64,000 nucleotides of DNA, taken from positions 3,717,888-3,781,887 of the forward strand of contig OZ252032.1 in NCBI GenBank assembly GCA_965247655.1, given 5' to 3'. The DNA is from Candidatus Poribacteria bacterium. Lineage in GTDB: Bacteria > Poribacteria > WGA-4E > PCPOR2b. The notes below the pieces were generated by a model, which was given only the letters and a program-made list of their open reading frames with translations, did no database searches and had not been told where the DNA came from. Shown here piece after piece: positions 1 through 64,000 of the stretch; the first letter of the stretch is position 1, and each line of letters begins with the position of its first letter. The position numbers and the translations under genes are program-made.

Positions 1-526
1 GCCAGACACGCCGGGCGAATTCATACGTCTCTTGTGGCGTCACCTTTCCGATGCTGAACGCATCCACGATGCCCATGCCGGCAATGGCCAGGACTTTGAT
101 GCCTTCGTCCTCCAAGAATTGTTTTTCCAGCACATTGAGTTCGTCCGGGTAGGGTGTCGCAACCACGGCGCGCCGAACCCCGAGCGTCCGCAACGCCCCT
201 GCAACGGAACCTGATGTCGTTACCGCTTTGGCTTCTCCTGCCCGCTCGATCCGGTTTCGCAATTCGATTTCGCCTTCAACGCCCGCGACAAAACTACTCG
301 CAGTGCAGGCAAAGGCTATCACATCTGCATGTGCACTACCAAGTTCATCGGCGGCACGCTCCACATGTTGAAGCATCGCCTTGGAGTCGTCTACATCTGA
401 CCGTGTATTCCGCATCCGCGCCGCGTAGACGTTAATGCCTTCTGGAATCATTCGGTTAAATTCTGGTTCGACGACTGTATTAACCGATGGCACTAACAAA
501 CCGATTCGTCCGTTCTGTCCGTACAT
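1..526 (-). CDS. Asp/Glu/hydantoin-racemase superfamily protein (maleate isomerase / arylmalonate decarboxylase-like), N-terminal part; the C-terminus lies outside the window
   Basis: Absent from the ORF track because it runs off the edge. Minus-strand ATG at 526-524 is preceded by a GAGGTG RBS. My translation, MYGQNGRIGLLVPSVNTVVEPEFNRMIPEGINVYAARMRNT..., shows the N-terminal G-x-x-VPS-x-NT-x-x-E-x-E pattern typical of this family. Confidence 0.6.
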   Translation of the reverse strand, partial: MYGQNGRIGLLVPSVNTVVEPEFNRMIPEGINVYAARMRNTRSDVDDSKAMLQHVERAADELGSAHADVIAFACTASSFVAGVEGEIELRNRIERAGEAKAVTTSGSVAGALRTLGVRRAVVATPYPDELNVLEKQFLEDEGIKVLAIAGMGIVDAFSIGKVTPQETYEFARRVW

Positions 527-536
527 TTTTATCACC

Positions 537-812
537 TCATCTAGGTATAGGTTGAACGTTTGCTTTCAGCCAATCAACAAAGGCTGCAAATGTCATGTCT
601 TCAGTTAAGGAGAGTAGACTCTTGTCACTCCTATGAAGGTGCGGCACATATTCACCGCCATGCTCTTCACCAATTCGACCATACTTGAGCCGAATTGCGC
701 GTGGATCCGGGCTATTGTCAAAACCTGCTTCGACCCAATCTCCGCGTAGAACATAGTACCGATATTTTCGCATACCATCGCTGAATAACTCGGTAATCAA
801 CACCCGATACAC
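537..812 (-). CDS. Small hypothetical protein (91 aa from GTG), second gene of a two-gene cassette; possibly the remnant of a longer gene interrupted by an amber codon
   Basis: ORF track 537..812. The GTG start lies 12 nt downstream of an in-frame TAG (827-825). Protein-like sequence continues upstream in the same frame. I cannot name a family motif with certainty. Confidence 0.4.
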   Translation of the reverse strand: MYRVLITELFSDGMRKYRYYVLRGDWVEAGFDNSPDPRAIRLKYGRIGEEHGGEYVPHLHRSDKSLLSLTEDMTFAAFVDWLKANVQPIPR

Positions 813-904
813 GCCATACTTAGCCTAAAGACGCAAAATAGCCCGTTTAGGGGTTGCGTCAGCGACATGCTCGACTTGTTCAAAGGCATCTTGTGCAAGG
901 GCAA

Positions 905-1237
905 TTATGCCAGCAAAATGGTTGGCAGTTTTTGCGTCCAATCTTCAATTCCTTTGTAACAGAATTCCCAATCTGCCAGATCAATCTCCCACATTTTATT
1001 CCCCTCAGCTTCGACCTGATTGATAAGTGTTTCATCTTTAGCCATACGTTCAGCGAAGGTTGGGTATTCCATTCCATATTTGGTTTGATATTTAGCATCT
1101 TTTTGCTGGAGTTCAGCTATCTTGACGGCAATCTGCTCAATTGTGTACCGCTGTAGAGCCTGGTCAATAGCTGTTTGTAAGTCGCCAAAGGTTGTCAATA
1201 CCTCAACGTATTTATCTTTGACTGAGACTGTAGCCAT
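905..1237 (-). CDS. Small hypothetical protein (110 aa), first gene of the two-gene cassette (antitoxin-like position)
   Basis: ORF 905..1252. ATG at 1237 lies 7 nt after GAGG, so I prefer it to the TTG at 1252. Confidence 0.5.
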   Translation of the reverse strand: MATVSVKDKYVEVLTTFGDLQTAIDQALQRYTIEQIAVKIAELQQKDAKYQTKYGMEYPTFAERMAKDETLINQVEAEGNKMWEIDLADWEFCYKGIEDWTQKLPTILLA

Positions 1238-1332
1238 AATCTTACCTCGCAATTCTAGCGAAACGCTTCGGTCAGGACTTGCCGAAAAGCTGACTGACCG
1301 TCCAATAGGGTTTTCACGCTTGCTTTCCGATT

Positions 1333-2220
1333 TTAATCCTTTTTCAGATACCTTTTGGCGATCTTTGCTGCCACTGTCCCAATCTGATAGTAACCGACCG
1401 AGATCTGTCCGACATGGGTCAAGATGTCATACGCCTTCCAGCGATCCCAGCCGAACTCTTCCTCCATCCATAAGATTAACCACGCATAAGCCTGAGCGGT
1501 CGAATGCTCCATCGGGCAGCCGGTGGCGACGGTCATGATCTCTGTAGGGGATTCGATTCGAGGTCCCGGCAGGTTTTTGCCCTTGATTAGATCGACAGTA
1601 ATCTTTGTCTCAGAAGGCATTTCCAGTCCAGAAGCGGAAAGTTCGCCGTGTCCCATTGCAGCGTGTGCATCGCCCAAATAGAGATACCCTCCTGATACAA
1701 ATACGGGCAGGTAAACGGTATTGCCGGGACAGGTTTCGATGATATCCATATTACCACCGTGAGGGCCCGCCGGTCCTGTTGTCGGCACACCGGTATCCGG
1801 AGCCGTTCCGATACAACCGAGCATCGGAGTGTAGGGGATGGTGATGTCATCGCTCCAGTAGATCTGTCCGTCGCGGATAGGACAGACATGCACGCCATGC
1901 GGGCAGTCGTCGCCTAACCATTCGGCAAGCTGTCGGGGATCGGAGGTTCGGGTCGCACATTGACCGAGACTCGGTCGAATTTCCTCAATTTTAACTGCCA
2001 GCGCGTCTCCCGGTTCAGCACCCTCAATCCAGATTGGACCTGTTTGTGGGTTGCCGTAAGGTTTCTTGGTCTTATCTCGCCGATCGGTGTTGGTGCGGAT
2101 CTGACCCGAAAAGGCGTCCTCTGCCTCCACCAATACGCTTTCGCCCGGCGCGATCCTTAAGCGCGGCTCGTTATGCCGACTGAACTCATAGTAAAGTGGA
2201 CCAAGGGGGAGTCTTTTCAT
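1333..2220 (-). CDS. Acetamidase/formamidase family protein
   Basis: 295 aa with GGNMD and GDAHAAMGHGE blocks characteristic of the FmdA/AmdA family. AAGAGG RBS upstream of the ATG. Confidence 0.85.
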   Translation of the reverse strand: MKRLPLGPLYYEFSRHNEPRLRIAPGESVLVEAEDAFSGQIRTNTDRRDKTKKPYGNPQTGPIWIEGAEPGDALAVKIEEIRPSLGQCATRTSDPRQLAEWLGDDCPHGVHVCPIRDGQIYWSDDITIPYTPMLGCIGTAPDTGVPTTGPAGPHGGNMDIIETCPGNTVYLPVFVSGGYLYLGDAHAAMGHGELSASGLEMPSETKITVDLIKGKNLPGPRIESPTEIMTVATGCPMEHSTAQAYAWLILWMEEEFGWDRWKAYDILTHVGQISVGYYQIGTVAAKIAKRYLKKD

Positions 2221-2306
2221 ATTATACCTCTTTCGTTTTTGTAGTCGTGGGTATTTCGTCGGATGTCGCTCATTTTATCTTTGCTCATTTTAAGAAATCG
2301 TACAAC

Positions 2307-2385
2307 AGAAACCGAGTTTTCAAGTCCGAGAGGACCTCCGATGAATCGAGAGCAGGCCCGTGACCGGGGAAAAAACTCGGTTTCT
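2307..2385. repeat. Hairpin repeat module with a perfect 14-bp inverted repeat
   Basis: AGAAACCGAGTTTT (2307-2320) pairs with AAAACTCGGTTTCT (2372-2385). The interior (GTCCGAG...CCGATGAATCG...CCCGTGACCGGGGA) is shared with modules at 43751-43790 and 56441-56545. Confidence 0.7.
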
Positions 2386-2450
2386 CTATGCGTTTATAGC
2401 CCGACTGCACCAATGAACAAATGGTTGTCACGTTTCACGCTCTTTGCGGT

Positions 2451-3239
2451 TCACCAGAGGCTCCAGCCGCCATCCACCACGAGGTTATGTCCGGTGATCC
2501 AGTTACCGGCGCGTGAGGCAAGCAGGGCAACGGACCCTTTGATGTCATCAGCAACCCCTGTGCGTTCAAGTGGGTTGCTCAGGCGACACCGCTCTGCTAG
2601 TTCCGGATCCGTCGTCGATTTTGGAATCTGTCCCGGACTGATACAGTTGACGGTGATACTGTACTCACCCAGCTCAACTGCGAGTGCCCGCGTTAGGTTG
2701 ACTATGCCACCCTTCGCCGCCTGATAGGGAGGACCCGAACGATTGAAATCCAACCCTTCGTAGAGACGTTTATCGGCACTCAGAAAACCGTGTATGGATC
2801 CGAGGGTGATGATTGTACCACTGCGTTGCGGAATCATTACGCGGGCTGCGGCTTGTGCACAGATATAGGTGCTTTTGACATTTATCTCCCATGTACGGGT
2901 GAATTCGTCAATCGAAGCGTTGGGAATATAGCTCGTTGTCGCAGCACCACCGGCGTTGCACACCATTATGTCCAACCGCCCGTGCATTTTGACCACATCT
3001 TCCACAAGTGCGTTGACCTGCGCTTCGTCAGTGACGTCGCAGCCAAGTCCGACGCATCTGATGCCAGCTTCTTGTAACTCCGCTGCAACCTGTTCACATA
3101 AGGCTTTGCGGCGGCTAGCAATAACTGTCGCAGCCCCCAGTTCGCCGAGTGCGGTCGCCATTGCGCGTCCTAAATGAGTCCCACCGCCGGTAATGATGGC
3201 AACACGATCATGAAGTTCAAACATCTCCTGTATTTTCAT
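2451..3239 (-). CDS. SDR-family oxidoreductase (gluconate 5-dehydrogenase-like)
   Basis: 262 aa with ITGGGTHLGRA (TGxxxGxG), NAGG, and YQAAKGG (YxxxK). Confidence 0.85.
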   Translation of the reverse strand: MKIQEMFELHDRVAIITGGGTHLGRAMATALGELGAATVIASRRKALCEQVAAELQEAGIRCVGLGCDVTDEAQVNALVEDVVKMHGRLDIMVCNAGGAATTSYIPNASIDEFTRTWEINVKSTYICAQAAARVMIPQRSGTIITLGSIHGFLSADKRLYEGLDFNRSGPPYQAAKGGIVNLTRALAVELGEYSITVNCISPGQIPKSTTDPELAERCRLSNPLERTGVADDIKGSVALLASRAGNWITGHNLVVDGGWSLW

Positions 3240-3400
3240 TTGGGCAGTCCTAAGAGGTTTGTTTCTCCGATGAAGAAGCTGGGGATTTTTTCGAGTCCGG
3301 GTATTTAGACAAGTGTGCTATAATATCTGCTTTAGATGAAACGAATATCCTTTCAGTTTGGAAATTCAGTATCCACAAATTAAAGATAGAGGTGTCAACT

Positions 3401-4252
3401 ATGATATTGGGAAGTGGTGAATATTGTTACCAAGTCGTTAAAGGTTGGGGACAGGGCCCCAACGGTCGCACACTAGGCATCGCCTCGGGTGTCGCCGTTG
3501 ATTCGCAGGACAAGGTCTATGTTGTAGACCGCGAGCCGAACGCAGCGATCGTGGTCTATGACCGAGATGGTCGCTTTCTCTCATCATGGGGTGAGGACCT
3601 CCTCAGTCTGCCTCACGATATTTTTATTGATTCAGAAGATCGCCTATACATCGCCGACTGTGGCGATCACACAGTGCGTATCTGCACCACAGAGGGTCAG
3701 GTACTACAAACGCTTGGGACACCCAATAAGGCAGGAGCCCCCGGCGAGCCATTCAACATGCCGACTCGTGCAGTCGTCTCCCGATCGGGTGATATTTACG
3801 TTTCGGACGGTTACGGTCAGCATCAGATACATCAGTTCTCACCCGATGGAACCCTGCTAAACACTTGGGGCAAAGAGGGAGCAGCACCGGGGCAGTTCAC
3901 CCTTCCTCATAATGTTTTCACGGACCGAGAAGACAGGGTGTTGGTCGCTGACAGAGAGACGAATAATCGCATCCAAATTTTTGACCCTGACGGAGGTTTC
4001 CTCTCTGAGTGGCCAGGGCGCCTTGGTCCTTGCGGATTATACATTGACGCAGACGATACCGTTTACATCGCCGAGGGCGGTGGTGTCAGCATCTTTGACC
4101 GAGACGGAAAGCTGCTTACCTGCTGGAACGTGTTGGGCGGACCCGACGATATGGCACACGGTGCCCACGGCATTTGGGTAGACCGGCACGGGGACATATA
4201 TATCGGTGAAGTGGGCGTTGAGAATCTGCTGCATAAGTTTGTTCGTGTGTGA
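3401..4252 (+). CDS. NHL-repeat beta-propeller protein
   Basis: Repeated motifs of the type VAVDSxxxVYVxDxxNxRIxxFDxDG. ATG at 3401 (AGAGG RBS at 3387-3391) is preferred to the GTG at 3392. No signal peptide is evident. Confidence 0.8.
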   Translation: MILGSGEYCYQVVKGWGQGPNGRTLGIASGVAVDSQDKVYVVDREPNAAIVVYDRDGRFLSSWGEDLLSLPHDIFIDSEDRLYIADCGDHTVRICTTEGQVLQTLGTPNKAGAPGEPFNMPTRAVVSRSGDIYVSDGYGQHQIHQFSPDGTLLNTWGKEGAAPGQFTLPHNVFTDREDRVLVADRETNNRIQIFDPDGGFLSEWPGRLGPCGLYIDADDTVYIAEGGGVSIFDRDGKLLTCWNVLGGPDDMAHGAHGIWVDRHGDIYIGEVGVENLLHKFVRV

Positions 4253-4294
4253 GGGGAATGTATGGGCATAGCCGTCTCCTCGCGCTCGGCATTT

Positions 4295-5263
4295 TTACCG
4301 ATATACTGACTGGATCACCCCCCGAATATATCCGACTGCGTATGCCTGTCCTGCTCTGCCCGCGTCTGTCTGCGGAAATCCCGGCGTGTGATCCATCATA
4401 AAGGGACCGTTAAAGCCTGCATCTCGATAGATCGCCATCGCTCGGTGCATGTCTATATCGCCTTCATCAAGAAAAACCTCTTGGAAACTTGGCAGGCATC
4501 CGCGGACATTGCGGAAGTGGACGAAGACGATCTTGTTTTTAGTAGCCATCTCCCGAATCGCTTCATACACATTTACCCCCATCTCAGTGACGCAGCCCTG
4601 ACAGAACAGCATTCCGTTGGAGTCGAATGGAACGATGTCGAAAATCCGCCGGTACTGGTCAAGAGTTGATGCAATCTGCGCTACACCCCCTAGCGATTCG
4701 GGAATCGGCGGATCATCCGGGTGCAGTGCCATCCGGACTCCGACTTTGTCAGCCATCGGAATCACCCCTTCGAGGAAGTGCGTTATATGCTCCCACATCT
4801 CCTCCTCCGAGACCGGTGGGTCGTGTGGTTTGGGGCGATCCTGTGCAAACTCATCGTAATCAAAGGTGCTGTAGGAGGTGCCCCCTCTACCTTTGGCGGA
4901 TGTTGTGCGAAAATTCCCCATCGGTTTGAAATTGTATCCTAGCGCCGGGATACCAGCCGCGCTGATGCCCCGAAGCATTGTGCACCACGCCTCAATCTTC
5001 TCATCCCGATCTGGCAACCCTAGCCCAATTTCATCCCAGCCCGCCATAAAAATGCTGTATAGCTCTAGTCCGTGGGCCTCTGTCTTCGCCTTCGCCGCTT
5101 CAAAGAAATCTGTCCTGTCTACCCCATCTCGCAGGTCCAGTGAAGGGTCAACGCGGTGCATACCGCGAATATCAAGGCAAAGGCGATCGATTCCAATGGC
5201 GTTAAAAAAACTCAGATTCTCATCGTTAAACTGTTCCCAACTGAGTAGATCCTGAATGTACAT
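4295..5263 (-). CDS. uxuA: Mannonate dehydratase-like (UxuA family)
   Basis: 322 aa with HPDDPP, VHFRNV...F.E.FLDEGDIDM and MMDHTPG blocks typical of UxuA. GGAGGGG RBS. Confidence 0.7.
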   Translation of the reverse strand: MYIQDLLSWEQFNDENLSFFNAIGIDRLCLDIRGMHRVDPSLDLRDGVDRTDFFEAAKAKTEAHGLELYSIFMAGWDEIGLGLPDRDEKIEAWCTMLRGISAAGIPALGYNFKPMGNFRTTSAKGRGGTSYSTFDYDEFAQDRPKPHDPPVSEEEMWEHITHFLEGVIPMADKVGVRMALHPDDPPIPESLGGVAQIASTLDQYRRIFDIVPFDSNGMLFCQGCVTEMGVNVYEAIREMATKNKIVFVHFRNVRGCLPSFQEVFLDEGDIDMHRAMAIYRDAGFNGPFMMDHTPGFPQTDAGRAGQAYAVGYIRGVIQSVYR

Positions 5264-5306
5264 AAAGTCCCCTCCGATTACCTCGTAAATTTCTAATGCA
5301 GCTATT

Positions 5307-5410
5307 ATAACTCAAGTTGCTACCCATTGAAAATCCATCGGATTGTCGTTAGAGTTGAGGTTTCTACCTTTCACTCCAGTTGCTTTGAATCCCGATCTTA
5401 TCGGGGAGGA
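5307..5410. repeat. Repeat fragments: a solo TIR-like end plus a CCCGAT..ATCGGG/CAAAGCAACTGG module
   Basis: ATAACTCAAGTTGCTACCC at 5307-5325. CCAGTTGCTTTGAATCCCGATCTTATCGGGGAGG at 5377-5410 is the reverse complement of the module at 17225-17268. Confidence 0.75.
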
Positions 5411-5506
5411 GCACTATGTGTATAACCAAGTGTGTCTACCCCAAATATTCTAAAACCTCCGTACGCTCCCGCATCTCAGCAAATGCTGTTTTCTCAATAA
5501 TGGCAG

Positions 5507-6478
5507 TTATCGGTCAACCTGTTTGAGCCACCCCCATATCGTGAGTATCTTACCGGCGGGAGCAACTGCAAGAACAGGGTTAAACCATGCAGGATCAGTG
5601 TCATCATCGGGATTATTGGTGAGGTTTCGCTGATTACCCCCATCGCCGTCCATCACGTAGATGTCCAAGTGCCCACCCCTATTAGACACGAAGGCAATCC
5701 GTTTACCGTCAGGGGACCATGAGGGATCCTTATCAGAAAAGAGATCGTTAGAGAGGTTTCGCGGATTACCCCCATCGGCATCCATCACATAGATTTCCCG
5801 GTTCCCCCCGTTCTTCATGGAAGTAAAGGCAATGCGTTTACCATCAGGGGACCATGAGGGATCCTCGTCAAAACGAGCATTATTGGTGAGGTTTAGCAGA
5901 TTATCCCCATCGGCATCCATCACGTAGATTTCCAAGTTTCCAGTCCTACTAGAAGCAAAGGCAATGCGTTTACCGTCAGGGGACCATGAGGGATCTTTAT
6001 CATCAAAAAAGAGATCGTTAGAGAGGTTTCGCTGATTCTTGCCATCGGCGTCCATCACGTAGATTTGCCAATTCCCACCCGCAATACCCCTAGCCCCACT
6101 AGAAGTGAAGGCAATGCGTTTACCGTCAGGGGACCATGAGGGATCCCATTGAGCAACGGGAGCGTTAGTGAGTCTTCGCGGATTACCCCCATCGGCGTCC
6201 ATCACGTAGATTTGACGGTTCCCATCTCGTTCAGCAGTAAAAATAATGCGCTTGCTGTCGGGAGACCATGTGGGATGCCAATCATCAAAAAAGGGGCTTT
6301 TAGTGAGTCTTCGCGGATTACCCCCATCGGTGTCCATCACATAGATTTCCATGTTCCCATCCCTCTCAGACGTGAAGGCAATCCGTGCCTGTGCGTCAAC
6401 ATCTACCATCAGCGGCGTTAGACTCAAGACTACAACGCTAGCTAAAATGAAATGTGCGCGATTGTATCTCCGTTGCAT
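5507..6478 (-). CDS. PD40 (WD40-like, TolB-type) beta-propeller repeat protein with N-terminal signal/anchor
   Basis: 323 aa with about 7 repeats of EIYVMDADGGNxRxLTNxxxxDxDPSWSPDGKRIAF. Hydrophobic N-terminus. Confidence 0.85.
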   Translation of the reverse strand: MQRRYNRAHFILASVVVLSLTPLMVDVDAQARIAFTSERDGNMEIYVMDTDGGNPRRLTKSPFFDDWHPTWSPDSKRIIFTAERDGNRQIYVMDADGGNPRRLTNAPVAQWDPSWSPDGKRIAFTSSGARGIAGGNWQIYVMDADGKNQRNLSNDLFFDDKDPSWSPDGKRIAFASSRTGNLEIYVMDADGDNLLNLTNNARFDEDPSWSPDGKRIAFTSMKNGGNREIYVMDADGGNPRNLSNDLFSDKDPSWSPDGKRIAFVSNRGGHLDIYVMDGDGGNQRNLTNNPDDDTDPAWFNPVLAVAPAGKILTIWGWLKQVDR

Positions 6479-6664
6479 CTGCTATTCCTCCTCTGTTCTC
6501 AAATCGGTTTTTTATCCTTTGGGGTTGATAGACGTCAGATTGTGTTGGCAACACCTTTACAATTAAAGGGGCAACTCGGTTTGTTATCGCATGAAGTCTG
6601 CGCCCCTTCCTTGGCGTTTATGACCCAACCTCAGCAAACACTGTTCTCTCAATAATGGCAGTTA

Positions 6665-7621
6665 TCAGTCAACTTGTTTGAGTTGTCCCCATATTGTGAG
6701 TATCTTACCGGCGAGAGCAACTGCAAAAGCAGGGTCAAACCATGCAGGAGCAGTGTCGTCATGGGGATTATTAGTGAGGTTTTGCTGATTACCCCCATCG
6801 GCGTCCATCACGTAGATGTCACGGTTTCCATCCCTCTCAGACGAGAAGGCAATGTGTTCACCGTTAGGGGACCATGAGGGATGCCAACCATCCTGGCGAT
6901 TATTGGTGAGTCTTTGTTGATTACTCCCATCGGCGTCCATCACGTAGATGTCAAAGTTTTCAAAGTTCCCCTTCCTATCAGACGTGAAGGCAATCCGTTC
7001 ACCATCGGGTGACCATGAGGGATGCCAGTCATTCTGGCGATTATTGGTGAGTCTTTGTTGATTACCCCCATCGGCGTCCATCACGTAGATTTCCAAGTTC
7101 CCATCCCTAGTAGTAACAAAGGCAATGCGTCTATCGTCAGGGGACCATGAGGGATCCCATTCATCAACAAGGGGACTGTTAGTGAGTCTTTGTTGATTAC
7201 CCCCATCGGCGTCCATCACGTAGATATCAAAGTTTCCAACCCTACTAGAAGCAAAGGCAATACGTCTACCGTCCGGAGACCATGAGGGATCTTCGTCATC
7301 ATGGGCATTATTGGTGAGGTTTCGCTGATTACCCCCATCACCGTCCATCACGTAGATGTCAAAGTCGCCACCCCTAATGGAACTGAAGATAATGCGTTTA
7401 CTGTCGGGAGACCATGCAGGAGCAGTGTCATCAAAAGGATTGTTAGTGAGGTTTCGCTGATTACCCCCATCGGCGTCCATCACGTAGATTTCCTGATTCC
7501 CATCCCTCTCAGACACGAAGGCAATCTGTGCCTGTGCGTCAACGTCTACCATTAGCGGCGTTAGACTCGACACTATAACGCTAGCTAAAATGAAATGTGC
7601 GCGATTGTATCTCCGTTGCAT
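6665..7621 (-). CDS. PD40 beta-propeller repeat protein, tandem paralog of 5507..6478
   Basis: Same architecture. I place the start at ATG 7621 (MQRRYNRAHF, GGAGGA RBS 7 nt upstream). The ORF-track TTG at 7645 would translate the RBS itself. Confidence 0.85.
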   Translation of the reverse strand: MQRRYNRAHFILASVIVSSLTPLMVDVDAQAQIAFVSERDGNQEIYVMDADGGNQRNLTNNPFDDTAPAWSPDSKRIIFSSIRGGDFDIYVMDGDGGNQRNLTNNAHDDEDPSWSPDGRRIAFASSRVGNFDIYVMDADGGNQQRLTNSPLVDEWDPSWSPDDRRIAFVTTRDGNLEIYVMDADGGNQQRLTNNRQNDWHPSWSPDGERIAFTSDRKGNFENFDIYVMDADGSNQQRLTNNRQDGWHPSWSPNGEHIAFSSERDGNRDIYVMDADGGNQQNLTNNPHDDTAPAWFDPAFAVALAGKILTIWGQLKQVD

Positions 7622-7789
7622 CTGTTTTTCCTCCTCTGTTTTCAAATCGATCTCTTATCCTTTGGGCCTGATAGAGGTCAACTTGTGTAAGGAAGCCCTT
7701 TCCAATTAAGGTGGTAACTCAAGTTATTATACGCCAATCACCATCTTTCTGCAACGGAAATCTCCGGGTGCTATAAGGCTATTTCTCGA

Positions 7790-8923
7790 CTATGGCAGCA
7801 ACCCCAAAACCTGATCTATCTCCGCCTCCGAGTTATAGAAATGTGGCGATAGGCGGACGCCGCCCCGATCCGCTCCGATGACGTTTTCTCGCCTGAGCCG
7901 TTCAACCAGATCGGCTGATGTATATCGGTCACTTTCAAACACTACGATACCGGAACGCTCGGATTCTCCTGTTGGTGTCAGCAGCCGGTAGTCCTTTGAG
8001 CGGAGCCCTTCGATGAGGCGATCTGTCAGGGCCAATATTCGCTGCTCAATATTCGGGATTCCAATTTCTAGCAGCAGTTCGATTGCTGCACCGAGTCCAT
8101 ACAAGCCAACGCTGTTATACGATCCCTCCTCAAAGCGCGTAGCAGCCGGTTGAGGGGTGAAATCATAGTTCAGAAAATCCCTTGGATTGACGACACCCGC
8201 CCAACCGACGTTTGTGTTGATCAGTGCATCCTGTTTCTCCTTTGCACAGTAGAAGATTGCCGCGCCTTCAGGTGCGAGCAGCCACTTATGACCGTCGGCG
8301 GCAAGAATATCAACCTTGCAAGCCTTCACGTCCAAGTCAATCGCGCCCACGCTCTGTATAGCGTCCACCACAAACCAAATTTCTCTTTCTCGGCAGATGT
8401 CACCGATCGCCGCGATGTCGTTCCGAAAGCCTGATGCAAACTCGACGTGGCTGATCGTCACACACCGCGTCCGCTCGTCAATTGCCGCCTCAATATCCTC
8501 AATGTGAATGCGCCGATCTCGCTCCGGTGCCATTCGCGTTTCCACACCGAGACGCTTCAGGCTCAACCAAGGATAAACATTCGCAGGAAATTCCACAGCC
8601 GTTGTCACGACGTTGTCGCCCTCACGCCAATCAATCCCGTTTGCAGCGATGATGATGCCTTGTGAGGTGTTTTTCATAAAAGCTATCTCGTCAACATCAC
8701 TGTTAATCAGTTTGGCAGCGTTTGCACGACACGCTTCCGCTGTAGCATCCCAACGTTTGGAATTGACCGCACCGCTATTGGTCGCATCGTCCAAAAAACG
8801 CTCCATCGCCTGATGGACACACAACGGGAGCGGGGCAACTCCCGCGTGGTTCATGTAGATATATTTCTCTGCTACTCGAAATTGTTTTCGCCATTCGTTC
8901 CAATCAATCACGTTGTCCTCCAA
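7790..8923 (-). CDS. Class-V aminotransferase / cysteine desulfurase-like PLP enzyme
   Basis: 377 aa with ADGHKWLLAPEG (PLP-lysine context) and typical class-V length. The start may be GTG at 8911, because the GGAGGA RBS overlaps the listed TTG. Confidence 0.75.
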   Translation of the reverse strand: MEDNVIDWNEWRKQFRVAEKYIYMNHAGVAPLPLCVHQAMERFLDDATNSGAVNSKRWDATAEACRANAAKLINSDVDEIAFMKNTSQGIIIAANGIDWREGDNVVTTAVEFPANVYPWLSLKRLGVETRMAPERDRRIHIEDIEAAIDERTRCVTISHVEFASGFRNDIAAIGDICREREIWFVVDAIQSVGAIDLDVKACKVDILAADGHKWLLAPEGAAIFYCAKEKQDALINTNVGWAGVVNPRDFLNYDFTPQPAATRFEEGSYNSVGLYGLGAAIELLLEIGIPNIEQRILALTDRLIEGLRSKDYRLLTPTGESERSGIVVFESDRYTSADLVERLRRENVIGADRGGVRLSPHFYNSEAEIDQVLGLLP

Positions 8924-8987
8924 TTTAGTTCTTTAATAGGCAACACCCTATAGCGTGTGCATCAATTTCTGTCTCGGTATATATCAG

Positions 8988-9220
8988 TCTCGTGTCAAAA
9001 GAAAGTACAAAACGCAAAGAGCGTGAAACGTGAAAACTACGAGCCCAATTCAATACCGGTATAGTCAAGACTATTACGTAACCTAAGTTGCTAGGGTCAT
9101 TTAATTCTTCGAGCGGGGCAAGATGCCCCGCCTACAGGGTCGGGTAGAACGTGGTGCTACTACGAACAGCGAGGCATAAGCCAAAACGGAAAAACTAAAT
9201 GCCCCTAGCAACTTGCGTTA
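8988..9220. mobile_element. Composite MITE-like insertion flanked by a 12-bp direct repeat
   Basis: GGTATATATCAG occurs at 8976-8987 and 9221-9232. Inside is a TIR pair: CGTAACCTAAGTTGCTAGGG (9077-9096) and CCCCTAGCAACTTGCGTTAGG (9202-9222). There is also a GCGGGGCAAGATGCCCCGC hairpin (9113-9131). Confidence 0.6.
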
Positions 9221-9238
9221 GGTATATATCAGCGATTT

Positions 9239-9790
9239 TCAAATTAGATCGCTATACGATACGGAGACTAAATCTTCTTCCTTAATTCCAAGCGCGTCCT
9301 TCACAAGCTGGTGTTCCGCCTGTGCTTCCTCTTCCGTTTGGTTGCGAATCACTGTTTCTAATTCAACAAACTGACCGAGATCTCTTACCTCATCCAGATG
9401 GATGCGCGTGTCGCCAAATATCCACAACTCCCGCTGCTTCTCAACAACACCTTTCACCCCCCAAGCCATTGTCGCGATCTGCATGAAAGCCGTCGGTTCA
9501 GAGATATCGCATACCTGATAACTGCTATAACGTGATTCTGCACGATCGGAACGTTCATAGTAGATGAGTTGCACTTCATCGGTATTGATTTCTCGCAGCT
9601 TCAACCTGCCTTGAGGAATGTTAAAATAGGTGTCAAGTTGTTTCATTGTGCGACGATGTTCCGCTTGGAGATTGATAAGATGTCCGCGGAGTACATCGAG
9701 TGAATCACAATTTGCTTTGAATTCTAGGTTTTTCAATGTCCTTTTAGGAACCTCCTTCTTATAAAATCGCGTAAAATTGCGTGATTTCAA
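9239..9790 (-). CDS. CYTH-domain protein / class IV adenylate cyclase (CyaB-like)
   Basis: LEFKA (ExK) start motif, then ...LKLRE..., ...IHLDEV..LGxFVELE. The true start may be the internal TTG at 9733 (MKNLEFKA). Confidence 0.7.
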   Translation of the reverse strand: MKSRNFTRFYKKEVPKRTLKNLEFKANCDSLDVLRGHLINLQAEHRRTMKQLDTYFNIPQGRLKLREINTDEVQLIYYERSDRAESRYSSYQVCDISEPTAFMQIATMAWGVKGVVEKQRELWIFGDTRIHLDEVRDLGQFVELETVIRNQTEEEAQAEHQLVKDALGIKEEDLVSVSYSDLI

Positions 9791-10084
9791 TAGACTATTA
9801 GGACTTACGCAGTTGAACGTTCAACCCCTTGTAGTTCAGTGACTCATTACCGGACAATACGACTCACGACGTCCGATGAATCGGGCAACTACAGTGGTTT
9901 GTAGTAAGTCTCGAACTCTCGGAACGGAGGCGATTTATCGACCGTACCCCCTCTAACTCCCCTACCCCCCTTTATCCCCCCGCAAGCAGGGGGAGGGAGG
10001 GGAGAAAGCAATGAATTGCGCTACTACAAATTGCTTTGAATCCCGATAAAATCGGGGCTGAAGTGCGTAACTCCTAAGACTATA
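9791..10084. repeat. TIR-bounded repeat element containing several hairpin modules
   Basis: TAGACTATTAGGACTTACGCAG (9791-9812) matches the reverse complement of GTGCGTAACTCCTAAGACTATA (10063-10084) at 17/22. Interior: a C-rich/G-rich hairpin at 9957-10004 and a CAAAGCAA/CCCGAT module at 10029-10060. Confidence 0.6.
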
Positions 10085-10139
10085 TTGTTGATCTAGCAAA
10101 TCGGGTTTCATATTGTAGAGTTATTTAGTTTTCGTTTGT

Positions 10140-10195
10140 TTCCTGTCTGAGTCGGGATTCGGAGATCCCTCCTACAGGAGAATTAAATGCCTCTA
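10140..10195 (-). repeat. Repeat module (reverse complement of the left end of the 21548-21804 element)
   Basis: GAGTCGGGATTCGGAGATCCCTCCTACAGGAGAATTAAATGCC is the reverse complement of GGTCATTTAATTCTCCTGTAGGAGGGATCTCCGAATCCCGAC at 21551-21592. Confidence 0.7.
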
Positions 10196-10214
10196 TGTCA
10201 TATTGAAAAAGCAC

Positions 10215-10243
10215 TTGACAAAAACGCTAGTAATTTATAAAAT
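10215..10243 (+). promoter_or_regulatory. Sigma70-type promoter candidate for tyrA-cmk-plsC
   Basis: TTGACA (10215-10220), a 17-nt spacer, then TAAAAT (10238-10243), about 40 nt upstream of ATG 10281. Confidence 0.5.
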
Positions 10244-10280
10244 CTCCGCAGCACATCATGGAGAACGAGCATGGGAAAAT

Positions 10281-11168
10281 ATGTTTGCAGACTTTAGTCA
10301 GATTAGGAACATAACCATTTTAGGTGTCGGTTTAATCGGTGGCTCTCTCGGCTTGGCGTTGAAAGCCAAGGGTTTCCGCGGAGAAATCACCGGGCTCGGT
10401 AGGCGGATGCAGACGCTCGACATCGCGCTCGAACGCGGTGCGGTTGACAATGCGACCACCGATTTTCACACTGGAATTCACGACGCGGACCTAGTGGTTA
10501 TTGGAACCCCGGTAGATCTCATCTCTGAAATGGTGCAACGTATCGCCGAAATTCGGACATCTGACACCCGACCTTTATTGATCACAGATGTTGGTAGTAT
10601 TAAAGGTCAAATCATTGAGGAAATCGAGAGTTTCTTAGCCGTTTCTAACCTACACTTTGTTGGATCACACCCGATGGCGGGTTCCGAAAAGACAAGCGTT
10701 GCAGCGGCACGTGCAGACCTATTCGATAGTGCAAAATGTATTGTGACCCCGACGGACAATACCCACCCACAGGCATTGAAACTTGTCACAGACCTTTGGC
10801 AATCTGTTGATACACAGGTCTGCCACCTCTCTCCCACCGAACACGACTTACTCATCGCGGGCGCAAGTCATCTACCACACCTCATTGCTTCCATCTTGAC
10901 AAATACAGTGGGAGACATCGGTAATGACACAGCAAATGCGCTCGATTTCGCTGCAACCGGTTTCCGCGATACAACCCGCATTGCTGCGGGTTCTCCACAG
11001 CTTTGGCAGGCAATCTTCATACAAAATGCCCGCTCACTGCTACCGATGATTGATTCGACAATCGAAAGCCTCGCTCAATTCAAAACCTTACTGGAAAACC
11101 GAGACGATGTTGAAATTGAACGCCTCTTGGCGCATGCAAAGATGTTAAGGGATACATTGGAGGAATGA
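10281..11168 (+). CDS. tyrA: Prephenate/arogenate dehydrogenase
   Basis: ITILGVGLIGGSLGLALK Rossmann motif and a GSHPMAG block. The ORF-track TTG at 10203 would translate the promoter, so I start at ATG 10281. Confidence 0.85.
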   Translation: MFADFSQIRNITILGVGLIGGSLGLALKAKGFRGEITGLGRRMQTLDIALERGAVDNATTDFHTGIHDADLVVIGTPVDLISEMVQRIAEIRTSDTRPLLITDVGSIKGQIIEEIESFLAVSNLHFVGSHPMAGSEKTSVAAARADLFDSAKCIVTPTDNTHPQALKLVTDLWQSVDTQVCHLSPTEHDLLIAGASHLPHLIASILTNTVGDIGNDTANALDFAATGFRDTTRIAAGSPQLWQAIFIQNARSLLPMIDSTIESLAQFKTLLENRDDVEIERLLAHAKMLRDTLEE

Positions 11169-11830
11169 TGAAGGAACGGCTAACGATTGCAATGGATGGT
11201 CCCGCCGGCTCAGGAAAAAGCACGATTGCCCAACGTCTCGCCGAAAAGTTGGACTATCTTTATCTGAATTCAGGTTCGATGTATCGTGCGATGACGCTCT
11301 TATCCATCCGAGAAGGGGGAGATTCGACGAATGTGCCTATGTTAACCAAATTGGCAAAGAGTTGCCGGATTGATTTCTTAGACAACGGTAAGACTACCCT
11401 GTTGAACGGAGAAGATGTGTCGGACTCCCTTCGCACTCCAGAAATTGACCGTGCCATTGTCGATATCGCAAAAACCCCTGAAGTACGGCATGAGATGGTG
11501 AAACAACAACGTCGGATTGGTGAAAAAGGCGGCATCATCGTTGAAGGACGTGACGTAACGACGGTTGTGTTCCCGGACGCGGACCTGAAGTTTTACATCA
11601 ACGCCTCCGTTGAAGAGCGTGCGAAACGCCGTTTTGCAGAACAAAAAACAAGGGGTATTGAGACAACCTTAGAACAGGTCGAAAAAGAAATTCGCGAACG
11701 AGATCAGATGGACGAATCTCGTGAGCATAGTCCGTTGCGCACCGCCGAAGATGCAATTGTCATAGATACAACTAGCATGACCATCAACCAAGCTGTGGAC
11801 TTCGTTCTAAACCGAGCAGAGGTAGGCTAA
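11165..11830 (+). CDS. cmk: Cytidylate kinase
   Basis: IAMDGPAGSGKSTIAQRLA P-loop and NSGSMYRA. ATGA overlap with the tyrA stop. Confidence 0.9.
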   Translation: MMKERLTIAMDGPAGSGKSTIAQRLAEKLDYLYLNSGSMYRAMTLLSIREGGDSTNVPMLTKLAKSCRIDFLDNGKTTLLNGEDVSDSLRTPEIDRAIVDIAKTPEVRHEMVKQQRRIGEKGGIIVEGRDVTTVVFPDADLKFYINASVEERAKRRFAEQKTRGIETTLEQVEKEIRERDQMDESREHSPLRTAEDAIVIDTTSMTINQAVDFVLNRAEVG

Positions 11831-12480
11831 TGCGACGTACCAATTTCGGATTCTGGACAGATCAGCTCCCATATCGCTGGTCACACCGAATTACCAATTT
11901 TGTCTTTAATCTTTTCGGTAAATTGGAATCTCATGGCTATGAGAATATTCCACGACACGGTGGCACCTTAATTTTATGCAACCATGTGAGCTATTTCGAC
12001 CCCTTCATCGTTGGCGCCACGGCGAATCGAGAGTTGCACTTTATGGCAAGGCATGATTCTTTTGATATGCCGGTGATAGGCTCTCTGATCGCTGCACACA
12101 ATGCGTACCCAGTAAAACGCGGCACGGCAGATCGCGCTGCGCTCCGACGCACCATCTCCCTGCTGAAATCAGGAAATGTAGTCCTCATCTTTCCCGAAGG
12201 CACACGCAGTGTCGATGGTACGCTGGGCAAACCCCATGGGGGTGTCAGTTTCATCGCTCATAACGCAGGGGTACCTGCTATTCCCGCTTATCTCAAAGGA
12301 ACGATACTCCCCCGTAATGCGAAATGGATTCATCCTGCTCAACTGACCGTAACCTTTGGCACCCCCATCGATTTCACAGAGGCGCGACAAATTGAGGACA
12401 AACGCGAGCTATACCGGCGGATGGGTGAGCAGATTATGCAGGAAATTGCCAACATCCGGGACGGACAAATGCGTAAGTGA
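11830..12480 (+). CDS. plsC: 1-acyl-sn-glycerol-3-phosphate acyltransferase
   Basis: NHVSYFD (HxxxxD) and FPEGTRS motifs. TAATG overlap with the cmk stop. Confidence 0.85.
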   Translation: MRRTNFGFWTDQLPYRWSHRITNFVFNLFGKLESHGYENIPRHGGTLILCNHVSYFDPFIVGATANRELHFMARHDSFDMPVIGSLIAAHNAYPVKRGTADRAALRRTISLLKSGNVVLIFPEGTRSVDGTLGKPHGGVSFIAHNAGVPAIPAYLKGTILPRNAKWIHPAQLTVTFGTPIDFTEARQIEDKRELYRRMGEQIMQEIANIRDGQMRK

Positions 12481-12551
12481 AATGATTCGCCATTCGCTAC
12501 CGACCGCCAAGAAACTCCTCATTAATCAATCTCGTTTCACACCTTAGAATA

Positions 12552-12902
12552 ACTCAAGTCGAGTTTCCATACTCGACATCCACTAAAAATAACGCAAGTT
12601 GCTAGTTGTCTGATAACACTACACACATGTCGCCCCGCTGGGGCTTTGGGGTGTGGTGATTGGCTCTTGCTATACACATTGCGCTCCTCTGGAGCGCAGG
12701 GATTACCCCTATCACCGTTCTATAGACATATCGCTCCTCTGGAGCGAAAGGTATTATAGCACAAGTTGCGATTCGGAGATCGCTTGACAGGTTAGGAAAC
12801 CTGTCCCCACTAGAAACCGTGTATACTTGGTGTAGGAGGGAATTCCAATTCCCAACTCTTGCATCGGCTTCTGACGCTTGGTTTATCAACTAGCAACTTA
12901 GG
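12552..12902. mobile_element. Composite MITE-like element (family A plus extra modules) between convergent plsC and dapB
   Basis: Flanked by TTAGAATA (12544-12551 and 12903-12910). TIRs: AATAACGCAAGTTGCTAG (12588-12605) and CTAGCAACTTAGGTTAGAAT (12890-12909). Hairpins: GCCCCGCTGGGGC, GCGCTCCTCTGGAGCGC and TCGCTCCTCTGGAGCGA. Homologous to 32152-32343. Confidence 0.7.
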
Positions 12903-13700
12903 TTAGAATAGGACTTCTGCGATGTCATGCAAGCCCTTCGGTGCACCCATCACCCACCGTGCTGCACGAATCGCTCCACGCGCAAGCGGTTCACGGTTTT
13001 GACCGCGATGTGTTATCTCAAGACGATCACCCGTACCGACAAATAAAACTGTGTGATCGCCGGCAAGGTCTCCTCCTCGAATGGCGTGTATACCGATCTC
13101 CTTCTTGGTGCGCTTTCCGACGATGCCGTGCCTACCGTACACGCCGACTTCTGAAAGATTTCTGTCCAGTGTTTGAGCGAGGACCTCAGCCATCCGTAGG
13201 GCGGTCCCACTCGGTGAATCGACTTTTTGATTATGATGTGCTTCAATGACCTCCACGTCGTAGTCGTCCCCGAGCACATTTGCAACGAGTTGAATCGCTT
13301 GCAACATAACATTGATGCCGACGCTCATGTTGGATGCCATCACGCACGGGATTTGAGGTGCGAGTGTGTGCACCTGTGCTAATTCCTCTTCATCATATCC
13401 TGTCGTTGCGATGACCATCCGCTTTCCGGCGTCTACAACGTTCTGGAGATGCTCAATGGTTGCACTTGGCGATGTGAACTCAATCACAACGTCTCCGTCA
13501 TCCAGAATTGCAGGCAGATCACTGGTAACAGGCACACCGATTGTCCCAATTCCGGCTACTTCTCCTACATCCTGCCCAAGTTGCGGATGCTCAGAGAATT
13601 CGATAGCACCGACAATCTGCATATCTTCCTGTTCTGAAACGCCTTGCGTAATCATCTTACCCATGCGCCCACAGGCACCATTAACAATAACACGAATCAT
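12903..13700 (-). CDS. dapB: 4-hydroxy-tetrahydrodipicolinate reductase
   Basis: MIRVIVNGACGRMGK N-terminus and the EAHHNQKVDSPSGTAL signature. Confidence 0.9.
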   Translation of the reverse strand: MIRVIVNGACGRMGKMITQGVSEQEDMQIVGAIEFSEHPQLGQDVGEVAGIGTIGVPVTSDLPAILDDGDVVIEFTSPSATIEHLQNVVDAGKRMVIATTGYDEEELAQVHTLAPQIPCVMASNMSVGINVMLQAIQLVANVLGDDYDVEVIEAHHNQKVDSPSGTALRMAEVLAQTLDRNLSEVGVYGRHGIVGKRTKKEIGIHAIRGGDLAGDHTVLFVGTGDRLEITHRGQNREPLARGAIRAARWVMGAPKGLHDIAEVLF

Positions 13701-13805
13701 ATCTTTTTCCTTTCTACACCGCCAGAAAACCTTGCAAAAACTTCAAATCTTCGCACGATTCTCAAAGCTGATAAAGATGAAAACAAATCTCTAAATCATT
13801 TAGTC

Positions 13806-14759
13806 CTACCGGCGTAACCAGAGTCTCACATAATGTCGCCGATGTTCTGGATCGGGATAGTCCTCAAATGCGGTGCGGTTGTGCAGGATCCAGCGGTTAT
13901 TGGTAAACAGCACCTGTCCGGGTTGTAGGTTGAACTCCACTCTGAAATCTGTGCGACACAGCAACTCTTCCACAACTTCTAGTGCCTTTTTCTGATCTGC
14001 GGTCAGCCTTTTGCCCGCACGCTCGTGACCTACCTGAATGTAGTACTGCAGGTATCGGAGCGTCAGTTCGCCCCTACTCCACTGGAAGATTGGGAATTGA
14101 GATGTCGGGGATTCCCCGGCTTTGAACTGTCCTCGACGATCGAAACAGAACAGCTGATAGAGGGTTTTGAGGACATCGGGGTGATTTTCCAGCAGTTCAT
14201 TGTGGAGTGCGTAGCCGCTGATAAGCTGACTCTGTCCGCCAGATTTTGCTGTATGCAGGCAGAGCAGCCCCACAAGGTCGGGCAGCAGTTCGCCGAAGGA
14301 GTTGTCGTTATGAAACGAACTCTCGGCATTGGTTACTGAGAACCGTGCTCCCTGCGCCACATGTTGACCCGTATCTCGCACATCGTATAACAGGGTTCCT
14401 TCAATATTCTGTTCCATGGGATTGCCGAGGAACTGACCAATCATCCAGTACATTGACAGCGATTCTTCAACCTGATACTGTTCGATCGGCACCCGTTCGA
14501 CGATAGCAAAACCACGTCCCGAATTGAGGGCATCAAGTGCCGGTTGAAGGCACCCTTCACAGCCATTGGCTGATCTATCCGGACGGGAAATCTCTGTAAT
14601 CGGTTGGGAACTACGCTGTGCGTCACGGATAACCCACTTGAAGCTGGAGAGACAATCCTTGGATAGCGGGTAGTACCAAGCTGTAGTATCATCAATGCTA
14701 CTCGCCCGCCAAGCGCGCTCATCGGAAACCCCGTCGGTCAATATCTGGGAGCTATTCAT
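13806..14759 (-). CDS. Fe(II)/2-oxoglutarate oxygenase, TauD/TfdA (clavaminate synthase-like) family
   Basis: 317 aa with an FHNDNSF (HxD) block and a C-terminal ...NNRWILHNRTAF....R...RLW pattern. Confidence 0.65.
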   Translation of the reverse strand: MNSSQILTDGVSDERAWRASSIDDTTAWYYPLSKDCLSSFKWVIRDAQRSSQPITEISRPDRSANGCEGCLQPALDALNSGRGFAIVERVPIEQYQVEESLSMYWMIGQFLGNPMEQNIEGTLLYDVRDTGQHVAQGARFSVTNAESSFHNDNSFGELLPDLVGLLCLHTAKSGGQSQLISGYALHNELLENHPDVLKTLYQLFCFDRRGQFKAGESPTSQFPIFQWSRGELTLRYLQYYIQVGHERAGKRLTADQKKALEVVEELLCRTDFRVEFNLQPGQVLFTNNRWILHNRTAFEDYPDPEHRRHYVRLWLRR

Positions 14760-14788
14760 AGTCGCGTCTCCTCACCCCACGTTCACCC

Positions 14789-15586
14789 TTACTCGCTATC
14801 CGCCCAAGCACCCTTTGCCATCATCCCACCGTCAACACAAACGTATTCGCCGGTCATGAAGGATGCTTTGTCACTAGCGAGGAACAGCACGACGTTGGCA
14901 ATTTCTCTGGGTTGACCGATCCGCCCCATCGGATGCGCTTTACCCCATAGCTTCTTGAGACTCTCCAAGTCGCCTCCCATGAAGTCCACGGCCTCCGCCA
15001 CCAATGGCGTATCGATTGTTCCGGGATTGACCGCCAGCACCCGAATATTGTCTTCGGCGTACTCCAGAGCGAGTTGACGGGTCAGAGAAAGGGCACCACC
15101 CTTACTGGCTGCATAAGCAGACACGCCTTGCATCGACTGTAGCCCCTGAACACTAGCGGTGTTGATAATAGCACCGCCTCCACGCTTCTTCATCTGCGGC
15201 ACACAGTATTTGGTCATGAGGAAGAAACTCTTGAGATTGACATCAATGATGCGATCCCACATCTCCTCCGGAAATTCGTGGGCGGGTAGGTAGCTATTCG
15301 CAGGTTGGATGCCGACGTTGTTGCAGAGGATATCCACTCCGCCCCATTCTGACACGGCTGTCTCGACAACCCCTTGGCATTCGCTGCTATGGGCAATATC
15401 TGCCTTCAGGAAACGCACGGTTCCCTCCATGCTTGCGGATTCTTCGACGAGTTGGGTTCCTGAATCTTCGTCCAGATCTGCGCAGAGTACGCTAGCACCT
15501 TCTTCGGCAAAAGCCCGGCTGATACCGCCGCCGATGCCTCTGGCACCGCCGGTGACAATTACGATTTTATCTTTGAAATCTGGCAT
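14789..15586 (-). CDS. SDR-family oxidoreductase
   Basis: VTGGARGIGGGI, NNVG, YAASKGG. I start at ATG 15586 (AAAGGAGAA RBS), not the upstream alternative at 15619. Confidence 0.85.
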   Translation of the reverse strand: MPDFKDKIVIVTGGARGIGGGISRAFAEEGASVLCADLDEDSGTQLVEESASMEGTVRFLKADIAHSSECQGVVETAVSEWGGVDILCNNVGIQPANSYLPAHEFPEEMWDRIIDVNLKSFFLMTKYCVPQMKKRGGGAIINTASVQGLQSMQGVSAYAASKGGALSLTRQLALEYAEDNIRVLAVNPGTIDTPLVAEAVDFMGGDLESLKKLWGKAHPMGRIGQPREIANVVLFLASDKASFMTGEYVCVDGGMMAKGAWADSE

Positions 15587-15669
15587 GATATTTCTCCTTT
15601 TACAACTCTGTGAAGGCATTGAACCTTCGCAAGGCTAGATTGTTATTCAGAATAGATTATCATAATCTT

Positions 15670-15712
15670 CCGATCTGTATCCCCCTTGCCTTAGCAGAGG
15701 GATACAGATCGG
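15670..15712. other. Perfect 14-bp-stem hairpin (function unknown)
   Basis: CCGATCTGTATCCC (15670-15683) pairs with GGGATACAGATCGG (15699-15712) around a 15-nt loop. Followed on the plus strand by CAGCCTTTATTTTTG. Confidence 0.6.
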
Positions 15713-16126
15713 CAGCCTTTATTTTTGTTGAAAAACTAATTGAAATATAGTATATTTCCACTATCCACTGGTTGAGAGATTGCAGCTTCGGGCAACCCCG
15801 CCCGTTGCTCTCAACCGCCTACTGCAAAGGGTTGAGTGGATGTGGAAAACACCAGACGCCACAAAAAAACAAACATTTAACCGGCACCCCTATCACACTT
15901 GATGTGATAGAGCCGCATAATGTAAATGTGCGAAGGACATGCCTTCCACGTATCGGTAGCCCCTCGGTTTCAAGGGGTTTCCGTAGTGCGCCAAATGGCC
16001 CGCGCCGCCCCATTTGCATGAGGTGTGGCCCTTTGAGTTGACAGGGGAAGCCTCCCACGAGGAGATGCAAGATGGCCCCATACTAGCAATGTAGGTAAAC
16101 CCTAAGAAACCCGGACGGGTAAGAAT

Positions 16127-16146
16127 CCCCGCCCTTTAGGGTGGGG
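16127..16146 (-). terminator. Candidate intrinsic terminator after the PLP-enzyme gene
   Basis: GC-rich stem CCCCGCCC/GGGTGGGG with a 4-nt loop, 25 nt past the stop at 16171. On the minus strand it has one A.C mismatch and is followed by AUUCUU. Confidence 0.3.
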
Positions 16147-16170
16147 AGTGGTTAAACATTATACAACAAT

Positions 16171-17148
16171 TCACACAAATTTTTCTTTAATTTCTTGCTG
16201 CAATAGATCATCCACATTCGCACCTGACGCGATTAGACAGACTGTCTTATTTTCTAAAGCAGTACGCATCTTCAATGCTGCGGCTAAAGGTGCAACGCCG
16301 GCACCTTCTGGTAGGTGTCCGGTATGATTATAGAAGGCACCCATCGCCTCTTTCAAATCGGTCTCAGAAACCACCCACATCTCATCGACAACTGCTAGCA
16401 TCAGATCGACCGCTTCTGGAATAGATACCCGTACTGCCATACCGCTGGCAAAGGTGTCGCAACTTTCCGTGTCCACAGCGTGGCCCGCCTGAAACGACAA
16501 CGTCATACAGGGCGCTAAATCGGATTGGACACCAATCACCCGGATTGATGGGTTGAACTCTTTGAGTGCTGTCCCGATACCGCCGATTAATGCACCATTC
16601 CCAACCGATACAATAACGGTTTCTACGTTGGGCAGTTCCTGAACAATTTCCGATCCGATCGTGGAAGTGCCGGCGACTATTTCGGGGCAGGAGCCATCCT
16701 CAATAAAGACCGTATCCGGTGAGAGTGGACGTTGTTGCAGTAACTCTTTGGTTTCGTCCAAATCTCGACCAATCATTTCTAACTCCCCGCCAAACTGACG
16801 GATCAGTTCGAGTTTGCTCTGGTCACAATTGACGGGTACGCCAACGGTGAGTGGCAGGTTGTATTCCCGGCAGGCGAACGCCATGGCGGCACCGTGATTC
16901 CCTGTAGAAACGGTGATGACTCTTGACACACTTCTGCCGTTCGCAAGCGCGTGGGCAAGATTCAACGCCCCCCGGATCTTGAAGGATTTGACGGGACTGA
17001 GGAACTCATACTTGACAAATACACTCGCATTCAAGCGTTCGCTGAAGACGTTCTCCCGCGTCAAAGGGGTGGGGTCAACATGCTGGGCGATAACGCGAGC
17101 GGCAGCGATTGTATCCCCATGGGCGGGCCGGAGTTTGATTTCAGACAT
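16171..17148 (-). CDS. PLP-dependent threonine ammonia-lyase / serine-threonine dehydratase family enzyme
   Basis: SFKIRGALN (PLP lysine), STGNHG, and the GNGALIGGIG glycine loop. Confidence 0.8.
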   Translation of the reverse strand: MSEIKLRPAHGDTIAAARVIAQHVDPTPLTRENVFSERLNASVFVKYEFLSPVKSFKIRGALNLAHALANGRSVSRVITVSTGNHGAAMAFACREYNLPLTVGVPVNCDQSKLELIRQFGGELEMIGRDLDETKELLQQRPLSPDTVFIEDGSCPEIVAGTSTIGSEIVQELPNVETVIVSVGNGALIGGIGTALKEFNPSIRVIGVQSDLAPCMTLSFQAGHAVDTESCDTFASGMAVRVSIPEAVDLMLAVVDEMWVVSETDLKEAMGAFYNHTGHLPEGAGVAPLAAALKMRTALENKTVCLIASGANVDDLLQQEIKEKFV

Positions 17149-17183
17149 AACTAATGATTCCCTTTCAGATGTTTGTATATCGC

Positions 17184-17342
17184 AAGTTGCTAGACAGCCT
17201 GTAGGTCGAGGATTGCTATATACACCCCGCCCCGATAAGATCGGGATTCAAAGCAACTGGGGCTTTGGAGGTCGGGCAAGATGCCCAACCTACGGGTATA
17301 GGGGACTGACTTTTATCGCGCCGCACATAACTAACAACTTGG
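17184..17342 (+). mobile_element. MITE-like element (family B) flanked by a perfect 13-bp direct repeat
   Basis: GTTTGTATATCGC occurs at 17171-17183 and 17343-17355. Ends are AAGTTGCTAG... and ...CTAACAACTTGG. The interior is homologous to 43564-43845. Confidence 0.7.
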
Positions 17343-17372
17343 GTTTGTATATCGCTGCACTCAATTGCCTCA

Positions 17373-19856
17373 TTAAAAACTAGAGTACCACATCAAATCG
17401 AAATGAACTCCCCGCTCAGAGTCGAAAGGTTTGGACAAGTTAAATCTGAGAGGAGACTCCTGCCCTAACTGCAATCCTATGCCGGCACTTGTCTTCGGGT
17501 CAAAGCGGTACGGCTTATCAGACACGTTCCAGACTTGCCCTTGATCAAGAAACAATACGAGGAACGTCTTCACATGCTTTAACCACTCCCAACCGTATGG
17601 ATTAGGCATGGGTAGGCGGTAGAAATATTCCAAATTGAGTAGGGAGACGTGATCGCCTGCAAACACATGCAGCGGATATCCGCTAAGCGTTCCCCTGCCC
17701 CCAATAATAAATTGGCGTTGAATCGGCAGTGCGCTTGTGGCAGCACCTAACACCAGTCGTGTGCGGATAATGTCGTCCCCTCTTGAGGCAGCATATCGCA
17801 GCTGTAGCTGGAATCGCGTAAAATCAAAGTCTGACCCAACAGCAGGGTTACTATGTTCAATGAGCAGGGTATTGTGCCAGCCAAGGCTACTGTTTTGCAA
17901 AGGCACAGAGACGCCTGTGGAAGATATTTGTGGGGTGTTGTCTTTCCGGGCGTTTAGGTGGTATCTCAATGTAACACTCTGCAACTGCCCGGGGGTTATT
18001 GGGGGATTTTCTTCCGCTTCCGATTCTGAACCCCAGTTTCCAAATTGCCAATCTGTAGTCTTCTGTAGGCTCTCATGTGACTCGGCACGCATCGTCAATT
18101 CGAACGAATGTGTTGGCACCACCGGCGCCCATCGCACCGATGTCTTGACACCTTTGCTCAAATAGTAGTTATGAAATCCGAGCGCCCAAAACGCATCTGA
18201 CACACCGCCATAGTGTGGGAAGAGCTCAGGAGCGATAGCAGTTGTGGCACGATGGATTTGAGCAGAGATACCCAGACTTGATGCGCCGGACTGACTCCAA
18301 ATCATGTCGCCACCCACCCGGTAATTGAGATCCCGATTTCCGAACCCATAGCCGCCCTCGCCAAAGAGTTTCGGCAGATACGCTCTAACCGAATTGGGAA
18401 CGTTCGACATCCAGAGCGGACCTATCTGCCTCCGTTTTCCCATTTCAAGATGAGCACCAAGCAGCCAACCAGTAACACGATTAAATTGAATGAGCGGAAA
18501 CGCATGGAAATAATAGTCTGAGGAGAGCCTTCTTTCCACAACGGTAATTATTGCAACGCGCCTTGTGCCGTCATTTTCAAACTGTAGGGAGACTCGACTA
18601 AAATAGGGTAGGGCGTCTTTCAAATTATCAATCGCTTTTTCGACTTCGTCAGGTCCGTTTTCAAGGACGGCTTGAATCTCCGCTTCACCGATTTTCTGAT
18701 TTCCTTGAATCCGGACTTCGTGAATTGGATCTCTCGCGGCAGTCCAAAGCCCCGTAGGTGAAGAGGTTAGCAAACGCGTTGTATCCGGCTGTGCTATGAC
18801 TATGATTGTTGCGATACGTCTCGTATCGTTACCCTTAATTTCTACGACGACCCGATTCAAATCCGGCAAGGGTAAGTAGGCAATCGCTTTTACGATATCC
18901 TCAGGTCCATTTTCAAGAGCAGTTTGAATCTCTGCATTGGTGACTTTCTGATTTCCTTGAACTCGGATTTCGTGAATCGGTTTACCTTCAGAAGTCCGAA
19001 ACCGTGTTGGAGTGGCTTGTCCTTGCGGGGTTTTATTGGGACGTATTATCAGCGAAGTTGGCAAACGTCGCACATCCGATTGCACTGTGACAATAATTGT
19101 TGCGACGCGTGTGCCACCTTCTGCATCGATCCGGACTGTTAGTGTTTGAATATCCGGGAGTTTGCTACGCAAGGTTGCCATAGCCGCAATGATTTCATCT
19201 GGGCCTTCCTCAAGCACTGTTCTAATTTGCGGTTCAATGGTTGTCTGATTGGCTTGAATTTGCACCTCATGAATCGGGTCGCCTTCGGGCATCCGAAGCA
19301 AGGTTGAAGTAGATGTGGTATTACGCCTTGCACCGAATGTGCTCAGTTCAGGTATATCAATGCCAACTTGATTCAAATTGCCCACGAGTTCGCTCACCTG
19401 TTTTGGCGCGAGCCGACCGTCTATATTTATCAGATACAGCGCCTTTCTGCCCGTGTCTCCACTGTGCTGATACACGGTCTTTTCGCTTTTGACAATTACA
19501 AAGATACTGATAACGGTGTCGCTTTGCGTGAGGGTATATAGGTGACAGTTCGCGCTTTTTTCTAACGCACTCCACCCACGTATTTTCAAGTTCGTCCCGT
19601 AATGATCAAGCATCTTGTCAAAATGACGAGCCTTGTAGGCGCGGAGGTGCAGGTGCTCGAGCGTGCTAAATTGCGAGGCAGTATCGGCGCTCATGTTTTC
19701 CATAACTAGCGCGATCGTACTGCGGTCTAAATCAAATCGAAACTCGACAAAAGGCTCATCGGGATAATCGAAAGGAACACGACCACTTTGTGGTTGTGCG
19801 TTCGCCGCTCTACTAAGTATGAGGAGTGAGAGGAAGAGAAGCATGAAGTGTTTCAT
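17373..19856 (-). CDS. Omp85/BamA-family outer-membrane protein with three tandem POTRA-like repeats
   Basis: Signal peptide MKHFMLLFLSLLILSRAANA. Three ~85-aa repeats (DPIHEVxIQGNQKxxxAEIQxxLENGPDE...). C-terminal D15-type barrel (GGRGTLSGY...NLEY...) ending in F. Confidence 0.75.
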   Translation of the reverse strand: MKHFMLLFLSLLILSRAANAQPQSGRVPFDYPDEPFVEFRFDLDRSTIALVMENMSADTASQFSTLEHLHLRAYKARHFDKMLDHYGTNLKIRGWSALEKSANCHLYTLTQSDTVISIFVIVKSEKTVYQHSGDTGRKALYLINIDGRLAPKQVSELVGNLNQVGIDIPELSTFGARRNTTSTSTLLRMPEGDPIHEVQIQANQTTIEPQIRTVLEEGPDEIIAAMATLRSKLPDIQTLTVRIDAEGGTRVATIIVTVQSDVRRLPTSLIIRPNKTPQGQATPTRFRTSEGKPIHEIRVQGNQKVTNAEIQTALENGPEDIVKAIAYLPLPDLNRVVVEIKGNDTRRIATIIVIAQPDTTRLLTSSPTGLWTAARDPIHEVRIQGNQKIGEAEIQAVLENGPDEVEKAIDNLKDALPYFSRVSLQFENDGTRRVAIITVVERRLSSDYYFHAFPLIQFNRVTGWLLGAHLEMGKRRQIGPLWMSNVPNSVRAYLPKLFGEGGYGFGNRDLNYRVGGDMIWSQSGASSLGISAQIHRATTAIAPELFPHYGGVSDAFWALGFHNYYLSKGVKTSVRWAPVVPTHSFELTMRAESHESLQKTTDWQFGNWGSESEAEENPPITPGQLQSVTLRYHLNARKDNTPQISSTGVSVPLQNSSLGWHNTLLIEHSNPAVGSDFDFTRFQLQLRYAASRGDDIIRTRLVLGAATSALPIQRQFIIGGRGTLSGYPLHVFAGDHVSLLNLEYFYRLPMPNPYGWEWLKHVKTFLVLFLDQGQVWNVSDKPYRFDPKTSAGIGLQLGQESPLRFNLSKPFDSERGVHFDLMWYSSF

Positions 19857-20007
19857 CTAAAATTTCCTGTTAGTGCCCTCAGGCAAATCAGCAGAAAAAG
19901 GTGAACACACCTAATGCCTCTCTTTCCCACCTCGTCCTCCACATCGCTATTCGCTGGCTTCAGCCATTGAAAACGACGCGAAGGAAAGATTGGATCTGTA
20001 AAGGGTA

Positions 20008-21423
20008 TCAGTTATTCAAAAACTGTTTCGCCCTTTCATATACCTCTTGGGCTTTCCCATACGAGATGGCTGCGGCTTTTGCTGCGGCAACCAAGTGGCG
20101 AAAACGGAGTGGAGGGCGGGTTGTTTGAAACTCTTCAACCGTTGCCTGATGGTGCTTCAACGCGTGCATCTCTGTCGCGTTATCCCGGCAGGCGATTTCG
20201 GTGAGGCGGGTGATTAATGCTTGCGGCTCATGTCCCAATTCTCCATACCTTGCCGTTAGCGTTGCTGCTCCGTCAACGTTATTGGCAGCGATAGCTTCCT
20301 CAATGGCAGACAATAGTTGGCTCTGACCTTGTTGAGGAATTGCAGCTACAGCATCGGGAGAGGGGTAGGGTCCGGCATCAATACGCTCTTTCGCATTTCT
20401 GACCTCGGGGCCCGAATTCCATAGCAGGAGGGCTAATATCTTGTTTTCTTTACAGATACCGTTGACCCGCAGGACATGACGCCTCACATTGACGCCGGTG
20501 TGCATGTGGACATCCATCGGATTGCTGGTATCCAAGCGCAAGAAAAGGTCTGAAGCAGCGAACGAAAGTGCTTCACCGGCTCCCTCTAAGGACAGCCCGT
20601 CCGCAAGTGCTTGGGCGGTCGTTTCAGGGATGTCAGCAAAGGCGCAGTCATTCAACCCTGCACGCAATTGAACGATAGCCTCGGTTTCATCGGCTCCCGT
20701 CGTTTGGCGCAGCGGGATTGAAAGCAGCTGATATTTCTCAATCAACTCGGTAATTTCTTGCACAGGTTTCGCTGAAGGCGGCTGTGAGATATAGCGTACG
20801 GGACCACGGGTGAGTACCTGAAGGTGCTCCCAATCGAGCCATTCGAGTACCCGCCACGTATAGACTGGATAGATGAATTTATGGTCATCCATCAGATTCT
20901 TTAGGAGGGCAACCGTCAGAAGCATATCCAGTGCTTCTTCGTGCGGCACGTTCTGAACGAGCCAAAGAAAGTAATGGTCGGCGTCATTGACAGAGCCACG
21001 CCGCACTGCATCAAAGAACGCTTGTTTGGTTCCCTCAACTCCACCGGCATCAAGCGGTTCAAATGCTGGCAACAGATAGGGACCCATAGAGGGGTGATGG
21101 ATATGCTTATTGGCTAAAGCGACGTTTTGCACCACGGGTAGAAAGCGATTGTCCCCAGAAAGCCTTGAGGCTATCTCTTTCACCGCATGTATCCCAGAGA
21201 CGGGATGCATGTGTCCGCCGTGATGGCCCCACTGCCCGTTCGCAAAGAAAGGCATCTCCGATGAACGGACGGCCGCTAGCGCAGAAGCGGTACACATTTC
21301 CTTAATCGAAACCCCAGCGTGGAGTTTTTCTATCGTCTTTTCCACAATGTCTTCAGGTGCGGTTTCCTCTACAAATTGCACCTGAGGTTCTATAGTATCG
21401 GGATATTGGACACTCGTGTACAT
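20008..21423 (-). CDS. Hypothetical protein (471 aa), His-rich N-terminal block
   Basis: Long ORF with a strong RBS (AAAGGAGG). Contains GHHGGHMHPVSGIH and KHIHHP. I recognise no family. Confidence 0.6.
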   Translation of the reverse strand: MYTSVQYPDTIEPQVQFVEETAPEDIVEKTIEKLHAGVSIKEMCTASALAAVRSSEMPFFANGQWGHHGGHMHPVSGIHAVKEIASRLSGDNRFLPVVQNVALANKHIHHPSMGPYLLPAFEPLDAGGVEGTKQAFFDAVRRGSVNDADHYFLWLVQNVPHEEALDMLLTVALLKNLMDDHKFIYPVYTWRVLEWLDWEHLQVLTRGPVRYISQPPSAKPVQEITELIEKYQLLSIPLRQTTGADETEAIVQLRAGLNDCAFADIPETTAQALADGLSLEGAGEALSFAASDLFLRLDTSNPMDVHMHTGVNVRRHVLRVNGICKENKILALLLWNSGPEVRNAKERIDAGPYPSPDAVAAIPQQGQSQLLSAIEEAIAANNVDGAATLTARYGELGHEPQALITRLTEIACRDNATEMHALKHHQATVEEFQTTRPPLRFRHLVAAAKAAAISYGKAQEVYERAKQFLNN

Positions 21424-21547
21424 GACAGACCTCCTTTTGGAGTTCTAGATGGGACGATTCACACTGTGTGATTTCCAATACATTCGTTTGAAATTGAGAC
21501 ACTATAGATGTTATCACGATGCGGAATAGAAGGCAATAGAAATATGT

Positions 21548-21804
21548 AGGGTCATTTAATTCTCCTGTAGGAGGGATCTCCGAATCCCGACACTTCACTG
21601 TAGGAGTGACTTCCCGATCGTGACTTATCCCACAGAATCGACAGAAAACCGAAAACTATGGTGAAGTCTATAAATAAGTAAACATTTGCTAATAATTTGG
21701 GTCTTTCCGAAGTTTCCAAAGTCCCCCTGATAAGGGGGATTTAGGGGGTTAGCTGTATATTGGGAGTGTCTAATTAATTCTAAAATCTACTATAAATGAC
21801 CCTA
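21548..21804 (+). mobile_element. MITE-like element (family D) flanked by a 10-bp direct repeat
   Basis: AGAAATATGT occurs at 21538-21547 and 21805-21814. Inverted ends are TAGGGTCATT (21547-21556) and AATGACCCTA (21795-21804). The left part recurs at 9091-9106 and, inverted, at 10140-10195. Confidence 0.65.
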
Positions 21805-21900
21805 AGAAATATGTGAGCCAAGATCCCCAGCCCGGTTAAGACAGACCACCACCTACGCAAAGCGCGGTGAATTGAATGGGATTTTTACACATTCTATGTA

Positions 21901-22266
21901 CTATTCTTCGCTTAGAATGCCGGCTACAATGAGACCGGTCATAAGAATTGTGTATGAACCCCAGAAAACAGTGCCATATACCCTCCCATTCCTAACTTTC
22001 CGATCGCGATAGCCTGCCAAGAACCCTTTTTGATAAGAATCCGATTCGGTTTCGATGATTTTTTGCATCGCAGATGGTACATCCTTCGGTGAGGAGTTAA
22101 AAGGTCCCTCTGTTTTCGCGAAGGCGATACCTGCTTTATAGCCGCGGTCAAACTCATCGGCGTCGAGAGAATACCGGTTCATAAAAAAATCGTGGGAGGT
22201 AGTTGAAGCACACCCAGAGATAACCAAAACACAACAGAAGAGTGCACCAATTTGTCGGAACTTCAT
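21901..22266 (-). CDS. Small lipoprotein with a C-terminal hydrophobic helix
   Basis: Signal peptide with lipobox VISGC. GGAGAC RBS. Confidence 0.6.
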   Translation of the reverse strand: MKFRQIGALFCCVLVISGCASTTSHDFFMNRYSLDADEFDRGYKAGIAFAKTEGPFNSSPKDVPSAMQKIIETESDSYQKGFLAGYRDRKVRNGRVYGTVFWGSYTILMTGLIVAGILSEE

Positions 22267-22357
22267 GTTTGTCTCCTATCTTGTGCAAGTGAGAATATGG
22301 ATAGAACTATTCACCTAATGAAATCTTGCGGAATAGCGTTGCAAGTTGGTTGAATTA

Positions 22358-23755
22358 CTATGGCGAAAAGAAAATCTGCCACACCCCATTTTCTTTTCGC
22401 ATCTTATGAAGTGCGTCCGGTATCTTCGGCATTTCAAACCCCGACGCCCCCGGCACTTCCGGTGACGGTATTCTTATTTGAAAGTGGAATTCATCACCTA
22501 CATGCTCGCTGCTCACAATCTCTACCTGACCAAACATCTGTTTAAGTATCGGTTGCATCATCTCCCTAAGCATCGGAAGCATCTCATCTACTATATCTGC
22601 TGGCATCACATCATAATACATATCTACAAGATCTTGTGGTAACTCCCCATTTAAGACAGGCAACATTGCACTCTCAAACTCTTCCTTGGCAGCCCCTGTC
22701 ATTAAGATGCGCATTGCGTCAGCATCTAAATTCCTAAACGCCTCTACGTAAGCGTTCATCACATCTTCAGCGGACTGTCCCTCGTCATCTAATAACGTAG
22801 AGGAGTCAGTAAAGAGGCTCTGATCCGCTTCCATTTCAAATTCTGCCTCTGTCATGAATTGTTCCGTATCTGTTTCTTCGGATTGTCCCAAGAAATCGTC
22901 AACCAGTTCCAATCCTTCTGTGGAAATCTGTGACTGATTGTCACGGTTCTCTGCATCTTGAGCAGAATCAGTTTGGGCAGCCAAGCCTTCGGAGTTGTTT
23001 CGTGGGCGGGGTGTGCCGTCCTCCCACGGCGACAAATACACGCGCTCCTCGATTATAGGCGCATTCATCTGGCGGATACCGACGAAACCGATGAAAATCA
23101 GCGCAACCAACGCTGCTACCCCAACCGTTATTTTAGGCACCGTTCCCACTTTCATGACAGTTAGACCTCCTGAATAAATTTTCTTTAGCATCGTTGCAGG
23201 AGAAACGAAGATACCGGTCAGAAGATATTGCAACCGTTTGGAGAGTTGTCGCTTGGCACGCGACAGCCGAAACGCAATGGCGTTATATGACAGCCCGTGC
23301 GTATTTATCAGTTCGTCGTAGCTTGCGCCATCGAGGTAATACGCGCGGGCAATCTCCCTATCTTTTTCCGAGAGCGTCTCCATCGCGCGGCGAATCAATT
23401 CCCTCTGCTCCTGCCGTATTAATCGCTCATCAGAGGAATCTTCTGTTTGAAGTATCTGTTCACTCACTTCGTCAATGGGAACGGTATCGATTCGCTGTTT
23501 TCTCAGCCAACTTCGTGCGCGATTTCGTGCAATCTCCCCCAACCAATTTTTGAACTTTGCCATCTCCTGATACTGCGCCAAACCGCGATAGGCATTGAGA
23601 AAGGTGTCTTGTACAACTTCCTCGGCATCGTGTGGATTGTTCACAATTCTGATAACAATCGCATAAACGAAGGGATAATATACCCGTATCAACTCAACAA
23701 ATGCACCTTCGTCCCCAGATTGGGCACGGTGAATGAGTGTGTTGTCGTTAGCCAT
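22358..23755 (-). CDS. ECF-type sigma-70 factor fused to a transmembrane helix and an acidic extracytoplasmic C-terminal domain
   Basis: Region 2 (DAEEVVQDTFLNAYR) and region 4 (SYDELINTHGLSYNAIAFRLSRAKRQL), then a TM segment (ITVGVAALVALIFIGFVGI) and about 235 further residues. Confidence 0.8.
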   Translation of the reverse strand: MANDNTLIHRAQSGDEGAFVELIRVYYPFVYAIVIRIVNNPHDAEEVVQDTFLNAYRGLAQYQEMAKFKNWLGEIARNRARSWLRKQRIDTVPIDEVSEQILQTEDSSDERLIRQEQRELIRRAMETLSEKDREIARAYYLDGASYDELINTHGLSYNAIAFRLSRAKRQLSKRLQYLLTGIFVSPATMLKKIYSGGLTVMKVGTVPKITVGVAALVALIFIGFVGIRQMNAPIIEERVYLSPWEDGTPRPRNNSEGLAAQTDSAQDAENRDNQSQISTEGLELVDDFLGQSEETDTEQFMTEAEFEMEADQSLFTDSSTLLDDEGQSAEDVMNAYVEAFRNLDADAMRILMTGAAKEEFESAMLPVLNGELPQDLVDMYYDVMPADIVDEMLPMLREMMQPILKQMFGQVEIVSSEHVGDEFHFQIRIPSPEVPGASGFEMPKIPDALHKMRKENGVWQIFFSP

Positions 23756-23771
23756 GGCACGTTGTTCCTCC

Positions 23772-23798
23772 CTTGCATTCTATTATTAACGCCGTTCT
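23772..23798 (-). promoter_or_regulatory. Candidate ECF-type promoter (AGAAC-N17-GCAAG) upstream of 22358..23755
   Basis: The minus strand reads AGAAC (23798-23794), 17 nt, GCAAG (23776-23772). It is preceded by the conserved A-tract block AAAAAAGTGCTAAAAAAA shared with the paralog. Confidence 0.3.
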
Positions 23799-23975
23799 GC
23801 GAATTTTTTTAGCACTTTTTTGGAGATTTAACTGTCTAAATCCAGATTTACTGGATTAAAGGACTCTTAGAATAACAGATTTTTCACGCTCGACAAATAA
23901 AAAAAGGCGAATGGATTGAACCATTCGCCTTATGAAGTCCTTTGGGATTGAGTTGCCGGTTGCTTTAACGTTTCA

Positions 23976-25451
23976 CTACTCATTGTTGTCATAGATTCGC
24001 CACGTCCCATCCACTCTCCGCATCTTAACAAGACTCTCCATGCTCTCCGGTAGCTGTGGCATCTTCGGAATTTCCAGTCCCGGCACCTGTGGTATCTCCG
24101 GCATCTCCGGCATCGGTGTTCTTACTTGGAAGTGGAATTCATCCCCCACATATTCACTGCTCACAACTTCTGCCTGACCATACATCTGACTAAACACCTC
24201 CCGGGCCCTCGCCTGCACCTCCGAATCCTGCATCATCTCCCGCATCATCTGCCTCCCCCTATTTACCATCTCTTCTGACATCCCTTCTGGCATATCATCT
24301 GCTACGTTATTTACCAATTCTTCTGAAATTACCAATTCTAACTCTCCGCCCAAGATACGAAAAGCACCCTCCGCTCTTTCTCTGGCGACCCCTGTCACGA
24401 GTGGGAGTAATGCCTCAAAGTCAGCATTTTTGTACGCCTCCATATAAGCATACATCACATCTTCAGCGGACCGACCCTCGTCGTCTAATAACGTGGCGAT
24501 ATCGGTAAAGAGACTCTGATTCGCCTCTATCTTAAATTCTGCGTCTGTCGTGAATTGCGCTGTACCCGTTTCTTCAGATTGACTGAAGAAATCGTCAACT
24601 AGGTCCAGCCCTTCCGTAGAAATCTGTGACTGATTGTCCCGGTTTTCTGTGTCTTGAGTAGAATCAGTTTGGGCAGCCAAGCCTTCGGAGTTGTTTCGTA
24701 GGCGTTCAGTGCCGTCCTCCCATGGGGACAGATATACACGCTCCTCAACTATGGGCGCATTCATCTGGCGGACACCCACGAAACCGATAAGAATCAGCGC
24801 AATCAGCGCTGCTACCCCAATCGTTATTTTAGGCACCGTTCCAATTTTCATGACAGTTAGACCTCCTGAATAAATCTTTTTTAGTGTCATCGCGGGAGAA
24901 ACGAAGATACCAGTCAGAAGATATTGCAATCGTTTGGAGAGTTGCCGCTTTGCACGCGATAGTCGAAATGCAATTGCGTTGTATGACAGCCCGTGCGTCC
25001 TTGTTAGCTCGTCGTAGCTCGCTCCGTCTAAATAGAAAGCTTGGGCAATCTTCCTGTCTTTTTGCGGAAGCGTTTCCATTGTCCGGCGAATCAACTCTCT
25101 CTGCTCCTGCCGTATTAATCGCTCATCAGAAGTATCTTCCGTTTGAAGCGTCTGTTCGCTTACTTCGTCAATGGATACGGTATCGCTCCTCTGTTTTCGG
25201 AGCCAGTTTCGTGCACAATTTTGTGCAATCTCTGCCAACCAACTTTTAAATTTGGCTGCATCCTCAAGCTGTGCCAGCCCTCGATAAGCATTGAAGAACG
25301 CGTCTTGTACTACCTCTTCGGTGTCGTGGGAATTTTTCACGATTCTAATAACAATCGCATAGACGAAGGGGTAGTGTTCTCGCATTAGAGCAGCAAAAGC
25401 CCCTTCATTCCCGGTTTGGGCACGATGGATGAGTGTGTTGTCCTTAGCCAT
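23976..25451 (-). CDS. ECF-type sigma-70 factor fused to a TM helix and extracytoplasmic domain (tandem paralog)
   Basis: The N-terminal ~290 aa are nearly collinear with 22358..23755. The C-terminal domain is diverged and longer. Confidence 0.8.
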   Translation of the reverse strand: MAKDNTLIHRAQTGNEGAFAALMREHYPFVYAIVIRIVKNSHDTEEVVQDAFFNAYRGLAQLEDAAKFKSWLAEIAQNCARNWLRKQRSDTVSIDEVSEQTLQTEDTSDERLIRQEQRELIRRTMETLPQKDRKIAQAFYLDGASYDELTRTHGLSYNAIAFRLSRAKRQLSKRLQYLLTGIFVSPAMTLKKIYSGGLTVMKIGTVPKITIGVAALIALILIGFVGVRQMNAPIVEERVYLSPWEDGTERLRNNSEGLAAQTDSTQDTENRDNQSQISTEGLDLVDDFFSQSEETGTAQFTTDAEFKIEANQSLFTDIATLLDDEGRSAEDVMYAYMEAYKNADFEALLPLVTGVARERAEGAFRILGGELELVISEELVNNVADDMPEGMSEEMVNRGRQMMREMMQDSEVQARAREVFSQMYGQAEVVSSEYVGDEFHFQVRTPMPEMPEIPQVPGLEIPKMPQLPESMESLVKMRRVDGTWRIYDNNE

Positions 25452-25467
25452 GGCTCTCGGTTCCTCC

Positions 25468-25493
25468 CTTACACTTTATTAAGACACAGTTCC
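25468..25493 (-). promoter_or_regulatory. Candidate ECF-type promoter (GGAAC-N16-GTAAG) upstream of 23976..25451
   Basis: The minus strand reads GGAAC (25493-25489), 16 nt, GTAAG (25472-25468). The same upstream A-tract block is present. Confidence 0.3.
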
Positions 25494-25666
25494 GAGATTT
25501 TTTTTAGCACTTTTTTGCATTGAGACGTGAATTTTTATTTTTGGTTGGCTTTGGTAGGATTAGGCAAATTGAGAGTACATTTGGTCGCAGGAAGTTGACT
25601 ACCAATAAAAAAAGCCGACCTATGATGAGTCGGCTTTCGTATTTCATACCTTAATATTGGGAGGGG

Positions 25667-27949
25667 CTACACTGTTGCACCGTGTTTTCGGAGGATTTCA
25701 GCAATTTCCGTATGCCCTTTTTTCTCTGCCCAAGCGAGTGGGGTTGCCCACGATGCGCCTGCCAGATTGGGGTCTGCGCCGCGGTCAAGCAGAAACTCAG
25801 CCAGATCTTTGTTACCAAACCGCGCTGCCCAACCGAGCGGGGTTGACTTTAACTTGTCTTCCATCGCATTGATGTCAGCACCGTGATTGAGCAGCATACG
25901 GGCAAACTCGACGACCTCTTCTGCTGTATGTCCATAAGTTATAGGATTACAACTCTTGCCAGCCAAGTGATGAAGGATCGTGAAGTTGAACCGCTCATCC
26001 CGTGGATTTCGGAGGTTCGGGTCTATCCCGTATTCGAGCAGCTTATCCAAATTGGTGATGTAGTTGCGACGGTCAAATCCCTCGTTGTTGATTTTCAGAT
26101 CGCCCAGCCGCCAACCGCGTACCGATTGTTCCAACAAATTAAACCACTTGGTGTCATCATACTGTGGATTATCGCGTAGTCCCATCTCGACCACATCAAT
26201 ATTACCCGCCAGAATCGCGCTCCAGAGTAATTCTTTGCGTTCTGATGTATCTCGCTGAAGGATTTCCGAAATGGCAGGGAGATTGTTTGTGAGACAGTAA
26301 CTCAACAGATCAGCAACTGCGCCGTGTTGGAACATCAGATCCGCAACGCGCTTGTGTCCATATTGATACGCCCAGCAGACGGCGTTACCAGACGCGTAGA
26401 CCGCCGTGTTTGGATTTGCCCCGCTCTCAATCAACAATTTCACAACCTCATAATGTCCACGATTGGCTGCAAGCCAAAGCGGATGTCCCCACTGTTTCAC
26501 CTTCTCGCCGGCGACATCAATTTCAAACGGAGAATCCGGATCTGCCCCAGCGTCAATTAGCAGTTGGACAACTTGCGTATGTCCTTGAAAACAAGCGACG
26601 ACCAGCGGGTTGTCATAGTCTCCCCAGAACGGTTCTCTGCTTTTGCATAGCTGGGTCTTATCCTCACAGGCGTCAATAAACCGCTTCACGCCTTCGACAT
26701 CGCCGACGCCGCAGGCAACCCAGAGATCATACGTCGCGCCACGTGCGGGCAAGGCACCCGCGAGGATGGCGTAGGTTTTGTACATCTCATCCGGCTCCTT
26801 CCAACTGTGTGCGAGGCAGTGGTGGATCGGACGACTTCCGTCCGCTGCCCGGTGGTCAACATCGGCACCCCGGTCTAGCAACTCAAGGACAAGCGATAAA
26901 TCGCCCCTGCCAATCGCTTCAAAAAGCGCAGTTTTTCCGCCCCGATCGGTTGCATTGATAAGCTCTGCCTCCTCGTTGAGCAATGAGCGGATCTGTTCAA
27001 TATCGCCGCCTGCTGCAGCATGGGTTAAGGCTTCACCCTTTGGTGTCGTCCCCCGTTGCTCGTTGAGCCACCCTTCAATGACCTCAACGACAGCGGTGTA
27101 CCCACGGTCTTTTGCTATTGTCAGCGCACTAGTGGCTTCACGGTGGGGATATATCCCGTTGAGCGGGTCTGCTCCTGCTTCTAGTAGCACACGCACGATT
27201 TCAGCATGCCCCTCTTCCACTGCAAGGTGGATGGGCTGATGTTCATTATTTGAAGCGATGTCTTGGGTTGCTAACTCCGGCTTGACGGCGAGGATCTCCT
27301 GAACCCGTTGCAGGTCGCCCACTTGCGCCGCATTGCAGATGCCGACTGCATTGACAAACGAATCGTCACGTGAGGGTGCGTTTCGATGGAGTGTATCTTT
27401 TAACATAGTAATCATCCTTTCGGAATGTAAGGTTGCTTTTAGACGCTTCCTTGAGGCACGGAGTCGGTTATCGACCGTCGTCACCGGCACCTCCAGGAAG
27501 TCCGCAATCTGTTTCTGTGAAAAACCGCTGATATAGAAGAGCGTTGTGACCTGACGCTGGCTCTCCGGCAATGCAGCGACCGCAGCCAACACGAGGGATT
27601 TCGTCTCTTGTTCCTCAATTTCAACCGCCGGATCTCTCCTGCCCGAAGGTATCTCAAGCATCGTTTCTAGGGGCATGAGTTCGTCGCGCTTTCCGCGTGT
27701 CAACCGATTGCAGTGTTTGAAAATAATCCTGCGGAACCAGCCCGGGAACGCAACGGGACCATAGACCCTTGAAAGGATCGGATACGCCTCAATGAATGCC
27801 TCTTGCACTGCATCTTCAGCCAGATGGAAATCCCCTAAGATGGAGAAGGCGTAGCCCACAGCCATATCTTGGAACTGTTGGACAATCCTACCGTAGGCAT
27901 CCAGATCCCCGGCTTGTGCACGACTGATAAGTGATTCTAGCTCTTCCAT
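25667..27949 (-). CDS. ECF-type sigma-70 factor fused to a ~550-aa ankyrin-repeat domain
   Basis: N-terminal ~185 aa hold sigma regions 2 and 4 (EDAVQEAFIEAY; SQKQIADFLEVPVTTVDNRLRASRKRL). At least 10 ankyrin-like repeats follow (for example PIHLAVEEGHAEIVRVLLEAGADP, TPLGWAARFGNKDLAEFLLDRGADPN). No TM segment. Confidence 0.8.
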   Translation of the reverse strand: MEELESLISRAQAGDLDAYGRIVQQFQDMAVGYAFSILGDFHLAEDAVQEAFIEAYPILSRVYGPVAFPGWFRRIIFKHCNRLTRGKRDELMPLETMLEIPSGRRDPAVEIEEQETKSLVLAAVAALPESQRQVTTLFYISGFSQKQIADFLEVPVTTVDNRLRASRKRLKATLHSERMITMLKDTLHRNAPSRDDSFVNAVGICNAAQVGDLQRVQEILAVKPELATQDIASNNEHQPIHLAVEEGHAEIVRVLLEAGADPLNGIYPHREATSALTIAKDRGYTAVVEVIEGWLNEQRGTTPKGEALTHAAAGGDIEQIRSLLNEEAELINATDRGGKTALFEAIGRGDLSLVLELLDRGADVDHRAADGSRPIHHCLAHSWKEPDEMYKTYAILAGALPARGATYDLWVACGVGDVEGVKRFIDACEDKTQLCKSREPFWGDYDNPLVVACFQGHTQVVQLLIDAGADPDSPFEIDVAGEKVKQWGHPLWLAANRGHYEVVKLLIESGANPNTAVYASGNAVCWAYQYGHKRVADLMFQHGAVADLLSYCLTNNLPAISEILQRDTSERKELLWSAILAGNIDVVEMGLRDNPQYDDTKWFNLLEQSVRGWRLGDLKINNEGFDRRNYITNLDKLLEYGIDPNLRNPRDERFNFTILHHLAGKSCNPITYGHTAEEVVEFARMLLNHGADINAMEDKLKSTPLGWAARFGNKDLAEFLLDRGADPNLAGASWATPLAWAEKKGHTEIAEILRKHGATV

Positions 27950-28143
27950 ATCAACCTCTTATTCTATTGATAGGTTTCACTATAATAATCCCAATTCGCT
28001 GAGACGATCCGTGTAAAAAACAGGATTTATTTTATCATTTTGTTACTTTTTTGTAAACGCCAAAGAAAAGCCAACGAAGAACCCTTCAAACGAGGTTGGC
28101 TTTTTCGTAATATTTCCTACCGTGAGAACTTTCCCTTTTTTTG

Positions 28144-28172
28144 TTGCAGTAAAAAACCGATTCTGATATAAT
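28144..28172 (+). promoter_or_regulatory. Sigma70-type promoter candidate with extended -10 for coxSLM
   Basis: TTGCAG (28144-28149), a 17-nt spacer ending in TGA, then TATAAT (28167-28172), about 80 nt upstream of the coxS start. Confidence 0.5.
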
Positions 28173-28250
28173 GCGGTTTAATTTTAGAGAGGAAAGTAGG
28201 GTATTCATCTGTCCTGTCAGGGGCGGGATGTGTAAAAGGAGGTAATACAC

Positions 28251-28724
28251 TTGGCTAAGAAAGTTATTCATACAACAATTAATGGAGAGGCACACACACA
28301 CGAAGTTGAGCCACGGCTGCTTTTGGTTCACTACATCCGAGATGTTGTTGGTTTGACCGGCTCACACGTCGGTTGTGAAACGAGCCTGTGTGGTGCTTGT
28401 ACGGTTACAGTGAACGGACAAGCAGTCAAATCGTGTACGATGCTGGCGGTCCAAGCGGATGGCGCGGAAATTACAACCATCGAAGGCTTGGCGCAAAATG
28501 GAGATCTTCACGCCATTCAAGAGGGGTTCTGGGAACGTCACGGCTTGCAGTGTGGTTTCTGTACTCCCGGAATGATTATGGCAGCCCATCAACTGCTGGA
28601 GCGGCATCCCAACCCAACGGAAGATGAGATACGGCACGGGTTGGAAGGCAATCTTTGCCGCTGCACCGGTTATCAGCATATTGTTGAGGCGGTCCAACAC
28701 GCTGCGGAGAAGATGCAGGGCTAA
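28251..28724 (+). CDS. coxS: (2Fe-2S)-binding small subunit of a xanthine-dehydrogenase/CODH-family molybdoenzyme
   Basis: [19 protein letters not shown] and CRCTGY cysteine clusters. TTG start 8 nt after AAAGGAGG. Confidence 0.85.
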
Positions 28725-28762
28725 CAAGCAAGAGATAGGACGCAAATAGGAGGATCGATATT

Positions 28763-31099
28763 ATGGCAACAATAGCGGCACCGACTCGAATGATAGGCGC
28801 CCCGATTAAACGACGCGAGGATCCACGATTAATCCAAGGGTTATCCCATTATGTCGACGATATTAAGCTGGTGGGCACCCTTCACTGTGCCTTCGTGCGC
28901 AGCGACTATGCACATGCAGTCATCAACAGCATTGATACAACAGCAGCCAAAGAATTGCCCGGCGTCGTTACGGTGATTACCGCCGAAGACCTTGGCGAGG
29001 TTGGGGGCATCCCTTGTGGCGCGGAAATTCCAGGCCTTAAGGTGCCAGATCACCCTCCGCTGGCAGTGGGGCGTGTCCGGTTCGTTGGGGAAGCAGTCGC
29101 TGCGGTTGTGGCGACAGATGCGTATATTGCCAGGGATGCGCTGGACCTGATTGAAGTTGATTATGAAGCGCTGCCCGCTGTTACTGACCTCGATAAGGCG
29201 GTCGAGGCGGATTCACCGTTGATTTATGACGACTTTGGCGACAATATCGGTTTCACAATGCCGTTAGAGGCAGGGGATGCCGATGCTGCTTTCGCAGAAG
29301 CGAATCATGTGGTATCTCAGCGTTTCGTCAATCAGCGTCTGGTTCCGAATGCGATGGAAACGCGTGGGGTGTTAGCTGAATATCTACCGGGCGAAGGCAC
29401 CCTTACCGTCTGGTCATCAACGCAGGTTCCACACATTCTTAAAACGCAGTTGTCTCTTATCGTCAACGTGCCGGAACAGAAAGTGCGCGTCATCGCCCCG
29501 GAAGTTGGCGGCGGCTTCGGTAGTAAGTTAAATGTCTACCCCGAAGAGGTCGTTGTTTCGTATTTGGCGATACAATTACGTAAACCAGTGAAATGGACGG
29601 AGAAGCGGACTGAGAACTTCACAACGACAATCCATGGGCGAGACCAAGTCAACTATGTGGATGTCGCAGTTAATAACGATGGGACAATCACAGGGATTCG
29701 TGCGAAAATCCTCGCCGACCTTGGTGCGTCCTATCAGCTGCTCACCCCGCTGATTCCCACATTGACAAATCTCATGATTGTCGGCTGTTACAAGATTCCA
29801 AACGTTCAGATCGAATTGGTCGGTGTCTTAACGAACAAGATGGCGACGGATGCGTACCGCGGTGCGGGGCGTCCCGAAGCGACCTACATCATTGAGCGCA
29901 TGGTTGATCTGGCAGCATCGGCGGTAGGAATGGATCCGAAAGATATTCGGTTCAAAAACTTCCCGCAGCCGACTGAATTCCCGCTTGAAATCCCAACTGG
30001 AATTGTCTACGACAGTGGCAACTACCAAGAAAGCTTTAACAAGGCACTGGGAATTGTCGACTATGATGGTCTACGAAGCCAGCAGGCGCAACTTCGTGAG
30101 CAGGGCAGATATCTAGGAATTGGTATCTCCACCTATGCTGAGATTTGTGGTATGGGCCCCTCCATAGCGATGCCCGCCGGCGGTTGGGAAAGTAGCACCG
30201 TCCGGGTCGAACCGACTGGAAAGATTACGGTGTTGACTGGTGTTTCACCACACGGTCAGGGCCAAGAGACCACCTTTGCACAGCTGATCGCCGATGAGTT
30301 TGGCGTCGATATTGATGATATCATAGTCATCCACGGCGACACAGGAAGGCAGCCTTACGGTATCGGTACCTTTGGTAGTCGGGCGACGGCTGTCGGTGGA
30401 ACGGCGATGGTTATCGCTGCGGGTCAGGTGAAGGAAAAGATGGCAAAATTCGCAGCCCATCTGATGGAAGCCAACTCCGAGGACCTTGTCTTTGGAGACG
30501 GACAGATCTTCGTCGAAGGTTCACCGGATCAAGCGATTGATTTCGCGGCGATTGCCCTAGAAGCACACGTCGCCAAGAATCTACCGCCCGACACGACGCC
30601 TGGCCTCGAAGCAACGCATTTCTTTGAACCGTCCAACTTCACCTATCCATTCGGTGCCCACATCGCAGTGGTCGAGGTTGACACCGATACCGGTGAGATT
30701 GATATTCAGCGATATGTATGCGTTGACGATATCGGCAATATCATCAATCCCTTAATTGTTGCGGGACAGGTACATGGTGGCATTGCACAAGGTTTGGGGC
30801 AGGCACTGTATGAAGGAGCGGTCTACGATGAGAGCGGGCAGCTTTTGACCGGCTCATTGATGGATTATGCCGTTCCCAAGGCGACACAGGTGCCCCACTT
30901 TGAAACAGACCATACGGTGACTCCTTCACCTGTAAATCCGATGGGTGTTAAAGGAGTTGGTGAAGCCGGAACGATTGGCTCAACGCCGTGTATGGTCAAT
31001 GCCGTTGTGGACGCCTTATCGCCGTTTGGGGTGAAGGATATCGAAATGCCGCTGACGCCGAACCGTGTGTGGCAGGCAATTCAAGATGCAAAGGGTTAA
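28763..31099 (+). CDS. coxL: Molybdopterin-binding large subunit, form-II (putative) CoxL type
   Basis: 778 aa. The active-site loop reads AYRGAGR (form-II signature), not AYxCSFR of bona fide form-I CO dehydrogenase. Confidence 0.8.
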   Translation: MATIAAPTRMIGAPIKRREDPRLIQGLSHYVDDIKLVGTLHCAFVRSDYAHAVINSIDTTAAKELPGVVTVITAEDLGEVGGIPCGAEIPGLKVPDHPPLAVGRVRFVGEAVAAVVATDAYIARDALDLIEVDYEALPAVTDLDKAVEADSPLIYDDFGDNIGFTMPLEAGDADAAFAEANHVVSQRFVNQRLVPNAMETRGVLAEYLPGEGTLTVWSSTQVPHILKTQLSLIVNVPEQKVRVIAPEVGGGFGSKLNVYPEEVVVSYLAIQLRKPVKWTEKRTENFTTTIHGRDQVNYVDVAVNNDGTITGIRAKILADLGASYQLLTPLIPTLTNLMIVGCYKIPNVQIELVGVLTNKMATDAYRGAGRPEATYIIERMVDLAASAVGMDPKDIRFKNFPQPTEFPLEIPTGIVYDSGNYQESFNKALGIVDYDGLRSQQAQLREQGRYLGIGISTYAEICGMGPSIAMPAGGWESSTVRVEPTGKITVLTGVSPHGQGQETTFAQLIADEFGVDIDDIIVIHGDTGRQPYGIGTFGSRATAVGGTAMVIAAGQVKEKMAKFAAHLMEANSEDLVFGDGQIFVEGSPDQAIDFAAIALEAHVAKNLPPDTTPGLEATHFFEPSNFTYPFGAHIAVVEVDTDTGEIDIQRYVCVDDIGNIINPLIVAGQVHGGIAQGLGQALYEGAVYDESGQLLTGSLMDYAVPKATQVPHFETDHTVTPSPVNPMGVKGVGEAGTIGSTPCMVNAVVDALSPFGVKDIEMPLTPNRVWQAIQDAKG

Positions 31100-31166
31100 G
31101 ATAATTTTCCGAAGGTTTGAAACCTTCGGAAAGTTATGCTCAAGTGAAGGAAGGAGGATGTAAAGA

Positions 31167-32021
31167 ATGATTCCGGGAAGTTTTGAATACTTTGCACCGA
31201 CAGCACTTGATGAAGCGTTGTCGCTCTTGCAGGAACATGGAGACGATGCGAAGGTGCTCGCTGGTGGACATAGCTTGATCCCAACGATGAAATTACGTTT
31301 AGCTGAACCGGCGGTCATCATCGATATTGGACGCATCGGCGGCTTGAAAGGGATCTCTGAGTCTGGTGGAAAATTGGTTATCGGTGCGCTGACGACGCAT
31401 CATGAATTGGAGAGTTCAGATCTGGTCCAGCAGCGGGTGCCGCTGCTTGCACAAACCGCTGCCGAAATTGGTGATGTGCAGATACGCAACAAAGGCACAA
31501 TCGGCGGCAGCCTTGCACACGCTGATCCGGCTGCTGATTGGCCCGCGACGATTCTCGCGCTTGATGCTAATCTTCAAATCGCTGGTCCCAATGGCGAGCG
31601 GACTGTCAAAGCAACCGATTTCTTCCAAGGACTGTACGAGACAGACCTCGGAGACGACGAAATCCTTACGGCAGTCCATGTGTCGATTCCAGATGCTAAC
31701 ACCACAGGGACATATCTGAAGCTGCACCAAGTGGCATCAGGATTTGCCCTTGCGGGGGTGGCTGTTGTCTTGACGAAATCCGGAGACACTTGCCAGAGCG
31801 TCGCTGTCGGTATCACTGGTGTTTCGGATGCCCCATATCGGGCGTCGGGCGTCGAGTCTGCGCTGACAGGGGCGGCATTGACCGCTGAGAATATCGCTGC
31901 CGCTGCTGAGAGAGCGGTTGACGGGATAACTGCGTTGGAAGATCTCCACGCAAGTCAGGCGTATCGCGAAAACCTGGCGCAAGTCTACACCCGTCGGGCG
32001 ATTGAGAGTGCCGCGTCATAA
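31167..32021 (+). CDS. coxM: FAD-binding medium subunit (CoxM/CutM type)
   Basis: FEYFAPTALDEALSLLQEHGDDAKVLAGGHSLIPTMKLR N-terminus. The S-L-M gene order is typical of form-II clusters. Confidence 0.85.
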   Translation: MIPGSFEYFAPTALDEALSLLQEHGDDAKVLAGGHSLIPTMKLRLAEPAVIIDIGRIGGLKGISESGGKLVIGALTTHHELESSDLVQQRVPLLAQTAAEIGDVQIRNKGTIGGSLAHADPAADWPATILALDANLQIAGPNGERTVKATDFFQGLYETDLGDDEILTAVHVSIPDANTTGTYLKLHQVASGFALAGVAVVLTKSGDTCQSVAVGITGVSDAPYRASGVESALTGAALTAENIAAAAERAVDGITALEDLHASQAYRENLAQVYTRRAIESAAS

Positions 32022-32039
32022 CCAGCAAAGGTAATGAGT

Positions 32040-32116
32040 CAAACGTAAAACGTAGAGGATTCGCGCCCCCGATAGATTGGGATTTCGCTACACTCAACTT
32101 GCGTTTTACGTTTGAT
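32040..32116. repeat. Small inverted-repeat element directly after coxM
   Basis: TCAAACGTAAAACG (32040-32053) pairs with CGTTTTACGTTTGA (32103-32116), a perfect 14-bp inverted repeat. Confidence 0.65.
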
Positions 32117-32151
32117 ACCTTGCCAACCCACCACAAAATCATAAGATAACG

Positions 32152-32343
32152 CAAGTTGCATCTGTCGCCCCGCTGGGGCTTTGATATGTGTGGATTCGGT
32201 ATATCTATACACATTGCGCTCCGCTGGAGCGCGGGGATTGGACGTATTGCCCTTCTATAGACATATTGCTCCTCTGGAGCGAAAGATTGAGCACATCAGC
32301 TTTAACAACAACCCGATGAACTTTCAACAACTCGCAACTTGGG
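32152..32343 (+). mobile_element. MITE-like element (family A) flanked by a 9-bp direct repeat
   Basis: TAAGATAAC occurs at 32143-32151 and 32344-32352. Ends are GCAAGTTGC... and ...GCAACTTGGGTT. It carries the same three hairpins in the same order as 12621-12750. Confidence 0.7.
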
Positions 32344-32349
32344 TTAAGA

Positions 32350-32567
32350 TAACCTAAGCTGCTACTTTATTGGAAACTGGATATTCTGTATGTTTTTTGG
32401 TATCCTGCACTGTGTCCTATTTATCAGTTTTGCCCGGCTTGGATAAACATATCCAAGCCGTTTTTGTGTATGTACAATGAATTTGTCAATCCAAGTCGAG
32501 CGGTGATTGACTCGGCTTAGTACCCTTCTCCCGGCTCGCAACGTACCCTATAAGCGGCAACTTGGGT
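32350..32567 (+). mobile_element. MITE-like element (family C)
   Basis: Ends are AACCTAAGCTGCTAC (32350-32364) and GCGGCAACTTGGGT (32554-32567). The core CGGCTTGGATAAACATATCCAAGCCGTTTTTGTGTATGT...TTTGTCAATCCA is homologous to the inverted copy at 37574-37748. A solo palindromic TIR unit, CCTAAGTTGCTACTTAGG, follows at 32576-32593. Confidence 0.65.
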
Positions 32568-32629
32568 CATGATAGCCTAAGTTGCTACTTAGGTAATTCA
32601 TTTTATTGCCAAAATAACAGGAGATTTTG

Positions 32630-35146
32630 ATGAAATTCACATTTTGCATTTTACTTCTAATAATTGTGTGCCCTGTCTCTTTACTTATAGCGCAGGAGAC
32701 AGAAGAAGACACAACTCCAGTCGTTGAACTAGAAGAAATCGTCACCATCGGCACTCGGGTCCCTGATCGGAGTCGGCTCGATTCGCCGGTGCCCGTTGAT
32801 GTTATTAGCGAAGACGAAATCCGCAAAACAGGGCATACTGAGGTAGGACGTGTCTTGCAGACGCTAGCCCCATCATTCAACTTTTCAAGCTCCTCAATTA
32901 GCGATGGTACGGACGCGTTAAGGCCCGCAACACTCCGAGGCTTAGGACCAGACCAAGTGCTTGTGCTCGTCAACGGGAAACGGCGTCATGGCAGTGCACT
33001 GATTCATGTCAATACCTCCGTTGGGCGTGGCACGGCGGGAGTGGACATGAACACGATTCCCGCAAGTGCTATTAAGCGAATTGAAGTCCTGCGCGACGGT
33101 GCCTCGGCGCAGTACGGTTCAGACGCGCTCGCCGGTGTCATTAACATTGTGCTCAAGGACAACGACGAAGGAGGGTTTCGATCTTCCTACGGTTCCACTT
33201 ACGCAGGCGACGGAGCAACATTCGTATTGGGTGCCAACAAGGGGTTTAAATTCGGCGAAGATGGTGTCCTTCATGGGGCGTTTGAATATCGAGATAGACA
33301 GCCAACCAATCGTGCCGGCTTGACTGGCGTGATTCAGTATCCTACCACCGAAGTCGGGGAGAGTTCACCCGTCCAAATAATGAAAGACCCTGGCAATAAA
33401 GAACACAACTTTGACCGCCAAAATTTCCGTCTCGGGGATGCGGAATCTCGTCAGATCGCCCTTGCCCTGAACTTGGATAAGCCTATTGATAGCATTTTAA
33501 GCCTACCTACTGATAGCATTTGGAACGATGCAACTTTTTATAGCTTTCTTGATTTCTCAAACCGCCAAAACACAAGTGCGGGGTTCTACCGAAGAGCCAA
33601 TCAACTCGACCGTAACCCGGAAGGGTCTGCCTACCCTGATGGCTTCCTCCCGTTGATTAACACAGATGTACTCGATTACTCCATTGGGGTTGGTCTCAAA
33701 CGGACCTTCTCCAGCGGTTTATTGATGGATGCAAGCGTGGTCACAGGGGGCAATACCTTTGCATTCAATGTTAGCAATTCGCATAACGCCTCGCTCGTCG
33801 CTGCGGAGGGTGCTAGCCCATCATCCGCCGATGCGGGTGCCCTACGGCTTTTTCTCAACACGGTAGGGCTCGATTTCTCACTTCCGATGAACTGGGGAAA
33901 CGTTGCAGCAGGCGGCGGATTTCGTAACGACATCTACCAAATCCGGGCAGGTGAAAAAGTCTCCTATCATGATTATGATGGACCTGGTGGTGCGGCGGGT
34001 GCCATCCAAGTTTTCCCCGGATTCCAACCTTCAAATGAGGTGGACGAAGTCCGAACTGCTGTTGCGTTCTACACCGATGTTGAAGTTCGTCCAATCAAGG
34101 CAGTGCTTATCAACCCAGCAGCTCGCATCGAAAACTACAGTGATTTCGGATCCACAGTCAATGGGAAATTGGCATTGCGCTATGAACCGATTGAAATGCT
34201 TGCCCTGCGAGGTTCAGCGAGCACAGGGTTTCGCGCTCCTTCGATGCAGCAACTCTACTTCAACAACGTCAGCACACAATTCACCAACACGGCTGATGGC
34301 GGGACAATAGTCCGAGAGATCGGCACGTTCCGAAACAACAGCGAGACTGCTAAAGCAATTGGCATTCCTGAGTTGGTAGAAGAGACTGCGTTCAATGTCA
34401 CTACAGGGTTCATTTTTCAACCGTTGGATCGGTTGACGCTCACGGCAGATTTCTATCATGTCACCATAAGTGACCGTGTTGTCATTAGTGGACAGTTGGG
34501 AAGCGATAATGAAGAGATTCCGTCAAAAATTAGAAAAAGTCTTGAAGATTCAGGTATTGGGGGTGCGCAATTTTTTATGAACGCTGCGGACACTCAGACG
34601 CAAGGCATAGATGTTGTTGCATCTTATGTCTATCCAGTGTTCGAGCAAGGGACACTCACGTTTAGCTTCGCTGCGAACTACACAGAAACAGAGATTACTG
34701 ATATAAATCTCCCCGCCAATCTGCCAGATTCGCTGTTCACCGAGCGAGACCGCTCTATTATTGAGACATGGCAGCCGAAAGACCGCGTTTCGATGTCAAC
34801 CCGATATTCGGACGACACTATCGCTGTGGACTACTCCGTGCATCGGTACGGGGCGTACACCGTGATCGATGGCAGTAGGAGCCAAACTTACACACCCAAA
34901 TATCTGACGGATGTTCAATTGAGTTATGGATTGGGTGAATATGGAAGAATCAAAATAGGTGCGAATAACCTATTCAATGTCACCCCTGATAAAAATCTCA
35001 TTGGCCAATCCCGAGGCGGAAAGATCGTGGATCCTTGGGGGAATATCGTGATTGATTCGCCGGGCGTGTTCACCTATTCACGGCGTTCTGCGCCGTTTGG
35101 CTTTAATGGTGGGCTTTACTATATCGGTTGGGAGCAGACGTTCTAA
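32630..35146 (+). CDS. TonB-dependent outer-membrane receptor
   Basis: Signal peptide, plug-domain block (EEIVTIGTR...; IKRIEVLRDGASAQYGSDALAGVINIV), and a long beta-barrel ending ...GWEQTF. ATG at 32630 lies 7 nt after AGGAGA. Confidence 0.9.
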   Translation: MKFTFCILLLIIVCPVSLLIAQETEEDTTPVVELEEIVTIGTRVPDRSRLDSPVPVDVISEDEIRKTGHTEVGRVLQTLAPSFNFSSSSISDGTDALRPATLRGLGPDQVLVLVNGKRRHGSALIHVNTSVGRGTAGVDMNTIPASAIKRIEVLRDGASAQYGSDALAGVINIVLKDNDEGGFRSSYGSTYAGDGATFVLGANKGFKFGEDGVLHGAFEYRDRQPTNRAGLTGVIQYPTTEVGESSPVQIMKDPGNKEHNFDRQNFRLGDAESRQIALALNLDKPIDSILSLPTDSIWNDATFYSFLDFSNRQNTSAGFYRRANQLDRNPEGSAYPDGFLPLINTDVLDYSIGVGLKRTFSSGLLMDASVVTGGNTFAFNVSNSHNASLVAAEGASPSSADAGALRLFLNTVGLDFSLPMNWGNVAAGGGFRNDIYQIRAGEKVSYHDYDGPGGAAGAIQVFPGFQPSNEVDEVRTAVAFYTDVEVRPIKAVLINPAARIENYSDFGSTVNGKLALRYEPIEMLALRGSASTGFRAPSMQQLYFNNVSTQFTNTADGGTIVREIGTFRNNSETAKAIGIPELVEETAFNVTTGFIFQPLDRLTLTADFYHVTISDRVVISGQLGSDNEEIPSKIRKSLEDSGIGGAQFFMNAADTQTQGIDVVASYVYPVFEQGTLTFSFAANYTETEITDINLPANLPDSLFTERDRSIIETWQPKDRVSMSTRYSDDTIAVDYSVHRYGAYTVIDGSRSQTYTPKYLTDVQLSYGLGEYGRIKIGANNLFNVTPDKNLIGQSRGGKIVDPWGNIVIDSPGVFTYSRRSAPFGFNGGLYYIGWEQTF

Positions 35147-35173
35147 TCTTTTAACAATAAAAGGAGACTCCGG

Positions 35174-35554
35174 ATGATTCATAAGATTCACAAGATAGCC
35201 CTTGTCACCGATGATGTCGAAGGCTCTGTCAAATTTTATACCGAAACACTTGGATTGGAAGTTATTGAGCGATTTCCTGTCGAGGACGACGAGGACTATG
35301 TTTTTCTGAAAGCTGGCGATATGATCTTGGAACTGATGCCGAAAAAATCAATGGAAGCAGAAGAAGGCTTCCATCATATCTCCTTCAGGGTTGACAGCGT
35401 GGAGGCGAGCGTGCAAGACCTGAAGGACAAGGGGGTGCCGATCGAAAAAGAACCTTTCGACGCGGGTGCCAGCGGCATTCGTCTGGCGTTTTTCAAAGGT
35501 CCGAATGATATGCTTTTGCAGCTGTTTCAGCGGGATACAGAAGAGGGGAAATAA
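35174..35554 (+). CDS. VOC (glyoxalase/bleomycin-resistance/dioxygenase) family protein
   Basis: 126 aa with IHKIALVTDDVEGSVKFYTETLGL... and ...HHISFRVD.... Confidence 0.7.
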   Translation: MIHKIHKIALVTDDVEGSVKFYTETLGLEVIERFPVEDDEDYVFLKAGDMILELMPKKSMEAEEGFHHISFRVDSVEASVQDLKDKGVPIEKEPFDAGASGIRLAFFKGPNDMLLQLFQRDTEEGK

Positions 35555-36501
35555 TGGCTTCGTTATCCATACCGCACCGTCGTTTGGGGCGAACAGAATT
35601 GAGTATCCCTGTCGTTCCATTTGGAACACTGGGGTTCAGCAATCAGTTTGGATTCGTTTCCGACGAAGATGCGGTTGCCCTCATCAAACACGCCATCAGC
35701 CTTGGTGTTAATCACTTCGATGGTGCACGCTGCTACGGGGATTCAATGCGTAAGCTGGCACTGGCTATGAAGGAGATTCCTCGTGAGGATGTGATTATCA
35801 CTGGACGGGTTTGTTGTCATTCTGGAGCAGAATGGGGCGGATACGGCGAGGGAACGCCGGATTATTCTGCCGAGCGCGCAGTTGCAGATGTTGAAGATCA
35901 ATTGCAGTGGCTGGACATCGGCTATTTCGATGGAGTACTTATCCATGACCCTGCCCAAATTGAGCCAACACTTGAAAAAGGTGGGACACTGGAGGGCATC
36001 CTCCGATGCAAAACCCGTAGACTGACGAAGTTCGCTGGGTACGGTATGGGACCGCACGATTTCCACCTAAAGGCAATTGCTAGCGGCGATGTAGATTTCA
36101 TCTTGACCTTCAACAACTATAACCTGATCCGTCAGACCATTGCAGAGACAATCCTACCTGCCGCCACCCAAGCAGATGTTGGGGTGATGAACGGCTGGTC
36201 AATCCTGCGTGGGTTACTTACAGGAATCGACCTTGACACGGAAGCAGCCAAGGAACGGTGGAAGAATAGCCCCGATCTTGAACCCGCGAGGGCAAGGTGG
36301 TACTGGTGCATGGAAAGGGGAATAGATATGCTCCAATTGGCTATCCAATTCTGTCTGCGAGATGAGCGGATTCATGGAAATAACATCGGTTCGCTGAACC
36401 TCGAGCAGTTAGAGGCAAATGTGCGAGCCGCAAGCACACCTCTGCCTGATGAAGTGTGGGCAGAATATGATGCACGTTTTGAGAATAATATAACCACATA
36501 A
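35554..36501 (+). CDS. Aldo/keto reductase
   Basis: RRLGRTELSIPVVPFGT N-terminus and ...FDGARCYGDS.... ATAATG overlap with the upstream stop. Confidence 0.8.
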   Translation: MASLSIPHRRLGRTELSIPVVPFGTLGFSNQFGFVSDEDAVALIKHAISLGVNHFDGARCYGDSMRKLALAMKEIPREDVIITGRVCCHSGAEWGGYGEGTPDYSAERAVADVEDQLQWLDIGYFDGVLIHDPAQIEPTLEKGGTLEGILRCKTRRLTKFAGYGMGPHDFHLKAIASGDVDFILTFNNYNLIRQTIAETILPAATQADVGVMNGWSILRGLLTGIDLDTEAAKERWKNSPDLEPARARWYWCMERGIDMLQLAIQFCLRDERIHGNNIGSLNLEQLEANVRAASTPLPDEVWAEYDARFENNITT

Positions 36502-36548
36502 CCGGAACCTTCACGAAGGTAAAACCTAAGAAGATTGGAGAAACTATT

Positions 36549-37547
36549 ATGGCGAAATATCAAGTTGGTGTGATTGGATGTAGAGGTATCGGCGTCAGAC
36601 ATACGTCTGGTTTGGTAGGGCTACCCAATGCGGAGTTGGCTGCTGCGTGCGATATATTAGATACCACACTCGCAGACTTCAAGGAGCAGTGGAAAGACCA
36701 TTGGTCAGACATTGCGCTCTACACGGACCACCAAGAGATGCTGGCGAAGGAAAACTTAGACATTGTCACGGTGGCGACCTCTGATCATCGACATGCAGAT
36801 CTGGTGGTCAACGCTGCCAATGCCGGCGCGAAGGGGATTTTTTGCGAGAAACCGATGGCAACCAATCTCGCCGATGCTGACCGTATGCTCGAAGCGGTTG
36901 AGCGTAACGGTACAATTCTGTCTATTGACCACACCCGACGATGGCAACCTCTATGGCGGCATACGAAGGAAGAGATCGTTGGAGCCGGCGAGATTGGGGA
37001 GGTGAAGTATATCATCGGCACACTGAACGGGGGTCGTGCCATGCTATTCCGAAACGGTACCCACCTCATTGATGCAATCTGCTACTATGCGGATTCCGAC
37101 CCGGAGTGGGTCATTGCGGAATTGGAAACGGGGTACGAAGACTATTGGGAATATCGGGGAGATGGTGGACACGAACCCAAGACGGAACCCGCTGCGAGCG
37201 GTTACATCCATTTCGCAAACGGTGTCCGTGGATACTACGCCGGTGGATCTAAGGATACGCCTGCCCCTGGCTTTCGGCTTGAGATTGTCGGTACAACGGG
37301 ATATGTCCTTATTGATAACGAAAAAGCGAGCCTTGAAAAGGATGGCACCTCTCAACCCATAACGCCGCCCACGTGGGAGGTCGAGGGAATACCCGCTGGC
37401 GTCCAAGAACTGGTGCGTATAATCGCTGAAGGTGGAGAATCCTCATCATCGGGCAGAGACGGGCACAAGGTTGTGGAGATTATGATCGGTTTCTTGGAAT
37501 CCCAACGCCGGGATAACGGAAAGGTCACAATACCCGGACCACGTTAA
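36549..37547 (+). CDS. Gfo/Idh/MocA-family oxidoreductase
   Basis: KYQVGVIGCRGIGVRH Rossmann motif and an EKPMA block. Confidence 0.85.
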   Translation: MAKYQVGVIGCRGIGVRHTSGLVGLPNAELAAACDILDTTLADFKEQWKDHWSDIALYTDHQEMLAKENLDIVTVATSDHRHADLVVNAANAGAKGIFCEKPMATNLADADRMLEAVERNGTILSIDHTRRWQPLWRHTKEEIVGAGEIGEVKYIIGTLNGGRAMLFRNGTHLIDAICYYADSDPEWVIAELETGYEDYWEYRGDGGHEPKTEPAASGYIHFANGVRGYYAGGSKDTPAPGFRLEIVGTTGYVLIDNEKASLEKDGTSQPITPPTWEVEGIPAGVQELVRIIAEGGESSSSGRDGHKVVEIMIGFLESQRRDNGKVTIPGPR

Positions 37548-37573
37548 CGCTAAAGTATTGGGCGACATTGAGA

Positions 37574-37748
37574 TAACTTAAGTTGCCATTTATAGGGTAA
37601 GCACCGACTTGGCTAAATGAGAACTGAAGCAAGAAAATTACCGCTCGCAGTGGATTGACAAATCCACTGCACATACACAGAAACGGCTTGGATATGTCTA
37701 TCCAAGCCGAGCGGATTTGATAGCCCGATAGATAGCAACTTAGGTTAA
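37574..37748 (-). mobile_element. MITE-like element (family C, inverted copy)
   Basis: Ends are TAACTTAAGTTGCCA (37574-37588) and GATAGCAACTTAGGTTAAG (37731-37749). The core ACGGCTTGGATATGTCTATCCAAGCCGAGCGG matches 32350-32567 in reverse orientation. Confidence 0.65.
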
Positions 37749-37766
37749 GATATAGCAGGGGGAATA

Positions 37767-38666
37767 ATGGCAGGACTAGAAACCCGACGGATGGGACGCA
37801 CTGAGATGCGACCAAAGTCACTCGGTTTAGGCGCTGCTTGGTTGGCGCAAGGATCCGAAACTGAAACGATTGATGCTATCCATCACGCGATTGAATTGGG
37901 TATCAATTATCTGGACACGTACCCCCGTCAAGCAGAGGAACGTTGGGGTAAGGCACTTGCCGGTGGTCTGCGGGAAAAAATCTATCTGCAAGCCAAGGTC
38001 AGTCCTCCGGGTCCAAATAAAGACTACTCCGGCGACACCACACGTCGGAGCGTGGAGAACAGCCTCAAGCAGCTCCAAACCGATTACTTAGATTCAGTCC
38101 TTATCCACGATCCGATCGCGATTGAAGATCCCTTGGGACCGGGTCGTGCGCTGGACGAGTTACTGAAAATGAAGGAGGAGGGGCTTGTTCAACATATCGG
38201 CCTCGGCGTCCGTCAACACGAGTTTCATCGGGTCGCGATTGAAACCGGCCACATCGAGGTCGTTCTCACATTTCTTGACTACAATCTGCTCGACCAATCA
38301 GTAGCCCAAACAACGCTGCCGTTAGCCCGTGAATATGATGTAGGCATCATTCTCGCAAGCCCGCTCGGTATGGGATCCTTGACCGGCGTGGAGCCGGATA
38401 TGGAAACGGATCGGCGTCGTTACCCCGGTTCCATGCCGAAGGCACACATGATGTGGGAATGGTGCCAAGAGCGCGGCGTAAACATCCGCCATCTCGCGAT
38501 GCAATTTTGCTTGGCTGCTCCCGTAGACGGTATTGTGATGGTGGGTCCCGCTAATAAAGTGCAGGTTGAGGAAGCATACGAAGCAGCTACTGCAAACGTC
38601 CCGCCTGAAATCTGGCGTGACTTTGAAGCAGAATTCGGTGTGCGCCCAGCGAACCTAGAAGATTGA
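37767..38666 (+). CDS. Aldo/keto reductase
   Basis: RRMGRTEMRPKSLGLGAAW N-terminus and LDTYPRQAEERWG. Confidence 0.8.
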   Translation: MAGLETRRMGRTEMRPKSLGLGAAWLAQGSETETIDAIHHAIELGINYLDTYPRQAEERWGKALAGGLREKIYLQAKVSPPGPNKDYSGDTTRRSVENSLKQLQTDYLDSVLIHDPIAIEDPLGPGRALDELLKMKEEGLVQHIGLGVRQHEFHRVAIETGHIEVVLTFLDYNLLDQSVAQTTLPLAREYDVGIILASPLGMGSLTGVEPDMETDRRRYPGSMPKAHMMWEWCQERGVNIRHLAMQFCLAAPVDGIVMVGPANKVQVEEAYEAATANVPPEIWRDFEAEFGVRPANLED

Positions 38667-38689
38667 ACTACCCAATGAACGGAATCGGA

Positions 38690-39481
38690 TTACATTGAAA
38701 CGATCTTCCGCATCCGTTCAGCGAGGTCAACCTGAGCGGCGTGGTTGCCGCCAACTTCGTGGATGACAGGACCATCGTATCCAATTGCGCGGAGTTCATG
38801 AACCACAGTGTGCCAGTCGGTATCGCCATCGAGTAGATTGACGAATTGATGTGCCTGTCGGTCAAAGTCCTTAAAATGAACGCGCCGAATCCGAGTCCCT
38901 AATTCACGAATCCAATGCTCAGGATAGCCGTAAGCCATCATATTCGCGGTGTCAAGGTAGACCCCTACCCATTCGCTTCCAACCTCATCGACAAAGTCGC
39001 GCATTTCTTTCGGACTCAGTAGAAATTTATTCCACACATTTTCGAGCCCAATTGAGGCTTTGTTGCGGGCAGCAATCGGAGCGGTCTCTTTCAGAATAGC
39101 GATCAGATTATCCCAAACGGATTGATAGGTGTCGGAAACAGTAAGCTGTCCGGGGTGCAGGAGGATTCCGCCCACGCCGAGTATGCCTGCGATTTCGAGG
39201 TTGCGGACGAGGGATTTGACACCGCTCTCCCGCTCCTCTGCGTCCGGACTGAGTAGATTTCCACGGTCTGCATAGCTAGCGATGACGCTGCCAATTTCAA
39301 CTCCCGCCTCCTTGCACTTCTCACCGACACTCTCAATTTCGGATGTGCTCATGTCCGCATTCAGATCTTTTCCGTCTCGGAACGTCAACTCCACTGCTTC
39401 ATAGCCCGCATCCTGACAGAGGTTGAGTGTGTCGTCTAGCGACATTGCCCCAAGAATAATTTGTGTTACACCGATTTTCAT
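38690..39481 (-). CDS. Sugar-phosphate isomerase/epimerase (xylose-isomerase-like TIM barrel)
   Basis: 263 aa with the typical ...GYEAVEL..., ...LLHPG..., ...LENV... and ...HFKD... blocks. Confidence 0.8.
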   Translation of the reverse strand: MKIGVTQIILGAMSLDDTLNLCQDAGYEAVELTFRDGKDLNADMSTSEIESVGEKCKEAGVEIGSVIASYADRGNLLSPDAEERESGVKSLVRNLEIAGILGVGGILLHPGQLTVSDTYQSVWDNLIAILKETAPIAARNKASIGLENVWNKFLLSPKEMRDFVDEVGSEWVGVYLDTANMMAYGYPEHWIRELGTRIRRVHFKDFDRQAHQFVNLLDGDTDWHTVVHELRAIGYDGPVIHEVGGNHAAQVDLAERMRKIVSM

Positions 39482-39530
39482 GTTCGCCTCCAGTTTGTAG
39501 TGGGTAACAACGATCGTTGTTCCCTACGGC

Positions 39531-40751
39531 TCAATAATGATCTGGTCCCCAGAAAATGACTTCCTGTTGCGGAAACAGAATTGACAATAGAGATGCGATT
39601 CCCGTCTCCACCGCAATCCCCTGTTGATCCAAGGTCGGTTCAAGTTGCTCCCAACTTGATTCACCGAGCAGTGCCCGCCAAAAGAGGTGCCCCGGCAACG
39701 CCAGACGAATCGCCCTTTCAGCCGGGTCAAAGGTTTGAAGCGTCCCATCCTCAAGCAGGCGCAACCCCGTCTCTTGATCGTTCACGGCAAAGCAGATTGA
39801 GACAGGGGGGAATTTCTGATTCGCTGCATCGAGTCGGGCTTGTAGTTCAGGTAGAAGCCGCTGGAGCAAAGCAGGGAGATTTACAGGATATAGCATCATG
39901 GCAGAATTGCCGGTTAAGAAGGTATCTCCCGCTGTCCCTTCAACGATCAGATCGACCATTGGGTGTCGATGCGGAATATCGCCGTAGAGTTCCTCCACTC
40001 CCTCTCGTTCACACACTTGAAGCAGATGACTCACCAACGCCGTTAAGGCTTGCGGTTGTGTTCGGTCATGTGCAACTTCGAGGATGTTTGCGCTTTTTTC
40101 GCCCACCTGAAAGTTGAGGTAGCCTCCAAGCCTGTCCCCATGTCGAGCGACGAGCGTCGGCAAGATCTCTCGTAGCCGTGCGGGACCGCTATTCCAATAG
40201 GACTGTGTGCGCACAAGTGATCCGCTCTGCTGGGCGTTGTGCTTATCGTAAAGGGCGATGGCTGGCTCCAGATCTCGCCCTTCGTCGAAAGGCTCAACGT
40301 GCCACTCTGTTTCTCCCAAACCAATGTTTCGCCTCCGAGTCACTCGAAAGCCTGCTAACGGCACACTTGCCCACCCCAACTTCCGATAAAATGCGCACGG
40401 AATAGCCGAAAAGAGTACCCCAACGTCATAGCCAACCGTCCGCATGTAGGCAATTGTATCCTTCATCAACGCTGTGGCATAACCAGCCCCTTGATGGTCG
40501 AGGTGTGTACCTACACCCCCAATTCCCCCCATAGGTATGGCGATAGAGCCAATCCGCATTTCGCGTTCCCAGACACGGAGGGTCGAGACAATTCGCCCGT
40601 TCACCACTAGGATGCGAGATTGGTCATATCGGTAACTTGGATCAGTGTGAACATATTTCTGGTATCGCTCATGCCCATCCGGTCGAAAAACCCGGCATTG
40701 CAAGTCAATCATTTCCGCTAATTCTGATTCACGGACACCACGAATTTCCAT
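39531..40751 (-). CDS. GNAT acetyltransferase, Eis-like three-domain type
   Basis: GGVGTHLDHQGAGYATALM acetyl-CoA loop and a ~400-aa length with a C-terminal extension. ATG at 40751 (GGAGGAATCC-ATG) is preferred to the upstream TTG at 40814. Confidence 0.7.
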   Translation of the reverse strand: MEIRGVRESELAEMIDLQCRVFRPDGHERYQKYVHTDPSYRYDQSRILVVNGRIVSTLRVWEREMRIGSIAIPMGGIGGVGTHLDHQGAGYATALMKDTIAYMRTVGYDVGVLFSAIPCAFYRKLGWASVPLAGFRVTRRRNIGLGETEWHVEPFDEGRDLEPAIALYDKHNAQQSGSLVRTQSYWNSGPARLREILPTLVARHGDRLGGYLNFQVGEKSANILEVAHDRTQPQALTALVSHLLQVCEREGVEELYGDIPHRHPMVDLIVEGTAGDTFLTGNSAMMLYPVNLPALLQRLLPELQARLDAANQKFPPVSICFAVNDQETGLRLLEDGTLQTFDPAERAIRLALPGHLFWRALLGESSWEQLEPTLDQQGIAVETGIASLLSILFPQQEVIFWGPDHY

Positions 40752-40874
40752 GGATTCCTCCAAATAATCGCTATCACTATAAATTGACTCCTTAAACGAG
40801 AGTTCATCAGGCAACGCTTCAAAATTGACCGGAATTTTCTAATTGGAGGCGGCAAAAGATAGGCTCACCATCAT

Positions 40875-41558
40875 CTATACAACAAGGCTGATATTTGAGC
40901 GACGCTTAATCAGGACCGTTACAATGGAGATTGCAATGACAATCCCGAAAGCCCAAAACAGGATTTTGATCGTGCCTGTTGCCTCATCCCCAAGATAGGA
41001 GTACAAAATCGTTGCAGGCAGTTGCCCAATTCCTGTGGCGAGCCAGAATCCGAGAAATCTCATGCCGGTCAGCCCCGATCCGTAGCTAATTACATCGAAT
41101 GAGATAATAGGGACTAAGCGCGCAATGAGCACCGCATGTTTGCCATAGCGTTCAAAAAATCGATCAGAAGCATCAAGAGCGAATTCGCTGGTCAGCTTGA
41201 CGACAGCAGGGCGGCCAAAGTATCGAGCGATAAAAAAACAGAGGGCAGCACCCAACATCGCACTGCTCCACGACAATGCGGTACCCCACCATACGCCGAA
41301 TAGCAGCCCGTTAGCGAAGGTAATCAGGAAAGCGGGCAACGGCGCGGCAACACTCTGGAGTATCATGAGGAGCGCGGAAACTGCTGGAGCCAGGGGACCA
41401 TAAGCGGCAATGTATTCCCGCATCGCCTGTGGATCTTTAAAGAGCTCAAAGATGCTCACGAGCCAATCGTGGAAGGAGGGAACAGCAAAAAATAGAAGGA
41501 GGAAGACAGCTGCGGCGAGGAGTATTATTTTGGCTTTGATGGTGTTCAATGGACTCAC
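40875..41558 (-). CDS. TVP38/TMEM64 (DedA-related, VTT-domain) membrane protein
   Basis: Polytopic, with LPAFLITFANGLLFGVWWGTALSWSSAMLGAALCFFIARYFGR. GTG start overlaps the upstream stop (GTGA). Confidence 0.7.
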   Translation of the reverse strand: MSPLNTIKAKIILLAAAVFLLLFFAVPSFHDWLVSIFELFKDPQAMREYIAAYGPLAPAVSALLMILQSVAAPLPAFLITFANGLLFGVWWGTALSWSSAMLGAALCFFIARYFGRPAVVKLTSEFALDASDRFFERYGKHAVLIARLVPIISFDVISYGSGLTGMRFLGFWLATGIGQLPATILYSYLGDEATGTIKILFWAFGIVIAISIVTVLIKRRSNISLVV

Positions 41559-42697
41559 AATTCCTCGCGCTCTTCCTCATCGCTGTAGGGCTCCTCCGCC
41601 CCGATAAGATCGGAATTCAAAGCAACTGGCAAGGGGATCACATCCTCTGTGCTGACAGATATGGAAAGCGTATCACCGACATTTTTACCATGTGTTCTTG
41701 GATTGTACAGCACCGCTTTCGCTGTTAATTCATCGGCGAGTGCCAGGTGATATTCCTCGATACGTCCCAGATAGGTCGCGTTGAGGACCTTCGCGCTAAG
41801 TTGGTTTGGCCCCCCTTCAGCAATTTCTTCGTCGAAGCGGATCGACTCTGGACGGATGCAGCAAGTCACCGCTTCACCGTTTGTGAAATCGTGGTAGATT
41901 GTCGTTGAGTGCAACACGCCGATTTCCGTTTCAATCTCGGCAGTTCCATTGGACAATGATTGAATCTTACCACTGATAAAATTGGTTTCGCCGATAAAAC
42001 TAGCGACAAACGGATTAGTAGGGAACCGATAGATTTCACGGGGGGTGCCGACCTGGACAATTGAGCCATCTTTCATGACCGCCATCCGGTCTGCGAGATG
42101 GATAGCTTCTTGCTGATCGTGTGTCACATAAACGGCGGTGGCACCGGCTTGTGAATGGATCCGCTTAATTTCTTGACGCATTTCAAGCCGTAGTTTCGCG
42201 TCGAGGTTGCTTAACGGTTCATCAAGGAGCAATACATCCGGTTCCACGACGAGGGCGCGTGCCAAGGCTATTCGCTGCTGCTGTCCGCCGGAGAGCTTGT
42301 TGACAGGGCGATCGGCGTACTCTGGCATCTGTACCACTTCCAAGACTTCGTGGACTTTTTTCGTGCGGGTATCCTTATCAATCTTGCGAAGTGACAGACC
42401 ATATTCGACATTCTCAAAGACAGTCATGTGGGGCCAAAGCGCGTAATTCTGGAACACCATCCCGGTGTTCCGCTTATGCGGTGGCACTCTGCTCATCTCC
42501 CGATCACCAAACATTAATTTCCCGCTATCCGGTTCATAGAACCCCGCGAGAATACGCAGACAGGTGGTCTTTCCACACCCCGATGGACCGAGCAGAAAAA
42601 ACAGTTCACCTTTCCGAATTTCAAGGCTGACATCATTCACAGCGATTGTGGTATCAAAGGCTTTTACGATATGATCTAAACGGACTTCAACGGACAA
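41555..42697 (-). CDS. ABC-transporter ATP-binding protein (PotA/MalK-type with C-terminal TOBE-like domain)
   Basis: Walker A GPSGCGKTT, signature LSGGQQQR, Walker B LLLDEP. TTG start 7 nt after GGGAGGAAG. Confidence 0.9.
   Translation of the reverse strand: MSVEVRLDHIVKAFDTTIAVNDVSLEIRKGELFFLLGPSGCGKTTCLRILAGFYEPDSGKLMFGDREMSRVPPHKRNTGMVFQNYALWPHMTVFENVEYGLSLRKIDKDTRTKKVHEVLEVVQMPEYADRPVNKLSGGQQQRIALARALVVEPDVLLLDEPLSNLDAKLRLEMRQEIKRIHSQAGATAVYVTHDQQEAIHLADRMAVMKDGSIVQVGTPREIYRFPTNPFVASFIGETNFISGKIQSLSNGTAEIETEIGVLHSTTIYHDFTNGEAVTCCIRPESIRFDEEIAEGGPNQLSAKVLNATYLGRIEEYHLALADELTAKAVLYNPRTHGKNVGDTLSISVSTEDVIPLPVALNSDLIGAEEPYSDEEEREEL
41597..41629 (-). repeat. Copy of the CCCGATAAGATCGG/CAAAGCAACTGG repeat module lying inside the ABC ATPase reading frame
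   Basis: CCGCCCCGATAAGATCGGAATTCAAAGCAACTGG matches 17228-17260 at 32/33. Translated in frame as ...PVALNSDLIGA.... Confidence 0.8.
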
Positions 42698-42743
42698 TGG
42701 TCAACTTCCTCCCGTTTGTTGATGTCACAAGCTAGCAGTTTTC

Positions 42744-43544
42744 TCAATGTTCCCCATCAAACTCTGACCGAATCAAGCTCCCAATTCGGGTGAATCGAAT
42801 ACCATTGATAATCTTCCAAACCTCCCAAGGTCTTTTCTGATTGAACGCGTCGTAAGACCAATAGACCATGAAGGCTTGCCCCTTAATATCGTTCACAGAC
42901 ACGGTACCCCATGTTCGGCTGTCGCTGCTTTGGTCCCGATTATCTCCCATTGCAAAAACATACCCCTCTGGTACTTCAAACGGTCTACCATCTGGAAATG
43001 TCATGTGGAACTGATTCGGCGAGAGCTTATAAGGCGCGAAAACATTGTCATTGGGTAAATGGTACGGCTTGCGGAAGGGTGGGAAATCGTACCGATGGCC
43101 GATGGCGTGGGACACATGTTTTGTATAGGCGCTATCTTCGACTGCTGCCCCGTTGACGTAGAGTGTGTCCCCCTTTGTCTCAATCGTGTCGCCTCCAACT
43201 GCGACGATACGCTTGATAAAATTCTTGGTTCGCTCGTGCGGGGGAACGAATACAAATACATCTCCTTTTGCAGGTTTATGAAAGTCAAAGAGTTTAACTT
43301 CCGTTCCCGGAATGTTGATGCCATAGATAAATTTGCAGACAAGGATGCGATCGCCAACAAGCAAGGTCTCTTCCATAGAACCGGACGGAATTTTGAACGC
43401 CTCAACGACAAAGGGACGAATAAATCCAAAGACAAGCACGAAAGCCACCACGATAACTTGAAGGTATTCCCATACCACGGTTTGTTGGAATCTCTGCCAT
43501 CGTGAAGGTACTTCTTCGTGTGTATCTACCAATGTTTCATTCAT
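42744..43544 (-). CDS. lepB: Signal peptidase I
   Basis: IPSGSMEETL (catalytic Ser), KRIVAVGGD (catalytic Lys box), GDNRDQSSDSR. I start at ATG 43544 (AAGAGGTGA RBS). The ORF-track extension to 43613 reads through a repeat element. Confidence 0.9.
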   Translation of the reverse strand: MNETLVDTHEEVPSRWQRFQQTVVWEYLQVIVVAFVLVFGFIRPFVVEAFKIPSGSMEETLLVGDRILVCKFIYGINIPGTEVKLFDFHKPAKGDVFVFVPPHERTKNFIKRIVAVGGDTIETKGDTLYVNGAAVEDSAYTKHVSHAIGHRYDFPPFRKPYHLPNDNVFAPYKLSPNQFHMTFPDGRPFEVPEGYVFAMGDNRDQSSDSRTWGTVSVNDIKGQAFMVYWSYDAFNQKRPWEVWKIINGIRFTRIGSLIRSEFDGEH

Positions 43545-43563
43545 AAGTATGTCACCTCTTAAT

Positions 43564-43845
43564 GTAACGCAAGTTGCTAGACAACCTGTAGGTCGAGCTT
43601 TCATACCCGACACCTATCAGAAATAACCAAATTTACGACACACATGTCGCCCCGCCCCGATAAATCGGGATTCAAAGCAACTGGGGCTTGGGGAATTGGT
43701 TTACCGATGTGCTATACACATATCGCCCCTCTGGGGCTTTGTAGGTCGAGCAAGTCCGAGAAGATCCCGTGACCGGGGATGACCAACCTACGGGTATAAG
43801 GGTCAACTTTATTGCGCCGCACATCATTAGCAACTGAGGTTAGTG
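43564..43845 (+). mobile_element. MITE-like element (family B) inserted between lepA and lepB
   Basis: Ends are GTAACGCAAGTTGCTAG and TTAGCAACTGAGGTTAG. Flanked by TTAATGTAA (43559-43567) and TTAGTGTAA (43840-43848). Homologous to 17184-17342 but with expanded internal hairpins. Confidence 0.7.
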
Positions 43846-43849
43846 TAAA

Positions 43850-45652
43850 TTATTCATCAATTGACAAAATTGCCATAAATGCTTCCTGTGGCACCTCGAC
43901 ATTCCCAATCTGTTTCATCCGTTTTTTGCCCTCCTTTTGCTTTTCGAGCAGCTTCCGCTTGCGGGTGACGTCACCGCCATAAAGTTTTGCTGTCACGTTC
44001 TTCCGTAAAGCACGGATGGTTTCACGCGCAATCACTTTATGCCCGATTGCCGCTTGGATGGGTACGGTAAACATCTGCTGTGGAATAACTTCTCTCAATT
44101 TTTCTACCAACGCGTTTCCTCGACCGTAAGCCATGTCACGGTGAACAATCGTTGAGAGGGCATCAACCGGTTTTTCATTGAGTAAAATGTCCAGTTTCAC
44201 GAGATCTGCGGGTTTGTACTCACCAATTTCGTATTCAAGCGAACCATAACCGCGCGTCAATGATTTGAGTTTGTCGTAGAAATCAAGGAGAATCTCGCCC
44301 AAGGGCAGATCGTAACTGATTTGTACACGGGTTACATCGAGCTGATCCATGCGAATGAAGATGCCCCGTCGCTTTTGACACAAATCCATCACATTTCCGA
44401 TGTAGTCTCGCGGTACAATAATATCAGCGGTGATGTGAGGTTCCGCAATGTAATCAATCTGATCAACGGGAGGCACCTTCGCAGGATTATCGACTTCAAC
44501 GCACTCACCATCTCGTTGGATGACACGGTACTTAACGCTCGGTGAGGTGCGGACAAGGGAGAGGTCAAATTCGCGTTCAAGCCGTTCTTGGATAATCTCC
44601 ATGTGCAGCAATCCTAGGAAACCACACCGAAAGCCGAACCCAAGCGCGACAGAAACTTCAGGCTCAAATCTGAAAGAATCATCGTTGAGTTTAAGCCTTT
44701 CGAGCGCCTCTCTCAACGACCCAACCGCGCTGGTGTCCGCTGGATATAGCCCACAAAACACAAGCGGCTTCATTTCGCGGTAGCCGGGCAGCGGTGCTGA
44801 TGTTGGTTTTGTGTGGTCGGTAATCGTTTCACCAATCTTCGCGTCTGCTATATCTCGAACCCCGGCAACCACATAACCGACTGAACCGGTTGATAGCCCC
44901 TCAACTGGTTTCATGTGTGGCAGGAAAACGCCGACCTCCTCGACTTCGTAAGCGCTGCTCGCTGCCATCAAACGGATTTTGTCGCCTATCTTCACATTTC
45001 CATCAAAAACGCGCACATACATGACGACGCCCCGATAGCTGTTGTACACCGAATCAATGACTAGTGCCTTTAGAGGACCACCGATATCTCCTTTTGGCGA
45101 AGGGATTCGATCCACAATTGCTTCCAATATCTCCTGTGTGCCGATATTTTCTTTTGCACTCACTAAAACCGCTTCGTCTGCGGGGATGCCGACAACTTCT
45201 TCTATCTGTCGTTTGACCTCATCAGGACGCGCTGTCGGGAGATCGATTTTGTTGATAACGGGAATAATCTCAAGGCCGTGGTCAATTGCGAGATAAGCAT
45301 TTGCTAGCGTCTGTGCCTCTACACCTTGGGCGGCATCGACGATTAAAATGGCTCCCTCACACGCTGCGAGGCTCCGCGACACTTCGTAAGTGAAATCAAC
45401 GTGCCCAGGGGTGTCAATCAGGTTCAGCTCGTAGAGATCCCCATCCGTAGCGCGATAATCGAGTTTCACAACGGTCGCTTTAATGGTGATGCCACGCTCG
45501 CGCTCAAGATCCATCAGGTCCAAAACCTGCTCGCGCATCTCACGGGGCGTCAACGTGCCGGTGTATTCCAAAAGGCGATCACTGAGTGTGCTTTTGCCGT
45601 GGTCTATATGTCCTAAAACGCAGTAGTTTCGTATTTTTTGTTGGTTATTCAT
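43850..45652 (-). CDS. lepA: Translation elongation factor 4
   Basis: [21 protein letters not shown]1 motif, [13 protein letters not shown]. 600 aa. Confidence 0.95.
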
Positions 45653-45788
45653 TGAGTATAGGGAATTGCAATCCTTATGTTAAAAAATATGGTCTTTGTT
45701 TTTGACGACTGAATGCGTGATTGCGTTGAATCCATCGTTAATTCTTAAATCTATGTTTCGTGCTTAACGGACCACGTTTCACGTAGTT

Positions 45789-46499
45789 CTATGAGATTTC
45801 TTGCAGTATTGTCCTCGCTGCTTCACGTGGGTTATCTGCTGCTGTGATGGGGCGTCCAACGACGATGTAATCTGCCCCGGCATTGATTGCTTCACCCGGT
45901 GTCATGACACGTTGTTGATCGTTTGAAGCCGCCCACGCCGGGCGGACACCGGGTGTAACAATCACAAAATTGTTGCCGCAAACCTTCCGAATCAACTCAA
46001 TCTCCAATGGTGAGGCGACGACGCCCTCCAACCCCGCTTTCTGGGATAGTTCTGCAAGATAAGCGACTTGATCTTTCAACCTGCGTTGCGTTCCAAAATC
46101 ACGCTGGAAATTCGTCTCATCAACGCTTGTGAGGATGGTCACCCCCAAAAGTGTTGGCTTCGGGATACTGAATTCGGACGCTTGTTTTTCTGCGGATTCC
46201 CCTGCGGCACGCATCATCTCCAGTCCACCTGAAGCGTGTACGTTGATGATATTGGCACCAATTTTTGTCGCAGATGCAACTGCGCCGGCGACAGTGTTAG
46301 GAATGTCGTGAAATTTGAGATCGAGAAAGATGTTTTTCTTTGCTTCGTGTAGCAGCTTAACGGAAGCGGGACCGACAGCAGTGAAGAGTTGTTTGCCAAT
46401 CTTGAACCATTTGACATCATCGGAAAGTGTGGTAACCAGCCGGTTTGCGGTTGCTAAGTTTTCTACGTCTAAAGCAACGATGAGTTGATTTTGGGACAT
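45789..46499 (-). CDS. pyrF: Orotidine-5'-phosphate decarboxylase
   Basis: LIVALDV and FLDLKFHDIPNTV motifs. ATG at 46499 (AAGGA RBS) is preferred to 46523. Confidence 0.9.
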   Translation of the reverse strand: MSQNQLIVALDVENLATANRLVTTLSDDVKWFKIGKQLFTAVGPASVKLLHEAKKNIFLDLKFHDIPNTVAGAVASATKIGANIINVHASGGLEMMRAAGESAEKQASEFSIPKPTLLGVTILTSVDETNFQRDFGTQRRLKDQVAYLAELSQKAGLEGVVASPLEIELIRKVCGNNFVIVTPGVRPAWAASNDQQRVMTPGEAINAGADYIVVGRPITAADNPREAARTILQEIS

Positions 46500-46567
46500 A
46501 TTAGATCCTTGTATCCATTCCATACATGGTATTGGGAGGCTTTTTTATGCACAACCCCACACCGGGT

Positions 46568-47368
46568 TCAATGGTGGTCTACGCGAGGTTCGATAGGCAG
46601 GGTACGGAATTCGCGGATGAGCGCGGCGAGTTCTGCGGCGGCGGCGGTGAAGAACCGTTCCCCCTTTTCCACTGTACCGAGAGTCGCGTCGCCGATGACT
46701 CCTGTCTCCGAGATGCGTGACCAATGATCCATCATCCGTAGCGGTGCACTGCCCTTGCCGCGTACCGTGCCACGCCAATAGTAGCGGGACACTGGAACCT
46801 TCACTTCATGGGTAGCTTTGTCCATCTGCACTGCCGTATCGTTGAGATAGCGGTAGACCGATGTTTCAATCTCGTCCGCGTGGGACAGTACATCTGACTC
46901 AACAATCTCATCGACCGAAACGCCTGCCCCCGCGTTGAGCATGCCGCAGTGTGCCTCAGTTTCGATCACTGTTCGGCGCGCTGCCAATTCCAAGATAGGG
47001 ACGTTGGAGCCGTGACCGTTGACGATAAGGATCTTGCGAAAACCGTGGTGGGCAACACTCTTGGTAATATCGACAACAAAGTTCAGCAAATGGTCATCAC
47101 GGATGGTGATAGTGCCGGGGAAATCCATGTGATGGTCTTCAAAGCCGTAAGCGAGTTCGGGCAAAAGCAGCACTTCGTCGGGGATTTGTTGCGCAGCCGC
47201 ATCACAGATGCTGCTGACCACGAAGGTGTCCACGTCCAAGGGAAGGTGATGGCCATGGTCTTCGGTGGAGCCTACAGGTAGGACAACGACGGGTTGTTTT
47301 TCGACCAAATCCCTGATTTCGAGCCAAGTGTAGTGGTCGTAGCGGTAGGGAAGTCTGGGTCCAATCAT
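46568..47368 (-). CDS. Creatininase-family amidohydrolase
   Basis: VLPVGSTEDHGHHLPLDVD and VNGHGSN blocks. Confidence 0.85.
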   Translation of the reverse strand: MIGPRLPYRYDHYTWLEIRDLVEKQPVVVLPVGSTEDHGHHLPLDVDTFVVSSICDAAAQQIPDEVLLLPELAYGFEDHHMDFPGTITIRDDHLLNFVVDITKSVAHHGFRKILIVNGHGSNVPILELAARRTVIETEAHCGMLNAGAGVSVDEIVESDVLSHADEIETSVYRYLNDTAVQMDKATHEVKVPVSRYYWRGTVRGKGSAPLRMMDHWSRISETGVIGDATLGTVEKGERFFTAAAAELAALIREFRTLPIEPRVDHH

Positions 47369-47489
47369 AGTATCTCCTTTACACTGCGCGTAAGATGTCC
47401 CCGAACATCAACTGTGGTTAAATATAGAAAGCGGTCAATTGTGTATAATGACTAGGGCGTGTTGACATTTATGCAAAACTGTCCGTAAT

Positions 47490-47642
47490 CGTAGGTGCTC
47501 GCATCCCGATTTATCGGGGGGCGGGGTCCCCTCGCCCATTGACCAACACGGGTTGGAACCCCCAAACCATACGGGTTGAGCCGATTGTAGGTCGAGATTC
47601 ATATCTCGACACCGAATCGTCGATTTTGGAAAATCGACCTAC
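47490..47642. repeat. Cluster of repeat hairpin modules
   Basis: CCCGATTTATCGGGGGGCGGGG (47505-47526). TGTAGGTCGA (47586-47595) pairs with TCGACCTACA (47633-47642) and encloses GTCGAGATTCATATCTCGAC. 47585-47613 is the reverse complement of 56325-56354. Confidence 0.75.
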
Positions 47643-47877
47643 AGCAGTTCAAAATCGTCTATGATGTGTGATCAAAGGGTTGGGAAACCCAATCCCTACA
47701 AAGGACCATCTGTTTGTGCACACATCTCGACTATCTGATTGCGATGAAATGTCAACAGAACCTAATTATGTGAATGAGCGAGGTCAGGAACCTTGTTCGC
47801 GGAGTTACGGCACACGGCGTGTGCCTACTACTTTTAATGTCTGTTTATTTTTAGAATTCACTATAAGTGCTACGCAA

Positions 47878-48660
47878 CTACTTACTAATCTCAACAAGCC
47901 ATGCGATGTGGTTTAAGTCATGAAACATAACATCAGCCTCGGCAATCCCACATGCTTTAAGGTTCGATAAGAGGCTCTCCTCGGTCCATCTGGCAGACCA
48001 GAAATTTTCCGCAGTCGCTACAAATCGTCCGCCTCTGGGTGTCACGACATGCTGGTCAGTGTATTCATAGAAATCGATCTGGGCATCTTCTGCCTCCGGT
48101 ACATCCTTGTAGATTGTTAAGAACATCAACCCACCCGGTTTCAGTGCTCGATAAAAGTTCGAGAATATAGCGATAAAACTCGGATTCCGATCGAGGTATG
48201 CGTCCGTATAAAGACTTAGATCTGTTGATGGTTCTCTAAAATTGCCGGGGGTAAAGTATAAACACCAGACGAGATCATAGAAATTGTCTGGCAATTTGAC
48301 TTGAGTGGCATCGCCAAGAAATAACTCGGTGTTGTTTAACCCCTCCTTACGCCATCTGTCTTGAGCAATTTCTCCAATATGAGTCGATATCTCAAAGCCG
48401 TGATAAAGGCGACAGGTGGGCGCAAAGATTGAGCCGTGGTAACCTGTGCCGCAACCAAGATCGGCAATGGTGTAGGGCTGCCCATGGAATCTTTCAATCA
48501 GGATTTCATCTTGCCCTTCTCGCGCTTCTTTTATCGGTTCCGGACAGTAAGATGATTCCAAAGATTTCAGCACCGCTCTGGCTTCAGATTCACGTAAATT
48601 GCTGCTCATATCGCAATTCCTGAAAGGCAAATTTCTCATACAGTTCTCGTTACCTATCAC
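47878..48660 (-). CDS. Class I SAM-dependent methyltransferase
   Basis: IADLGCGTGYHGS motif I. GTG start overlaps the stop of the upstream gene (GTGA). Internal ATGs at 48639 and 48609 are alternative starts. Confidence 0.75.
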   Translation of the reverse strand: MIGNENCMRNLPFRNCDMSSNLRESEARAVLKSLESSYCPEPIKEAREGQDEILIERFHGQPYTIADLGCGTGYHGSIFAPTCRLYHGFEISTHIGEIAQDRWRKEGLNNTELFLGDATQVKLPDNFYDLVWCLYFTPGNFREPSTDLSLYTDAYLDRNPSFIAIFSNFYRALKPGGLMFLTIYKDVPEAEDAQIDFYEYTDQHVVTPRGGRFVATAENFWSARWTEESLLSNLKACGIAEADVMFHDLNHIAWLVEISK

Positions 48661-49955
48661 CCTTTTCTCAAAATCAGCAAAAATTCAGATTTCATTCCAT
48701 CTGGATTCTTATTTTTCCGAGTGCCAAATAGCTGTCTATTCTTTATCCGATCTTCATACAGGTTTTCAAAGAAATATCCGTTGTCCATAAAATATTCCAT
48801 CAAGATCCGCCAGATTTCAACCTTTATTCCATCAATCAACGGATTTCCGATGAAAATGCAGGCGGTTCCGTTCGTTTTTAACTGATCCATTGCATTCTCA
48901 AGGGCGTTGACGGTATGGCAAAAATACGAATCTAATAATTTAACGAGATCAGCCCGTGTGAGTTCCGTCCTTATTTTCTCCAGTGTTGGGGTCTGAATCA
49001 GCCTGTCCGCTTTCCGATACGGTATTTCAAGTCTGGATAATTTTCTTATCTCTTCATCGTTATACCCCAACCAAAACAGTTCCATTTTGACTGTCCGCAT
49101 ATATTCTTGGGCTTGTAGATAAGGCGGCGATGTGATTAAGGCATCAAACTCCTGCTGAAACGAAAAATATGACGAATCCACCCCACCCTTAAACTCAACA
49201 CAGTTATTGTGACGGTTCGTGAGTGTTGCAAAGTCATTCAGACTTCGTAAGGTTTCTAATGAATGCCCCCTAATCATCTTTTGTAATTTTTCAGTCCAAT
49301 CCGTCTGCAGCAGTTCCTCGATATATTTTAGCTTACTTTTAGACCTGAAAAGTTTAGGGGTTCTATGTTCCGCATAGGAGAAGTGCTTACTCATCTTCAC
49401 CAGCGCTGATTCTACAATTGCAGTGTATGTGCTGCGTTCACTGTTTTTGATAAACCCCCAATACCTACTTAGAACCTCCAGCATTTCAGGCGGATACCAG
49501 TATGCTATATTTGACCACGCTGGGGTGAAGTGATTGCTACTTTCTTCTAAGCCATCTAACATCTGACTGAGACTGTCTTCACACAATCGCTCTTTTTCAA
49601 TACGCACCTTAAGGGGTATCATATAATCCAAAAGCGGATTTAGGTCGAGCAGAAACGCGTTTCGTTTGCATAAGTAAGCCTCAACGCCCACGGTTCCTGA
49701 ACCCGCAAATGGATCGACCACCCAATCACCCTCTTTTGTGAACGACTTCAGCGCGTATCTTACAACATGGGGTATAAATTTAGCGGGATAATAAAAAATT
49801 GCGTGTGTCAGATAGCCTGTATCTTTGATTTCGGGGACTAACTCCCGAAAGGAGATCAATTTAATTCGCTCATCGGTTTCATCGTCTTTAGAAGCATCTA
49901 CCACATCGTTTGCAGGGAAGGGAGCCGGTTGTTCTGTTATATCCTTATTTTTCAT
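48657..49955 (-). CDS. DNA (N4-cytosine or N6-adenine) methyltransferase-like protein, no visible nuclease partner
   Basis: YPAKFIPHVV...VVDPFAGSGTVGVEA (motif X-I, aa 55-94) and ITSPPYLQAQEY (motif IV, aa 274-285), separated by ~190 aa. The gene is markedly AT-rich: I counted 41 G+C in 120 nt at 48661-48780. Confidence 0.7.
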   Translation of the reverse strand: MKNKDITEQPAPFPANDVVDASKDDETDERIKLISFRELVPEIKDTGYLTHAIFYYPAKFIPHVVRYALKSFTKEGDWVVDPFAGSGTVGVEAYLCKRNAFLLDLNPLLDYMIPLKVRIEKERLCEDSLSQMLDGLEESSNHFTPAWSNIAYWYPPEMLEVLSRYWGFIKNSERSTYTAIVESALVKMSKHFSYAEHRTPKLFRSKSKLKYIEELLQTDWTEKLQKMIRGHSLETLRSLNDFATLTNRHNNCVEFKGGVDSSYFSFQQEFDALITSPPYLQAQEYMRTVKMELFWLGYNDEEIRKLSRLEIPYRKADRLIQTPTLEKIRTELTRADLVKLLDSYFCHTVNALENAMDQLKTNGTACIFIGNPLIDGIKVEIWRILMEYFMDNGYFFENLYEDRIKNRQLFGTRKNKNPDGMKSEFLLILRKG

Positions 49956-49972
49956 GGTGCGCCTTATCGGGA

Positions 49973-51748
49973 TTATGTCACCTTCGCTACAACAACTGTT
50001 ATATCATCTTCCGGCTCAGTATTTTCAATAAACCCACGAACATCGTCTATCATTTGATCGATGTTTTCTATCGATGAAAGGTCGCCTTGTGCAGCGCGTT
50101 GGATACTCCTTTCGAGTCGGTTGTAGCCGTAAACCCTTCCGCTGGGGTTGGCAGCCTCCGGAAGTCCATCGGTGTAGAAAATGAGCAGATCCCCTTCGGA
50201 CAGATCGGCCGTTTCATCTATATAATCCGATTTCTGGGACACACCGAGTGGGTAGCTTTCGGCAGTTAATTCGTCAACGGTACCTGTGCTTCTATGATAG
50301 TGATAGATTTCGGGATGACCTGCTTTTGACCACTGCACCTGCTTTTCATCCAGATCAATGACAGCGACACAACAGGTAATAAAAGGTGTACGCTTAGGTT
50401 GTTGACAGAGCGAATGATTGAGCGCGGAGAGCATTGCACCGGGTGCCCCTTCTTTGACGGCAAACTCAAGCATCCCGGAGAACATCACAGCAGGGATTGC
50501 TGCGGACATATCGTGTCCGGCCACATCGGCGATGACGATTGCAAGTTTTCTCTGATCGTCATCCATCCACAGATAGTTATAATAGTCCCCACCGACGCGG
50601 TTCGCTGCGAAGCAACGCCCTGCCAAATCGAGTCCACTAATATCAGGCGATTCGGGTAACAATCCCATCTGCATGCTCTGAGCGGTTTGAATTTCTTGCG
50701 CCATGAGTTCCTTACCGAGCATTTCAGAGACCACGCGATTTCCCACAGCCAGCGCGACGAGAAGAATAATAATAGTAGCGACCGCCGATACTCCCATAAG
50801 CCACCGGGACTGCTGCTGTAAGGGCGCATGAGCTGCGTCGAGGGAACTGTACGTTAATGCGGTCCACACCTCACCGCGGGACCAGCCCACAAGGACTTTT
50901 TCGTCCTCCGTCTCCCCGATAGCGAACCCATTCTTACTCGCCCGGTTCTTCCAAACCTCTTTGTTATTAGGGAACGCGACGCGAGATGTTTCTTCTAGGA
51001 CCCCCGCTTGATCTGTCTCAGTCGCTGCAATGATGAAACCGTATCGATTCAGCAGCTCATAATGCCGCGCAGTCCCGTGTCCCCCACCTCCACCAATTAG
51101 ATTCTGGATATTTTCCACACTGTAGACCACCTTCATAATGCCCACAGTTTCATCGTCATCCGCTTTGACACTCATGTTAATATCGACGGAATAAACACCT
51201 GCGCTTTCATCAAAGCCAATATCTCCGATATGTTCGCCTTTCTCTTTCGCCGCCGCCCACCATTTTTCACCGAATGGCGGATCATCTCCCGGTCCTTGAT
51301 CGAAATCACTTGTTTTGTCCGTAGCAGCGGCAACGTATCCGCGCAGATCGGTCAGAAAGATTTCCTTGAATTGATCCGGATTCGTCTGCTGGAGGTTCTT
51401 AAGAAACTGTGCCCCGGGAGTTGAAGTTAATCCGTCACGGTTCCATTCCTCAAATAATTGATCGTAACTTTTCTTTTGAGCTTCGGTCACCGTGTTCACC
51501 AAAACTTTTCGATTCTCAAAACTGGTCCAATTCTCGACCAAAAGGCGTATGTTCTCCATCTCGCGGTCAATCTTATTCATCGCCTCAATCGCGAAGTCTC
51601 GCTCGATAGTGCCGACGACTTCGTTCAATGTTTTCTGGCTTGAATAGAAAGCGAGGATCGAGGCAGAAAACAGCGGAGATAATCCGATTAAAAGGAACAT
51701 AATAACAATCTGGCTTTTTAAGGTTCTGCCTTCATTACGCATCAACAT
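49973..51748 (-). CDS. Membrane sensor PP2C (SpoIIE/RsbU-type) serine phosphatase
   Basis: Two TM segments flank a ~290-aa extracytoplasmic domain. The C-terminal PP2C domain carries GGDYYNY...VIADVAGHDMSAAI and ...FYTDGLPEA. Confidence 0.85.
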   Translation of the reverse strand: MLMRNEGRTLKSQIVIMFLLIGLSPLFSASILAFYSSQKTLNEVVGTIERDFAIEAMNKIDREMENIRLLVENWTSFENRKVLVNTVTEAQKKSYDQLFEEWNRDGLTSTPGAQFLKNLQQTNPDQFKEIFLTDLRGYVAAATDKTSDFDQGPGDDPPFGEKWWAAAKEKGEHIGDIGFDESAGVYSVDINMSVKADDDETVGIMKVVYSVENIQNLIGGGGGHGTARHYELLNRYGFIIAATETDQAGVLEETSRVAFPNNKEVWKNRASKNGFAIGETEDEKVLVGWSRGEVWTALTYSSLDAAHAPLQQQSRWLMGVSAVATIIILLVALAVGNRVVSEMLGKELMAQEIQTAQSMQMGLLPESPDISGLDLAGRCFAANRVGGDYYNYLWMDDDQRKLAIVIADVAGHDMSAAIPAVMFSGMLEFAVKEGAPGAMLSALNHSLCQQPKRTPFITCCVAVIDLDEKQVQWSKAGHPEIYHYHRSTGTVDELTAESYPLGVSQKSDYIDETADLSEGDLLIFYTDGLPEAANPSGRVYGYNRLERSIQRAAQGDLSSIENIDQMIDDVRGFIENTEPEDDITVVVAKVT

Positions 51749-51800
51749 GAGATACTCCGAAAAGTAAGTATAAAAAAGATGATATCATGTATTTTTCTTT

Positions 51801-51829
51801 TTGACACCCAAGACGGTGTTGCGTAAAAT
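51801..51829 (+). promoter_or_regulatory. Sigma70-type promoter candidate for the epimerase gene
   Basis: TTGACA (51801-51806), a 17-nt spacer, then TAAAAT (51824-51829), about 80 nt upstream of ATG 51912. Confidence 0.5.
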
Positions 51830-51911
51830 ATAACAACATGATAACAAAATAGGGTCAAAATCACAAATAAAAAATTGACCTAGTTCGTAATAAAATGAGG
51901 AGATAGCTCTA

Positions 51912-52946
51912 ATGAAAATTCTGGTTACTGGCATATCTGGCAGAATCGGTGCGAATCTTGCCAAAGCTCTCATTGATGAAGGGCATGAGGTACGCGGGTT
52001 GGTTTGGGAAAAGGATTTGCGGTTAGACAAGTTTGACGGGCTTCCAGTTGAGTTGGTTGAAGGAAGCTTAGTTAATCCTGCTGATGTGAGCAAAGTGGTC
52101 AACGGGGTAGAAGTGATTTGTCATCTGGGAGCGGCATTCCAAGGCGGGGGTCCCTTCTCCAACGAGGATTATTTCGAGATTAATGCGCGTGGCACGTTCA
52201 ACATGCTGGAGGCTGCCCGTGAAAACGCGGATAATTTGAAACACTTCTTCTTTGCAAGCACCGACGCGACCTACGAGAAATACCTCCCCGGCGGTCTGTC
52301 AGAACCGATCCGCGAAGACGAGATGCCTCAGAAGCCGGGCGGGTGGTATGCGCTCTCAAAGGTACTTGGCGAAGAGATGTGTCGCGGGTACTATCGGAGC
52401 TATCAACTGCCGATCTCGATTTTCCGTTTTGCCTTCGTGGTCGCTGGCGATGAGCTCTTAAATTTTTCGCAGTTCCGTCTTGATCATTGGCAGAATGCCT
52501 ACGCAGACAGGACCACAGGTGCCGCCGCCGAGACCCGTCGACAACTACTGGGATTCGGTGACACCGGAGAACGCCTGCTCATCGCACGAGATGAAAATGG
52601 CAGATCCTATAAAAAACATATCGCAGATGTGCGGGACATCGTACTCGGTTTCTTAGCCGCGCTCGGTAAACCGGAGGCAATCGGAGAAACTTTTCAACTT
52701 GCTGGACCCAAGCCTTTTACATGGGAGGAAACAGTTCCTTATCTAGCGAAGAAATTGGGCGTGGATTACGTTGATGTTCGGTTGGCAGACAACACGCCGA
52801 CCTATTATGAGTTCGATCTCGCCAAAGGCGCGCAGCTTATTGGTTACCGACCACAGTTTGATATCTTCAAGATGATTGATTCCGCCATTGAATTTCGGCA
52901 GGGTGCTGCCTCCGATGTGATTCCTACGCAAATTGCCTCAGCGTAG
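51912..52946 (+). CDS. NAD-dependent epimerase/dehydratase family protein
   Basis: MKILVTGISGRIGANLAKAL Rossmann motif and YALSKVLGE (YxxxK). Confidence 0.85.
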   Translation: MKILVTGISGRIGANLAKALIDEGHEVRGLVWEKDLRLDKFDGLPVELVEGSLVNPADVSKVVNGVEVICHLGAAFQGGGPFSNEDYFEINARGTFNMLEAARENADNLKHFFFASTDATYEKYLPGGLSEPIREDEMPQKPGGWYALSKVLGEEMCRGYYRSYQLPISIFRFAFVVAGDELLNFSQFRLDHWQNAYADRTTGAAAETRRQLLGFGDTGERLLIARDENGRSYKKHIADVRDIVLGFLAALGKPEAIGETFQLAGPKPFTWEETVPYLAKKLGVDYVDVRLADNTPTYYEFDLAKGAQLIGYRPQFDIFKMIDSAIEFRQGAASDVIPTQIASA

Positions 52947-52985
52947 GCGAATTGAAATCGGAGTGGCACTAACAACAAGTCAATA

Positions 52986-53975
52986 TTAATCCGATGCAAT
53001 GAGACGGGCTTGTGCACTTGTTAGGATTTCGCAGATCAGTTCATCATAAGACATTCCCGCCGCCGCTGCTTGCGCAGGTAAATCGCTGAGGTCAGTCAAC
53101 CCCGGCAGTGTATTAATCTCCATTACGTAAGGCTGTCCGTCGGTATCGACTAACATGTCCACCCGTGAGACACCCCAACAACCGACCGCTTGGTGCGTCC
53201 CAAGCGCGATTTCCTGTACCTGCTTGGTCAGCGAATCGGATAATCTCGCAGGAATAATAAACTCTGTCATGCCTTCGGTGTACTTCGCCTCGTAGTCGTA
53301 AAATTCGCGTTTAGGAACTAGCTCAAGTATGGGCAGAGCGCGGAGGTTTTCTTCGATTCCTAGCAACCCAACAGTGACTTCCTGTCCTTGGATATATCGT
53401 TCAAAAAAGATTTCCCCGAACTGATGTTGGGTTTTATGGGCGATTCGCCTGACCTCTGGCAGCTCAGAAATAATCGATACTCCAATGCTTGACCCCTCCG
53501 ACGCAGGTTTAAGCACAAGCGGCAATCCCAAACGATCTATTGCCTCCTCGCATTGCAGATTTAAACTTTGGTTCGGGTCAACCGTGAAGTAATCCGGCGT
53601 TGGGATGTTCAGCGTAGATATCACCCGCTTGGTCATGACCTTATTCATCGCCAACGCACTTGCAAGCACCCCGGAGCCGGTGTAGCTAAAGTCAAATGCC
53701 TCTAAAACACCTTGAATCGTTCCATCCTCGCAACCTTTGCCGTGTACCCCCAGAAATGCGATTTCAATCGAGGCGGCTCGCATCCGCTCCACCCAATCAA
53801 GGTCGATTGGATCAATTGTCACTACATCTGCGCCAAGCCGTTGAAGTGCGGCGGCGATTCGCGCCCCGGATCGCAATGACACCTGTCTTTCACCCGATTT
53901 TCCACCCATCAACACCGCAATTCGTTTTTCGAGCAACTGTTCTCTCTCCATCTCAAAAATCTCCTTTGTCGTCAT
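52986..53975 (-). CDS. ddl: D-alanine--D-alanine ligase
   Basis: IAVLMGGKSGERQVSLRSG, HGKGCEDGTIQGVLE, EINTLPGLT. Confidence 0.9.
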   Translation of the reverse strand: MTTKEIFEMEREQLLEKRIAVLMGGKSGERQVSLRSGARIAAALQRLGADVVTIDPIDLDWVERMRAASIEIAFLGVHGKGCEDGTIQGVLEAFDFSYTGSGVLASALAMNKVMTKRVISTLNIPTPDYFTVDPNQSLNLQCEEAIDRLGLPLVLKPASEGSSIGVSIISELPEVRRIAHKTQHQFGEIFFERYIQGQEVTVGLLGIEENLRALPILELVPKREFYDYEAKYTEGMTEFIIPARLSDSLTKQVQEIALGTHQAVGCWGVSRVDMLVDTDGQPYVMEINTLPGLTDLSDLPAQAAAAGMSYDELICEILTSAQARLIASD

Positions 53976-54052
53976 TGAAAATCATATAATATTTCGTGCA
54001 AGAGTCATGCCCGATATATCTATTTGGCGTTCTGATTTTGGGTCGTCGGCTT

Positions 54053-54278
54053 TCAGGGTTCAGGTCGTTTCGCCATCTCCTCGAAGTAAGCTGCATTCGG
54101 ATTGTCAATCCAATCGCAACCCCACCCCAGTTCTTTCAGCCTGCTTTGAACAATCGGCAACGTCGCCCGCAATTCTTTTACCGTCACCCATTCATCGGCA
54201 AAAATCTGTGGCTCGATCAATGAACTGTTGGTCTTCTGGACTGAAATGGATTTCTTCCCTCACGGCAGACATCTCCAT
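54053..54278 (-). pseudogene. Candidate small ORF (~74 aa) interrupted by a frameshift at a T5 run
   Basis: Frame A (ATG 54278) reads MEMSAVREEIHFSPEDQQFIDRATDF and stops at 54194-54192. The +1 frame continues ADEWVTVKELRATLPIVQSRLKELGWGCDWIDNPNAAYFEEMAKRPEP to 54053. The junction is the homopolymer at 54200-54204. Confidence 0.3.
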
Positions 54279-54450
54279 TTTTGCCCTTTTGTCGGGAAGC
54301 CTGTGTTCAATCTGACACAGATTACTAGCCGCACTGCCCTGTCTGAAAACAAAAGTCCCTAAATAGTAACGCCAGATGTCTGAAATGGGTTTCGCAAAAC
54401 AGATGTATGGCTGAGACGTAAGACTGATGTGTACTACTCTAGAAATCTGA

Positions 54451-56229
54451 TTAACCCTCAACCGCATCAACCTTAATCGATAATTCCTCAAGCTGTTCGT
54501 TGTTGACTTCAGAAGGTGCTCCGGTAAGCAGACATAACCCGCTCTGCGTCTTCGGAAACGCGATGACTTCACGGATATTTTCTTCACCGGTCATCAGCAT
54601 CACAATACGGTCTAGCCCCGGTGCGATTCCTGCGTGTGGCGGTGTACCGTATTGCAGCGCTTCGATAAAATAACCGAATCGCTGTTCTGCCTCTTCGGGT
54701 TTGATTTTTAAGATCTCAAGAACTTTCTGTTGAATCTCTTGTCGATGGATTCGGACGCTACCGCTACAGATCTCGGTGCCATTGATAATCAGATCATAAT
54801 GCAGCGATTGGGCTTTGCCTGGATCGGTGTCCAACAGTGGAATGCTCTCATCTGTTGGTGAGGTGAAAAGATGATGGAACGGTTCGTATCGATTATTCTC
54901 TTCATCCCAATCAAACAGTGGATAATCCACAACCCATAGGAAGTTGAACTGATTCTCATCAATTAGATTGAGTTTGTGTCCAAGATGGAGTCGGAGATTG
55001 CACAGAGCGTCCGCAACAATTTTTGGTCTATCAGCGACAAACACCATTAGATCGCCCGGCTGTGAGCCCATCCGTTGGCTGATCGCTTTGAGAGTATCTT
55101 CGCTGAAAAATTTGACGATGCTTGATTCAAACGCACCTGCCTCTGTTACCTTGATCCACGCTAACCCCTTCGCTCTATAGATGGCAACAAACTCTGTGAG
55201 ATCATCAATCTCCCTGCGCGAAAGCACTGCGCCACCGGGAACAGCCAATCCTTTTACCTGCCCATCGTTTGCCAAGGCACCCGTAAACACCTTGAAATCG
55301 CAGTCAGCGACCAGATCCGAAAGGTCGGAGAGTTCCATCCCGAAGCGAGTGTCCGGTTTATCGTTCCCAAATCGCGTCATCGATTCAGCATAAGGTATGC
55401 GTGGAAACGGTGTTGGTACGGGAATGTCAGCCGCTTCCTCAAACATCCGTTTCATCAGTCCTTCTGTGACTTCAAGTACGTCGTCCACGGTCGCAAACGA
55501 CATTTCGAGATCAAGTTGCGTAAACTCAAGCTGTCTATCTGCACGGGTGTCTTCGTCGCGGAAGCATCGTGGAATCTGGAAGTAACGATCCACGCCGCTC
55601 ATCATCAAAATCTGCTTGAACTGTTGTGGTGATTGCGGAAGCGCGTAGAATTCGCCGGGATTATGTCGACTTGGCACGAGCACGTCGCGCGCACCTTCGG
55701 GGGTGCTGTTCATCAGGATAGGTGTTTCGATTTCAAGGAAGCCGTGCTCGTCCATATATTTCCGGGCAGCAAGCGCGGTCTTGTGCCGTACTTGTAATAT
55801 TTTTTGCATTTTCGGACGGCGGAGGTCAACGTAACGATGCTGGAGGCGAACATCTTCGGCGATTTCAATGTCGTCTTCAACAGCGAATGGTGGCGTTTTT
55901 GCCACATTTAAGATTTCCAGTTCATCCGCCGCCAGTTCTATTTCGCCGGTACGGAGGTTGGGGTTGACCAAGCCCTCTCCACGCTCCCGTACCTTTCCGC
56001 TGACACTTAACACAAATTCGCTGCGAATCTCGTGTGCAGCACGGTGCGCTTCGGGATCGATCATCGGGTCAAAGACGACCTGCGTGAGTCCAGTCCGATC
56101 GCGCAGGTCTACAAAAATGACGCCGCCATGATCCCGGCGGCGGGATACCCAACCGGTGAGTCGCACCGATTTACCGGCATCGGCGAGCCGTAGTTCTCCG
56201 CAGTAATGTGTCCTTTTCATTTCAGGCAT
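54451..56229 (-). CDS. aspS: Aspartate--tRNA ligase
   Basis: RTHYCGELR, FQIPRCFRDED, class-II motif 3 ...GLDR. ATG at 56229 is preferred to the TTG at 56250, which overlaps the RBS. Confidence 0.95.
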   Translation of the reverse strand: MPEMKRTHYCGELRLADAGKSVRLTGWVSRRRDHGGVIFVDLRDRTGLTQVVFDPMIDPEAHRAAHEIRSEFVLSVSGKVRERGEGLVNPNLRTGEIELAADELEILNVAKTPPFAVEDDIEIAEDVRLQHRYVDLRRPKMQKILQVRHKTALAARKYMDEHGFLEIETPILMNSTPEGARDVLVPSRHNPGEFYALPQSPQQFKQILMMSGVDRYFQIPRCFRDEDTRADRQLEFTQLDLEMSFATVDDVLEVTEGLMKRMFEEAADIPVPTPFPRIPYAESMTRFGNDKPDTRFGMELSDLSDLVADCDFKVFTGALANDGQVKGLAVPGGAVLSRREIDDLTEFVAIYRAKGLAWIKVTEAGAFESSIVKFFSEDTLKAISQRMGSQPGDLMVFVADRPKIVADALCNLRLHLGHKLNLIDENQFNFLWVVDYPLFDWDEENNRYEPFHHLFTSPTDESIPLLDTDPGKAQSLHYDLIINGTEICSGSVRIHRQEIQQKVLEILKIKPEEAEQRFGYFIEALQYGTPPHAGIAPGLDRIVMLMTGEENIREVIAFPKTQSGLCLLTGAPSEVNNEQLEELSIKVDAVEG

Positions 56230-56324
56230 TGCTTTGATTCTCTCCTTCAATTTATAAAAAGTACAATTTCATTTCTCAAGACAATAAACTTGATTGATCA
56301 TATTCTAGATTCTGTTGACATTTG

Positions 56325-56556
56325 GGTGTCGAGATATGAATCTCGACCTACAGGCTAGTAAAAAATAATGCGTAAGAAGAAACGGAACGCAGATCTGCGT
56401 TCCCTACAAATTGTCCTCGTTGATGCAAGTTTGGGGGCGGGCAAGTCCGATCCCGTTCCTAGGACTCCGATGAATCGGAGGAGGAACCTTCCGTTTCACG
56501 ATCCCGATTCTCGGGACGATCGAATCGGGACGTGACCGGGGATGCCCGACCTACAC
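56325..56556. repeat. Cluster of repeat modules between hisS and aspS
   Basis: 56325-56354 is the reverse complement of 47585-47613. A perfect 20-bp palindrome, GGAACGCAGATCTGCGTTCC, lies at 56384-56403. A long GGGCGGGCAAGTCCGA...CGTGACCGGGGATGCCCGACCTAC hairpin lies at 56434-56554. Confidence 0.75.
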
Positions 56557-56567
56557 TACTGTCAAAT

Positions 56568-57833
56568 CTAGCTATCCACCTTTTCACGCATCATTTCCGC
56601 TAACCGTTGGAACGCAACCGACTGCTGATCGCCGCTCCCCATATCCCGCACCGTTGCAGCTCCATTGCTGATCTCATCTTCGCCGATCATGACGACATAT
56701 CGTGCGTTCAGCTTGTTTGCAGTCCTCATCTGTGCTCGCAAGCCACGCCCTTTGAACTCAAGATCAGTTTTGACGCCATTCTCACGAAGATCTTGCGCTA
56801 ACCGCAGGGCTATAGGCATCGCTGCGTCCCCTAACACCGTGAGGTAGACATCCACCGGCGCAGAGGTTGGCACCTTAACTTCCTGGGCGTCCAAGGCAAT
56901 GATAATCCGATCCATACCGAGTGCGAATCCGATGCCGGGTGTTGGGTTGCCCCCGATTTCTTCCGCCAGATAGTCATACCGACCGCCACCGCCGATTGCG
57001 TTTTGTGCACCTAGTCCGCCCGCTGTGAATTCAAACGCGGTGCGAGAGTAGTAATCTAACCCTCTAACAACGTATGGATCTTCGTGATAATCAATTTCGA
57101 GTTGATCCAGATAGCGTTTCACCACCTCGAAGTTCTCGCGGCAGGCGTCACACAGGTAGTTAGATAGAAGCGGAGCGTTAGTAACAACGGCACGACAACC
57201 GCTCTCTTTGCAATCCAAGATTCGCATCGGATTTCGTTCGTGACGCGCATAACATTTTCCACACAGTTCGTCAAGATGCGCCTTCGCATACGCTGTCAGA
57301 TCTTCAACATACTTTGGACGACAGGCCGGATCGCCGATGCTGTTGAGGTGCAAAGTAAGGTCTTTGATGCCGAGTGTCGAGAAGAATTGGTTCCCTGCTG
57401 CGATAATCTCTGCGTCGATTGCGGGCGAGTCCGCCCCAAACGCTTCAATGCCAACCTGCCAAAATTCTCGATACCGCCCCGCCTGTGGACGGTCATATCG
57501 GAACATTTGACCGATATAGTAAAATTTTAAGACGCTAGCACCATCCATCAAACGATTTTGGAGCATGGCACGAACCACTGAGACTGTGCCCTCTGGACGC
57601 AATGAGACGCTTCGGTTGCCCCTGTCATTAAAGGTGTACATCTCTTTTTCAACGATGTCAGTGGTATCGCCGACCCCACGCACGAAAAGGTCTGTGCTTT
57701 CAAAAATTGGCGTACGGATCTCTTGATACCCGTAAGTGCCAAAAACAGACCGTGCGACCCCCTCAACCCATTGCCATGTTTGAACTTCTGAAGGGAGGAT
57801 GTCTCTCGTCCCTTTTGGTGATTGAATCTGCAT
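56568..57833 (-). CDS. hisS: Histidine--tRNA ligase
   Basis: MQIQSPKGTRDILP, FRYDRPQAGRYREF, GGGRYD. Confidence 0.95.
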   Translation of the reverse strand: MQIQSPKGTRDILPSEVQTWQWVEGVARSVFGTYGYQEIRTPIFESTDLFVRGVGDTTDIVEKEMYTFNDRGNRSVSLRPEGTVSVVRAMLQNRLMDGASVLKFYYIGQMFRYDRPQAGRYREFWQVGIEAFGADSPAIDAEIIAAGNQFFSTLGIKDLTLHLNSIGDPACRPKYVEDLTAYAKAHLDELCGKCYARHERNPMRILDCKESGCRAVVTNAPLLSNYLCDACRENFEVVKRYLDQLEIDYHEDPYVVRGLDYYSRTAFEFTAGGLGAQNAIGGGGRYDYLAEEIGGNPTPGIGFALGMDRIIIALDAQEVKVPTSAPVDVYLTVLGDAAMPIALRLAQDLRENGVKTDLEFKGRGLRAQMRTANKLNARYVVMIGEDEISNGAATVRDMGSGDQQSVAFQRLAEMMREKVDS

Positions 57834-58011
57834 TTTCTATCGATTACCCCTTTGTCAAGTGTATGATTATGCACGGTTACTTCTTTAACCGCTATAGCCC
57901 GCTTTTCTTCAAGCTATCCTGATGTTTTTTGTCCAGTTATTTGTCGCGATTTGGAAGGTATACCCCCTATCGTCTGTTTGGGGAGTAGGAGTCTCGATTC
58001 GGAGATCGCTC

Positions 58012-61000
58012 CTACCTTTGCATTGTCATTGCCGCTTGGATTTGACGGTGCTGCTCTTGCAAATATGGATCTCTCGGCGCGAGACGCATTGCTGCATCGA
58101 CCGATTTCAACGCCTCATCGTATCTGCCTTGTGCAAGGTATACTTTTGCCAAATCGCTGTGCGGCATCAGTTCATTCGGCGCGAGTCGCATCGCAGCTTC
58201 AAAAGCATCAACCGCTTGTCTAAACTCGTTCTTATCCGTATAGATAACCCCCAGCAGGTTATGCACACGCCAAGAATTTGCATCCGCCGCCAACGCCTTC
58301 TGCGCGTATTGGAGGGCTTCGGGGAGCATCTTCTTATGAAAATGGTAAATCGATGCCATTGCACCGAAAATGATAGCGGGGAGATTCGGGTCTAATTTCT
58401 CAAGCCTATGGTACGTGCGTAACGCTTCATCGTACCGTTCTTGACGTTCATAAATCGGTCCGAGCAATGAATAAAGCTCTGGGCGATTCGGATCATATTT
58501 GAGTGCCTCTTCAAACGCGTTCGCCGCCTTCGCTAATTCACCTTGAAGTTCATAGGTGATGCCCAGTTCAACCTGCTTTTGGACATCGCGTGGATTACTT
58601 TGTAGTGCCTGCTTAAGAACCTTTTCGGTCTGTTTGAGTTCCTGTTGATAATCTTTATTTGCCAACTCTACCGCAGCCCCAAGATTGTACCGAATCGTAT
58701 TATCGTACGGATTAATGGCTAACGCCTGATTCAATACACCAACAGCCTTCTCATATTCCCCCTTGGCATATTCAATCTGTCCTTCGATCAGTTTCTGCGT
58801 GGCATCAAAGTAGAGATCGATTCGCTTTCGCACCTCGATCTTGTCGCTCATCGTGCGACCGTAATTTGCCAAATAGGGGGTGGAGCACTCACGATATTTC
58901 GCTAGTCCCGCAATGTTTTTATGAGTTGTGTTCACCAGTGCGCGGGGCTGGAAAAATTCCAACTGTGGGTGATTGTCTGTATGGATTGGACCATCGCCGG
59001 CATACGCTCGGACCGCCTTCTCGCCCATCATAAACGAATCGAGGAGCGACATACCATCGAGGTCATCGGCTGCGAGTGCCTCGTGAACCCGCGGTATCTG
59101 CGCCCTCTCCATAAGACGCTTATAATTTATCTTGAGCCGTTCTGGCGTACCAATCAGGATGGCAAAGTCTGGCGTGTATTTATACCATATTGTTGCGTTT
59201 GGAAACACCTCAACAAAGGTTCTCACAATCATCTTGAGATGTGTTTCTGGCAGCCGATCGAGCGGTATCCACTGGCATATTATACCATCTTCTGTGAGAA
59301 TACGCTTGCACCACCTGTAGAAATCTGCGGCGTAAAGATTAGAACCCCTTGAACTCGCAAGCGGGTGCGTCGCACCTATAGAAATCACATCGTATCGTTT
59401 TGGCGTCATTAACAGATAATTTCGCTCATCATTGACCATGTGATTGAACAAGGAACTGTCGAGGACGTTATGGTTTATATCGGTGAAGTATTTTCGTGCC
59501 GTTTCGATGAGTCCCCTTGGATTTTCAACAGTGTTCACGCGTACGTCGTGCTGTGTCATGATATGGGATGTAATTCCCATGCCAAATCCGAGGATAAGCC
59601 CACGTTCAGGGTTCGGATGCAGCAGTAGCGGTAGATGGGCGATGATGCGATGCGATGCAGATTCTCGACGGGAAGCGTCGACGATTTCGTCATTGTCAAC
59701 ATAGACCCGATGGATACCTTGGTCATCCATAAACGTAGCGATATTCGCATCAACAGTTTCGGTATGCTCGGCTAGTATATCGTTTATGCGTTGCGTCCAA
59801 AAGGTCCCATTCTTCAAAAAGGGGGGCGAATTCCCCCATAGCAACACCATCAACCCAACTCCGCCGGTTAGGATGGCACCACCAATCGCGGTGCCGCTGA
59901 AAAACTGTGATTTCTCTGTATTCCGAATAATCAAAACACATCCCACCACCGTATTCAACCCGGCGGTCAAGAGAAGGCTCGGACGTATCCCAATCAGCGG
60001 AATTAGAATAAATCCCGCACATAGTGATCCAAGGAGTGCACCGATTGTGCTGAAAGGATGGACCGCCGATTGCGATTTGGCAGCAGTACATATCTGTCTG
60101 CCCAACGGAAAACTAGCCCCGATCAGGATAGTGGGGATAATCATCAGGATAAAACCAGCAACAAATTCCCAGAAGCGTCCAACCCCGAAGGCAGCTTGCA
60201 ATCCCCTGCTAATCCCATATAGGTTTCCGAAAGCCGGTATCAGGGCAGCAAGGGATAGTCCGATCCCAATCTGAACCAATCCGAAAAGGTTTACGAACGG
60301 TTTAATCCGACGTGTGATCGCTGCAAATAGAAAACTGCCAACGGCAATGCAGATCAATAAGGCGGTCAATGTGACCGAGAAAGCGTAACCCGAGTTGCCG
60401 AGAAAGGAGGTCAGAATCCGCGTCCAGAGGACGGCATAAGCCATTGCACAGAAGCCGGCAACGGCAAAGGTCCATAACAGCGGTCGCCACATTTCGCCTG
60501 CTGGAGATATTCCCGATCCGTCGTTTACGTCCTGCTGCAAGTCTACAGAAGTTTCAGACCAAGAGCGATCTAAACCGAAAGCAACCCCCGCCAGAACCAA
60601 GTTAATCACCACACCCAAATAAACCGAATTCTGAACCCCTAAAAGCTGGATAAGGAAGAACCCAGCGGCGATACAACCGAGGCTCGCACCAAGCATATTG
60701 ATTGTGAAGAGACGATCCGCTCTGAATCCTGCACATCTTTCCTTGGCGGATCTACTGAGAAGGAAAACTGTCCCTCCCATCAGCGTTGACGGAATCAACA
60801 GAACGACAAATGACAGAACAAACCGAATCCATGAAAGGGGATAGAACCCCGCACCCAGTCCGCGATAGATGAGAACACAGATGGCGTTGAGAATATCCAA
60901 CAAAGTCGGGAAGATGAGTGCAAAGATACCGAGCCCCGCTCCGAGAAAAGCATACAGGCGCAATAGTCGCTTTTCTCCATTTGCTAAACGCCTGAAGTAG

Positions 61001-61170
61001 AAGCTGCCAAGTCCCAGGCCCCCTACCAACGCACTCAACACTGTACTCACAGCAAACACTGGACTCCCGAAAAACAGGGTTAGTTGGCGTGCCCAGATCA
61101 CTTCGTAGAGCACACCACACGCACATGAGAAAACAATGACTAGCCCAAGAATCGGTTTGATATTACGCAC
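58012..61170 (-). CDS. Fused polytopic membrane domain / spermidine-synthase-like methyltransferase fold / C-terminal TPR repeats
   Basis: 1052 aa: about 450 aa of TM helices, then LILGFGMGITSH (GxGxG) within a SpeE-like region, then ~290 aa of TPR-like repeats. GTG start 7 nt after AGGAG. Confidence 0.75.
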   Translation of the reverse strand: MRNIKPILGLVIVFSCACGVLYEVIWARQLTLFFGSPVFAVSTVLSALVGGLGLGSFYFRRLANGEKRLLRLYAFLGAGLGIFALIFPTLLDILNAICVLIYRGLGAGFYPLSWIRFVLSFVVLLIPSTLMGGTVFLLSRSAKERCAGFRADRLFTINMLGASLGCIAAGFFLIQLLGVQNSVYLGVVINLVLAGVAFGLDRSWSETSVDLQQDVNDGSGISPAGEMWRPLLWTFAVAGFCAMAYAVLWTRILTSFLGNSGYAFSVTLTALLICIAVGSFLFAAITRRIKPFVNLFGLVQIGIGLSLAALIPAFGNLYGISRGLQAAFGVGRFWEFVAGFILMIIPTILIGASFPLGRQICTAAKSQSAVHPFSTIGALLGSLCAGFILIPLIGIRPSLLLTAGLNTVVGCVLIIRNTEKSQFFSGTAIGGAILTGGVGLMVLLWGNSPPFLKNGTFWTQRINDILAEHTETVDANIATFMDDQGIHRVYVDNDEIVDASRRESASHRIIAHLPLLLHPNPERGLILGFGMGITSHIMTQHDVRVNTVENPRGLIETARKYFTDINHNVLDSSLFNHMVNDERNYLLMTPKRYDVISIGATHPLASSRGSNLYAADFYRWCKRILTEDGIICQWIPLDRLPETHLKMIVRTFVEVFPNATIWYKYTPDFAILIGTPERLKINYKRLMERAQIPRVHEALAADDLDGMSLLDSFMMGEKAVRAYAGDGPIHTDNHPQLEFFQPRALVNTTHKNIAGLAKYRECSTPYLANYGRTMSDKIEVRKRIDLYFDATQKLIEGQIEYAKGEYEKAVGVLNQALAINPYDNTIRYNLGAAVELANKDYQQELKQTEKVLKQALQSNPRDVQKQVELGITYELQGELAKAANAFEEALKYDPNRPELYSLLGPIYERQERYDEALRTYHRLEKLDPNLPAIIFGAMASIYHFHKKMLPEALQYAQKALAADANSWRVHNLLGVIYTDKNEFRQAVDAFEAAMRLAPNELMPHSDLAKVYLAQGRYDEALKSVDAAMRLAPRDPYLQEQHRQIQAAMTMQR

Positions 61171-61212
61171 GGTTCCGCTCCTAAAAGCAGGTATACAGTT
61201 GATATCACCAAT

Positions 61213-61887
61213 TTATTTATGCTCATGGCGATCTTGCGGATAATAGCCGATTGCCAAACGTCCATGGTCGAGGTCGTACAGGGGCCAGTTACTATCCGAG
61301 ACACCGAATACAATTTCAAACTTCACATCCGGGTGTGTAATCGCTTGCTCGAACACGCGCACTGCGTCGCCATGACCGAGGTGATGGGGGTGTTCAGGCA
61401 GCGGTCTGTTGCGGTTAAAATTTCCGATCCGGACTGCGACGAACTCCATGTCGTACCGGCTCGCATAAGAATATCCCATCGCCTCGCCGAACACCTTGCT
61501 AACCGTATAGTTACCGACCGGCTTGGTTGGCATGTCAATCGTCCGCTTGATGCTTTTCGGATAGGGACCAAGCACCCCAGCACGGCTAGCGTACGCAATC
61601 CGTTTCACACCGTTCAGGCGCGAGGCTTCAAACATGTTGTAGGTGCCGATGAAATTGCTTTGCAGGGCTGCTTCCCATTCACTGTCCGTCCCGGTAAGGT
61701 GGATGACAGCGTCCATGCCCTCTGTGGCTCTGAGCATGGTGTCGAAGTCTGCCACATCATCTTCGATTGTGTCTTCGAGGTCAGGCATCGGCAGGCGGTC
61801 AAGCCCGCGAATCGTGTGTCGATCTTTCATGCCTTTCACAAGTGTTGAACCAACAGCACCGGCGGCACCGGTAATAAGGACTTTCAT
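61213..61887 (-). CDS. NAD-dependent epimerase/dehydratase family protein, uronate-dehydrogenase-like (short)
   Basis: MKVLITGAAGAVGSTL, ...YTVSKVFGE (YxxxK), ...VAVRIGN. Overall collinear with Udh-type enzymes as I remember them. Confidence 0.65.
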   Translation of the reverse strand: MKVLITGAAGAVGSTLVKGMKDRHTIRGLDRLPMPDLEDTIEDDVADFDTMLRATEGMDAVIHLTGTDSEWEAALQSNFIGTYNMFEASRLNGVKRIAYASRAGVLGPYPKSIKRTIDMPTKPVGNYTVSKVFGEAMGYSYASRYDMEFVAVRIGNFNRNRPLPEHPHHLGHGDAVRVFEQAITHPDVKFEIVFGVSDSNWPLYDLDHGRLAIGYYPQDRHEHK

Positions 61888-61903
61888 TCTTTCTCTCCTA
61901 TTT

Positions 61904-63130
61904 CTATTCTATGAACGAACCTTCCCGCTCTGCCCGCTCATAGATACGTTCAAATTCTGACGAACCATCGTCTTCCCATTTCTCGAAATTAATTCCCCGA
62001 ATCGCCCCTTCCTCACGACCCGTCAACCCGGCAACATCCATACCACGAGAGGAGTAAATCTTGTGCCCGCCGGGCAAGGAAAGAATACCGATGATTCTGC
62101 CCGTTGTTAATGGCGTCCCGGAAGCGAATCGGGCAATGGCATCTTCGTCCACCTCAACACCTAGGCCGGGGGCTTCAGGCACAGGGGAAAATCCTTCAAT
62201 TACCGGAATACGTTCGGTTGTTATGTCCTCTGCATACTGGTCGTCGAGGTTTATGGTGTGGGCGGTCGCAGTCGGAAGGACAGCAGCTTGATGCAGGGTC
62301 AATGCTTTCATCAGGGTGCCCCCGCTCTGTTGGATGAGTGTTTGGATGTTTGCCTGTCCGTACGCAAATCCTTTCATCAAAGTGGTGCCGATTTCACCAC
62401 CGATCATATAGATGTCCGCGCACCCTTGGATGATTTCTTGAATGCCGCCAAGTTGGGGAACGTGCATGATGAGCGGGATGCGCGTCTTCTCTCGCAGTTT
62501 CCGCCAGCCATCAATATCCGTCCAAGGCAGTGGGTCTTCGATGTAGCCGACGATTGGATGGTTTTTCTCCAATTCGTTGATGATGGGAAGAACAACCGCC
62601 AATCTCCGGTTGTGGTTGAAGTCCCAGTGAATCTTAAAGCCGGGTGGTGCAACCTCTTCGGCAAGACGGGTCTGCTCAATGACATCGTACAATGCGCTGG
62701 AGTGCATCTTAAAGATGGTATAGCCTTGGGAAGCCGCGCGTAGTATTTCGTCTCGGAAAACCTCCGGCGGACATGGCCGAGTCCACGCTGCGACAGACAC
62801 GGCATCTCGCACTTTCTGCCCCATCAACTTGTAAGCCGGCACTTCAAGATGTTTACCCATCACATCATAGAGTGCCATACCCAGTGCCATATTAAAATTG
62901 TTATGGAGAAAGTCAAACGGGCTGCGACCGATGAGGGGGTTGATAATCGACTGAGGGATTGGATCGGGAAAATCTTCACCATCGCCGTAACCGACTAGTC
63001 CATTATCTGTGTGGACTTTGACAACTAGGTGTTCGTCAATGTTACCCATGCGGACACGACCGTGGTGATCGCTGTAGCGTTCCGCAAGGGGCATAACAAT
63101 TGGGATACATTCAATATCGGTGATTTTCAT
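61904..63130 (-). CDS. Enolase-superfamily enzyme (mandelate racemase / muconate lactonizing family; probable acid-sugar dehydratase)
   Basis: MKITDIECIPIVMPL N-terminal capping domain and barrel blocks ...FKMH..., ...HWDFNH..., ...IEDP.... Confidence 0.8.
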   Translation of the reverse strand: MKITDIECIPIVMPLAERYSDHHGRVRMGNIDEHLVVKVHTDNGLVGYGDGEDFPDPIPQSIINPLIGRSPFDFLHNNFNMALGMALYDVMGKHLEVPAYKLMGQKVRDAVSVAAWTRPCPPEVFRDEILRAASQGYTIFKMHSSALYDVIEQTRLAEEVAPPGFKIHWDFNHNRRLAVVLPIINELEKNHPIVGYIEDPLPWTDIDGWRKLREKTRIPLIMHVPQLGGIQEIIQGCADIYMIGGEIGTTLMKGFAYGQANIQTLIQQSGGTLMKALTLHQAAVLPTATAHTINLDDQYAEDITTERIPVIEGFSPVPEAPGLGVEVDEDAIARFASGTPLTTGRIIGILSLPGGHKIYSSRGMDVAGLTGREEGAIRGINFEKWEDDGSSEFERIYERAEREGSFIE

Positions 63131-63173
63131 GGTAGTCTCCTGTTAGAAAATGGAAAAGATGGCTCCTGCTATG

Positions 63174-63992
63174 TTAGTCTATCGTCAGTGTAACTGTATC
63201 CTGTTTGGCAATCTCCTTAATATCCGTATAAAACGCAGGCTCAGTTAGCTCTCGCGTCTCCGGCGACAGTCTCGCGAGTACCTCCTCGGGAACCGGATTC
63301 GTGTCCCCCGACGCATCCTGAAAGTACTGGGTTTTGTACCGTAGGATTAGGAAGCGCCGATCTCGATCAGTTGGCTTCCAGACCAATACCCCATGCGTGA
63401 GCAGTTCCGAAATCAGCACCACATCGCCGGCGCGAGGTGTAATATTTGTCATTGCTGGATGCAGTTCAGGATCGGGGTCATCAAGATCTGGGAAAAACAG
63501 ACCATCCGGACGCTCAAATTCGCTTTTGTGAGACCCCGGAATCACAACCAATCCACCGTCGCCAGGGTAAACATCAGTAAAATAGAAGAAAGCCACAAGA
63601 TCATTGGCAAAAACCTGCCCATCCTTAACCTCATAGCGCCGGGTGATCCAACCGAGGTCTTCCCGAGCGCAATGGAAGGGGGTTAGCTGGCACTTTTCGT
63701 GTGTATTGATAGCGAGGGTACCGCGGTTCAGACGGGGTTTTCCGTCGGTCAGTTCTTTGATGAGGGGCCAAGTCACCGGATGGAGCGTCAAAGCCTCTAA
63801 CGCCTTATCGAACGAAAAGCCGTACGAAAAACCCTCTCCGTTCCTGTCAATGCCGGGCGGCAACTGATCCGACGGCGTCTGACGACACCGCTCGATGGCT
63901 GCTTGGGTATTTCGCAGCTCTTCAGGACTGAGAACGTTCTTCAGGTGAAGATAACCTGTGACATCAAAGAGATACTTCTGTTTGGGTGTCAT
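63174..63992 (-). CDS. Phytanoyl-CoA dioxygenase (PhyH) family Fe(II)/2OG oxygenase
   Basis: FDVTGYLHLKNVLSPEEL N-terminus and a VVIPGSHK block. Confidence 0.75.
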   Translation of the reverse strand: MTPKQKYLFDVTGYLHLKNVLSPEELRNTQAAIERCRQTPSDQLPPGIDRNGEGFSYGFSFDKALEALTLHPVTWPLIKELTDGKPRLNRGTLAINTHEKCQLTPFHCAREDLGWITRRYEVKDGQVFANDLVAFFYFTDVYPGDGGLVVIPGSHKSEFERPDGLFFPDLDDPDPELHPAMTNITPRAGDVVLISELLTHGVLVWKPTDRDRRFLILRYKTQYFQDASGDTNPVPEEVLARLSPETRELTEPAFYTDIKEIAKQDTVTLTID

Positions 63993-64000
63993 TGAGAGCC

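Follow-up and report, generated by a model that had tools for sequence, protein, structure and literature searches.

What fills the large intergenic gaps of the chromosome of a sponge-symbiont Candidatus Poribacteria bacterium, one element or many? We have examined a stretch of 64,000 nt (the window), in which a sequence-only reading had listed 14 loci as recombinations of the modules of one MITE-like family bounded by terminal inverted repeats (TIRs). The evidence makes it very probable that this intergenic DNA has instead been colonised by several independent non-autonomous mobile families inserting into one another, so that the gaps would be filled with nested, small, non-coding mobile DNA. 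As MITEs and REP/RAYT systems are themselves known kinds of element, the Poribacteria elements would represent new families in an uncultivated phylum.

Recurrence and extent of the repeats

All 14 loci contained DNA that recurs, far beyond chance, within the window as well as across no fewer than 15 Candidatus Poribacteria genomes, and an 11-mer census mapped the recurrent words to these loci. Compared with shuffled sequences, the AAC-NN-AAGTTGC-type TIR core AACNNAAGTTGC had 10 exact sites in the window (0.09 expected), GGATTCAAAGCAA with at most one mismatch had 7 (0.15 expected; five of them true copies of P1, a tiny insert described below) and ACATNNCGCYCCKCTGGRGC had 6 (0.00 expected). 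BLAST comparison with a sample of roughly 0.9 Mb of other Poribacteria DNA showed at least two matches for ∼2.4 kb of non-genic window DNA, at essentially the same loci. More than 107 stretches contained the exact P1 21-mer ATCGGGATTCAAAGCAACTGG, and each of the matches listed came from a Candidatus Poribacteria genome. The proposed hairpins folded as claimed in a folding computation. The description of the repeats as modular, hairpin-rich and mainly intergenic is borne out.

The extent of the repeats required some correction. Of the 16 gaps of 200 bp or longer, 12 carried them, so that most of the large gaps were occupied, but not by a single family. A 13th gap, at 15620-16170, held an IS605-like element. 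At 8988-9220, only 9079-9220 was an element while 8988-9078 was unrepeated, and the repeat placed at 47490-47642 extended over 47451-47866. True TIRs bounded many repeats, but those of the AAC-NN-AAGTTGC type were carried by only ∼9 loci or fragments, and the repeat inside 9791-10195 had a different TIR, at 9799-10076. The ORF at 12602-12889, without Pfam match, and the extension of lepB, whose product is 266 aa and not 289 in sister-strain calls, looked spurious as proposed. Also in agreement with the sequence-only reading, tblastn with IS982, IS701, Y1, RAYT and TnpB proteins detected no transposase homologue encoded in the window. An Rfam search with the repeats gave no matches. Finally, comparison of orthologous intergenic regions revealed precise presence or absence of P1, of a second tiny insert (P2), of one MITE-A and of one MITE-B.

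Two MITE families with full-length insertion sequence partners

MITE-A is delimited by the TIR (T)AAC-NN-AAGTTGC-TAG and flanked by target duplications of ∼5 bp; in the Poribacteria sample, perfect repeats of 5-6 bp flanked 7 of 18 candidate TIR pairs. Its full-length partner is an IS982-family element of a relative (L108:3026-3950), which has MITE-A ends, the duplication AATAT and a transposase matching NF033520 with 170 bits (cut-off 130). MITE-A would be a deletion derivative of such an insertion sequence, moving by a DDE cut-or-copy-and-paste reaction that would create the ∼5 bp duplication. The copy at 17179-17345 (17174-17350 with its 5-bp duplication TGTAT), which carries a REP-H hairpin with P1 (17230-17256) and a REP-K hairpin (17270-17296), is absent from the corresponding locus of L018, an empty site with a single TGTGT. 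Further copies are found at 9079-9220 (142 bp; TIRs TAACCTAAGTTGCTAGGG and CCCTAGCAACTTGCGTTA; REP-K at 9113-9137), 12590-12905 (316 bp; REP-H units at 12619-12648, 12670-12698 and 12720-12748) and 43566-43841 (276 bp). The last one contains a REP-X (43585-43613), a REP-H with P1 (43655-43680), an empty REP-H (43712-43740) and a REP-K (43741-43793) with a Q insert at 43755-43778. The 172-bp copy at 37575-37746, with flanks GAGAT and AAGAT, was present in six sister strains, and in strain L110 a MITE-B-like element replaces its right end. The copy at 32148-32345 (32143-32350 with its duplication AAGAT) bears a cassette of three REP-H units with 84% identity to 12628-12750. A second copy (32351-32568) abuts it and is followed by a third left-end fragment (32574-32593), the two together spanning 32351-32593. 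Another left-end fragment, at 5308-5375 (plus strand), resembles in its subterminal part the end of the IS982-family element of L108.

MITE-B has the TIR TAGGACTTACGCAGTTGAAC, copies with flanking duplications of 5-7 bp and, as full-length partner, an IS701-family element of a related genome (L060:4510-5549), with MITE-B ends and an IS701 transposase (NF049921, 393 bits), of which it would be the equivalent derivative. A 190-bp MITE-B with the duplication CCTTAT was present at window position 45672 in four of six sister strains. In the window, the copy at 9799-10076 (9792-10083 with flanks) has TIRs TAGGACTTACGCA and TGCGTAACTCCTA, a P1 at 10030-10056 (minus strand) and a GTAG REP at ∼9871-9892. 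The direct repeat AGACTAT at its flanks, which had not been treated as a target-site duplication, is most likely one, because duplications of 5-6 bp flank other MITE-B copies, including the polymorphic one at 45672 with CCTTAT.

Both families resemble other IS982- and IS701-derived MITEs in that their TIRs are identical to those of a full-length insertion sequence of a related genome, they have no coding capacity, their target duplications are short and A+T-rich, and their presence varies between relatives. They differ in their interior, which consists of REP hairpins and tiny inserts beyond the remnants of insertion sequence ends, and in the head-to-tail arrangement of copies, with a single spacer of exactly 5 bp between one copy and the next (32346-32350 and 32569-32573). 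Two more loci are composite. The repeat at 21546-21804, with ends TAGGGTCATTTA and TAAATGACCCTA, encloses a REP-Y, a CCCCCTGATAAGGGGG module and a TAGATTTTAGAATTAATTAG module, and that at 47451-47866, a 95% match to L028, includes a REPIN-like inverted pair of GTAG REPs (47586-47644) and a GTAG REP at ∼47805-47835.

REP-type hairpins and the genes they border

REP-H, formed by GCCCCGCTGGGGC and GCGCTCCTCTGGAGCGC, has a 12-nt head, CTATAnACAT(G/A)T, and no GTAG or CGTC tag, whereas REP-K (GGGCAAGATGCCC...CCTAC), REP-X and REP-Y bear the GTAG tag. The window also contains a REP-H unit with a P1 insert at 5376-5425 (minus strand; P1 at 5379-5405, minus strand), REP-Y hairpins at 10150-10177 (minus strand; ...TCGGGATTCGGAGATCCC..CCTAC) and 57985-58015 (GTAGGAGTCTCGATTCGGAGATCGCTCCTAC), and a single REP-X-like hairpin, GTCGAGTTTCCATACTCGAC, at 12552-12580, just outside a MITE-A. 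GTAG-type REPs are located at 39499-39529 (GTAGGGAACAACGATCGTTGTT...), a site overlooked in the original list, and at 56382-56407 (GGAACGCAGATCTGCGTTCCCTAC), and a GTTGACATTT motif precedes a single REP-X (GTCGAGATATGAATCTCGACCTAC) at 56310-56354.

In related genomes, HUH/Y1 tyrosine-transposase genes are bordered by REP-H or REP-K in inverted orientation. The Y1 gene of L023 (PF01797, E = 6e-27; NF033573, 74.6 bits), which scores as an IS200-type Y1 and not as a RAYT, lies between two inverted REP-H units on one side and six on the other. A homologue 80% identical to it, in L116, shows the same arrangement, and more distant homologues have analogous hairpins with an ACAAACA head. The RAYT genes P0089 (L197) and P0098 (L201) are flanked by inverted GTAG(G/C)CGGGGCATCTTGCCCCGC (REP-K) arrays. 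The likeness to REP/BIME mosaics drawn earlier was apt, two of the stem-loop modules being those that flank HUH/Y1 genes. Each family (REP-H, REP-K, REP-X, REP-Y and others) would depend on one single-copy HUH/Y1 tyrosine transposase of the RAYT type, which would work on single-stranded DNA and have its gene in another part of the genome. As a point against this view, the window lacks genes for all of the enzymes proposed, and it is through related genomes that they can be putatively tied to the window copies.

These hairpins share with the REP/REPIN and RAYT systems of E. coli, Pseudomonas and Stenotrophomonas (PMC3116915, PMC3733652, PMC5581495) the short, G+C-rich imperfect palindromes in many intergenic copies, single, in inverted pairs or clustered, the GTAG tag of REP-K, REP-X and REP-Y, the Y1/HUH genes placed between inverted copies of their own REP and, across related genomes, several REP families with a gene each. 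In contrast, REP-H has its 12-nt head and an IS200-type flanking gene by score, and it lacks GTAG and CGTC, the tags borne by most REPs described to date, which is a point against the preferred reading. Very often, moreover, the Poribacteria REPs are carried within DDE-type MITEs and in turn accommodate smaller inserts, and the literature searched gave no earlier such system from this phylum. E. coli BIMEs are likewise intergenic mosaic clusters of palindromic units and other short motifs, but their motifs are not known to have DDE-type TIRs as boundaries, and the sequences are unrelated. We know of no E. coli BIME motifs that move as separate units of 24-31 nt.

Tiny loop inserts and the origin of the mosaic

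P1 (27 nt), P2 (31 nt) and Q (24 nt) lie in the loops of other hairpins, 3′ of C(A/C)AG, and are built alike: a leader of 11-16 nt, a short CCCG...CGGG hairpin and one terminal base. Their hosts are unrelated (REP-H, REP-K, the S palindrome, a gene terminator, GTAG REPs and MITE-B). P1 occupies the REP-H loop, where ∼75% of its copies reside, and at least four other hairpin types; in 71 of 110 copies its flanks formed 5 or more base pairs with each other, compared with 2.9% of random controls. The 5′ arm of P1 was perfect in 101 of 122 copies and its loop showed 18 different sequences, as expected for a hairpin recognised by a protein. Q always sat between GGGCA(A/G)G and ATGCCC. Between window positions 12480-12935 and L018, the sole sizeable indel was a clean 27-nt P1, in the first REP-H loop of the MITE-A at 12590-12905, a loop that is empty in the window and filled in L018. 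The terminator-like hairpin CAAACGTAAAACG...CGTTTTACGTTT at 32040-32113 (plus strand) carries at ∼32067-32098 a P2 that is absent from the 98%-identical strain L001. The REP-K at 56436-56556 (minus strand) holds in its loop a Q with further inserts inside, and a 30-nt piece of it (56451-56480) is absent from sister strain L110. The S palindrome AGAAACCGAGTTTTCAAG...AAAAAACTCGGTTTCT (2307-2385) contains, after CAAG, a 45-nt composite Q-type insert (2325-2369); the empty 34-nt form, for which 56 half-site matches from the Poribacteria sample gave the consensus, folds at -13.3 kcal/mol. Lastly, the ABC ATPase ORF at 41555-42697 (minus strand) includes a P1 copy (41599-41625, plus strand) in its 3′ tail, so that 41597-41629 is not intergenic, as had been supposed.

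These inserts are hard to accommodate in one TIR-bounded MITE family whose modules, every stem-loop included, are shuffled by recombination. Most REP-H units of the window do lie within AAC-NN-AAGTTGC-bounded elements, two of which share the three-hairpin cassette. However, REP-H and REP-K arrays also occur beside Y1 genes outside any TIR, P1, P2 and Q come or go alone, P1 has at least five unrelated hosts including a coding tail, and 9799-10076 has other ends and an IS701-family partner. Clean single-module indels and two distinct full-length partners contradict that scheme, which we consider highly improbable: there are at least two unrelated MITE families, several REP families and separately moving inserts of 24-31 nt, and the modules are independent, nested elements rather than recombined parts of one. 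Equally improbable is that the repeats are selected, immobile host elements such as terminators, mRNA stabilisers, small-RNA genes or protein sites. Most repeats lie between co-directional or convergent genes, many form G+C-rich hairpins, some followed by T runs, some contain a TTGACA motif, and such roles are known for REPs of other bacteria (PMC3733652). Nevertheless, presence/absence polymorphism with target duplications between 96-98% identical strains, the full-length partners, the lack of Rfam matches and the copies in a divergent promoter region and a coding tail speak against it, and host function alone leaves the insertion polymorphisms unexplained. Individual copies might still have been co-opted, and we infer that transcription termination, mRNA stabilisation or promoter delivery could be among their functions. 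As for the REP-H arrays, their ∼28-nt repeats with a period of 50-51 nt recall degenerate CRISPR-like arrays, an idea that can practically be discarded given that units within one array differ, the 'spacers' are conserved between loci, arrays of 2-6 units are dispersed over very many loci and no cas genes occur among the annotated window ORFs.

The preferred reading, independent nested families, leaves the question of how the tiny inserts spread. P1, P2 and Q resemble just one end of an IS200/IS605-type element, with one hairpin compared with the two subterminal hairpins of such elements. Insertion would take place without target duplication and directly 3′ of C(A/C)AG, where the rising arm of the host hairpin reaches its top, and we infer that a Y1 transposase would mobilise the inserts in trans. 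Spread without an enzyme, whether through homologous recombination or gene conversion among the abundant host hairpins or through template switching at hairpins during replication, is a less likely yet serious possibility. REP-H harbours some three quarters of the P1 copies, many of which could therefore have been multiplied by gene conversion from one REP-H to another, with no transposase involved, and the variation of REP-H arrays in whole units of ∼50 nt suggests recombination or slippage. In addition, no Y1 gene flanked by the P1/P2 CCCGAT hairpin was found in ∼1.1 Mb of Poribacteria DNA, nor was this hairpin present beside the six RAYT genes inspected. On the other hand, the common architecture of the inserts and their stem-top C(A/C)AG target, in hosts without common flanking homology, together with the conserved stem and variable loop of P1, argue for an enzyme. 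The orientation of P1 showed no association with local GC skew, although this is a weak test.

Small hairpin repeats regularly placed in the middle of palindromes that also exist empty in the genome are known from Thermomicrobium roseum (GTAG-23), Anabaena variabilis (GTAG-15) and Halothiobacillus (CGTC-1) (PMC3733652, section 7). The Poribacteria inserts differ from these in being untagged single hairpins with a leader, hosted by REPs of other families and nested over several levels (56436-56556). Small dispersed repeats of the cyanobacterial Nostocaceae, SDR1-8, were reportedly described by Elhai et al. in 2008 (Genome Res 18:1484). These, summarised in PMC5861425, are likewise mobile, dispersed units of only ∼21-27 nt nested in repeats and MITE-like sequences, with insertion deduced from filled and empty sites of related genomes and no known enzyme. 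They belong to another phylum and their sequences are, as far as can be told, unrelated; the leader-hairpin build and the C(A/C)AG target atop host hairpins set P1, P2 and Q apart. With IS200/IS605 elements and their non-autonomous derivatives, the PATEs, the inserts share the lack of TIRs and target duplications, the position 3′ of a short specific sequence and a recognition hairpin near the end, but they have one hairpin in a total of 24-31 nt, and their connection to a Y1 enzyme is a putative one. To our knowledge, this size is far below that of any described IS200/IS605 derivative. TnpB-only copies and a classic IS200/IS605 left end (TCAT, 19 nt, hairpin) were also observed, polymorphic in sister strains.

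Repeated DNA in the window and its relatives

The window has a G+C content of 49.8% and carries housekeeping and envelope genes (lepA, lepB, aspS, hisS, dapB), together with a molybdenum hydroxylase cluster, a TonB-dependent receptor, ECF sigma factors and PD40 propeller proteins. No tRNA or tmRNA gene was found in it, and exact-protein look-up returned no record for the products of lepA, hisS and the ORF at 4295-5263. The cyanobacterial HIP1 octamer GCGATCGC occurs only once in the window, and thus the source organism is not a cyanobacterium. Among these genes, two tandem PD40 beta-propeller paralogues with internal repeats of 132-135 nt occupy 5507-7645, and such paralogues are abundant in other Poribacteria loci (L009, L014, L065, L072, L093, L105). 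The paralogous proteins encoded at 22358-23755 and 23976-25451 have an N-terminal ECF sigma domain, and adjoining them lies a 760-aa fusion of ECF sigma and ankyrin repeats (25667-27949).

Three sets of related sequences were aligned to the window: OZ244950.1 (locus L018; 12150-19886, 85-90% identity), an ENA metagenome contig (L001; 25562-37619, 98-99.6% identity) and six ENA metagenome contigs from sister strains (L110-L115; about 36600-56950, 96-98% identity). We compared module counts with dinucleotide-preserving shuffles of the window. AACNNAAGTTGC was found 10 times (0.09 expected) and, allowing up to one mismatch, GGATTCAAAGCAA and ACATNNCGCYCCKCTGGRGC were found 7 and 6 times (0.15 and 0.00 expected, respectively). 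When roughly 0.9 Mb of Poribacteria DNA from non-corresponding regions was compared with the window by BLAST, about 2.4 kb of the non-genic window DNA was matched two or more times. Folding agreed with the hairpins that had been proposed, and 12 of the 16 gaps that measure 200 bp or more bear these repeats. With module counts far over those of shuffles, recurrence in other Poribacteria and hairpins that fold, the repeats are real.

The sequence-only reading had assigned these repeats, at 14 or more loci, to one family of modular MITE-like elements. This single-family view fails: the repeats are a nested mosaic in which two or more MITE families occur together with several families of REPs and three or more of tiny inserts. 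REP-H units, one of the REP-type hairpin families, lie mostly inside the MITE-A copies of the window, which is why they had been taken for modules of a single element. Recurrent words in an 11-mer census concentrate in the loci originally listed, and all 14 carry recurring DNA; within them 8988-9078 is unique sequence, the repeat assigned to 47490-47642 extends over 47451-47866, the supposedly intergenic 41597-41629 lies within an ORF, and a repeat at 39499-39529 had been overlooked. The statement that the window lacks a transposase was borne out by tblastn with IS982, IS701, Y1, RAYT and TnpB proteins, which detected no homologue.

MITE families and REP-type hairpins

MITE-A and MITE-B are non-coding families bounded by terminal inverted repeats (TIRs). 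MITE-A ends in (T)AAC-NN-AAGTTGC-TAG and its interiors form several subfamilies. The TIR AAC-NN-AAGTTGC-TAG is present on both sides at 9079-9220, 12590-12905, 32148-32345 and 37575-37746, and is degenerate at 17179-17345 and 43566-43841. Of 18 candidate MITE-A terminal-repeat pairs in the Poribacteria sample, 7 have flanks that repeat perfectly over 5-6 bp, one of them being AAGAT around window 32148-32345; the flanks of several window MITE copies match at just four of five positions. The copy at 17179-17345 has TGTAT on both sides; the corresponding L018 locus is without the element and has a single target copy, GTT-TGTGT-ATCAC. A related genome contains a full-length element with MITE-A ends and the duplication AATAT (L108:3026-3950), whose transposase belongs to the IS982 family (NF033520, 170 bits with a cut-off of 130; PF13612, E = 3e-16), and window 5308-5375 resembles its subterminal sequence. 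An IS630-like TA duplication was considered for MITE-A and rejected, as flank comparison gave a duplication of about 5 bp and the IS982 partner was found. MITE-A copies also abut head to tail, a right end being followed by one exact 5-bp spacer (32346-32350; 32569-32573) and the next left end.

In the MITE-B copy at 9799-10076, both ends have the terminal repeat TAGGA(C/G)TTACGCA, and the copy ends in TAGGA(C/G)TTACGCAGTTGAAC. Duplications of at least 5 bp were found in 6 of 9 paired MITE-B copies, and a related genome holds an element with MITE-B ends, the duplication AACAT and an IS701-family transposase (L060:4510-5549; NF049921, 393 bits). Four of the six sister strains carry a 190-bp MITE-B with the duplication CCTTAT at window position 45672, where the window has no copy. 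Because other MITE-B copies carry duplications, the AGACTAT repeats flanking 9799-10076, which had initially been withheld as a target duplication, are most likely a genuine one. Both families thus show the features of MITEs, which are derivatives of DDE transposons: TIRs, target duplication, a full-length partner coding for a transposase, and presence or absence in relatives, where the check suggested earlier uncovered precise differences at corresponding sites (17179-17345 compared with L018; MITE-B at 45672).

Several smaller features were noted as well. Where the window has 32147-35160, comprising two MITE-A copies and a TonB-dependent receptor gene (32627-35146), the 98%-identical L001 has about 110 nt of unrelated sequence (L001:6506-6654), a gene-content difference bordered by MITEs. 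A motif resembling a -35 box, GTTGACATTT, recurs within repeats at 47460, 47747 and 56313 and is also part of one subfamily of MITE-A (TAGGGCGTGTTGACATTT); outward-facing promoters may be present in some elements. The 27-nt piece TGGTAGATTTTAGAATTAATTAGATAC, present at 47768/47769 only in sister strains L113 and L114, belongs to a family that is frequent just outside MITE-A ends. Another motif, CACGTTTCACG, has three window copies (2429, 9022 and 45773) and forms long tandem arrays, (CGCATCACGTTTCACG)n, in other Poribacteria loci.

REP-H consists of CTATAnACAT(G/A)T followed by CGCCCC-GCT-GGGGC or GCGCTCC-TCT-GGAGCGC. REP-K has the form GTAGG(C/T)(C/G)GGGCATCTTGCCC..., which in the window reads GGGCAAGATGCCC...CCTAC. 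We counted 173 empty REP-H units and 20 REP-K units in the 0.92 Mb sample, densities biased by the choice of this sample for its P1 content, and 6 and 2 in the window. A GTAG tag is carried by REP-K, REP-X, REP-Y and the GTAGGGAAC REPs, and the GTAG/CGTC end tag is missing in REP-H and in the tiny inserts P1, P2 and Q. In the genome that also contains L018, a gene for a 157-aa Y1 transposase (locus L023; PF01797, E = 6e-27; NF033573, 74.6 bits) lies between inverted sets of REP-H units, two to one side of it and six to the other. Its 80%-identical homologue in L116 has the same REP-H layout, and distant Y1 homologues from other environments are flanked by hairpins with an analogous ACAAACA head. 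Protein-database search and inspection of gene contexts led to RAYTs for REP-K and for other GTAG REPs. The RAYT gene of L197 (P0089) lies between inverted REP-K arrays of six copies upstream and four downstream, and that of L201 (P0098) also has REP-K flanks. GTAG hairpins of other kinds border the RAYT genes of L077 (NF047646, 99.7 bits), L198, L199 and L202. NCBI names several members of this RAYT protein family as Candidatus Poribacteria transposases. Among the Poribacteria genes inspected, no Y1/HUH gene had inverted REP-X, REP-Y or P-hairpin flanks. Inverted doublets are present as well, with a REPIN-like pair of GTAGGTCGA hairpins that fold together at 47586-47644 and an inverted GTAGTT pair in MITE-B. 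An imperfect palindrome of 20-40 nt in many intergenic copies, a REP-flanked Y1 gene in related genomes and inverted doublets, as in REP/REPIN-RAYT systems, are thus all found here. Several REP families that have a matching Y1 gene provide natural hairpin-enzyme pairs for studies of HUH transposase recognition.

Tiny inserts in hairpin loops

P1 (27 nt), P2 (31 nt) and Q (24 nt) are inserts in the loops of other hairpins. Read on the leader-first strand, each consists of a leader (TTGCTTTGAAT in P1, TTGAGTGTAGCGAAAT in P2, TCCGAGAGGAT in Q), one hairpin (CCCGAT-loop-ATCGGG, CCCAAT-CTA-TCGGG and CCCG-TGAC-CGGG, respectively) and a terminal G, or in P1 alternatively A. The exact 21-mer ATCGGGATTCAAAGCAACTGG of P1 was found in more than 107 stretches in a scan of one genome per prokaryotic species; among the matches listed, every record is Candidatus Poribacteria, with at least 15 assemblies represented, and the 21-mer was not present in the viral contigs searched. 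A match to GAATTCAAAGCAA at 9712 was discarded as a P1 copy, being a chance match within the 5′ part of a CYTH-domain ORF.

Alignment of the 21-mer copies defined both states of the REP-H site: when empty, ...ACATGTCGCCCCG runs directly into CTGGGGC...; when filled, CCCCGAT-loop-ATCGGGATTCAAAGCAA stands between ...GCCCCG and CTGGGGC.... P1 also sits between GCGCTCCT and CTGGAGCGC, between GTAGGCATACTCCG and TATGCCTAC, in the GTAGTTCGGCGAT hairpin of MITE-B and in the tail of an ABC ATPase gene. Of 110 P1 copies, 71 have flanks that pair over 5 bp or more, compared with 2.9% of random controls. The 5′ arm, which lay outside the search pattern, was a perfect CCCGAT in 101 of 122 copies, and 18 different loop sequences were observed. 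As a side observation, the ABC ATPase ORF (41555-42697, minus strand) reads through a REP and P1 over about its last 24 codons, past TOBE_2, and all seven strains compared share the repeat-derived tail.

Filled and empty sites were then compared between relatives. Over window 12480-12935, where the surrounding MITE-A is 95% identical to that of L018, the sole sizeable indel is a P1 of 27 nt, cleanly bounded by unduplicated flanks, in the loop of the first REP-H unit of L018. P2 (CCCCGATAGATTGGGATTTCGCTACACTCAA) sits in a hairpin loop downstream of the gene at 31167-32021 and is missing from the 98%-identical strain L001 as a clean indel of about 31 nt. Q (TCCGAGAGGATCCCGTGACCGGGG) has nine copies, every one between GGGCA(A/G)G and ATGCCC, and a composite form follows CAAG within the S palindrome, a further host, at 2307-2385. 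At 56436-56556 nesting is several levels deep, and one 30-nt piece is missing from strain L110. P1 and Q were the main short-insert clusters in an automatic search for filled/empty site pairs, filtered for the tandem repeats that swamped its unfiltered output.

The three inserts mostly lie directly 3′ of C(A/C)AG, where the rising arm of the host hairpin reaches its top. Read on the leader strand, the flank is CCAG in REP-H, CAAG for P2, and CAAG or, in one copy, CAGG for Q. The 15 P1 copies outside the search pattern were preceded by CCAG (four), CAAG (three), CAAA (three), CACA (two), CATA, TATA and CAGG. Neither terminal inverted repeats nor target duplication were found for P1, P2 or Q. 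A circular or end-joined form of P1 or Q would read ...ATCGGGG joined to TTGCTTTG....

Possible mobility and relation to known systems

The layout of the tiny inserts, with a target tetranucleotide, a spacer and a hairpin, is that of an IS200/IS605 end. However, IS200/IS605 elements have subterminal hairpins at both ends, whereas P1, P2 and Q have one hairpin per element; we therefore liken them to one such end and do not file them as members of that group. This layout, together with TnpB-only IS200/IS605 copies that are polymorphic in sister strains at window 51837/51838, suggests that a Y1/HUH enzyme might mobilise P1, P2 and Q in trans; the enzymes for all element families would be supplied by other parts of the genome. 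Y1 genes are common in these Poribacteria genomes. Neither tblastn over about 1.1 Mb nor inspection of RAYT contexts detected a Y1 gene with CCCGAT-hairpin flanks, and a search for genes flanked by inverted P1 copies found none. In a weak test, the strand of P1 showed no association with local 8-kb GC skew (odds ratio 0.64, p = 0.33); that of REP-H was (p = 3e-7), but array copies are non-independent and gene orientation confounds this value.

We put forward, as a tentative and rather doubtful proposal, that P1, P2 and Q represent a class of minimal single-strand DNA transposon, 24-31 nt long and not recognised before, moved by a domesticated Y1/HUH enzyme. Each would be a leader plus one hairpin, half an IS200/IS605 end, which the enzyme would aim at C(A/C)AG atop extruded hairpins, and the inserts would thereby be parasites of REPs and terminators in the genome that carries them. 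Gene conversion, by which P1 would spread from one REP-H copy to another, is a serious rival to part of this proposal. Were the transposon proposal true, these inserts and the cyanobacterial small dispersed repeats (SDRs) would be the smallest known mobile DNA, and SDR-type elements would gain a mechanism. A CRISPR array was rejected as a reading of the repeats: array units differ, spacers are conserved between loci, and no cas gene is present among the annotated ORFs.

Elhai et al. in 2008 reportedly described the small dispersed repeats of Nostocaceae as mobile sequences 21-27 nt long that lie within other repeats. P1, P2 and Q are alike in size (24-31 nt), nesting and filled/empty polymorphism, a likeness by description. 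In the part of PMC5861425 that treats them, these Nostocaceae repeats are likewise 21-27 nt long and nested in other repeats. IS982- and IS701-type MITEs and REP/REPIN-RAYT systems are established kinds (PMC3116915, PMC3733652), and REPs within other palindromes are known from Thermomicrobium, Anabaena and Halothiobacillus (PMC3733652). Our literature search found no paper describing such non-coding repeats in Poribacteria. Rfam gave nothing at gathering thresholds and only two chance-level matches at E <= 0.5, so that this check, proposed with the sequence-only reading, brought no family match that would remove novelty. Since the kinds are established and neither a description in Poribacteria nor an Rfam match was found, the repeats are new families from an uncultivated phylum, all of kinds already known; existing knowledge covers the tiny loop-targeting inserts least. 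Their filled and empty sites are matched and their target is defined, which makes them a tractable system for studying how 24-31-nt sequences can move, an open question since the cyanobacterial repeats were described.

Poribacteria are uncultivated, abundant sponge symbionts. Nested mobile DNA makes up about 5% of the window and varies between strains that share 96-98% identity, and these elements therefore drive strain-level variation; they are also a likely cause of fragmented short-read assemblies and spurious ORF calls.

Further differences between relatives were noted. The segment 15661-16157 (about 497 bp) is missing from the corresponding locus L018, and its end hairpin CCCCGCCCTTTAGGGTGGGG resembles the right end of a TnpB-carrying IS605-type element of the sister strains. 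It is probably a non-autonomous IS200/IS605 derivative, possibly including a TnpB guide-RNA region; Rfam gave no match for it. The IS605-type insert at 51837/51838 (1.25-1.44 kb) encodes TnpB only (OrfB_IS605, Cas12f-like domain), has a left end of the classic layout (TCAT, 19 nt, hairpin), and is present in five of the six sister strains (L111-L115) and absent from the window and L110. L110 in turn has a 222-bp tandem duplication of the lepA start and upstream gap (window 45625-45847) and, just upstream of aspS, a 419-bp insert with an IS605-like hairpin at its end (56215/56216).

Follow-up and report, generated by a model that had tools for sequence, protein, structure and literature searches.

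ECF sigma factors are among the main routes of bacterial signalling, and almost all of them are restrained by an anti-sigma domain. In the RpoE-RseA system of E. coli this domain is carried by a separate protein, RseA; pro-sigma-K of Bacillus has an N-terminal pro-sequence, without a spanning helix or a sensor domain. In both RpoE-RseA and pro-sigma-K/SpoIVFB, the active sigma is freed through a site-2 protease.

Sigma and anti-sigma parts are also found in one chain. IutY of Pseudomonas putida, a sigma/anti-sigma hybrid of the FecI-like group ECF243, is activated through cleavage by Prc and RseP (PMC8999054); in its single polypeptide an N-terminal ECF sigma factor is followed by a FecR-type anti-sigma domain, one TM helix and, in the periplasm, a C-terminal FecR part, and it has a TonB-dependent receptor as partner. 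Proteolytic activation has been proposed, and in part supported, for the actinobacterial groups ECF52, of which SCO4117 of Streptomyces coelicolor is a member, ECF48 and ECF53 (PMC8999054). Here a membrane-crossing C-terminal extension ends in an extracytoplasmic domain, a zinc-finger (ZAS-like, HxxxCxxC) anti-sigma module precedes the TM helices, and SCO4117 additionally has a proline-rich region and a carbohydrate-binding domain. Groups ECF41, ECF56, ECF294, ECF295 and ECF205 have SnoaL-like (NTF2-fold) C-terminal extensions and no anti-sigma factor (PMC7826278); in these groups the extension is cytoplasmic, directly fused, without a TM helix between it and sigma4 in the ECF41 type, and acts through contact with the sigma core. 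Planctomycetes ECFs form many paralogues with conserved sigma2/sigma4 and fast-diverging C-terminal extensions (PMC7671368).

Here we analyse two genes, A and B, in a window of 64,000 nucleotides from Candidatus Poribacteria. Poribacteria are uncultivated sponge symbionts.

Two ECF sigma factors with a predicted membrane helix

Both ORFs were recovered on the minus strand exactly where a first-pass annotation, made from the sequence alone, had placed them (Table 1). The design that it had proposed, in which one chain carries an ECF sigma factor, then a single TM helix, a linker rich in acidic residues and a folded domain at the C-terminus, was confirmed for A and B.

Table 1. Features of genes A and B and of their surroundings, in positions of the window.
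Feature	Coordinates	Strand	Basis
Gene A, 465 aa, ECF sigma fused to TM helix, acidic linker and candidate NTF2-like domain	22358..23755	-	ORF; Pfam, NCBIfam
A sigma region 2, residues 22-88	23492..23692	-	PF04542
A sigma region 4, residues 119-171	23243..23401	-	PF08281; RpoE alignment to residue 179
A juxtamembrane segment, residues 177-208, conserved	23132..23227	-	many invariant residues
A TM helix, residues 209-228	23072..23131	-	Kyte-Doolittle; AF2 helix
A acidic disordered linker, residues 229-325, predicted extracytoplasmic	22781..23071	-	charge count; pLDDT
A C-terminal globular alpha+beta domain, residues 326-465, candidate NTF2-like	22361..22780	-	AF2; Foldseek
A Shine-Dalgarno GGAGG, ATG 11 nt further on	23767..23771	-	sequence
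A upstream motif (AAAAAAGTGCTAAAAAAATTCGCAGAACGGCGTTAATA), candidate ECF-dependent promoter	23784..23821	-	
A candidate internal ribosome-binding site, in-frame GGAGG at codons 196-197, 10 nt ahead of codon 201	23166..23170	-	
A candidate internal start, ATG at codon 201, directly ahead of TM helix	23153..23155	-	
Gene B, paralogue, architecture as in A, 491 aa	23976..25451	-	ORF; Pfam, NCBIfam
B sigma2	25188..25388	-	
B sigma4	24939..25097	-	
B TM helix	24768..24827	-	
B linker	24477..24767	-	
B C-terminal domain	23979..24476	-	
B upstream motif (AAAAAAGTGCTAAAAAAAATCTCGGAACTGTGTCTTAATA)	25477..25516	-	
B internal GGAGG	24862..24866	-	
B ATG201	24849..24851	-	
Terminator-like hairpin and T-run closing gene B, 11-bp stem	23904..23931	-	
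Terminator-like hairpin closing the upstream ECF-ankyrin gene	25610..25638	-	
Third fused sigma, ECF core and ankyrin repeats, 760 aa, no TM helix	25667..27949	-	
Lipoprotein-like ORF, 121 aa, lipobox VISGC, C-terminal TM helix	21901..22266	-	

Profile searches identified a sigma core in each protein. Sigma70_r2 (PF04542) matched A with 61 bits and B with 56.5 bits (gathering cut-off 24), Sigma70_r4_2 (PF08281) with 29 and 32.6 bits (25.7), and the NCBIfam sigma70-ECF model TIGR02937 with 104 and 94 bits (42.9). The same Pfam and NCBIfam searches revealed no sigma r3 or r1 domain in A or B; with sigma2 and sigma4 present and sigma3 and sigma1.1 absent, both are ECF (group 4) sigma factors. Core residues 3-179 align end to end with residues 9-192 of E. 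coli RpoE (1or7), the closest solved sigma factor to A and B. The first-pass annotation had named an incomplete core or a missing TM helix as grounds for abandoning its proposal; the core is complete and a helix is predicted. The best NCBIfam subfamily match was TIGR02989 (Rhodopirellula/Verrucomicrobium ECF subfamily), with 100.4 bits for A and 100.9 for B, both short of the 124.55 bits set as its curated cut-off. Purifying selection on the sigma core is strong (dN/dS 0.07-0.14).

Pfam searches of A and B revealed no anti-sigma domain, with no match to FecR (E up to 0.1), zf-HC2 or RskA, and the earlier statement that the A/B locus has no anti-sigma gene or domain was borne out by the Pfam and NCBIfam profile searches. 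The stretch between sigma4 and the TM helix is only about 30 residues long, too short for an anti-sigma domain. This juxtamembrane segment (residues 177-208) contains neither Cys nor His and has a mean identity of 76% across the family, being conserved as strongly as the sigma core. The TM helix is the sole hydropathy peak (Kyte-Doolittle 2.71 over 19 residues, 209-227, ITVGVAALVALIFIGFVGI) and is modelled by AlphaFold at residues 209-231. The flank on its N-side is rich in K, and by the positive-inside rule the helix is predicted to be oriented N-in/C-out (type II). Three glycines of the helix, G212, G223 and G226, are each at least 90% conserved in the family. Site-2 protease substrates typically have conserved, helix-destabilising glycines inside the TM helix, and A and B combine the sequence features of RseP-type substrates, namely a predicted single-pass N-in/C-out topology and helix-destabilising TM residues. 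The linker that follows (229-325, about 100 aa) contains 26 D/E versus 4 K/R in A and 23 versus 5 in B; with an AlphaFold pLDDT below 50, it is predicted to be disordered.

The C-terminal domain (140-165 aa) was modelled by AF2 as five helices and four strands, with a pLDDT of 85 and a pTM of 0.75. The NTF2-like fold is a cone of alpha+beta type, its N-terminal helices lying against a curved antiparallel sheet. All of the top 50 PDB matches found by Foldseek were NTF2-like, SnoaL or ketosteroid-isomerase folds (probability up to 1.0), with weak TM-scores of 0.3-0.5 and a single match with E below 1e-3. Pfam gave sub-threshold matches only, to models of the NTF2-like clan: MecA_N, DUF3828, Tim44, MlaC and SnoaL_3, the latter with one family member (E 0.07). 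The NTF2/SnoaL-like fold suggested earlier is therefore the one to which the top structural matches and the sub-threshold Pfam clan all point, with weak similarity (TM-scores 0.35-0.5, E about 1e-3). Among 1.84 billion proteins, representatives of the domain form only 82 clusters. Its dN/dS of 0.33-0.49 indicates purifying selection, looser than on the sigma core.

Compared with the described systems, A and B share with IutY the single polypeptide, the N-terminal ECF sigma factor, the one TM helix and the C-terminal part predicted to be periplasmic, and with ECF52 (SCO4117), ECF48 and ECF53 the membrane-crossing extension with a terminal extracytoplasmic domain. The statement that this architecture had not been characterised experimentally must be narrowed, as the general design is known from IutY and SCO4117 (PMC8999054). 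However, A and B differ from IutY by the short distance from sigma4 to the membrane, the lack of a FecR match and the NTF2-like domain, and from the actinobacterial proteins by the lack of a zinc-finger module; neither the proline-rich region nor the carbohydrate-binding domain of SCO4117 is found in them. With ECF41 and the other SnoaL-extended groups, A and B share the lack of an anti-sigma factor and may share an NTF2-type fold at the C-terminus. In contrast to the ECF41 type, sigma4 is separated by a TM helix and a 100-aa linker from the C-terminal domain, which matches no SnoaL Pfam model at threshold. Placed beyond helix and linker, the NTF2-like domain would thus be unable to touch the sigma core. 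Because they contain no anti-sigma, zinc-finger or FecR domain, A and B lack the defining features of IutY/ECF243, SCO4117/ECF52 and ECF41. Membership of an already characterised ECF group, which the first-pass annotation had also named as grounds for abandoning its proposal, could not be demonstrated. Their one-component design would be added to the ECF catalogue.

A family found only in Poribacteria

A search with A retrieved 1543 homologues, the best 120 of which are full length and 74-100% identical. All loci of the family (67/67) lie in Candidatus Poribacteria, mostly as tandem arrays. The family is large, has not been previously described and was found in this sponge-associated phylum only. 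It resembles the Planctomycetes ECFs in having many paralogues with a conserved core and C-terminal extensions that diverge faster. Its extensions are homologous to one another, unlike those of Planctomycetes ECFs, which have multiple origins.

A and B are 83% identical over the first 290 aa, at the protein and DNA levels alike, and 52% identical in the C-terminal domain. To call the N-terminal parts near-identical, as had been done, was too strong, and the same description of the promoter regions applies only to the 65 nt or so adjoining each start codon; further upstream the two sequences are unrelated, with a separate terminator hairpin for each gene. The notion of duplicated sensors acquiring new inputs agrees with the conserved core and the faster-evolving outer domain. 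However, A-type and B-type genes hold their positions in several other Poribacteria genomes and the duplication is therefore not recent.

Many database proteins of 270-290 aa start exactly at Met201, which raised the idea of a split gene. This was rejected: in 62/67 loci the frame ahead of Met201 is open over 170 codons or more (200 in most); a sigma-domain match was confirmed in the 57 ORFs that are preceded by the upstream motif described below. The one short Met201-start protein that was checked, L068, comes from a fused gene that runs off a 1-kb contig; its frame is still open upstream.

A motif upstream of the family genes

A motif of about 40 nt precedes 90/117 family genes. It was also found ahead of 19/61 PD40 beta-propeller genes and 4/12 DUF1080-like genes, and was absent upstream of seven further neighbour families (89 genes checked). 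All 146 copies lie on the strand of the gene that they precede. This distribution and orientation fit an autoregulated ECF promoter, and we infer that the motif is read by A/B-type sigma factors. It has no obvious fit to the classic GGAAC-N16/17-CGT spacing, and a sigmaE-type GGAAC-N16-TCNAA promoter was rejected, the spacing of the motif being about 3 nt too short. GTGCTA-N17/18-(T/C)(G/A)TC would be a guess at another reading. An Rfam search of the leaders returned nothing meaningful.

Family sequences were found in sponge metatranscriptomes, as fragmented contigs from related strains. These contigs extend across the motif; with a pure promoter this would not be expected, except through read-through or DNA carry-over. 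Being broken at repeated sequence and running through the motif, they are uninformative on the transcript start, and an attempt to derive it from them was abandoned.

The family's probable role in Poribacteria is the control of an envelope or host-interface response, because it is expanded and arrayed in sponge symbionts and shares its motif with periplasmic PD40 proteins. Sigma core and motif together could be tried as an orthogonal expression switch.

Proposed release of the sigma factor

We propose, with somewhat better than even confidence, that A and B are membrane-tethered pro-sigma factors, a one-component form of ECF signalling, which are freed by regulated intramembrane proteolysis. 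The sigma2-sigma4 core would be cytoplasmic and would be kept at the inner membrane by the 30 or so conserved residues and the single N-in/C-out TM helix, the acidic disordered linker placing the NTF2-like domain in the periplasm. A signal at the periplasmic part, or damage to it, would lead to site 1 trimming outside the membrane. An RseP-type site-2 protease would then cut in the glycine-containing TM helix, leaving the sigma core free to take RNA polymerase to the motif ahead of A, B and their paralogues and, in other loci, of the PD40 beta-propeller and DUF1080-like genes too. The architecture, the conservation pattern and the specificity and orientation of the motif are observed, whereas release by proteolysis and the signal are inferred. 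The fused sigma/anti-sigma proteins IutY (via Prc and RseP) and SCO4117 provide an experimental precedent for proteolytic activation. A sigma factor freed with a hydrophobic tail might, however, be degraded and not activated.

Since no anti-sigma domain is present, inhibition would occur by tethering alone and not by masking of the sigma core. This family seems to manage without an anti-sigma domain; the tether alone would inactivate sigma, and the NTF2-like periplasmic domain would be the sensor. The family would be a clean test case of whether membrane tethering is sufficient to silence a sigma factor.

A candidate internal start at codon 201

Codon 201, directly ahead of the TM helix, is ATG in 105/112 family ORFs and GTG in 2/112, and of the five exceptions, four come from a divergent subgroup whose juxtamembrane region is different. 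An in-frame GGAGG is in place upstream of it in 86/112 ORFs, at a spacing of 10 nt versus 11 nt at the true start, and codon 202 is AAA in 94/109 (86%). These observations raise the possibility of a dual-product gene, in which translation from codon 201 yields, besides the full-length protein, a TM-linker-NTF2 product of about 265 aa that lacks the sigma part and would partner with, buffer or compete with the full-length sensor. Such a gene is compatible with a tethered pro-sigma factor, and we regard it as a tentative possibility.

Codon usage at the site argues in its favour. Gly196 is encoded by GGA in 91/96 sequences (95%), versus 28% GGA use family-wide. Of 43 conserved fourfold-degenerate codons, the three that vary least, V184, G196 and G204, all fall within 21 codons around the candidate internal start (P about 0.015), and the segment around codon 201 has a dS between A and B of 0.24, versus about 1.0 elsewhere. 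A sigma-less ORF also occurs naturally (L056). On the other hand, sliding windows around codon 201 revealed no region-wide synonymous constraint, the constraint being site-specific, and 12 members have no Shine-Dalgarno-like sequence. Gly-Gly and Met may be kept for protein reasons, or the signal may be left over from an ancestral two-gene operon, and the short public 'MKVGT...' proteins are contig-edge artefacts, judging from the one example checked (L068).

A hairpin that would mask the internal GGAGG (UCUCCYG with CRGGAGG) was considered but found no support. RNAalifold found no consensus structure, the covariation was not significant (109/500 shuffles reached the observed score), and the sole covarying pair is unpaired in 18/44 sequences.

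More speculatively still, each gene might give two proteins, the internal sigma-less sensor from codon 201 setting the threshold for proteolytic release of sigma. If so, dozens of paralogues with one promoter specificity and differing outer domains would constitute a many-inputs-to-one-regulon array unique to Poribacteria. The candidate internal start makes overlapping gene products testable in signalling.

Other explanations and neighbouring genes

ToxR and CadC act while membrane-tethered, and NTF2-like domains frequently dimerise. The A/B sigma factor could similarly work while tethered, RNA polymerase being recruited to the membrane under conformational or oligomeric control via the TM helix. 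There is no anti-sigma domain whose effect would have to be relieved, and the conservation of the juxtamembrane segment and TM helix could reflect signal transmission. However, the characterised fused ECFs use proteolysis, a disordered acidic linker of 100 aa is a poor conformational conduit, the conserved TM glycines are of the kind typical of site-2 protease substrates, and we know of no membrane-tethered sigma factor that is active. We therefore consider action in the tethered state unlikely. That the fusion is an assembly artefact, a decaying pseudogene or a non-working sigma part, as a few truncated or frameshifted copies (L055, L056, L062) might suggest, is most improbable given more than 100 independent intact copies across dozens of genomes, closed chromosomes among them, the low dN/dS of the sigma core and the presence of family sequences in the metatranscriptome contigs.

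The lipoprotein-like ORF downstream of A is a conserved neighbour and not an anti-sigma factor. Assignment of the ECF-ankyrin gene to MzaA, an anti-phage sigma factor, was rejected at 91 bits versus a cut-off of 800. This gene is not preceded by the upstream motif, and in other genomes it occurs in synteny with A and B.

Architecture of A and B

The first-pass annotation had placed a tandem pair of single-chain, membrane-spanning ECF sigma factors at 22358-25451, and two minus-strand ORFs, A and B, fill precisely this span. Both passed the Pfam gathering scores for Sigma70_r2 (residues 22-88) and Sigma70_r4_2 (residues 119-171) and exceeded the cut-off of TIGR02937, the ECF superfamily model of NCBIfam. 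The equivalog and subfamily models of NCBIfam all stayed below their cut-offs, the top one being TIGR02989 (100 bits versus 124.55). E. coli RpoE, the nearest solved structure, aligned over residues 3-179 and thus covers regions 2.4 and 4.2, as expected for the complete ECF core that had been claimed. The single TM helix was likewise recovered, as the sole hydropathy peak in each protein (residues 209-227, Kyte-Doolittle 2.7). Four lysines on its N-terminal side and an acidic stretch on the other imply a predicted N-in/C-out topology. The linker (residues 229-325) is indeed acidic, with 26 D/E versus 4 K/R in A, and pLDDT was below 50 across residues 177-319 of a full-length AlphaFold model.

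Modelling of the isolated C-terminal domain from a 33-sequence alignment gave a confident structure (pLDDT 85, pTM 0.75) of five helices followed by an antiparallel four-stranded sheet. All top 50 PDB matches were NTF2-like, SnoaL, ketosteroid-isomerase or designed curved-sheet proteins, with probabilities up to 1.0, TM-scores of just 0.3-0.5 and E < 1e-3 in one match only. Pfam returned only sub-threshold matches, to MecA_N and SnoaL_3, NTF2-like by family name, and to DUF3828, Tim44 and MlaC, which we take to be members of the same clan. The initial guess of an NTF2/SnoaL-like fold therefore agrees with the type of every top PDB match, but the low TM-scores and sub-threshold Pfam matches leave it reasonable and not proven. 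Variants were seen among proteins P0130 (594 aa), P0147 and P0166 (380 aa) and at the related locus L056:5944-6837: two such domains in tandem behind a single sigma-TM unit, a single domain joined to an unrelated non-sigma N-terminus and, in one instance, a natural TM-domain ORF without sigma.

Features of the sigma factor locus (positions in the window)
Feature	Position	Strand	Remarks
Gene A	22358-23755	-	ORF, 465 aa
Gene B	23976-25451	-	ORF, 491 aa
ECF-ankyrin gene	25667-27949	-	ECF core (residues 1-175) and ~600 aa of ankyrin repeats, no TM helix; adjoins B upstream
121-aa lipoprotein-like ORF	21901-22266	-	lipobox VISGC, C-terminal TM helix; downstream neighbour kept in 12 loci
471-aa protein	20008-21423	-	conserved, syntenic with sigma pair, motif absent
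Omp85-superfamily outer-membrane protein	17373-19856	-	827 aa; follows 471-aa gene; syntenic with sigma pair, motif absent
CoxS/CoxL/CoxM-type operon	28251-32021	+	divergent; molybdopterin dehydrogenase made of 2Fe-2S, MoCo-binding and FAD-binding subunits

Divergence of the two paralogues

A and B are 69% identical overall. Identity is highest in the juxtamembrane segment (89%) and sigma4 (87%), followed by the linker (82%), the TM helix (81%) and sigma2 (74%), and lowest in the C-terminal domain (52%). "Near-identical", as the N-terminal parts had been described, is too strong for these sigma2 and sigma4 values, whereas the proposed divergence of the sensory ends is evident. The promoter regions, also called near-identical, align well only in the ~65 nt adjoining each ATG and not farther upstream. 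There, each gene is preceded by its own strong terminator-like hairpin, belonging to the preceding gene, so that A and B look like separate transcription units. Among orthologues assigned by position, sigma cores at the A position share 86-98% identity with A, and those at the B position 81-88% with B, which shows that the pair is old and has been maintained. Across the family, identity to A ranges over 62-98% in the sigma core and 31-68% in the C-terminal domain. Pairwise Nei-Gojobori estimates of dN/dS between orthologues were 0.07-0.14 for sigma; the juxtamembrane and TM segment spanned 0.08-0.43, the linker 0.2-0.5 and the C-terminal domain 0.33-0.49. These values indicate that the outer domain is functional, yet evolving several-fold faster than sigma. 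Duplicated Planctomycetes ECFs with C-terminal extensions display the same pattern of conserved core and divergent extension (PMC7671368).

Proposed silencing and release of the sigma

No anti-sigma gene lies near A and B in the window, in agreement with the original reading, and the 121-aa downstream ORF begins with a lipoprotein signal peptide and thus has no cytoplasmic domain. Models of FecR, zf-HC2 and RskA did not match A or B, and the spacer between sigma4 and the membrane is only ~30 residues long, with no Cys or His. Given this short spacer and the lack of an anti-sigma gene or domain, the sigma is most likely silenced by membrane tethering alone: the tether would hold the core at the membrane without an anti-sigma domain. 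The juxtamembrane segment and TM helix are conserved to the same degree as the sigma core, and the three glycines of the helix are each retained in at least 90% of members. Glycines in the TM helix are a feature of site-2 protease substrates. Among fused sigma/anti-sigma proteins, IutY is activated by proteolysis through Prc and RseP, and proteolytic activation of SCO4117 has been proposed and partly supported (PMC8999054). These features and precedents lead us to favour, by a modest degree, regulated intramembrane proteolysis as the step that would set the sigma of A and B free; a sigma active while still tethered is a minor and improbable alternative.

Distribution and gene neighbourhood

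A full-length search returned 1543 homologues, of which the best 120 were all 460-487 aa long and 74-100% identical, one being named Candidatus Poribacteria. Searched alone against 1.84 billion proteins, the C-terminal domain matched just 82 representative clusters. Scanning one genome per species yielded 67 loci, all in Poribacteria MAGs, of which many are closed chromosomes (4.7-7 Mb). When the ORFs of every locus were clustered, 157 fell into the family, spread over 68 loci; arrays are thus their usual setting. One arrangement, that of the window (ECF-ankyrin, B, A, 121-aa lipoprotein, 471-aa protein, Omp85-family protein), is kept in about ten genomes. The second interleaves family genes with PD40 (TolB-like) beta-propeller and 3-keto-disaccharide-hydrolase/DUF1080-like genes; such arrays occur in loci L022, L025, L026, L027, L031, L037 and L048, with PD40 genes of 320-350 aa.

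In about ten Poribacteria genomes the ECF-ankyrin gene keeps its synteny with A and B. It does not carry the family motif; a sigma70-like promoter was matched at 28057-28029. Assignment of its product to the anti-phage protein MzaA was rejected (just 91 bits versus a cut-off of 800). A second membrane-spanning, one-chain sigma type (L006:7094-9751; cluster 11; ~885 aa) carries, besides its ECF core and TM helix, peptidase M16 domains in which an HLLEH motif occurs, and is often interleaved with family genes, without their motif. The 471-aa protein matched nothing in Pfam or NCBIfam. In sponge metatranscriptomes, contig depth was 130-320 over the 121-aa ORF versus 0-30 over A, a rough comparison subject to cross-mapping.

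A candidate promoter motif

A ~40-nt motif, AAAAAAGTG(C/G)TA(A/G)AAAAAATCNC(A/G)GAA(C/T)TG(T/C)(G/A)TCTT(G/A)(G/A)TA, lies ~60 nt ahead of the start codon. Allowing up to two substitutions in its 16-nt core, we found it upstream of 90/117 family genes, 19/61 PD40 genes and 4/12 DUF1080-like genes, and of none of the ECF-ankyrin (0/7), ECF-TM-M16 (0/8), 121-aa lipoprotein (0/12), 471-aa protein (0/11) and Omp85 (0/16) genes or two more neighbour families (0/35). All 146 of 146 copies were on the strand of the family gene, and the 64-kb window contains the motif twice only, before A and before B (0.07 expected by chance). Conservation stops at TCTTRRTA, and the sequence beyond varies with the gene that comes next. 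Strand-specific upstream elements are the usual look of ECF target promoters in comparative analysis, autoregulated ones included, and the motif is accordingly presented here as a candidate of this kind, with autoregulation among its possible roles. The sigma core is near-invariant, which suggests that this one element is read by all paralogues. Taking GTGCTA-N17/18-(T/C)(G/A)TC as -35/-10 fits ECF spacing and is only a guess; the embedded GGAAC was rejected as -35, being too near any plausible -10. Attempts to place a transcription start from metatranscriptome contigs found none. Many PD40 and DUF1080-like genes of the alternating arrays bear the motif, in some cases with a conserved leader of ~180 nt behind it; no Rfam family was matched by the leaders or motif region.

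Relation to known ECF groups

The novelty first claimed for this architecture was too broad, since ECF sigmas with a membrane-spanning C-terminal extension are known and partly characterised. A and B nevertheless appear to fail placement in each candidate group: they lack the FecR/anti-sigma domain defining IutY/ECF243, the zinc finger of ECF48, ECF52 and ECF53 and the direct cytoplasmic SnoaL fusion of ECF41-like proteins, and score under the TIGR02989 cut-off. What is new here, as judged from sequence, is a set of arrayed, apparently tethered ECF sigmas without an anti-sigma domain, confined to Poribacteria in the one-genome-per-species scan and further marked by a predicted periplasmic NTF2-like domain and their own candidate promoter motif.

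A possible internal start at codon 201

Eight residues ahead of the TM helix, codon 201 reads ATG in 105 and GTG in 2 of the 112 distinct ORFs of the family. Of the five exceptions, four come from a divergent subgroup whose juxtamembrane region differs. GGAGG occurs 10 nt upstream of codon 201 in 86 of the 112 sequences; at the authentic start codon its distance is 11 nt. The internal GGAGG requires GGA as the Gly196 codon, which is found in 91 of 96 sequences. Family-wide, GGA use is 28%; six other conserved glycines show 0-30%, and Gly204 is the exception (102 of 105). V184, G196 and G204, the three least variable of 43 conserved fourfold-degenerate codons, fall within 21 codons (chance ~0.015). 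In 86% of sequences, codon 201 is followed by AAA. The dS between A and B is 0.24 across the juxtamembrane and TM segment (23072-23227 versus 24768-24923), compared with ~1.0 in the sigma and C-terminal domain segments on either side, a local drop that could reflect nucleotide-level constraint or gene conversion.

Together these observations point to selection on nucleotides around codon 201. Its source would most simply be an internal ribosome-binding site and start, giving a sigma-less TM-linker-domain protein. We treat a functional start at this codon as a tentative candidate, on the unlikely side, with the caution that twelve members have no Shine-Dalgarno-like sequence and that no broad synonymous constraint was found. 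A hairpin as the cause of the constraint had no covariation support. Database proteins beginning at Met201 were dismissed as contig-edge artefacts rather than real short genes (one example checked); the frame upstream of Met201 is open for at least 170 codons in 62 of the 67 loci, and for 200 in most.

Follow-up and report, generated by a model that had tools for sequence, protein, structure and literature searches.

An ECF sigma factor fused to a cytoplasmic ankyrin array in Poribacteria, with a core that carries many different tails across its clade

The gene described here lies in a window of 64,000 nucleotides (the whole stretch of Candidatus Poribacteria DNA that was analysed) and encodes an ECF (group 4) sigma factor core fused to a cytoplasmic ankyrin array, an identity that we regard as secure. 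At the level of sequence comparison, its core belongs to a clade that shares one chassis, composed of sigma2, sigma4 and two post-sigma4 helices, on which variable tails are mounted. It is, in our judgement, an even call whether the protein works as a self-contained cytoplasmic sigma factor that is gated in cis through its post-sigma4 helices, with the ankyrin module serving as the protein-binding input. The features of the gene and its surroundings are collected in Table 1.

Table 1. Positions of the sigma-ankyrin gene, its domains, nearby signals and neighbouring sigma genes in the window.
Feature	Positions	Strand	Basis
Whole sigma-ankyrin ORF, 760 aa + stop	25667..27949	(-)	ATG start; Pfam, NCBIfam, dN/dS
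Shine-Dalgarno AAGAGG, 6 nt 5' of ATG	27955..27960	(-)	Direct sequence read; kept in L002 and L092
Sigma2 domain, residues 4-85	27695..27940	(-)	Pfam Sigma70_r2; AF2 helices 4-84
Flexible sigma2-sigma4 linker, residues 86-106	27632..27694	(-)	pLDDT <50 in both AF2 models
Sigma4 domain, residues 107-174	27428..27631	(-)	Pfam Sigma70_r4_2 and Sigma70_r4; AF2 helices 107-174
Clade-conserved post-sigma4 element, residues 175-206	27332..27427	(-)	Conservation; pLDDT 91-95, core-only AF2
Ankyrin-repeat module, residues 207-760	25670..27331	(-)	Pfam Ank, AF2, Foldseek, consensus scan, conservation
Degenerate remnant of clade -10-like element GGGATTATTATA	27981..27992	(-)	Score 11/17, not above shuffles
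Sigma70-like promoter candidate TTTACA-17-TAAAAT, extended TG	28029..28057	(-)	Consensus match only, 10/12
Intrinsic terminator right after the sigma-ankyrin stop	25610..25638	(-)	11-bp stem, then T run
ECF-TM fusion, 491 aa, different ECF group	23976..25451	(-)	Own terminator 23904-23931
Paralogous ECF-TM fusion, 465 aa	22358..23755	(-)	Core 82% identical to core of the 491-aa gene

Profile searches recognize both parts of the protein. In Pfam, Sigma70_r2 (residues 23-80, 28.4 bits against a cutoff of 24) and Sigma70_r4_2 (residues 120-170, 46.3 bits against 25.7) are matched, while Sigma70_r1 and Sigma70_r3 are not. The NCBIfam model TIGR02937 (sigma70-ECF) scores 70.4 bits against a cutoff of 42.9, and the ECF sigmas AlgU, SigW and RpoE align end to end with residues 2-174 in a phmmer search of the PDB. 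Sigma2 and sigma4 without sigma1.1 or sigma3, separated by a disordered linker of 21 residues (86-106), make up the architecture of an ECF (group 4) factor. The first-pass annotation, which had described the first ~185 residues as a canonical ECF core, is thereby borne out for residues 1-174. The sigma2 domain holds the core-binding-type motif LAEDAVQEAF, conserved among homologues as LAEDAxQEAF, together with W71 and C80, and it represents the most conserved segment of the family (3.0-3.3 bits per column in the conservation profile).

The extension after sigma4 comprises ~585 residues, of which the ankyrin part takes up ~555; with more than 50 residues after sigma4, conserved among homologues, the protein is an extended ECF. 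Pfam matches Ank_2 in six stretches of the tail (177 bits against a cutoff of 27.3, E = 1e-52), along with Ank, Ank_3, Ank_4 and Ank_5. An ankyrin consensus scan yields seven units above the 95% shuffle maximum and two borderline ones, and the full-length AlphaFold2 model (pLDDT 86.3, pTM 0.82) displays ~16 helix-pair units over residues 197-755. A beta-hairpin is inserted into the array at 474-487, and within the array conservation is highest in the last three repeats (681-760). The hallmark of the ankyrin-repeat class is a solenoid built from tandem 33-residue helix-turn-helix repeats, and Foldseek ranks the AnkB 24-repeat solenoid and DARPins at the top of its matches (E ~1e-15). The initial estimate of at least ten ankyrin-like repeats and no TM segment thus agrees with the predicted fold and with the hydropathy of the protein, whose maximum KD19 is 1.23, compared with 2.7-2.8 (residues 202-235) in the ECF-TM neighbours.

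A signal peptide was not found in the protein either, and the lack of both elements weighs against a eukaryote-like ankyrin effector directed at the host sponge, in which the sigma part would be incidental or decaying. The Poribacteria lineage is sponge-associated and rich in ankyrin genes, Ank-only paralogues exist, and the same role has been proposed for other symbiont ankyrin proteins. However, conservation peaks in the sigma part, on which purifying selection acts, and the same fusion is present in groundwater Chloroflexi and in Blastocatellia, which leaves a host effector highly improbable.

The fusion itself is real and conserved. Among its 20 closest homologues, which come from independent assemblies and are 86-97% identical, 19 are also 760 aa long. 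Short-read contigs from four DNA runs contain zero indels within the ORF, one of them covering 26922-28058 ungapped, and metatranscriptome contigs cover the gene. The orthologues at loci L002 and L092 align with the ORF without gaps over 2280 nt and give a dN/dS of ~0.10, with the sigma part at 0.11 and the ankyrin part at 0.09-0.10. Colinear sigma-ankyrin homologues number 82 and come from Poribacteria, Latescibacteria, Gemmatimonadetes, Planctomycetota, Chloroflexi and Blastocatellia. A mis-assembly near 27400 had been named as a risk to the original claim, and some database entries of close relatives are indeed split into pieces of 121-160, 420 or 482 aa, as would be expected if assembly or gene calling had joined a sigma gene to an ankyrin gene. 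These breaks are, however, frameshifts at scattered positions (after residues ~97-104 and 293) that occur in long-read assemblies, and none of them falls at the junction near residue 190, which short-read contigs cross without an indel in the ORF. The 760-aa homologues, the short-read contigs and the dN/dS values refute such an artefact, and the occurrence of 82 colinear fusions in different phyla further reduces its probability to a negligible level.

The gene had initially been grouped with its two ECF-TM neighbours into one regulatory locus of three sigma fusions. A joint locus is not supported, because the three genes are separate, terminator-bounded units of unrelated ECF groups. The sigma-ankyrin core shares only 23-24% identity with the cores of the two ECF-TM proteins, each of the three genes ends in its own intrinsic terminator, and the sigma-ankyrin gene is monocistronic. 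The clade promoter motif described below is absent from the window, and linkage to ECF-TM genes is found only in close Poribacteria relatives, where the number of these genes varies from two to three and one kind is an ECF-TM-M16 peptidase fusion. Within Poribacteria, the sigma-ankyrin gene shows synteny and core-gene-like conservation. More distant sigma-ankyrin genes reside in unrelated genomic contexts, and no conserved neighbours were found around the distant sigma-ankyrin and clade loci examined.

The remaining description of the neighbourhood was accurate. Besides the ECF-TM fusions, it contains a 121-aa lipoprotein (ISGC lipobox), a 471-aa protein without any Pfam match and an 827-aa Omp85-family protein. 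No adjacent anti-sigma gene had been seen, and this extends to related loci: anti-sigma-type Pfam domains are absent beside the gene in the window and in nine related loci (from L002-L007 and L088-L092), and the intergenic ORFs, checked for a cognate anti-sigma, are at most 81 aa long and unsupported. We also rejected a Rosetta-stone relationship, as the Ank-only proteins of ~577 aa (80% identical) are not adjacent to a separate sigma gene. At L001, a stand-alone Ank-only paralogue follows a SpoU methylase gene, and at L003, a 35%-identical Ank-only gene of the 563-aa type immediately precedes a complete sigma-ankyrin fusion and not a bare sigma gene. These arrangements provide no evidence for an ancestral pair of sigma and anti-sigma.

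Described ECF tails are few (SnoaL, TPR, Cys-rich, WD40, DUF1835), and the prevailing view is that each tail type has its own core group. What is new here is a nearly invariant core, with a conserved post-sigma4 element and promoter motif, that bears at least 62 unrelated tails. Matches to residues 1-200 at E ≤ 1e-30 put the clade of the sigma-ankyrin core at 859 cluster representatives or more. An extension is present in 137 of 140 full-core matches, and at least 62 extension clusters occur among 134 proteins, ankyrin being the commonest tail. Pfam families detected in the tails are Ank, FliG_C, FliM, BFN, T2SSF, PheRS core, APH, Rho_RNA_bind, citrate synthase, HisKA/HATPase, ATP-synt_ab, SecA, GNAT and radical SAM. 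Non-ankyrin tails are carried by cores 61-68% identical to the sigma-ankyrin core, and many ankyrin fusions have cores merely 45-57% identical to it. We relied on this comparison of identity bands because a quick neighbour-joining tree of the cores, in which ankyrin fusions fall into at least four clades mixed with other tails, carries no support values and reflects biased sampling. The scan of the genome collection used sigma-part patterns, and the matches listed were mostly non-ankyrin relatives, with close orthologues missed; it is therefore unfit for a phyletic census, yet it exposed the variable-tail clade.

This large many-tail group of sigma factors is apparently undescribed. The main texts of the 2021 ECF classification and of the 2022 review of non-canonical ECFs do not mention an ankyrin tail, and we found no literature in which an ECF sigma factor, ankyrin and a C-terminal extension appear together. 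Papers that combine ECF, sigma factor and ankyrin are unrelated as judged by title and abstract, and the Aravind TRADD-N paper deals with other systems.

It is probable that the diverse tail domains serve as sensors integrated into the protein. Frequently, a tail is a paralogue of a subunit from an essential machine (SecA, F1-beta, Rho, PheRS, citrate synthase, FliG/FliM), some tails are catalytically degenerate (Walker A GVGKA in L016 and GAGST in L020 of Rhodospirillales URHD0017), and several loci are situated among transposases, XRE/ImmA-like and other accessory genes. These features might hint at integrated decoys, with tails that bait phage, competitor or host effectors and with an attack triggering a transcriptional counter-response. 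There is a small chance that the sigma core is a general output module, into which bacteria of several little-studied phyla insert bait or sensor domains and which produces a common response like plant NLR integrated decoys. The baits would be ankyrin arrays as well as copies, often without catalytic activity, of essential machine subunits, including PilM/PilC; all sensors would converge on ACCTTT-N12-GGGTCT, and attack on a guarded component, or its mis-assembly, would trigger the response. In the sponge symbiont, the ankyrin version would, together with the free Ank-only paralogues, detect a protein of host or phage origin. The ankyrin part does weakly match the PADLOC candidate PDC-M72A and the NCBIfam family MzaA, but these similarities are at the level of ankyrin repeats only (91 bits against a cutoff of 800 for MzaA), and both identities were rejected on this ground. 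The lack of linked defence genes, the core-gene-like synteny in Poribacteria and the absence of an experimental precedent for sigma-fused decoys likewise make decoys improbable. If they were true, they would constitute a new principle of bacterial surveillance.

The promoter regions of the clade display a bipartite motif, ACCTTT-N12-GGGTCT, also written ACCTTT-N12-GG(G/C)TCT. In 12 of 22 loci, its end lies 18-37 nt 5' of the start codon, compared with 1 of 200 shuffles; the loci that served to define the motif overlap in part with those on which it was scored. Among 12 strong matches in 658 kb, 11 stand upstream of the sigma gene itself; these include L008, which was not used in building the motif, and the independent loci L088-L090 lend partial support. 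Clade members thus apparently share an autoregulatory promoter, as far as upstream sequences can indicate.

The sigma-ankyrin gene of the window deviates from this pattern. The remnant GGGATTATTATA resembles the elements of L006 and L009, with no matching ACCTTT -35 element. As the upstream region lacks a good match to the motif, autoregulation is not supported for this gene. Scanning the 64-kb window with the clade-promoter PWM gave 4 matches, within the range of 2-8 seen in shuffles, and therefore points to no local target promoters; a naive test for enriched k-mer pairs was not significant. The sigma70-like promoter candidate is identical in the L092 orthologue. Metatranscriptome contigs reach 28000/28001, positions that we rejected as a transcription start since they are assembly ends rather than read 5' ends. 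Transcription of the gene appears to be weak and to start from the sigma70-like candidate promoter, so that control would lie mainly at the post-translational stage.

The region between sigma4 and the ankyrin array consists of helix 177-189, the APSRD..F motif region and helix 197-206, which doubles as the first helix of the ankyrin stack. P192 is invariant in the ankyrin-fusion family and its position is retained in the clade consensus, which keeps a PSxDxxF junction motif; at least 90% of clade sequences have F198. Both helices are conserved clade-wide regardless of the domain that follows. In a core-only AF2 model (residues 1-207; pLDDT 90, pTM 0.84), they reach pLDDT values of 91-95, and AF2 predicts with confidence that helices 177-206 dock on the core even when the ankyrin part is left out. 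The model superposes globally on CnrH/CnrY (TM 0.73, rmsd 5.4), SigW/RsiW (0.69) and EcfG/NepR (0.62), but not on RNAP-bound sigmas (rmsd ~26-27 Å, TM 0.36-0.42). These predictions suggest a closed state of sigma2 and sigma4 that resembles the anti-sigma-bound form, with the proviso that AF2 may prefer closed ECF conformations that it learned from crystallized sigma/anti-sigma complexes. Going by the models, it is most likely the pair of post-sigma4 helices, and not the ankyrin solenoid, that contacts the sigma domains. The first-pass annotation had proposed an in-cis anti-sigma or partner-binding switch, and of this proposal a cis-regulatory role endures as the best reading.

The conserved, exposed-looking P-S-R-D junction between the two helices could also serve proteolytic activation, with the tail blocking or sequestering sigma until a cut at the APSRD junction or degradation of the tail frees the core. 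Such a mechanism would be workable with any tail fold, in keeping with the diversity of tails, and proteolysis of extensions has a published precedent (cf. IutY and the predicted mechanisms of ECF48/52/53). On the other hand, the junction is modelled as structured (pLDDT ~90), and no protease gene is consistently adjacent among the loci examined. Ank-only paralogues keep an APxRDD-like N-terminus without any sigma domain, so the motif may belong to the ankyrin module and not to a latch. Taken together, we assign proteolysis a low probability.

C-terminal extensions are known to control sigma activity in ECF41 and ECF42 (PMC7826278, PMC8999054), and the TPR extension of ECF42 is required for activity rather than being inhibitory (PMC8999054). 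By this precedent, the ankyrin extension could be a positive element, required for sigma activity, for stabilization of the holoenzyme or for recruitment of a partner to target promoters. Purifying selection on the extension is as strong as on the sigma core, and the pTM of the full-length model hints at a defined global arrangement. It is nevertheless hard to see how a fold-specific co-activator interface would go with so many unrelated folds on a nearly invariant core, and the predicted core conformation is like that of inhibited sigmas and unlike RNAP-bound ones. We therefore consider a positive role unlikely.

The cis-gated reading can be outlined as follows. In the resting state, the post-sigma4 helices would lie on the sigma domains and keep sigma2 and sigma4 closed, preventing the binding of RNA polymerase, as a cis counterpart of short trans-acting anti-sigmas such as CnrY or NepR. 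Binding of a protein ligand to the ankyrin module, or its loss, would move this latch mechanically and open the sigma factor. A mechanical route from the ankyrin module to the latch is conceivable because the second post-sigma4 helix is at the same time the first helix of the ankyrin stack. The open sigma would direct RNA polymerase to ACCTTT-N12-GG(G/C)TCT promoters, in most clade members including its own. We infer the closed-state latch from the predicted structures and, likewise conditionally, the gating by a ligand and the direction of the effect. If this latch model is true, the clade would represent a natural library of plug-and-play sensor-sigma switches, of interest for signal-transduction research and synthetic biology, and it would offer a handle on the binding partners of ankyrin proteins from uncultivated sponge symbionts.

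Several known systems invite comparison. MzaA of the MZA anti-phage system is the best NCBIfam match by E-value and combines sigma-70-type and ankyrin-like regions, but it is matched through its ankyrin repeats only and far below the cutoff. PADLOC found no Mza components among the neighbours, and a literature search on MzaA returned nothing relevant. The Paenibacillus DUF1835 fusions L024 and L025 (ECF264, Paenibacillaceae) were drawn in by the core motif; they show 35-38% core identity and have an upstream ACCTTT/G-N12-GGCAC motif in common with the sigma-ankyrin clade. They differ in lacking the RM..M....PSRD..F post-sigma4 helix, their identity is too low for a claim of the same group, and DUF1835, which marks ECF264, is not matched by Pfam in the sigma-ankyrin protein.

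In ECF41 and ECF56 (SigJ, 5XE7; SigG1, 7QH5), a fused C-terminal domain keeps sigma2 and sigma4 compact, and the sigma-ankyrin protein would resemble these one-component sigmas in this respect. However, its predicted core superposes poorly on SigJ (TM 0.30-0.38) and moderately on SigG1 (TMq 0.46), and Pfam does not match SnoaL, the domain typical of ECF41, ECF56, ECF294 and ECF295, in the protein. The best matches for the predicted core arrangement are the complexes of CnrH with CnrY (class II) and of EcfG with NepR (rmsd ~5.4 Å), in which inhibition is achieved by two short helices. CnrY and NepR are separate proteins, whereas the helices of the sigma-ankyrin protein would act in cis, fused after sigma4, and the likeness is one of predicted structure only.

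ECF42, exemplified by Sven_0747 of Streptomyces venezuelae, differs in that its TPR tail is ~200 aa long, compared with ~555 aa for the ankyrin tail, and in that its core and extension co-cluster, whereas the same core carries dozens of tails in the sigma-ankyrin clade. Pfam matches ankyrin families only, and not TPR, in the sigma-ankyrin protein. Both proteins nonetheless combine an ECF core with a long helical-repeat protein-interaction domain in the cytoplasm, both are without a cognate anti-sigma gene, and the ECF42 extension is considered to relay the binding of proteins as a signal (PMC8999054, PMC7826278), much as the ankyrin module might do.

Pfam places Sigma70_r2 at residues 23-80 of the sigma-Ank protein and Sigma70_r4_2 at residues 120-170, and from about residue 196 onwards ankyrin families match very strongly, as far as the C-terminus (Ank_2, E=1e-52, six stretches); the profile search proposed with the first-pass annotation thus recovered both sigma domains and the ankyrin families. 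The protein passes TIGR02937, the generic ECF model of NCBIfam (70.4 bits vs. a cutoff of 42.9), and the solved ECF sigma factors AlgU, SigW and RpoE can be aligned end to end with residues 2-174. Full-length AlphaFold2 modelling from a 59-sequence family alignment (pLDDT 86.3, pTM 0.82) yields the predicted layout given in the table, with the AnkB 24-repeat solenoid, tankyrase ARCs and DARPins as Foldseek neighbours (E ~1e-15). Seven ankyrin units exceed the 95% shuffle maximum in a consensus scan, and two further ones are borderline. No hydrophobic segment is present in sigma-Ank, its maximum KD19 being 1.23; the two neighbouring ECF-TM fusions reach 2.7-2.8 in their single TM helices. Hence, the ECF core, the ten or more ankyrin-like repeats and the lack of a TM segment, all read earlier from the sequence, hold.

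Features of the sigma-Ank gene, its product and its surroundings (window coordinates unless residues or another locus are named)
Feature	Position	Strand	Remarks
sigma-Ank ORF	25667..27949	(-)	ATG start, 760 aa
Shine-Dalgarno AAGAGG	6 nt upstream of sigma-Ank ATG	(-)	sequence
Degenerate -10-like element	27981-27992		upstream of sigma-Ank
Candidate sigma70-like promoter TTTACA-17-TGnTAAAAT	28029-28057		best consensus match upstream of sigma-Ank; conserved in L092
coxS/L/M-like molybdenum hydroxylase operon, then TonB-dependent receptor	28251-32021 (operon)	(+)	upstream of sigma-Ank, divergent
Strong intrinsic terminator	25610-25638	(-)	after sigma-Ank gene
Two paralogous ECF-TM-unknown-domain proteins	22358-25666	(-)	491 and 465 aa; downstream of sigma-Ank
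Upstream block AAAAAGTGCTAAAAAAAWTCKCRGAAC	25470-25500, 23775-23805	(-)	immediately preceding the RBS of each ECF-TM gene
Lipoprotein, 471-aa protein, Omp85/POTRA-like protein	17373-22266	(-)	121 aa (ISGC lipobox), 471 aa, 827 aa; downstream of ECF-TM genes
ECF-TM array of L002	5375-9646 (L002)		one ECF-TM-M16 peptidase fusion and one ECF-TM gene
ECF-TM array of L092	12449-18597 (L092)		three genes, one apparently split
sigma2	residues 4-84		helices; AlphaFold2
sigma2-sigma4 linker	residues 86-106		disordered; AlphaFold2
sigma4	residues 107-174		helices; AlphaFold2
First post-sigma4 helix	residues 177-189		AlphaFold2
Ankyrin module	residues 197-755		~16 helix pairs, one beta-hairpin insert (474-487); AlphaFold2

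The sigma-ankyrin fusion is genuine. Among its 20 closest homologues, one of which is named Candidatus Poribacteria, 19 are also exactly 760 aa long (86-97% identity, independent assemblies). Latescibacteria, Gemmatimonadetes and Planctomycetota have colinear proteins of 31-59% identity, which are also encoded by Chloroflexi and Blastocatellia genomes; with a threshold of 400 or more colinear ankyrin-matching residues, we counted 82 sigma-Ank proteins. Alignment of the gene with two orthologous loci is gap-free over 2280 nt, with dN/dS values of 0.11 (sigma part) and 0.09-0.10 (ankyrin part). Misassembly of two genes into one, with a stop or frameshift near 27400, was named in the first-pass annotation as a refuting case; it is contradicted by this constant length, by the absence of indels in the ORF among contigs from four DNA runs and by one DNA contig (26922-28058) that crosses the domain junction. 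Split database entries of close relatives, from long-read assemblies, reflect scattered frameshifts (after residues ~97-104 and 293), none of them at the sigma/ankyrin junction. One DNA contig displays an in-frame 288-nt deletion (27550-27839, residues ~37-133 lost; depth ~27 vs. ~250), and one metatranscriptome contig, from a ~93%-identical strain, lacks 8 nt at 26090 and continues across the terminator into the next gene; strain variation or assembly artefacts may account for both. In related strains, the gene is partly covered by metatranscriptome contigs at a depth, in itself a poor measure of expression, far below that of the divergent Mo-hydroxylase operon.

A search with residues 1-200 against 1.84 billion cluster representatives returned 859 matches at E<=1e-30. 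The best 150 of these, although 160-943 aa long, share 49-73% identity across nearly the full query, post-sigma4 helix included, apart from one 160-aa fragment that is 87% identical. C-terminal extensions are carried by 137 of the 140 matches with a complete core, and those of 134 of them fall into 62 unrelated BLAST clusters, with ankyrin as the largest (23 members). Pfam identifies as tails of clade proteins and genome loci FliG_C, FliM, the BFN nuclease domain, T2SSF, PilM, PheRS core, APH, the Rho RNA-binding domain, a complete citrate synthase, HisKA+HATPase_c, receiver, F1-ATPase alpha/beta-like, SecA motor, GNAT, radical SAM, TPR-like and DUF1835 domains (examples include loci L010, L014, L016, L020 and L024, proteins P0122-P0135 and others). 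At least one clade member comes from a cultured isolate, Rhodospirillales URHD0017 (L020), as do the more distant Paenibacillus DUF1835 fusions (L024, L025) that are without the post-sigma4 helix. Walker A is degenerate in the ATPase-like tails of L016 (GVGKA) and L020 (GAGST), and the SecA-like tail of L010 retains GEGKT.

Tail types are interleaved in a rough NJ tree of the cores. Histidine-kinase, ATPase-like, radical-SAM, GNAT or citrate-synthase tails sit on cores 61-68% identical to that of the window, and many colinear ankyrin fusions have cores just 45-57% identical to it. Signature residues throughout the clade include D46, Q49, W71 and C80, followed after sigma4 by a helix with RM..M and a junction motif with the consensus P-S-x-D-x-x-F. 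Within the ankyrin-fusion family P192 never varies, and the clade consensus keeps this position; F198 is conserved in at least 90% of clade sequences. Two or three sigma-Ank paralogues occur in single genomes (P0066, P0096 and P0098 on one 5.46-Mb contig; P0063 and P0083 in GCA_012263305.1), indicating that the ankyrin-tailed form itself has expanded within genomes.

Poribacteria also encode stand-alone proteins colinear with sigma-Ank residues ~176-760. One Ank-only lineage is ~80% identical (P0022, P0024, P0029) and still has a linker-like N-terminus, TLKDTLQENAPSRDD in P0022 and degenerate in the other two. A second, 35% identical, lies directly upstream of a sigma-Ank gene in L003 and starts ...EKAPLRDDGLVNA. 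Such proteins indicate that the ankyrin module also works without a sigma domain, and they might compete for the same ligand or act on the sigma core in trans. In L001 (1-17764), an Ank-only paralogue is part of a series of small accessory genes on one strand (methyltransferases, GrpB, APH, a metallo-beta-lactamase-fold gene, Antibiotic_NAT, two DUF123 genes), near a 946-aa ECF-Tricorn/PD40 fusion; this region resembles a cassette or accessory island.

How a tail could act on the core is suggested by a core-only AlphaFold2 model (residues 1-207, 25-sequence alignment; pLDDT 90, pTM 0.84), in which both post-sigma4 helices score pLDDT 91-95 without the ankyrin module. This model superposes whole on ECF sigma factors in complex with their anti-sigma factors, namely CnrH/CnrY (TM 0.73, rmsd 5.4 Å), SigW/RsiW (TM 0.69) and EcfG/NepR (TM 0.62); on RNAP-bound ECF sigma factors, it fits one domain at a time (rmsd ~26-27 Å). 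CnrY and NepR inhibit via two short helices on the closed sigma2/sigma4 pair, and the clade-conserved helices 177-189 and 197-206 appear well placed for similar inhibition in cis. Since the ankyrin stack begins with helix 197-206, binding of a ligand, loss of a partner, unfolding or another event in the tail could be passed on to this putative latch. Such fold-independent coupling would explain the many unrelated tails on one core. AlphaFold2 is possibly biased towards closed ECF states, and the opposite sign, with the tail required for activity by analogy with ECF42, is a live rival, as is proteolytic release at the junction. The latch mechanism is probably the one that operates.

A bipartite motif, ACCTTT-N12/13-GG(G/C)TCT(T)TA, precedes clade genes of several phyla and tail types, ending 18-37 nt before the start codon. 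It scores at least 13/17 in 12 of 22 loci vs. 1 of 200 shuffles, and 11 of the 12 strong matches in 658 kb of loci (both strands) closely precede the sigma gene itself, among them that of L008, which was not used in deriving it. Independent loci lend it partial support. As the motif was derived partly from the loci scored, the case for a shared clade promoter is only suggestive; the constant placement and spacing of the motif recall classical ECF autoregulation. A 10-bp perfect palindrome, GAAGGCCTTC, or a near copy follows the -10-like element by ~5-15 nt in L004, L088, L013 and L016, between clade promoter and start codon, and could be an operator or 5'-UTR element. Upstream of the window's sigma-Ank gene, no -35 match to the motif was found, and RNA contigs reach 28000/28001; elsewhere in the window, no instance rises above background.

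The first-pass annotation had further described three consecutive fusions forming a regulatory locus, followed by lipoprotein, 471-aa and Omp85-like genes. The same-strand adjacency and the downstream genes were found as described, but a joint circuit is not supported. The ECF-TM cores are 82% identical to each other and only 23-24% identical to the sigma-Ank core, a second strong terminator follows the 491-aa ECF-TM gene, and in close relatives, which keep the arrangement, the ECF-TM array varies from two to three genes, including an ECF-TM-peptidase M16 fusion of 875-876 aa. Distant sigma-Ank genes have unrelated contexts, often isolated, some among transposases or XRE/ImmA-like genes, and no anti-sigma-type neighbour occurs at the more distant loci examined. 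We therefore treat the adjacency as lineage-specific synteny rather than a demonstrated three-sigma circuit. Only ~30 residues separate sigma4 from the TM helix in the ECF-TM proteins, leaving no room for an anti-sigma domain; the periplasmic part is acidic and of low complexity, followed by a conserved C-terminal domain without a Pfam match. Their shared, conserved upstream block may be their own ECF-type promoter or operator. The lipoprotein/471-aa/Omp85 block, whose 471-aa protein has no family match, keeps its place after the ECF-TM genes in the orthologous loci L002 and L092 and is likely an envelope module under ECF-TM control. The Mo-hydroxylase operon falls just below the cutoffs of the glyceraldehyde dehydrogenase alpha and beta models, and its contig depth is ~10-100 times that of the sigma-Ank gene in four sponge-type metatranscriptomes.

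Sigma-Ank is a member of the ECF family and, by architecture, belongs to the ECFs with C-terminal regulatory extensions, the regulatory effect itself being predicted from the model. MzaA was rejected as its identity (91 bits vs. a cutoff of 800). Full-text literature searches returned no paper describing an ECF sigma-ankyrin fusion; neither the main text of the non-canonical-ECF review of 2022 (PMC8999054) nor that of the 2021 ECF reclassification (PMC7826278), whose supplements may list such a fusion, contains the word "ankyrin". The gene alone is of moderate interest, and the variable-tail clade is the more noteworthy result. ECF41, ECF42 and ECF264 differ from sigma-Ank by their defining domains. 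According to the main text of the reclassification (PMC7826278), every type of extension co-clusters with a core group of its own; the clade departs from this generalisation, with one core bearing many tail types.
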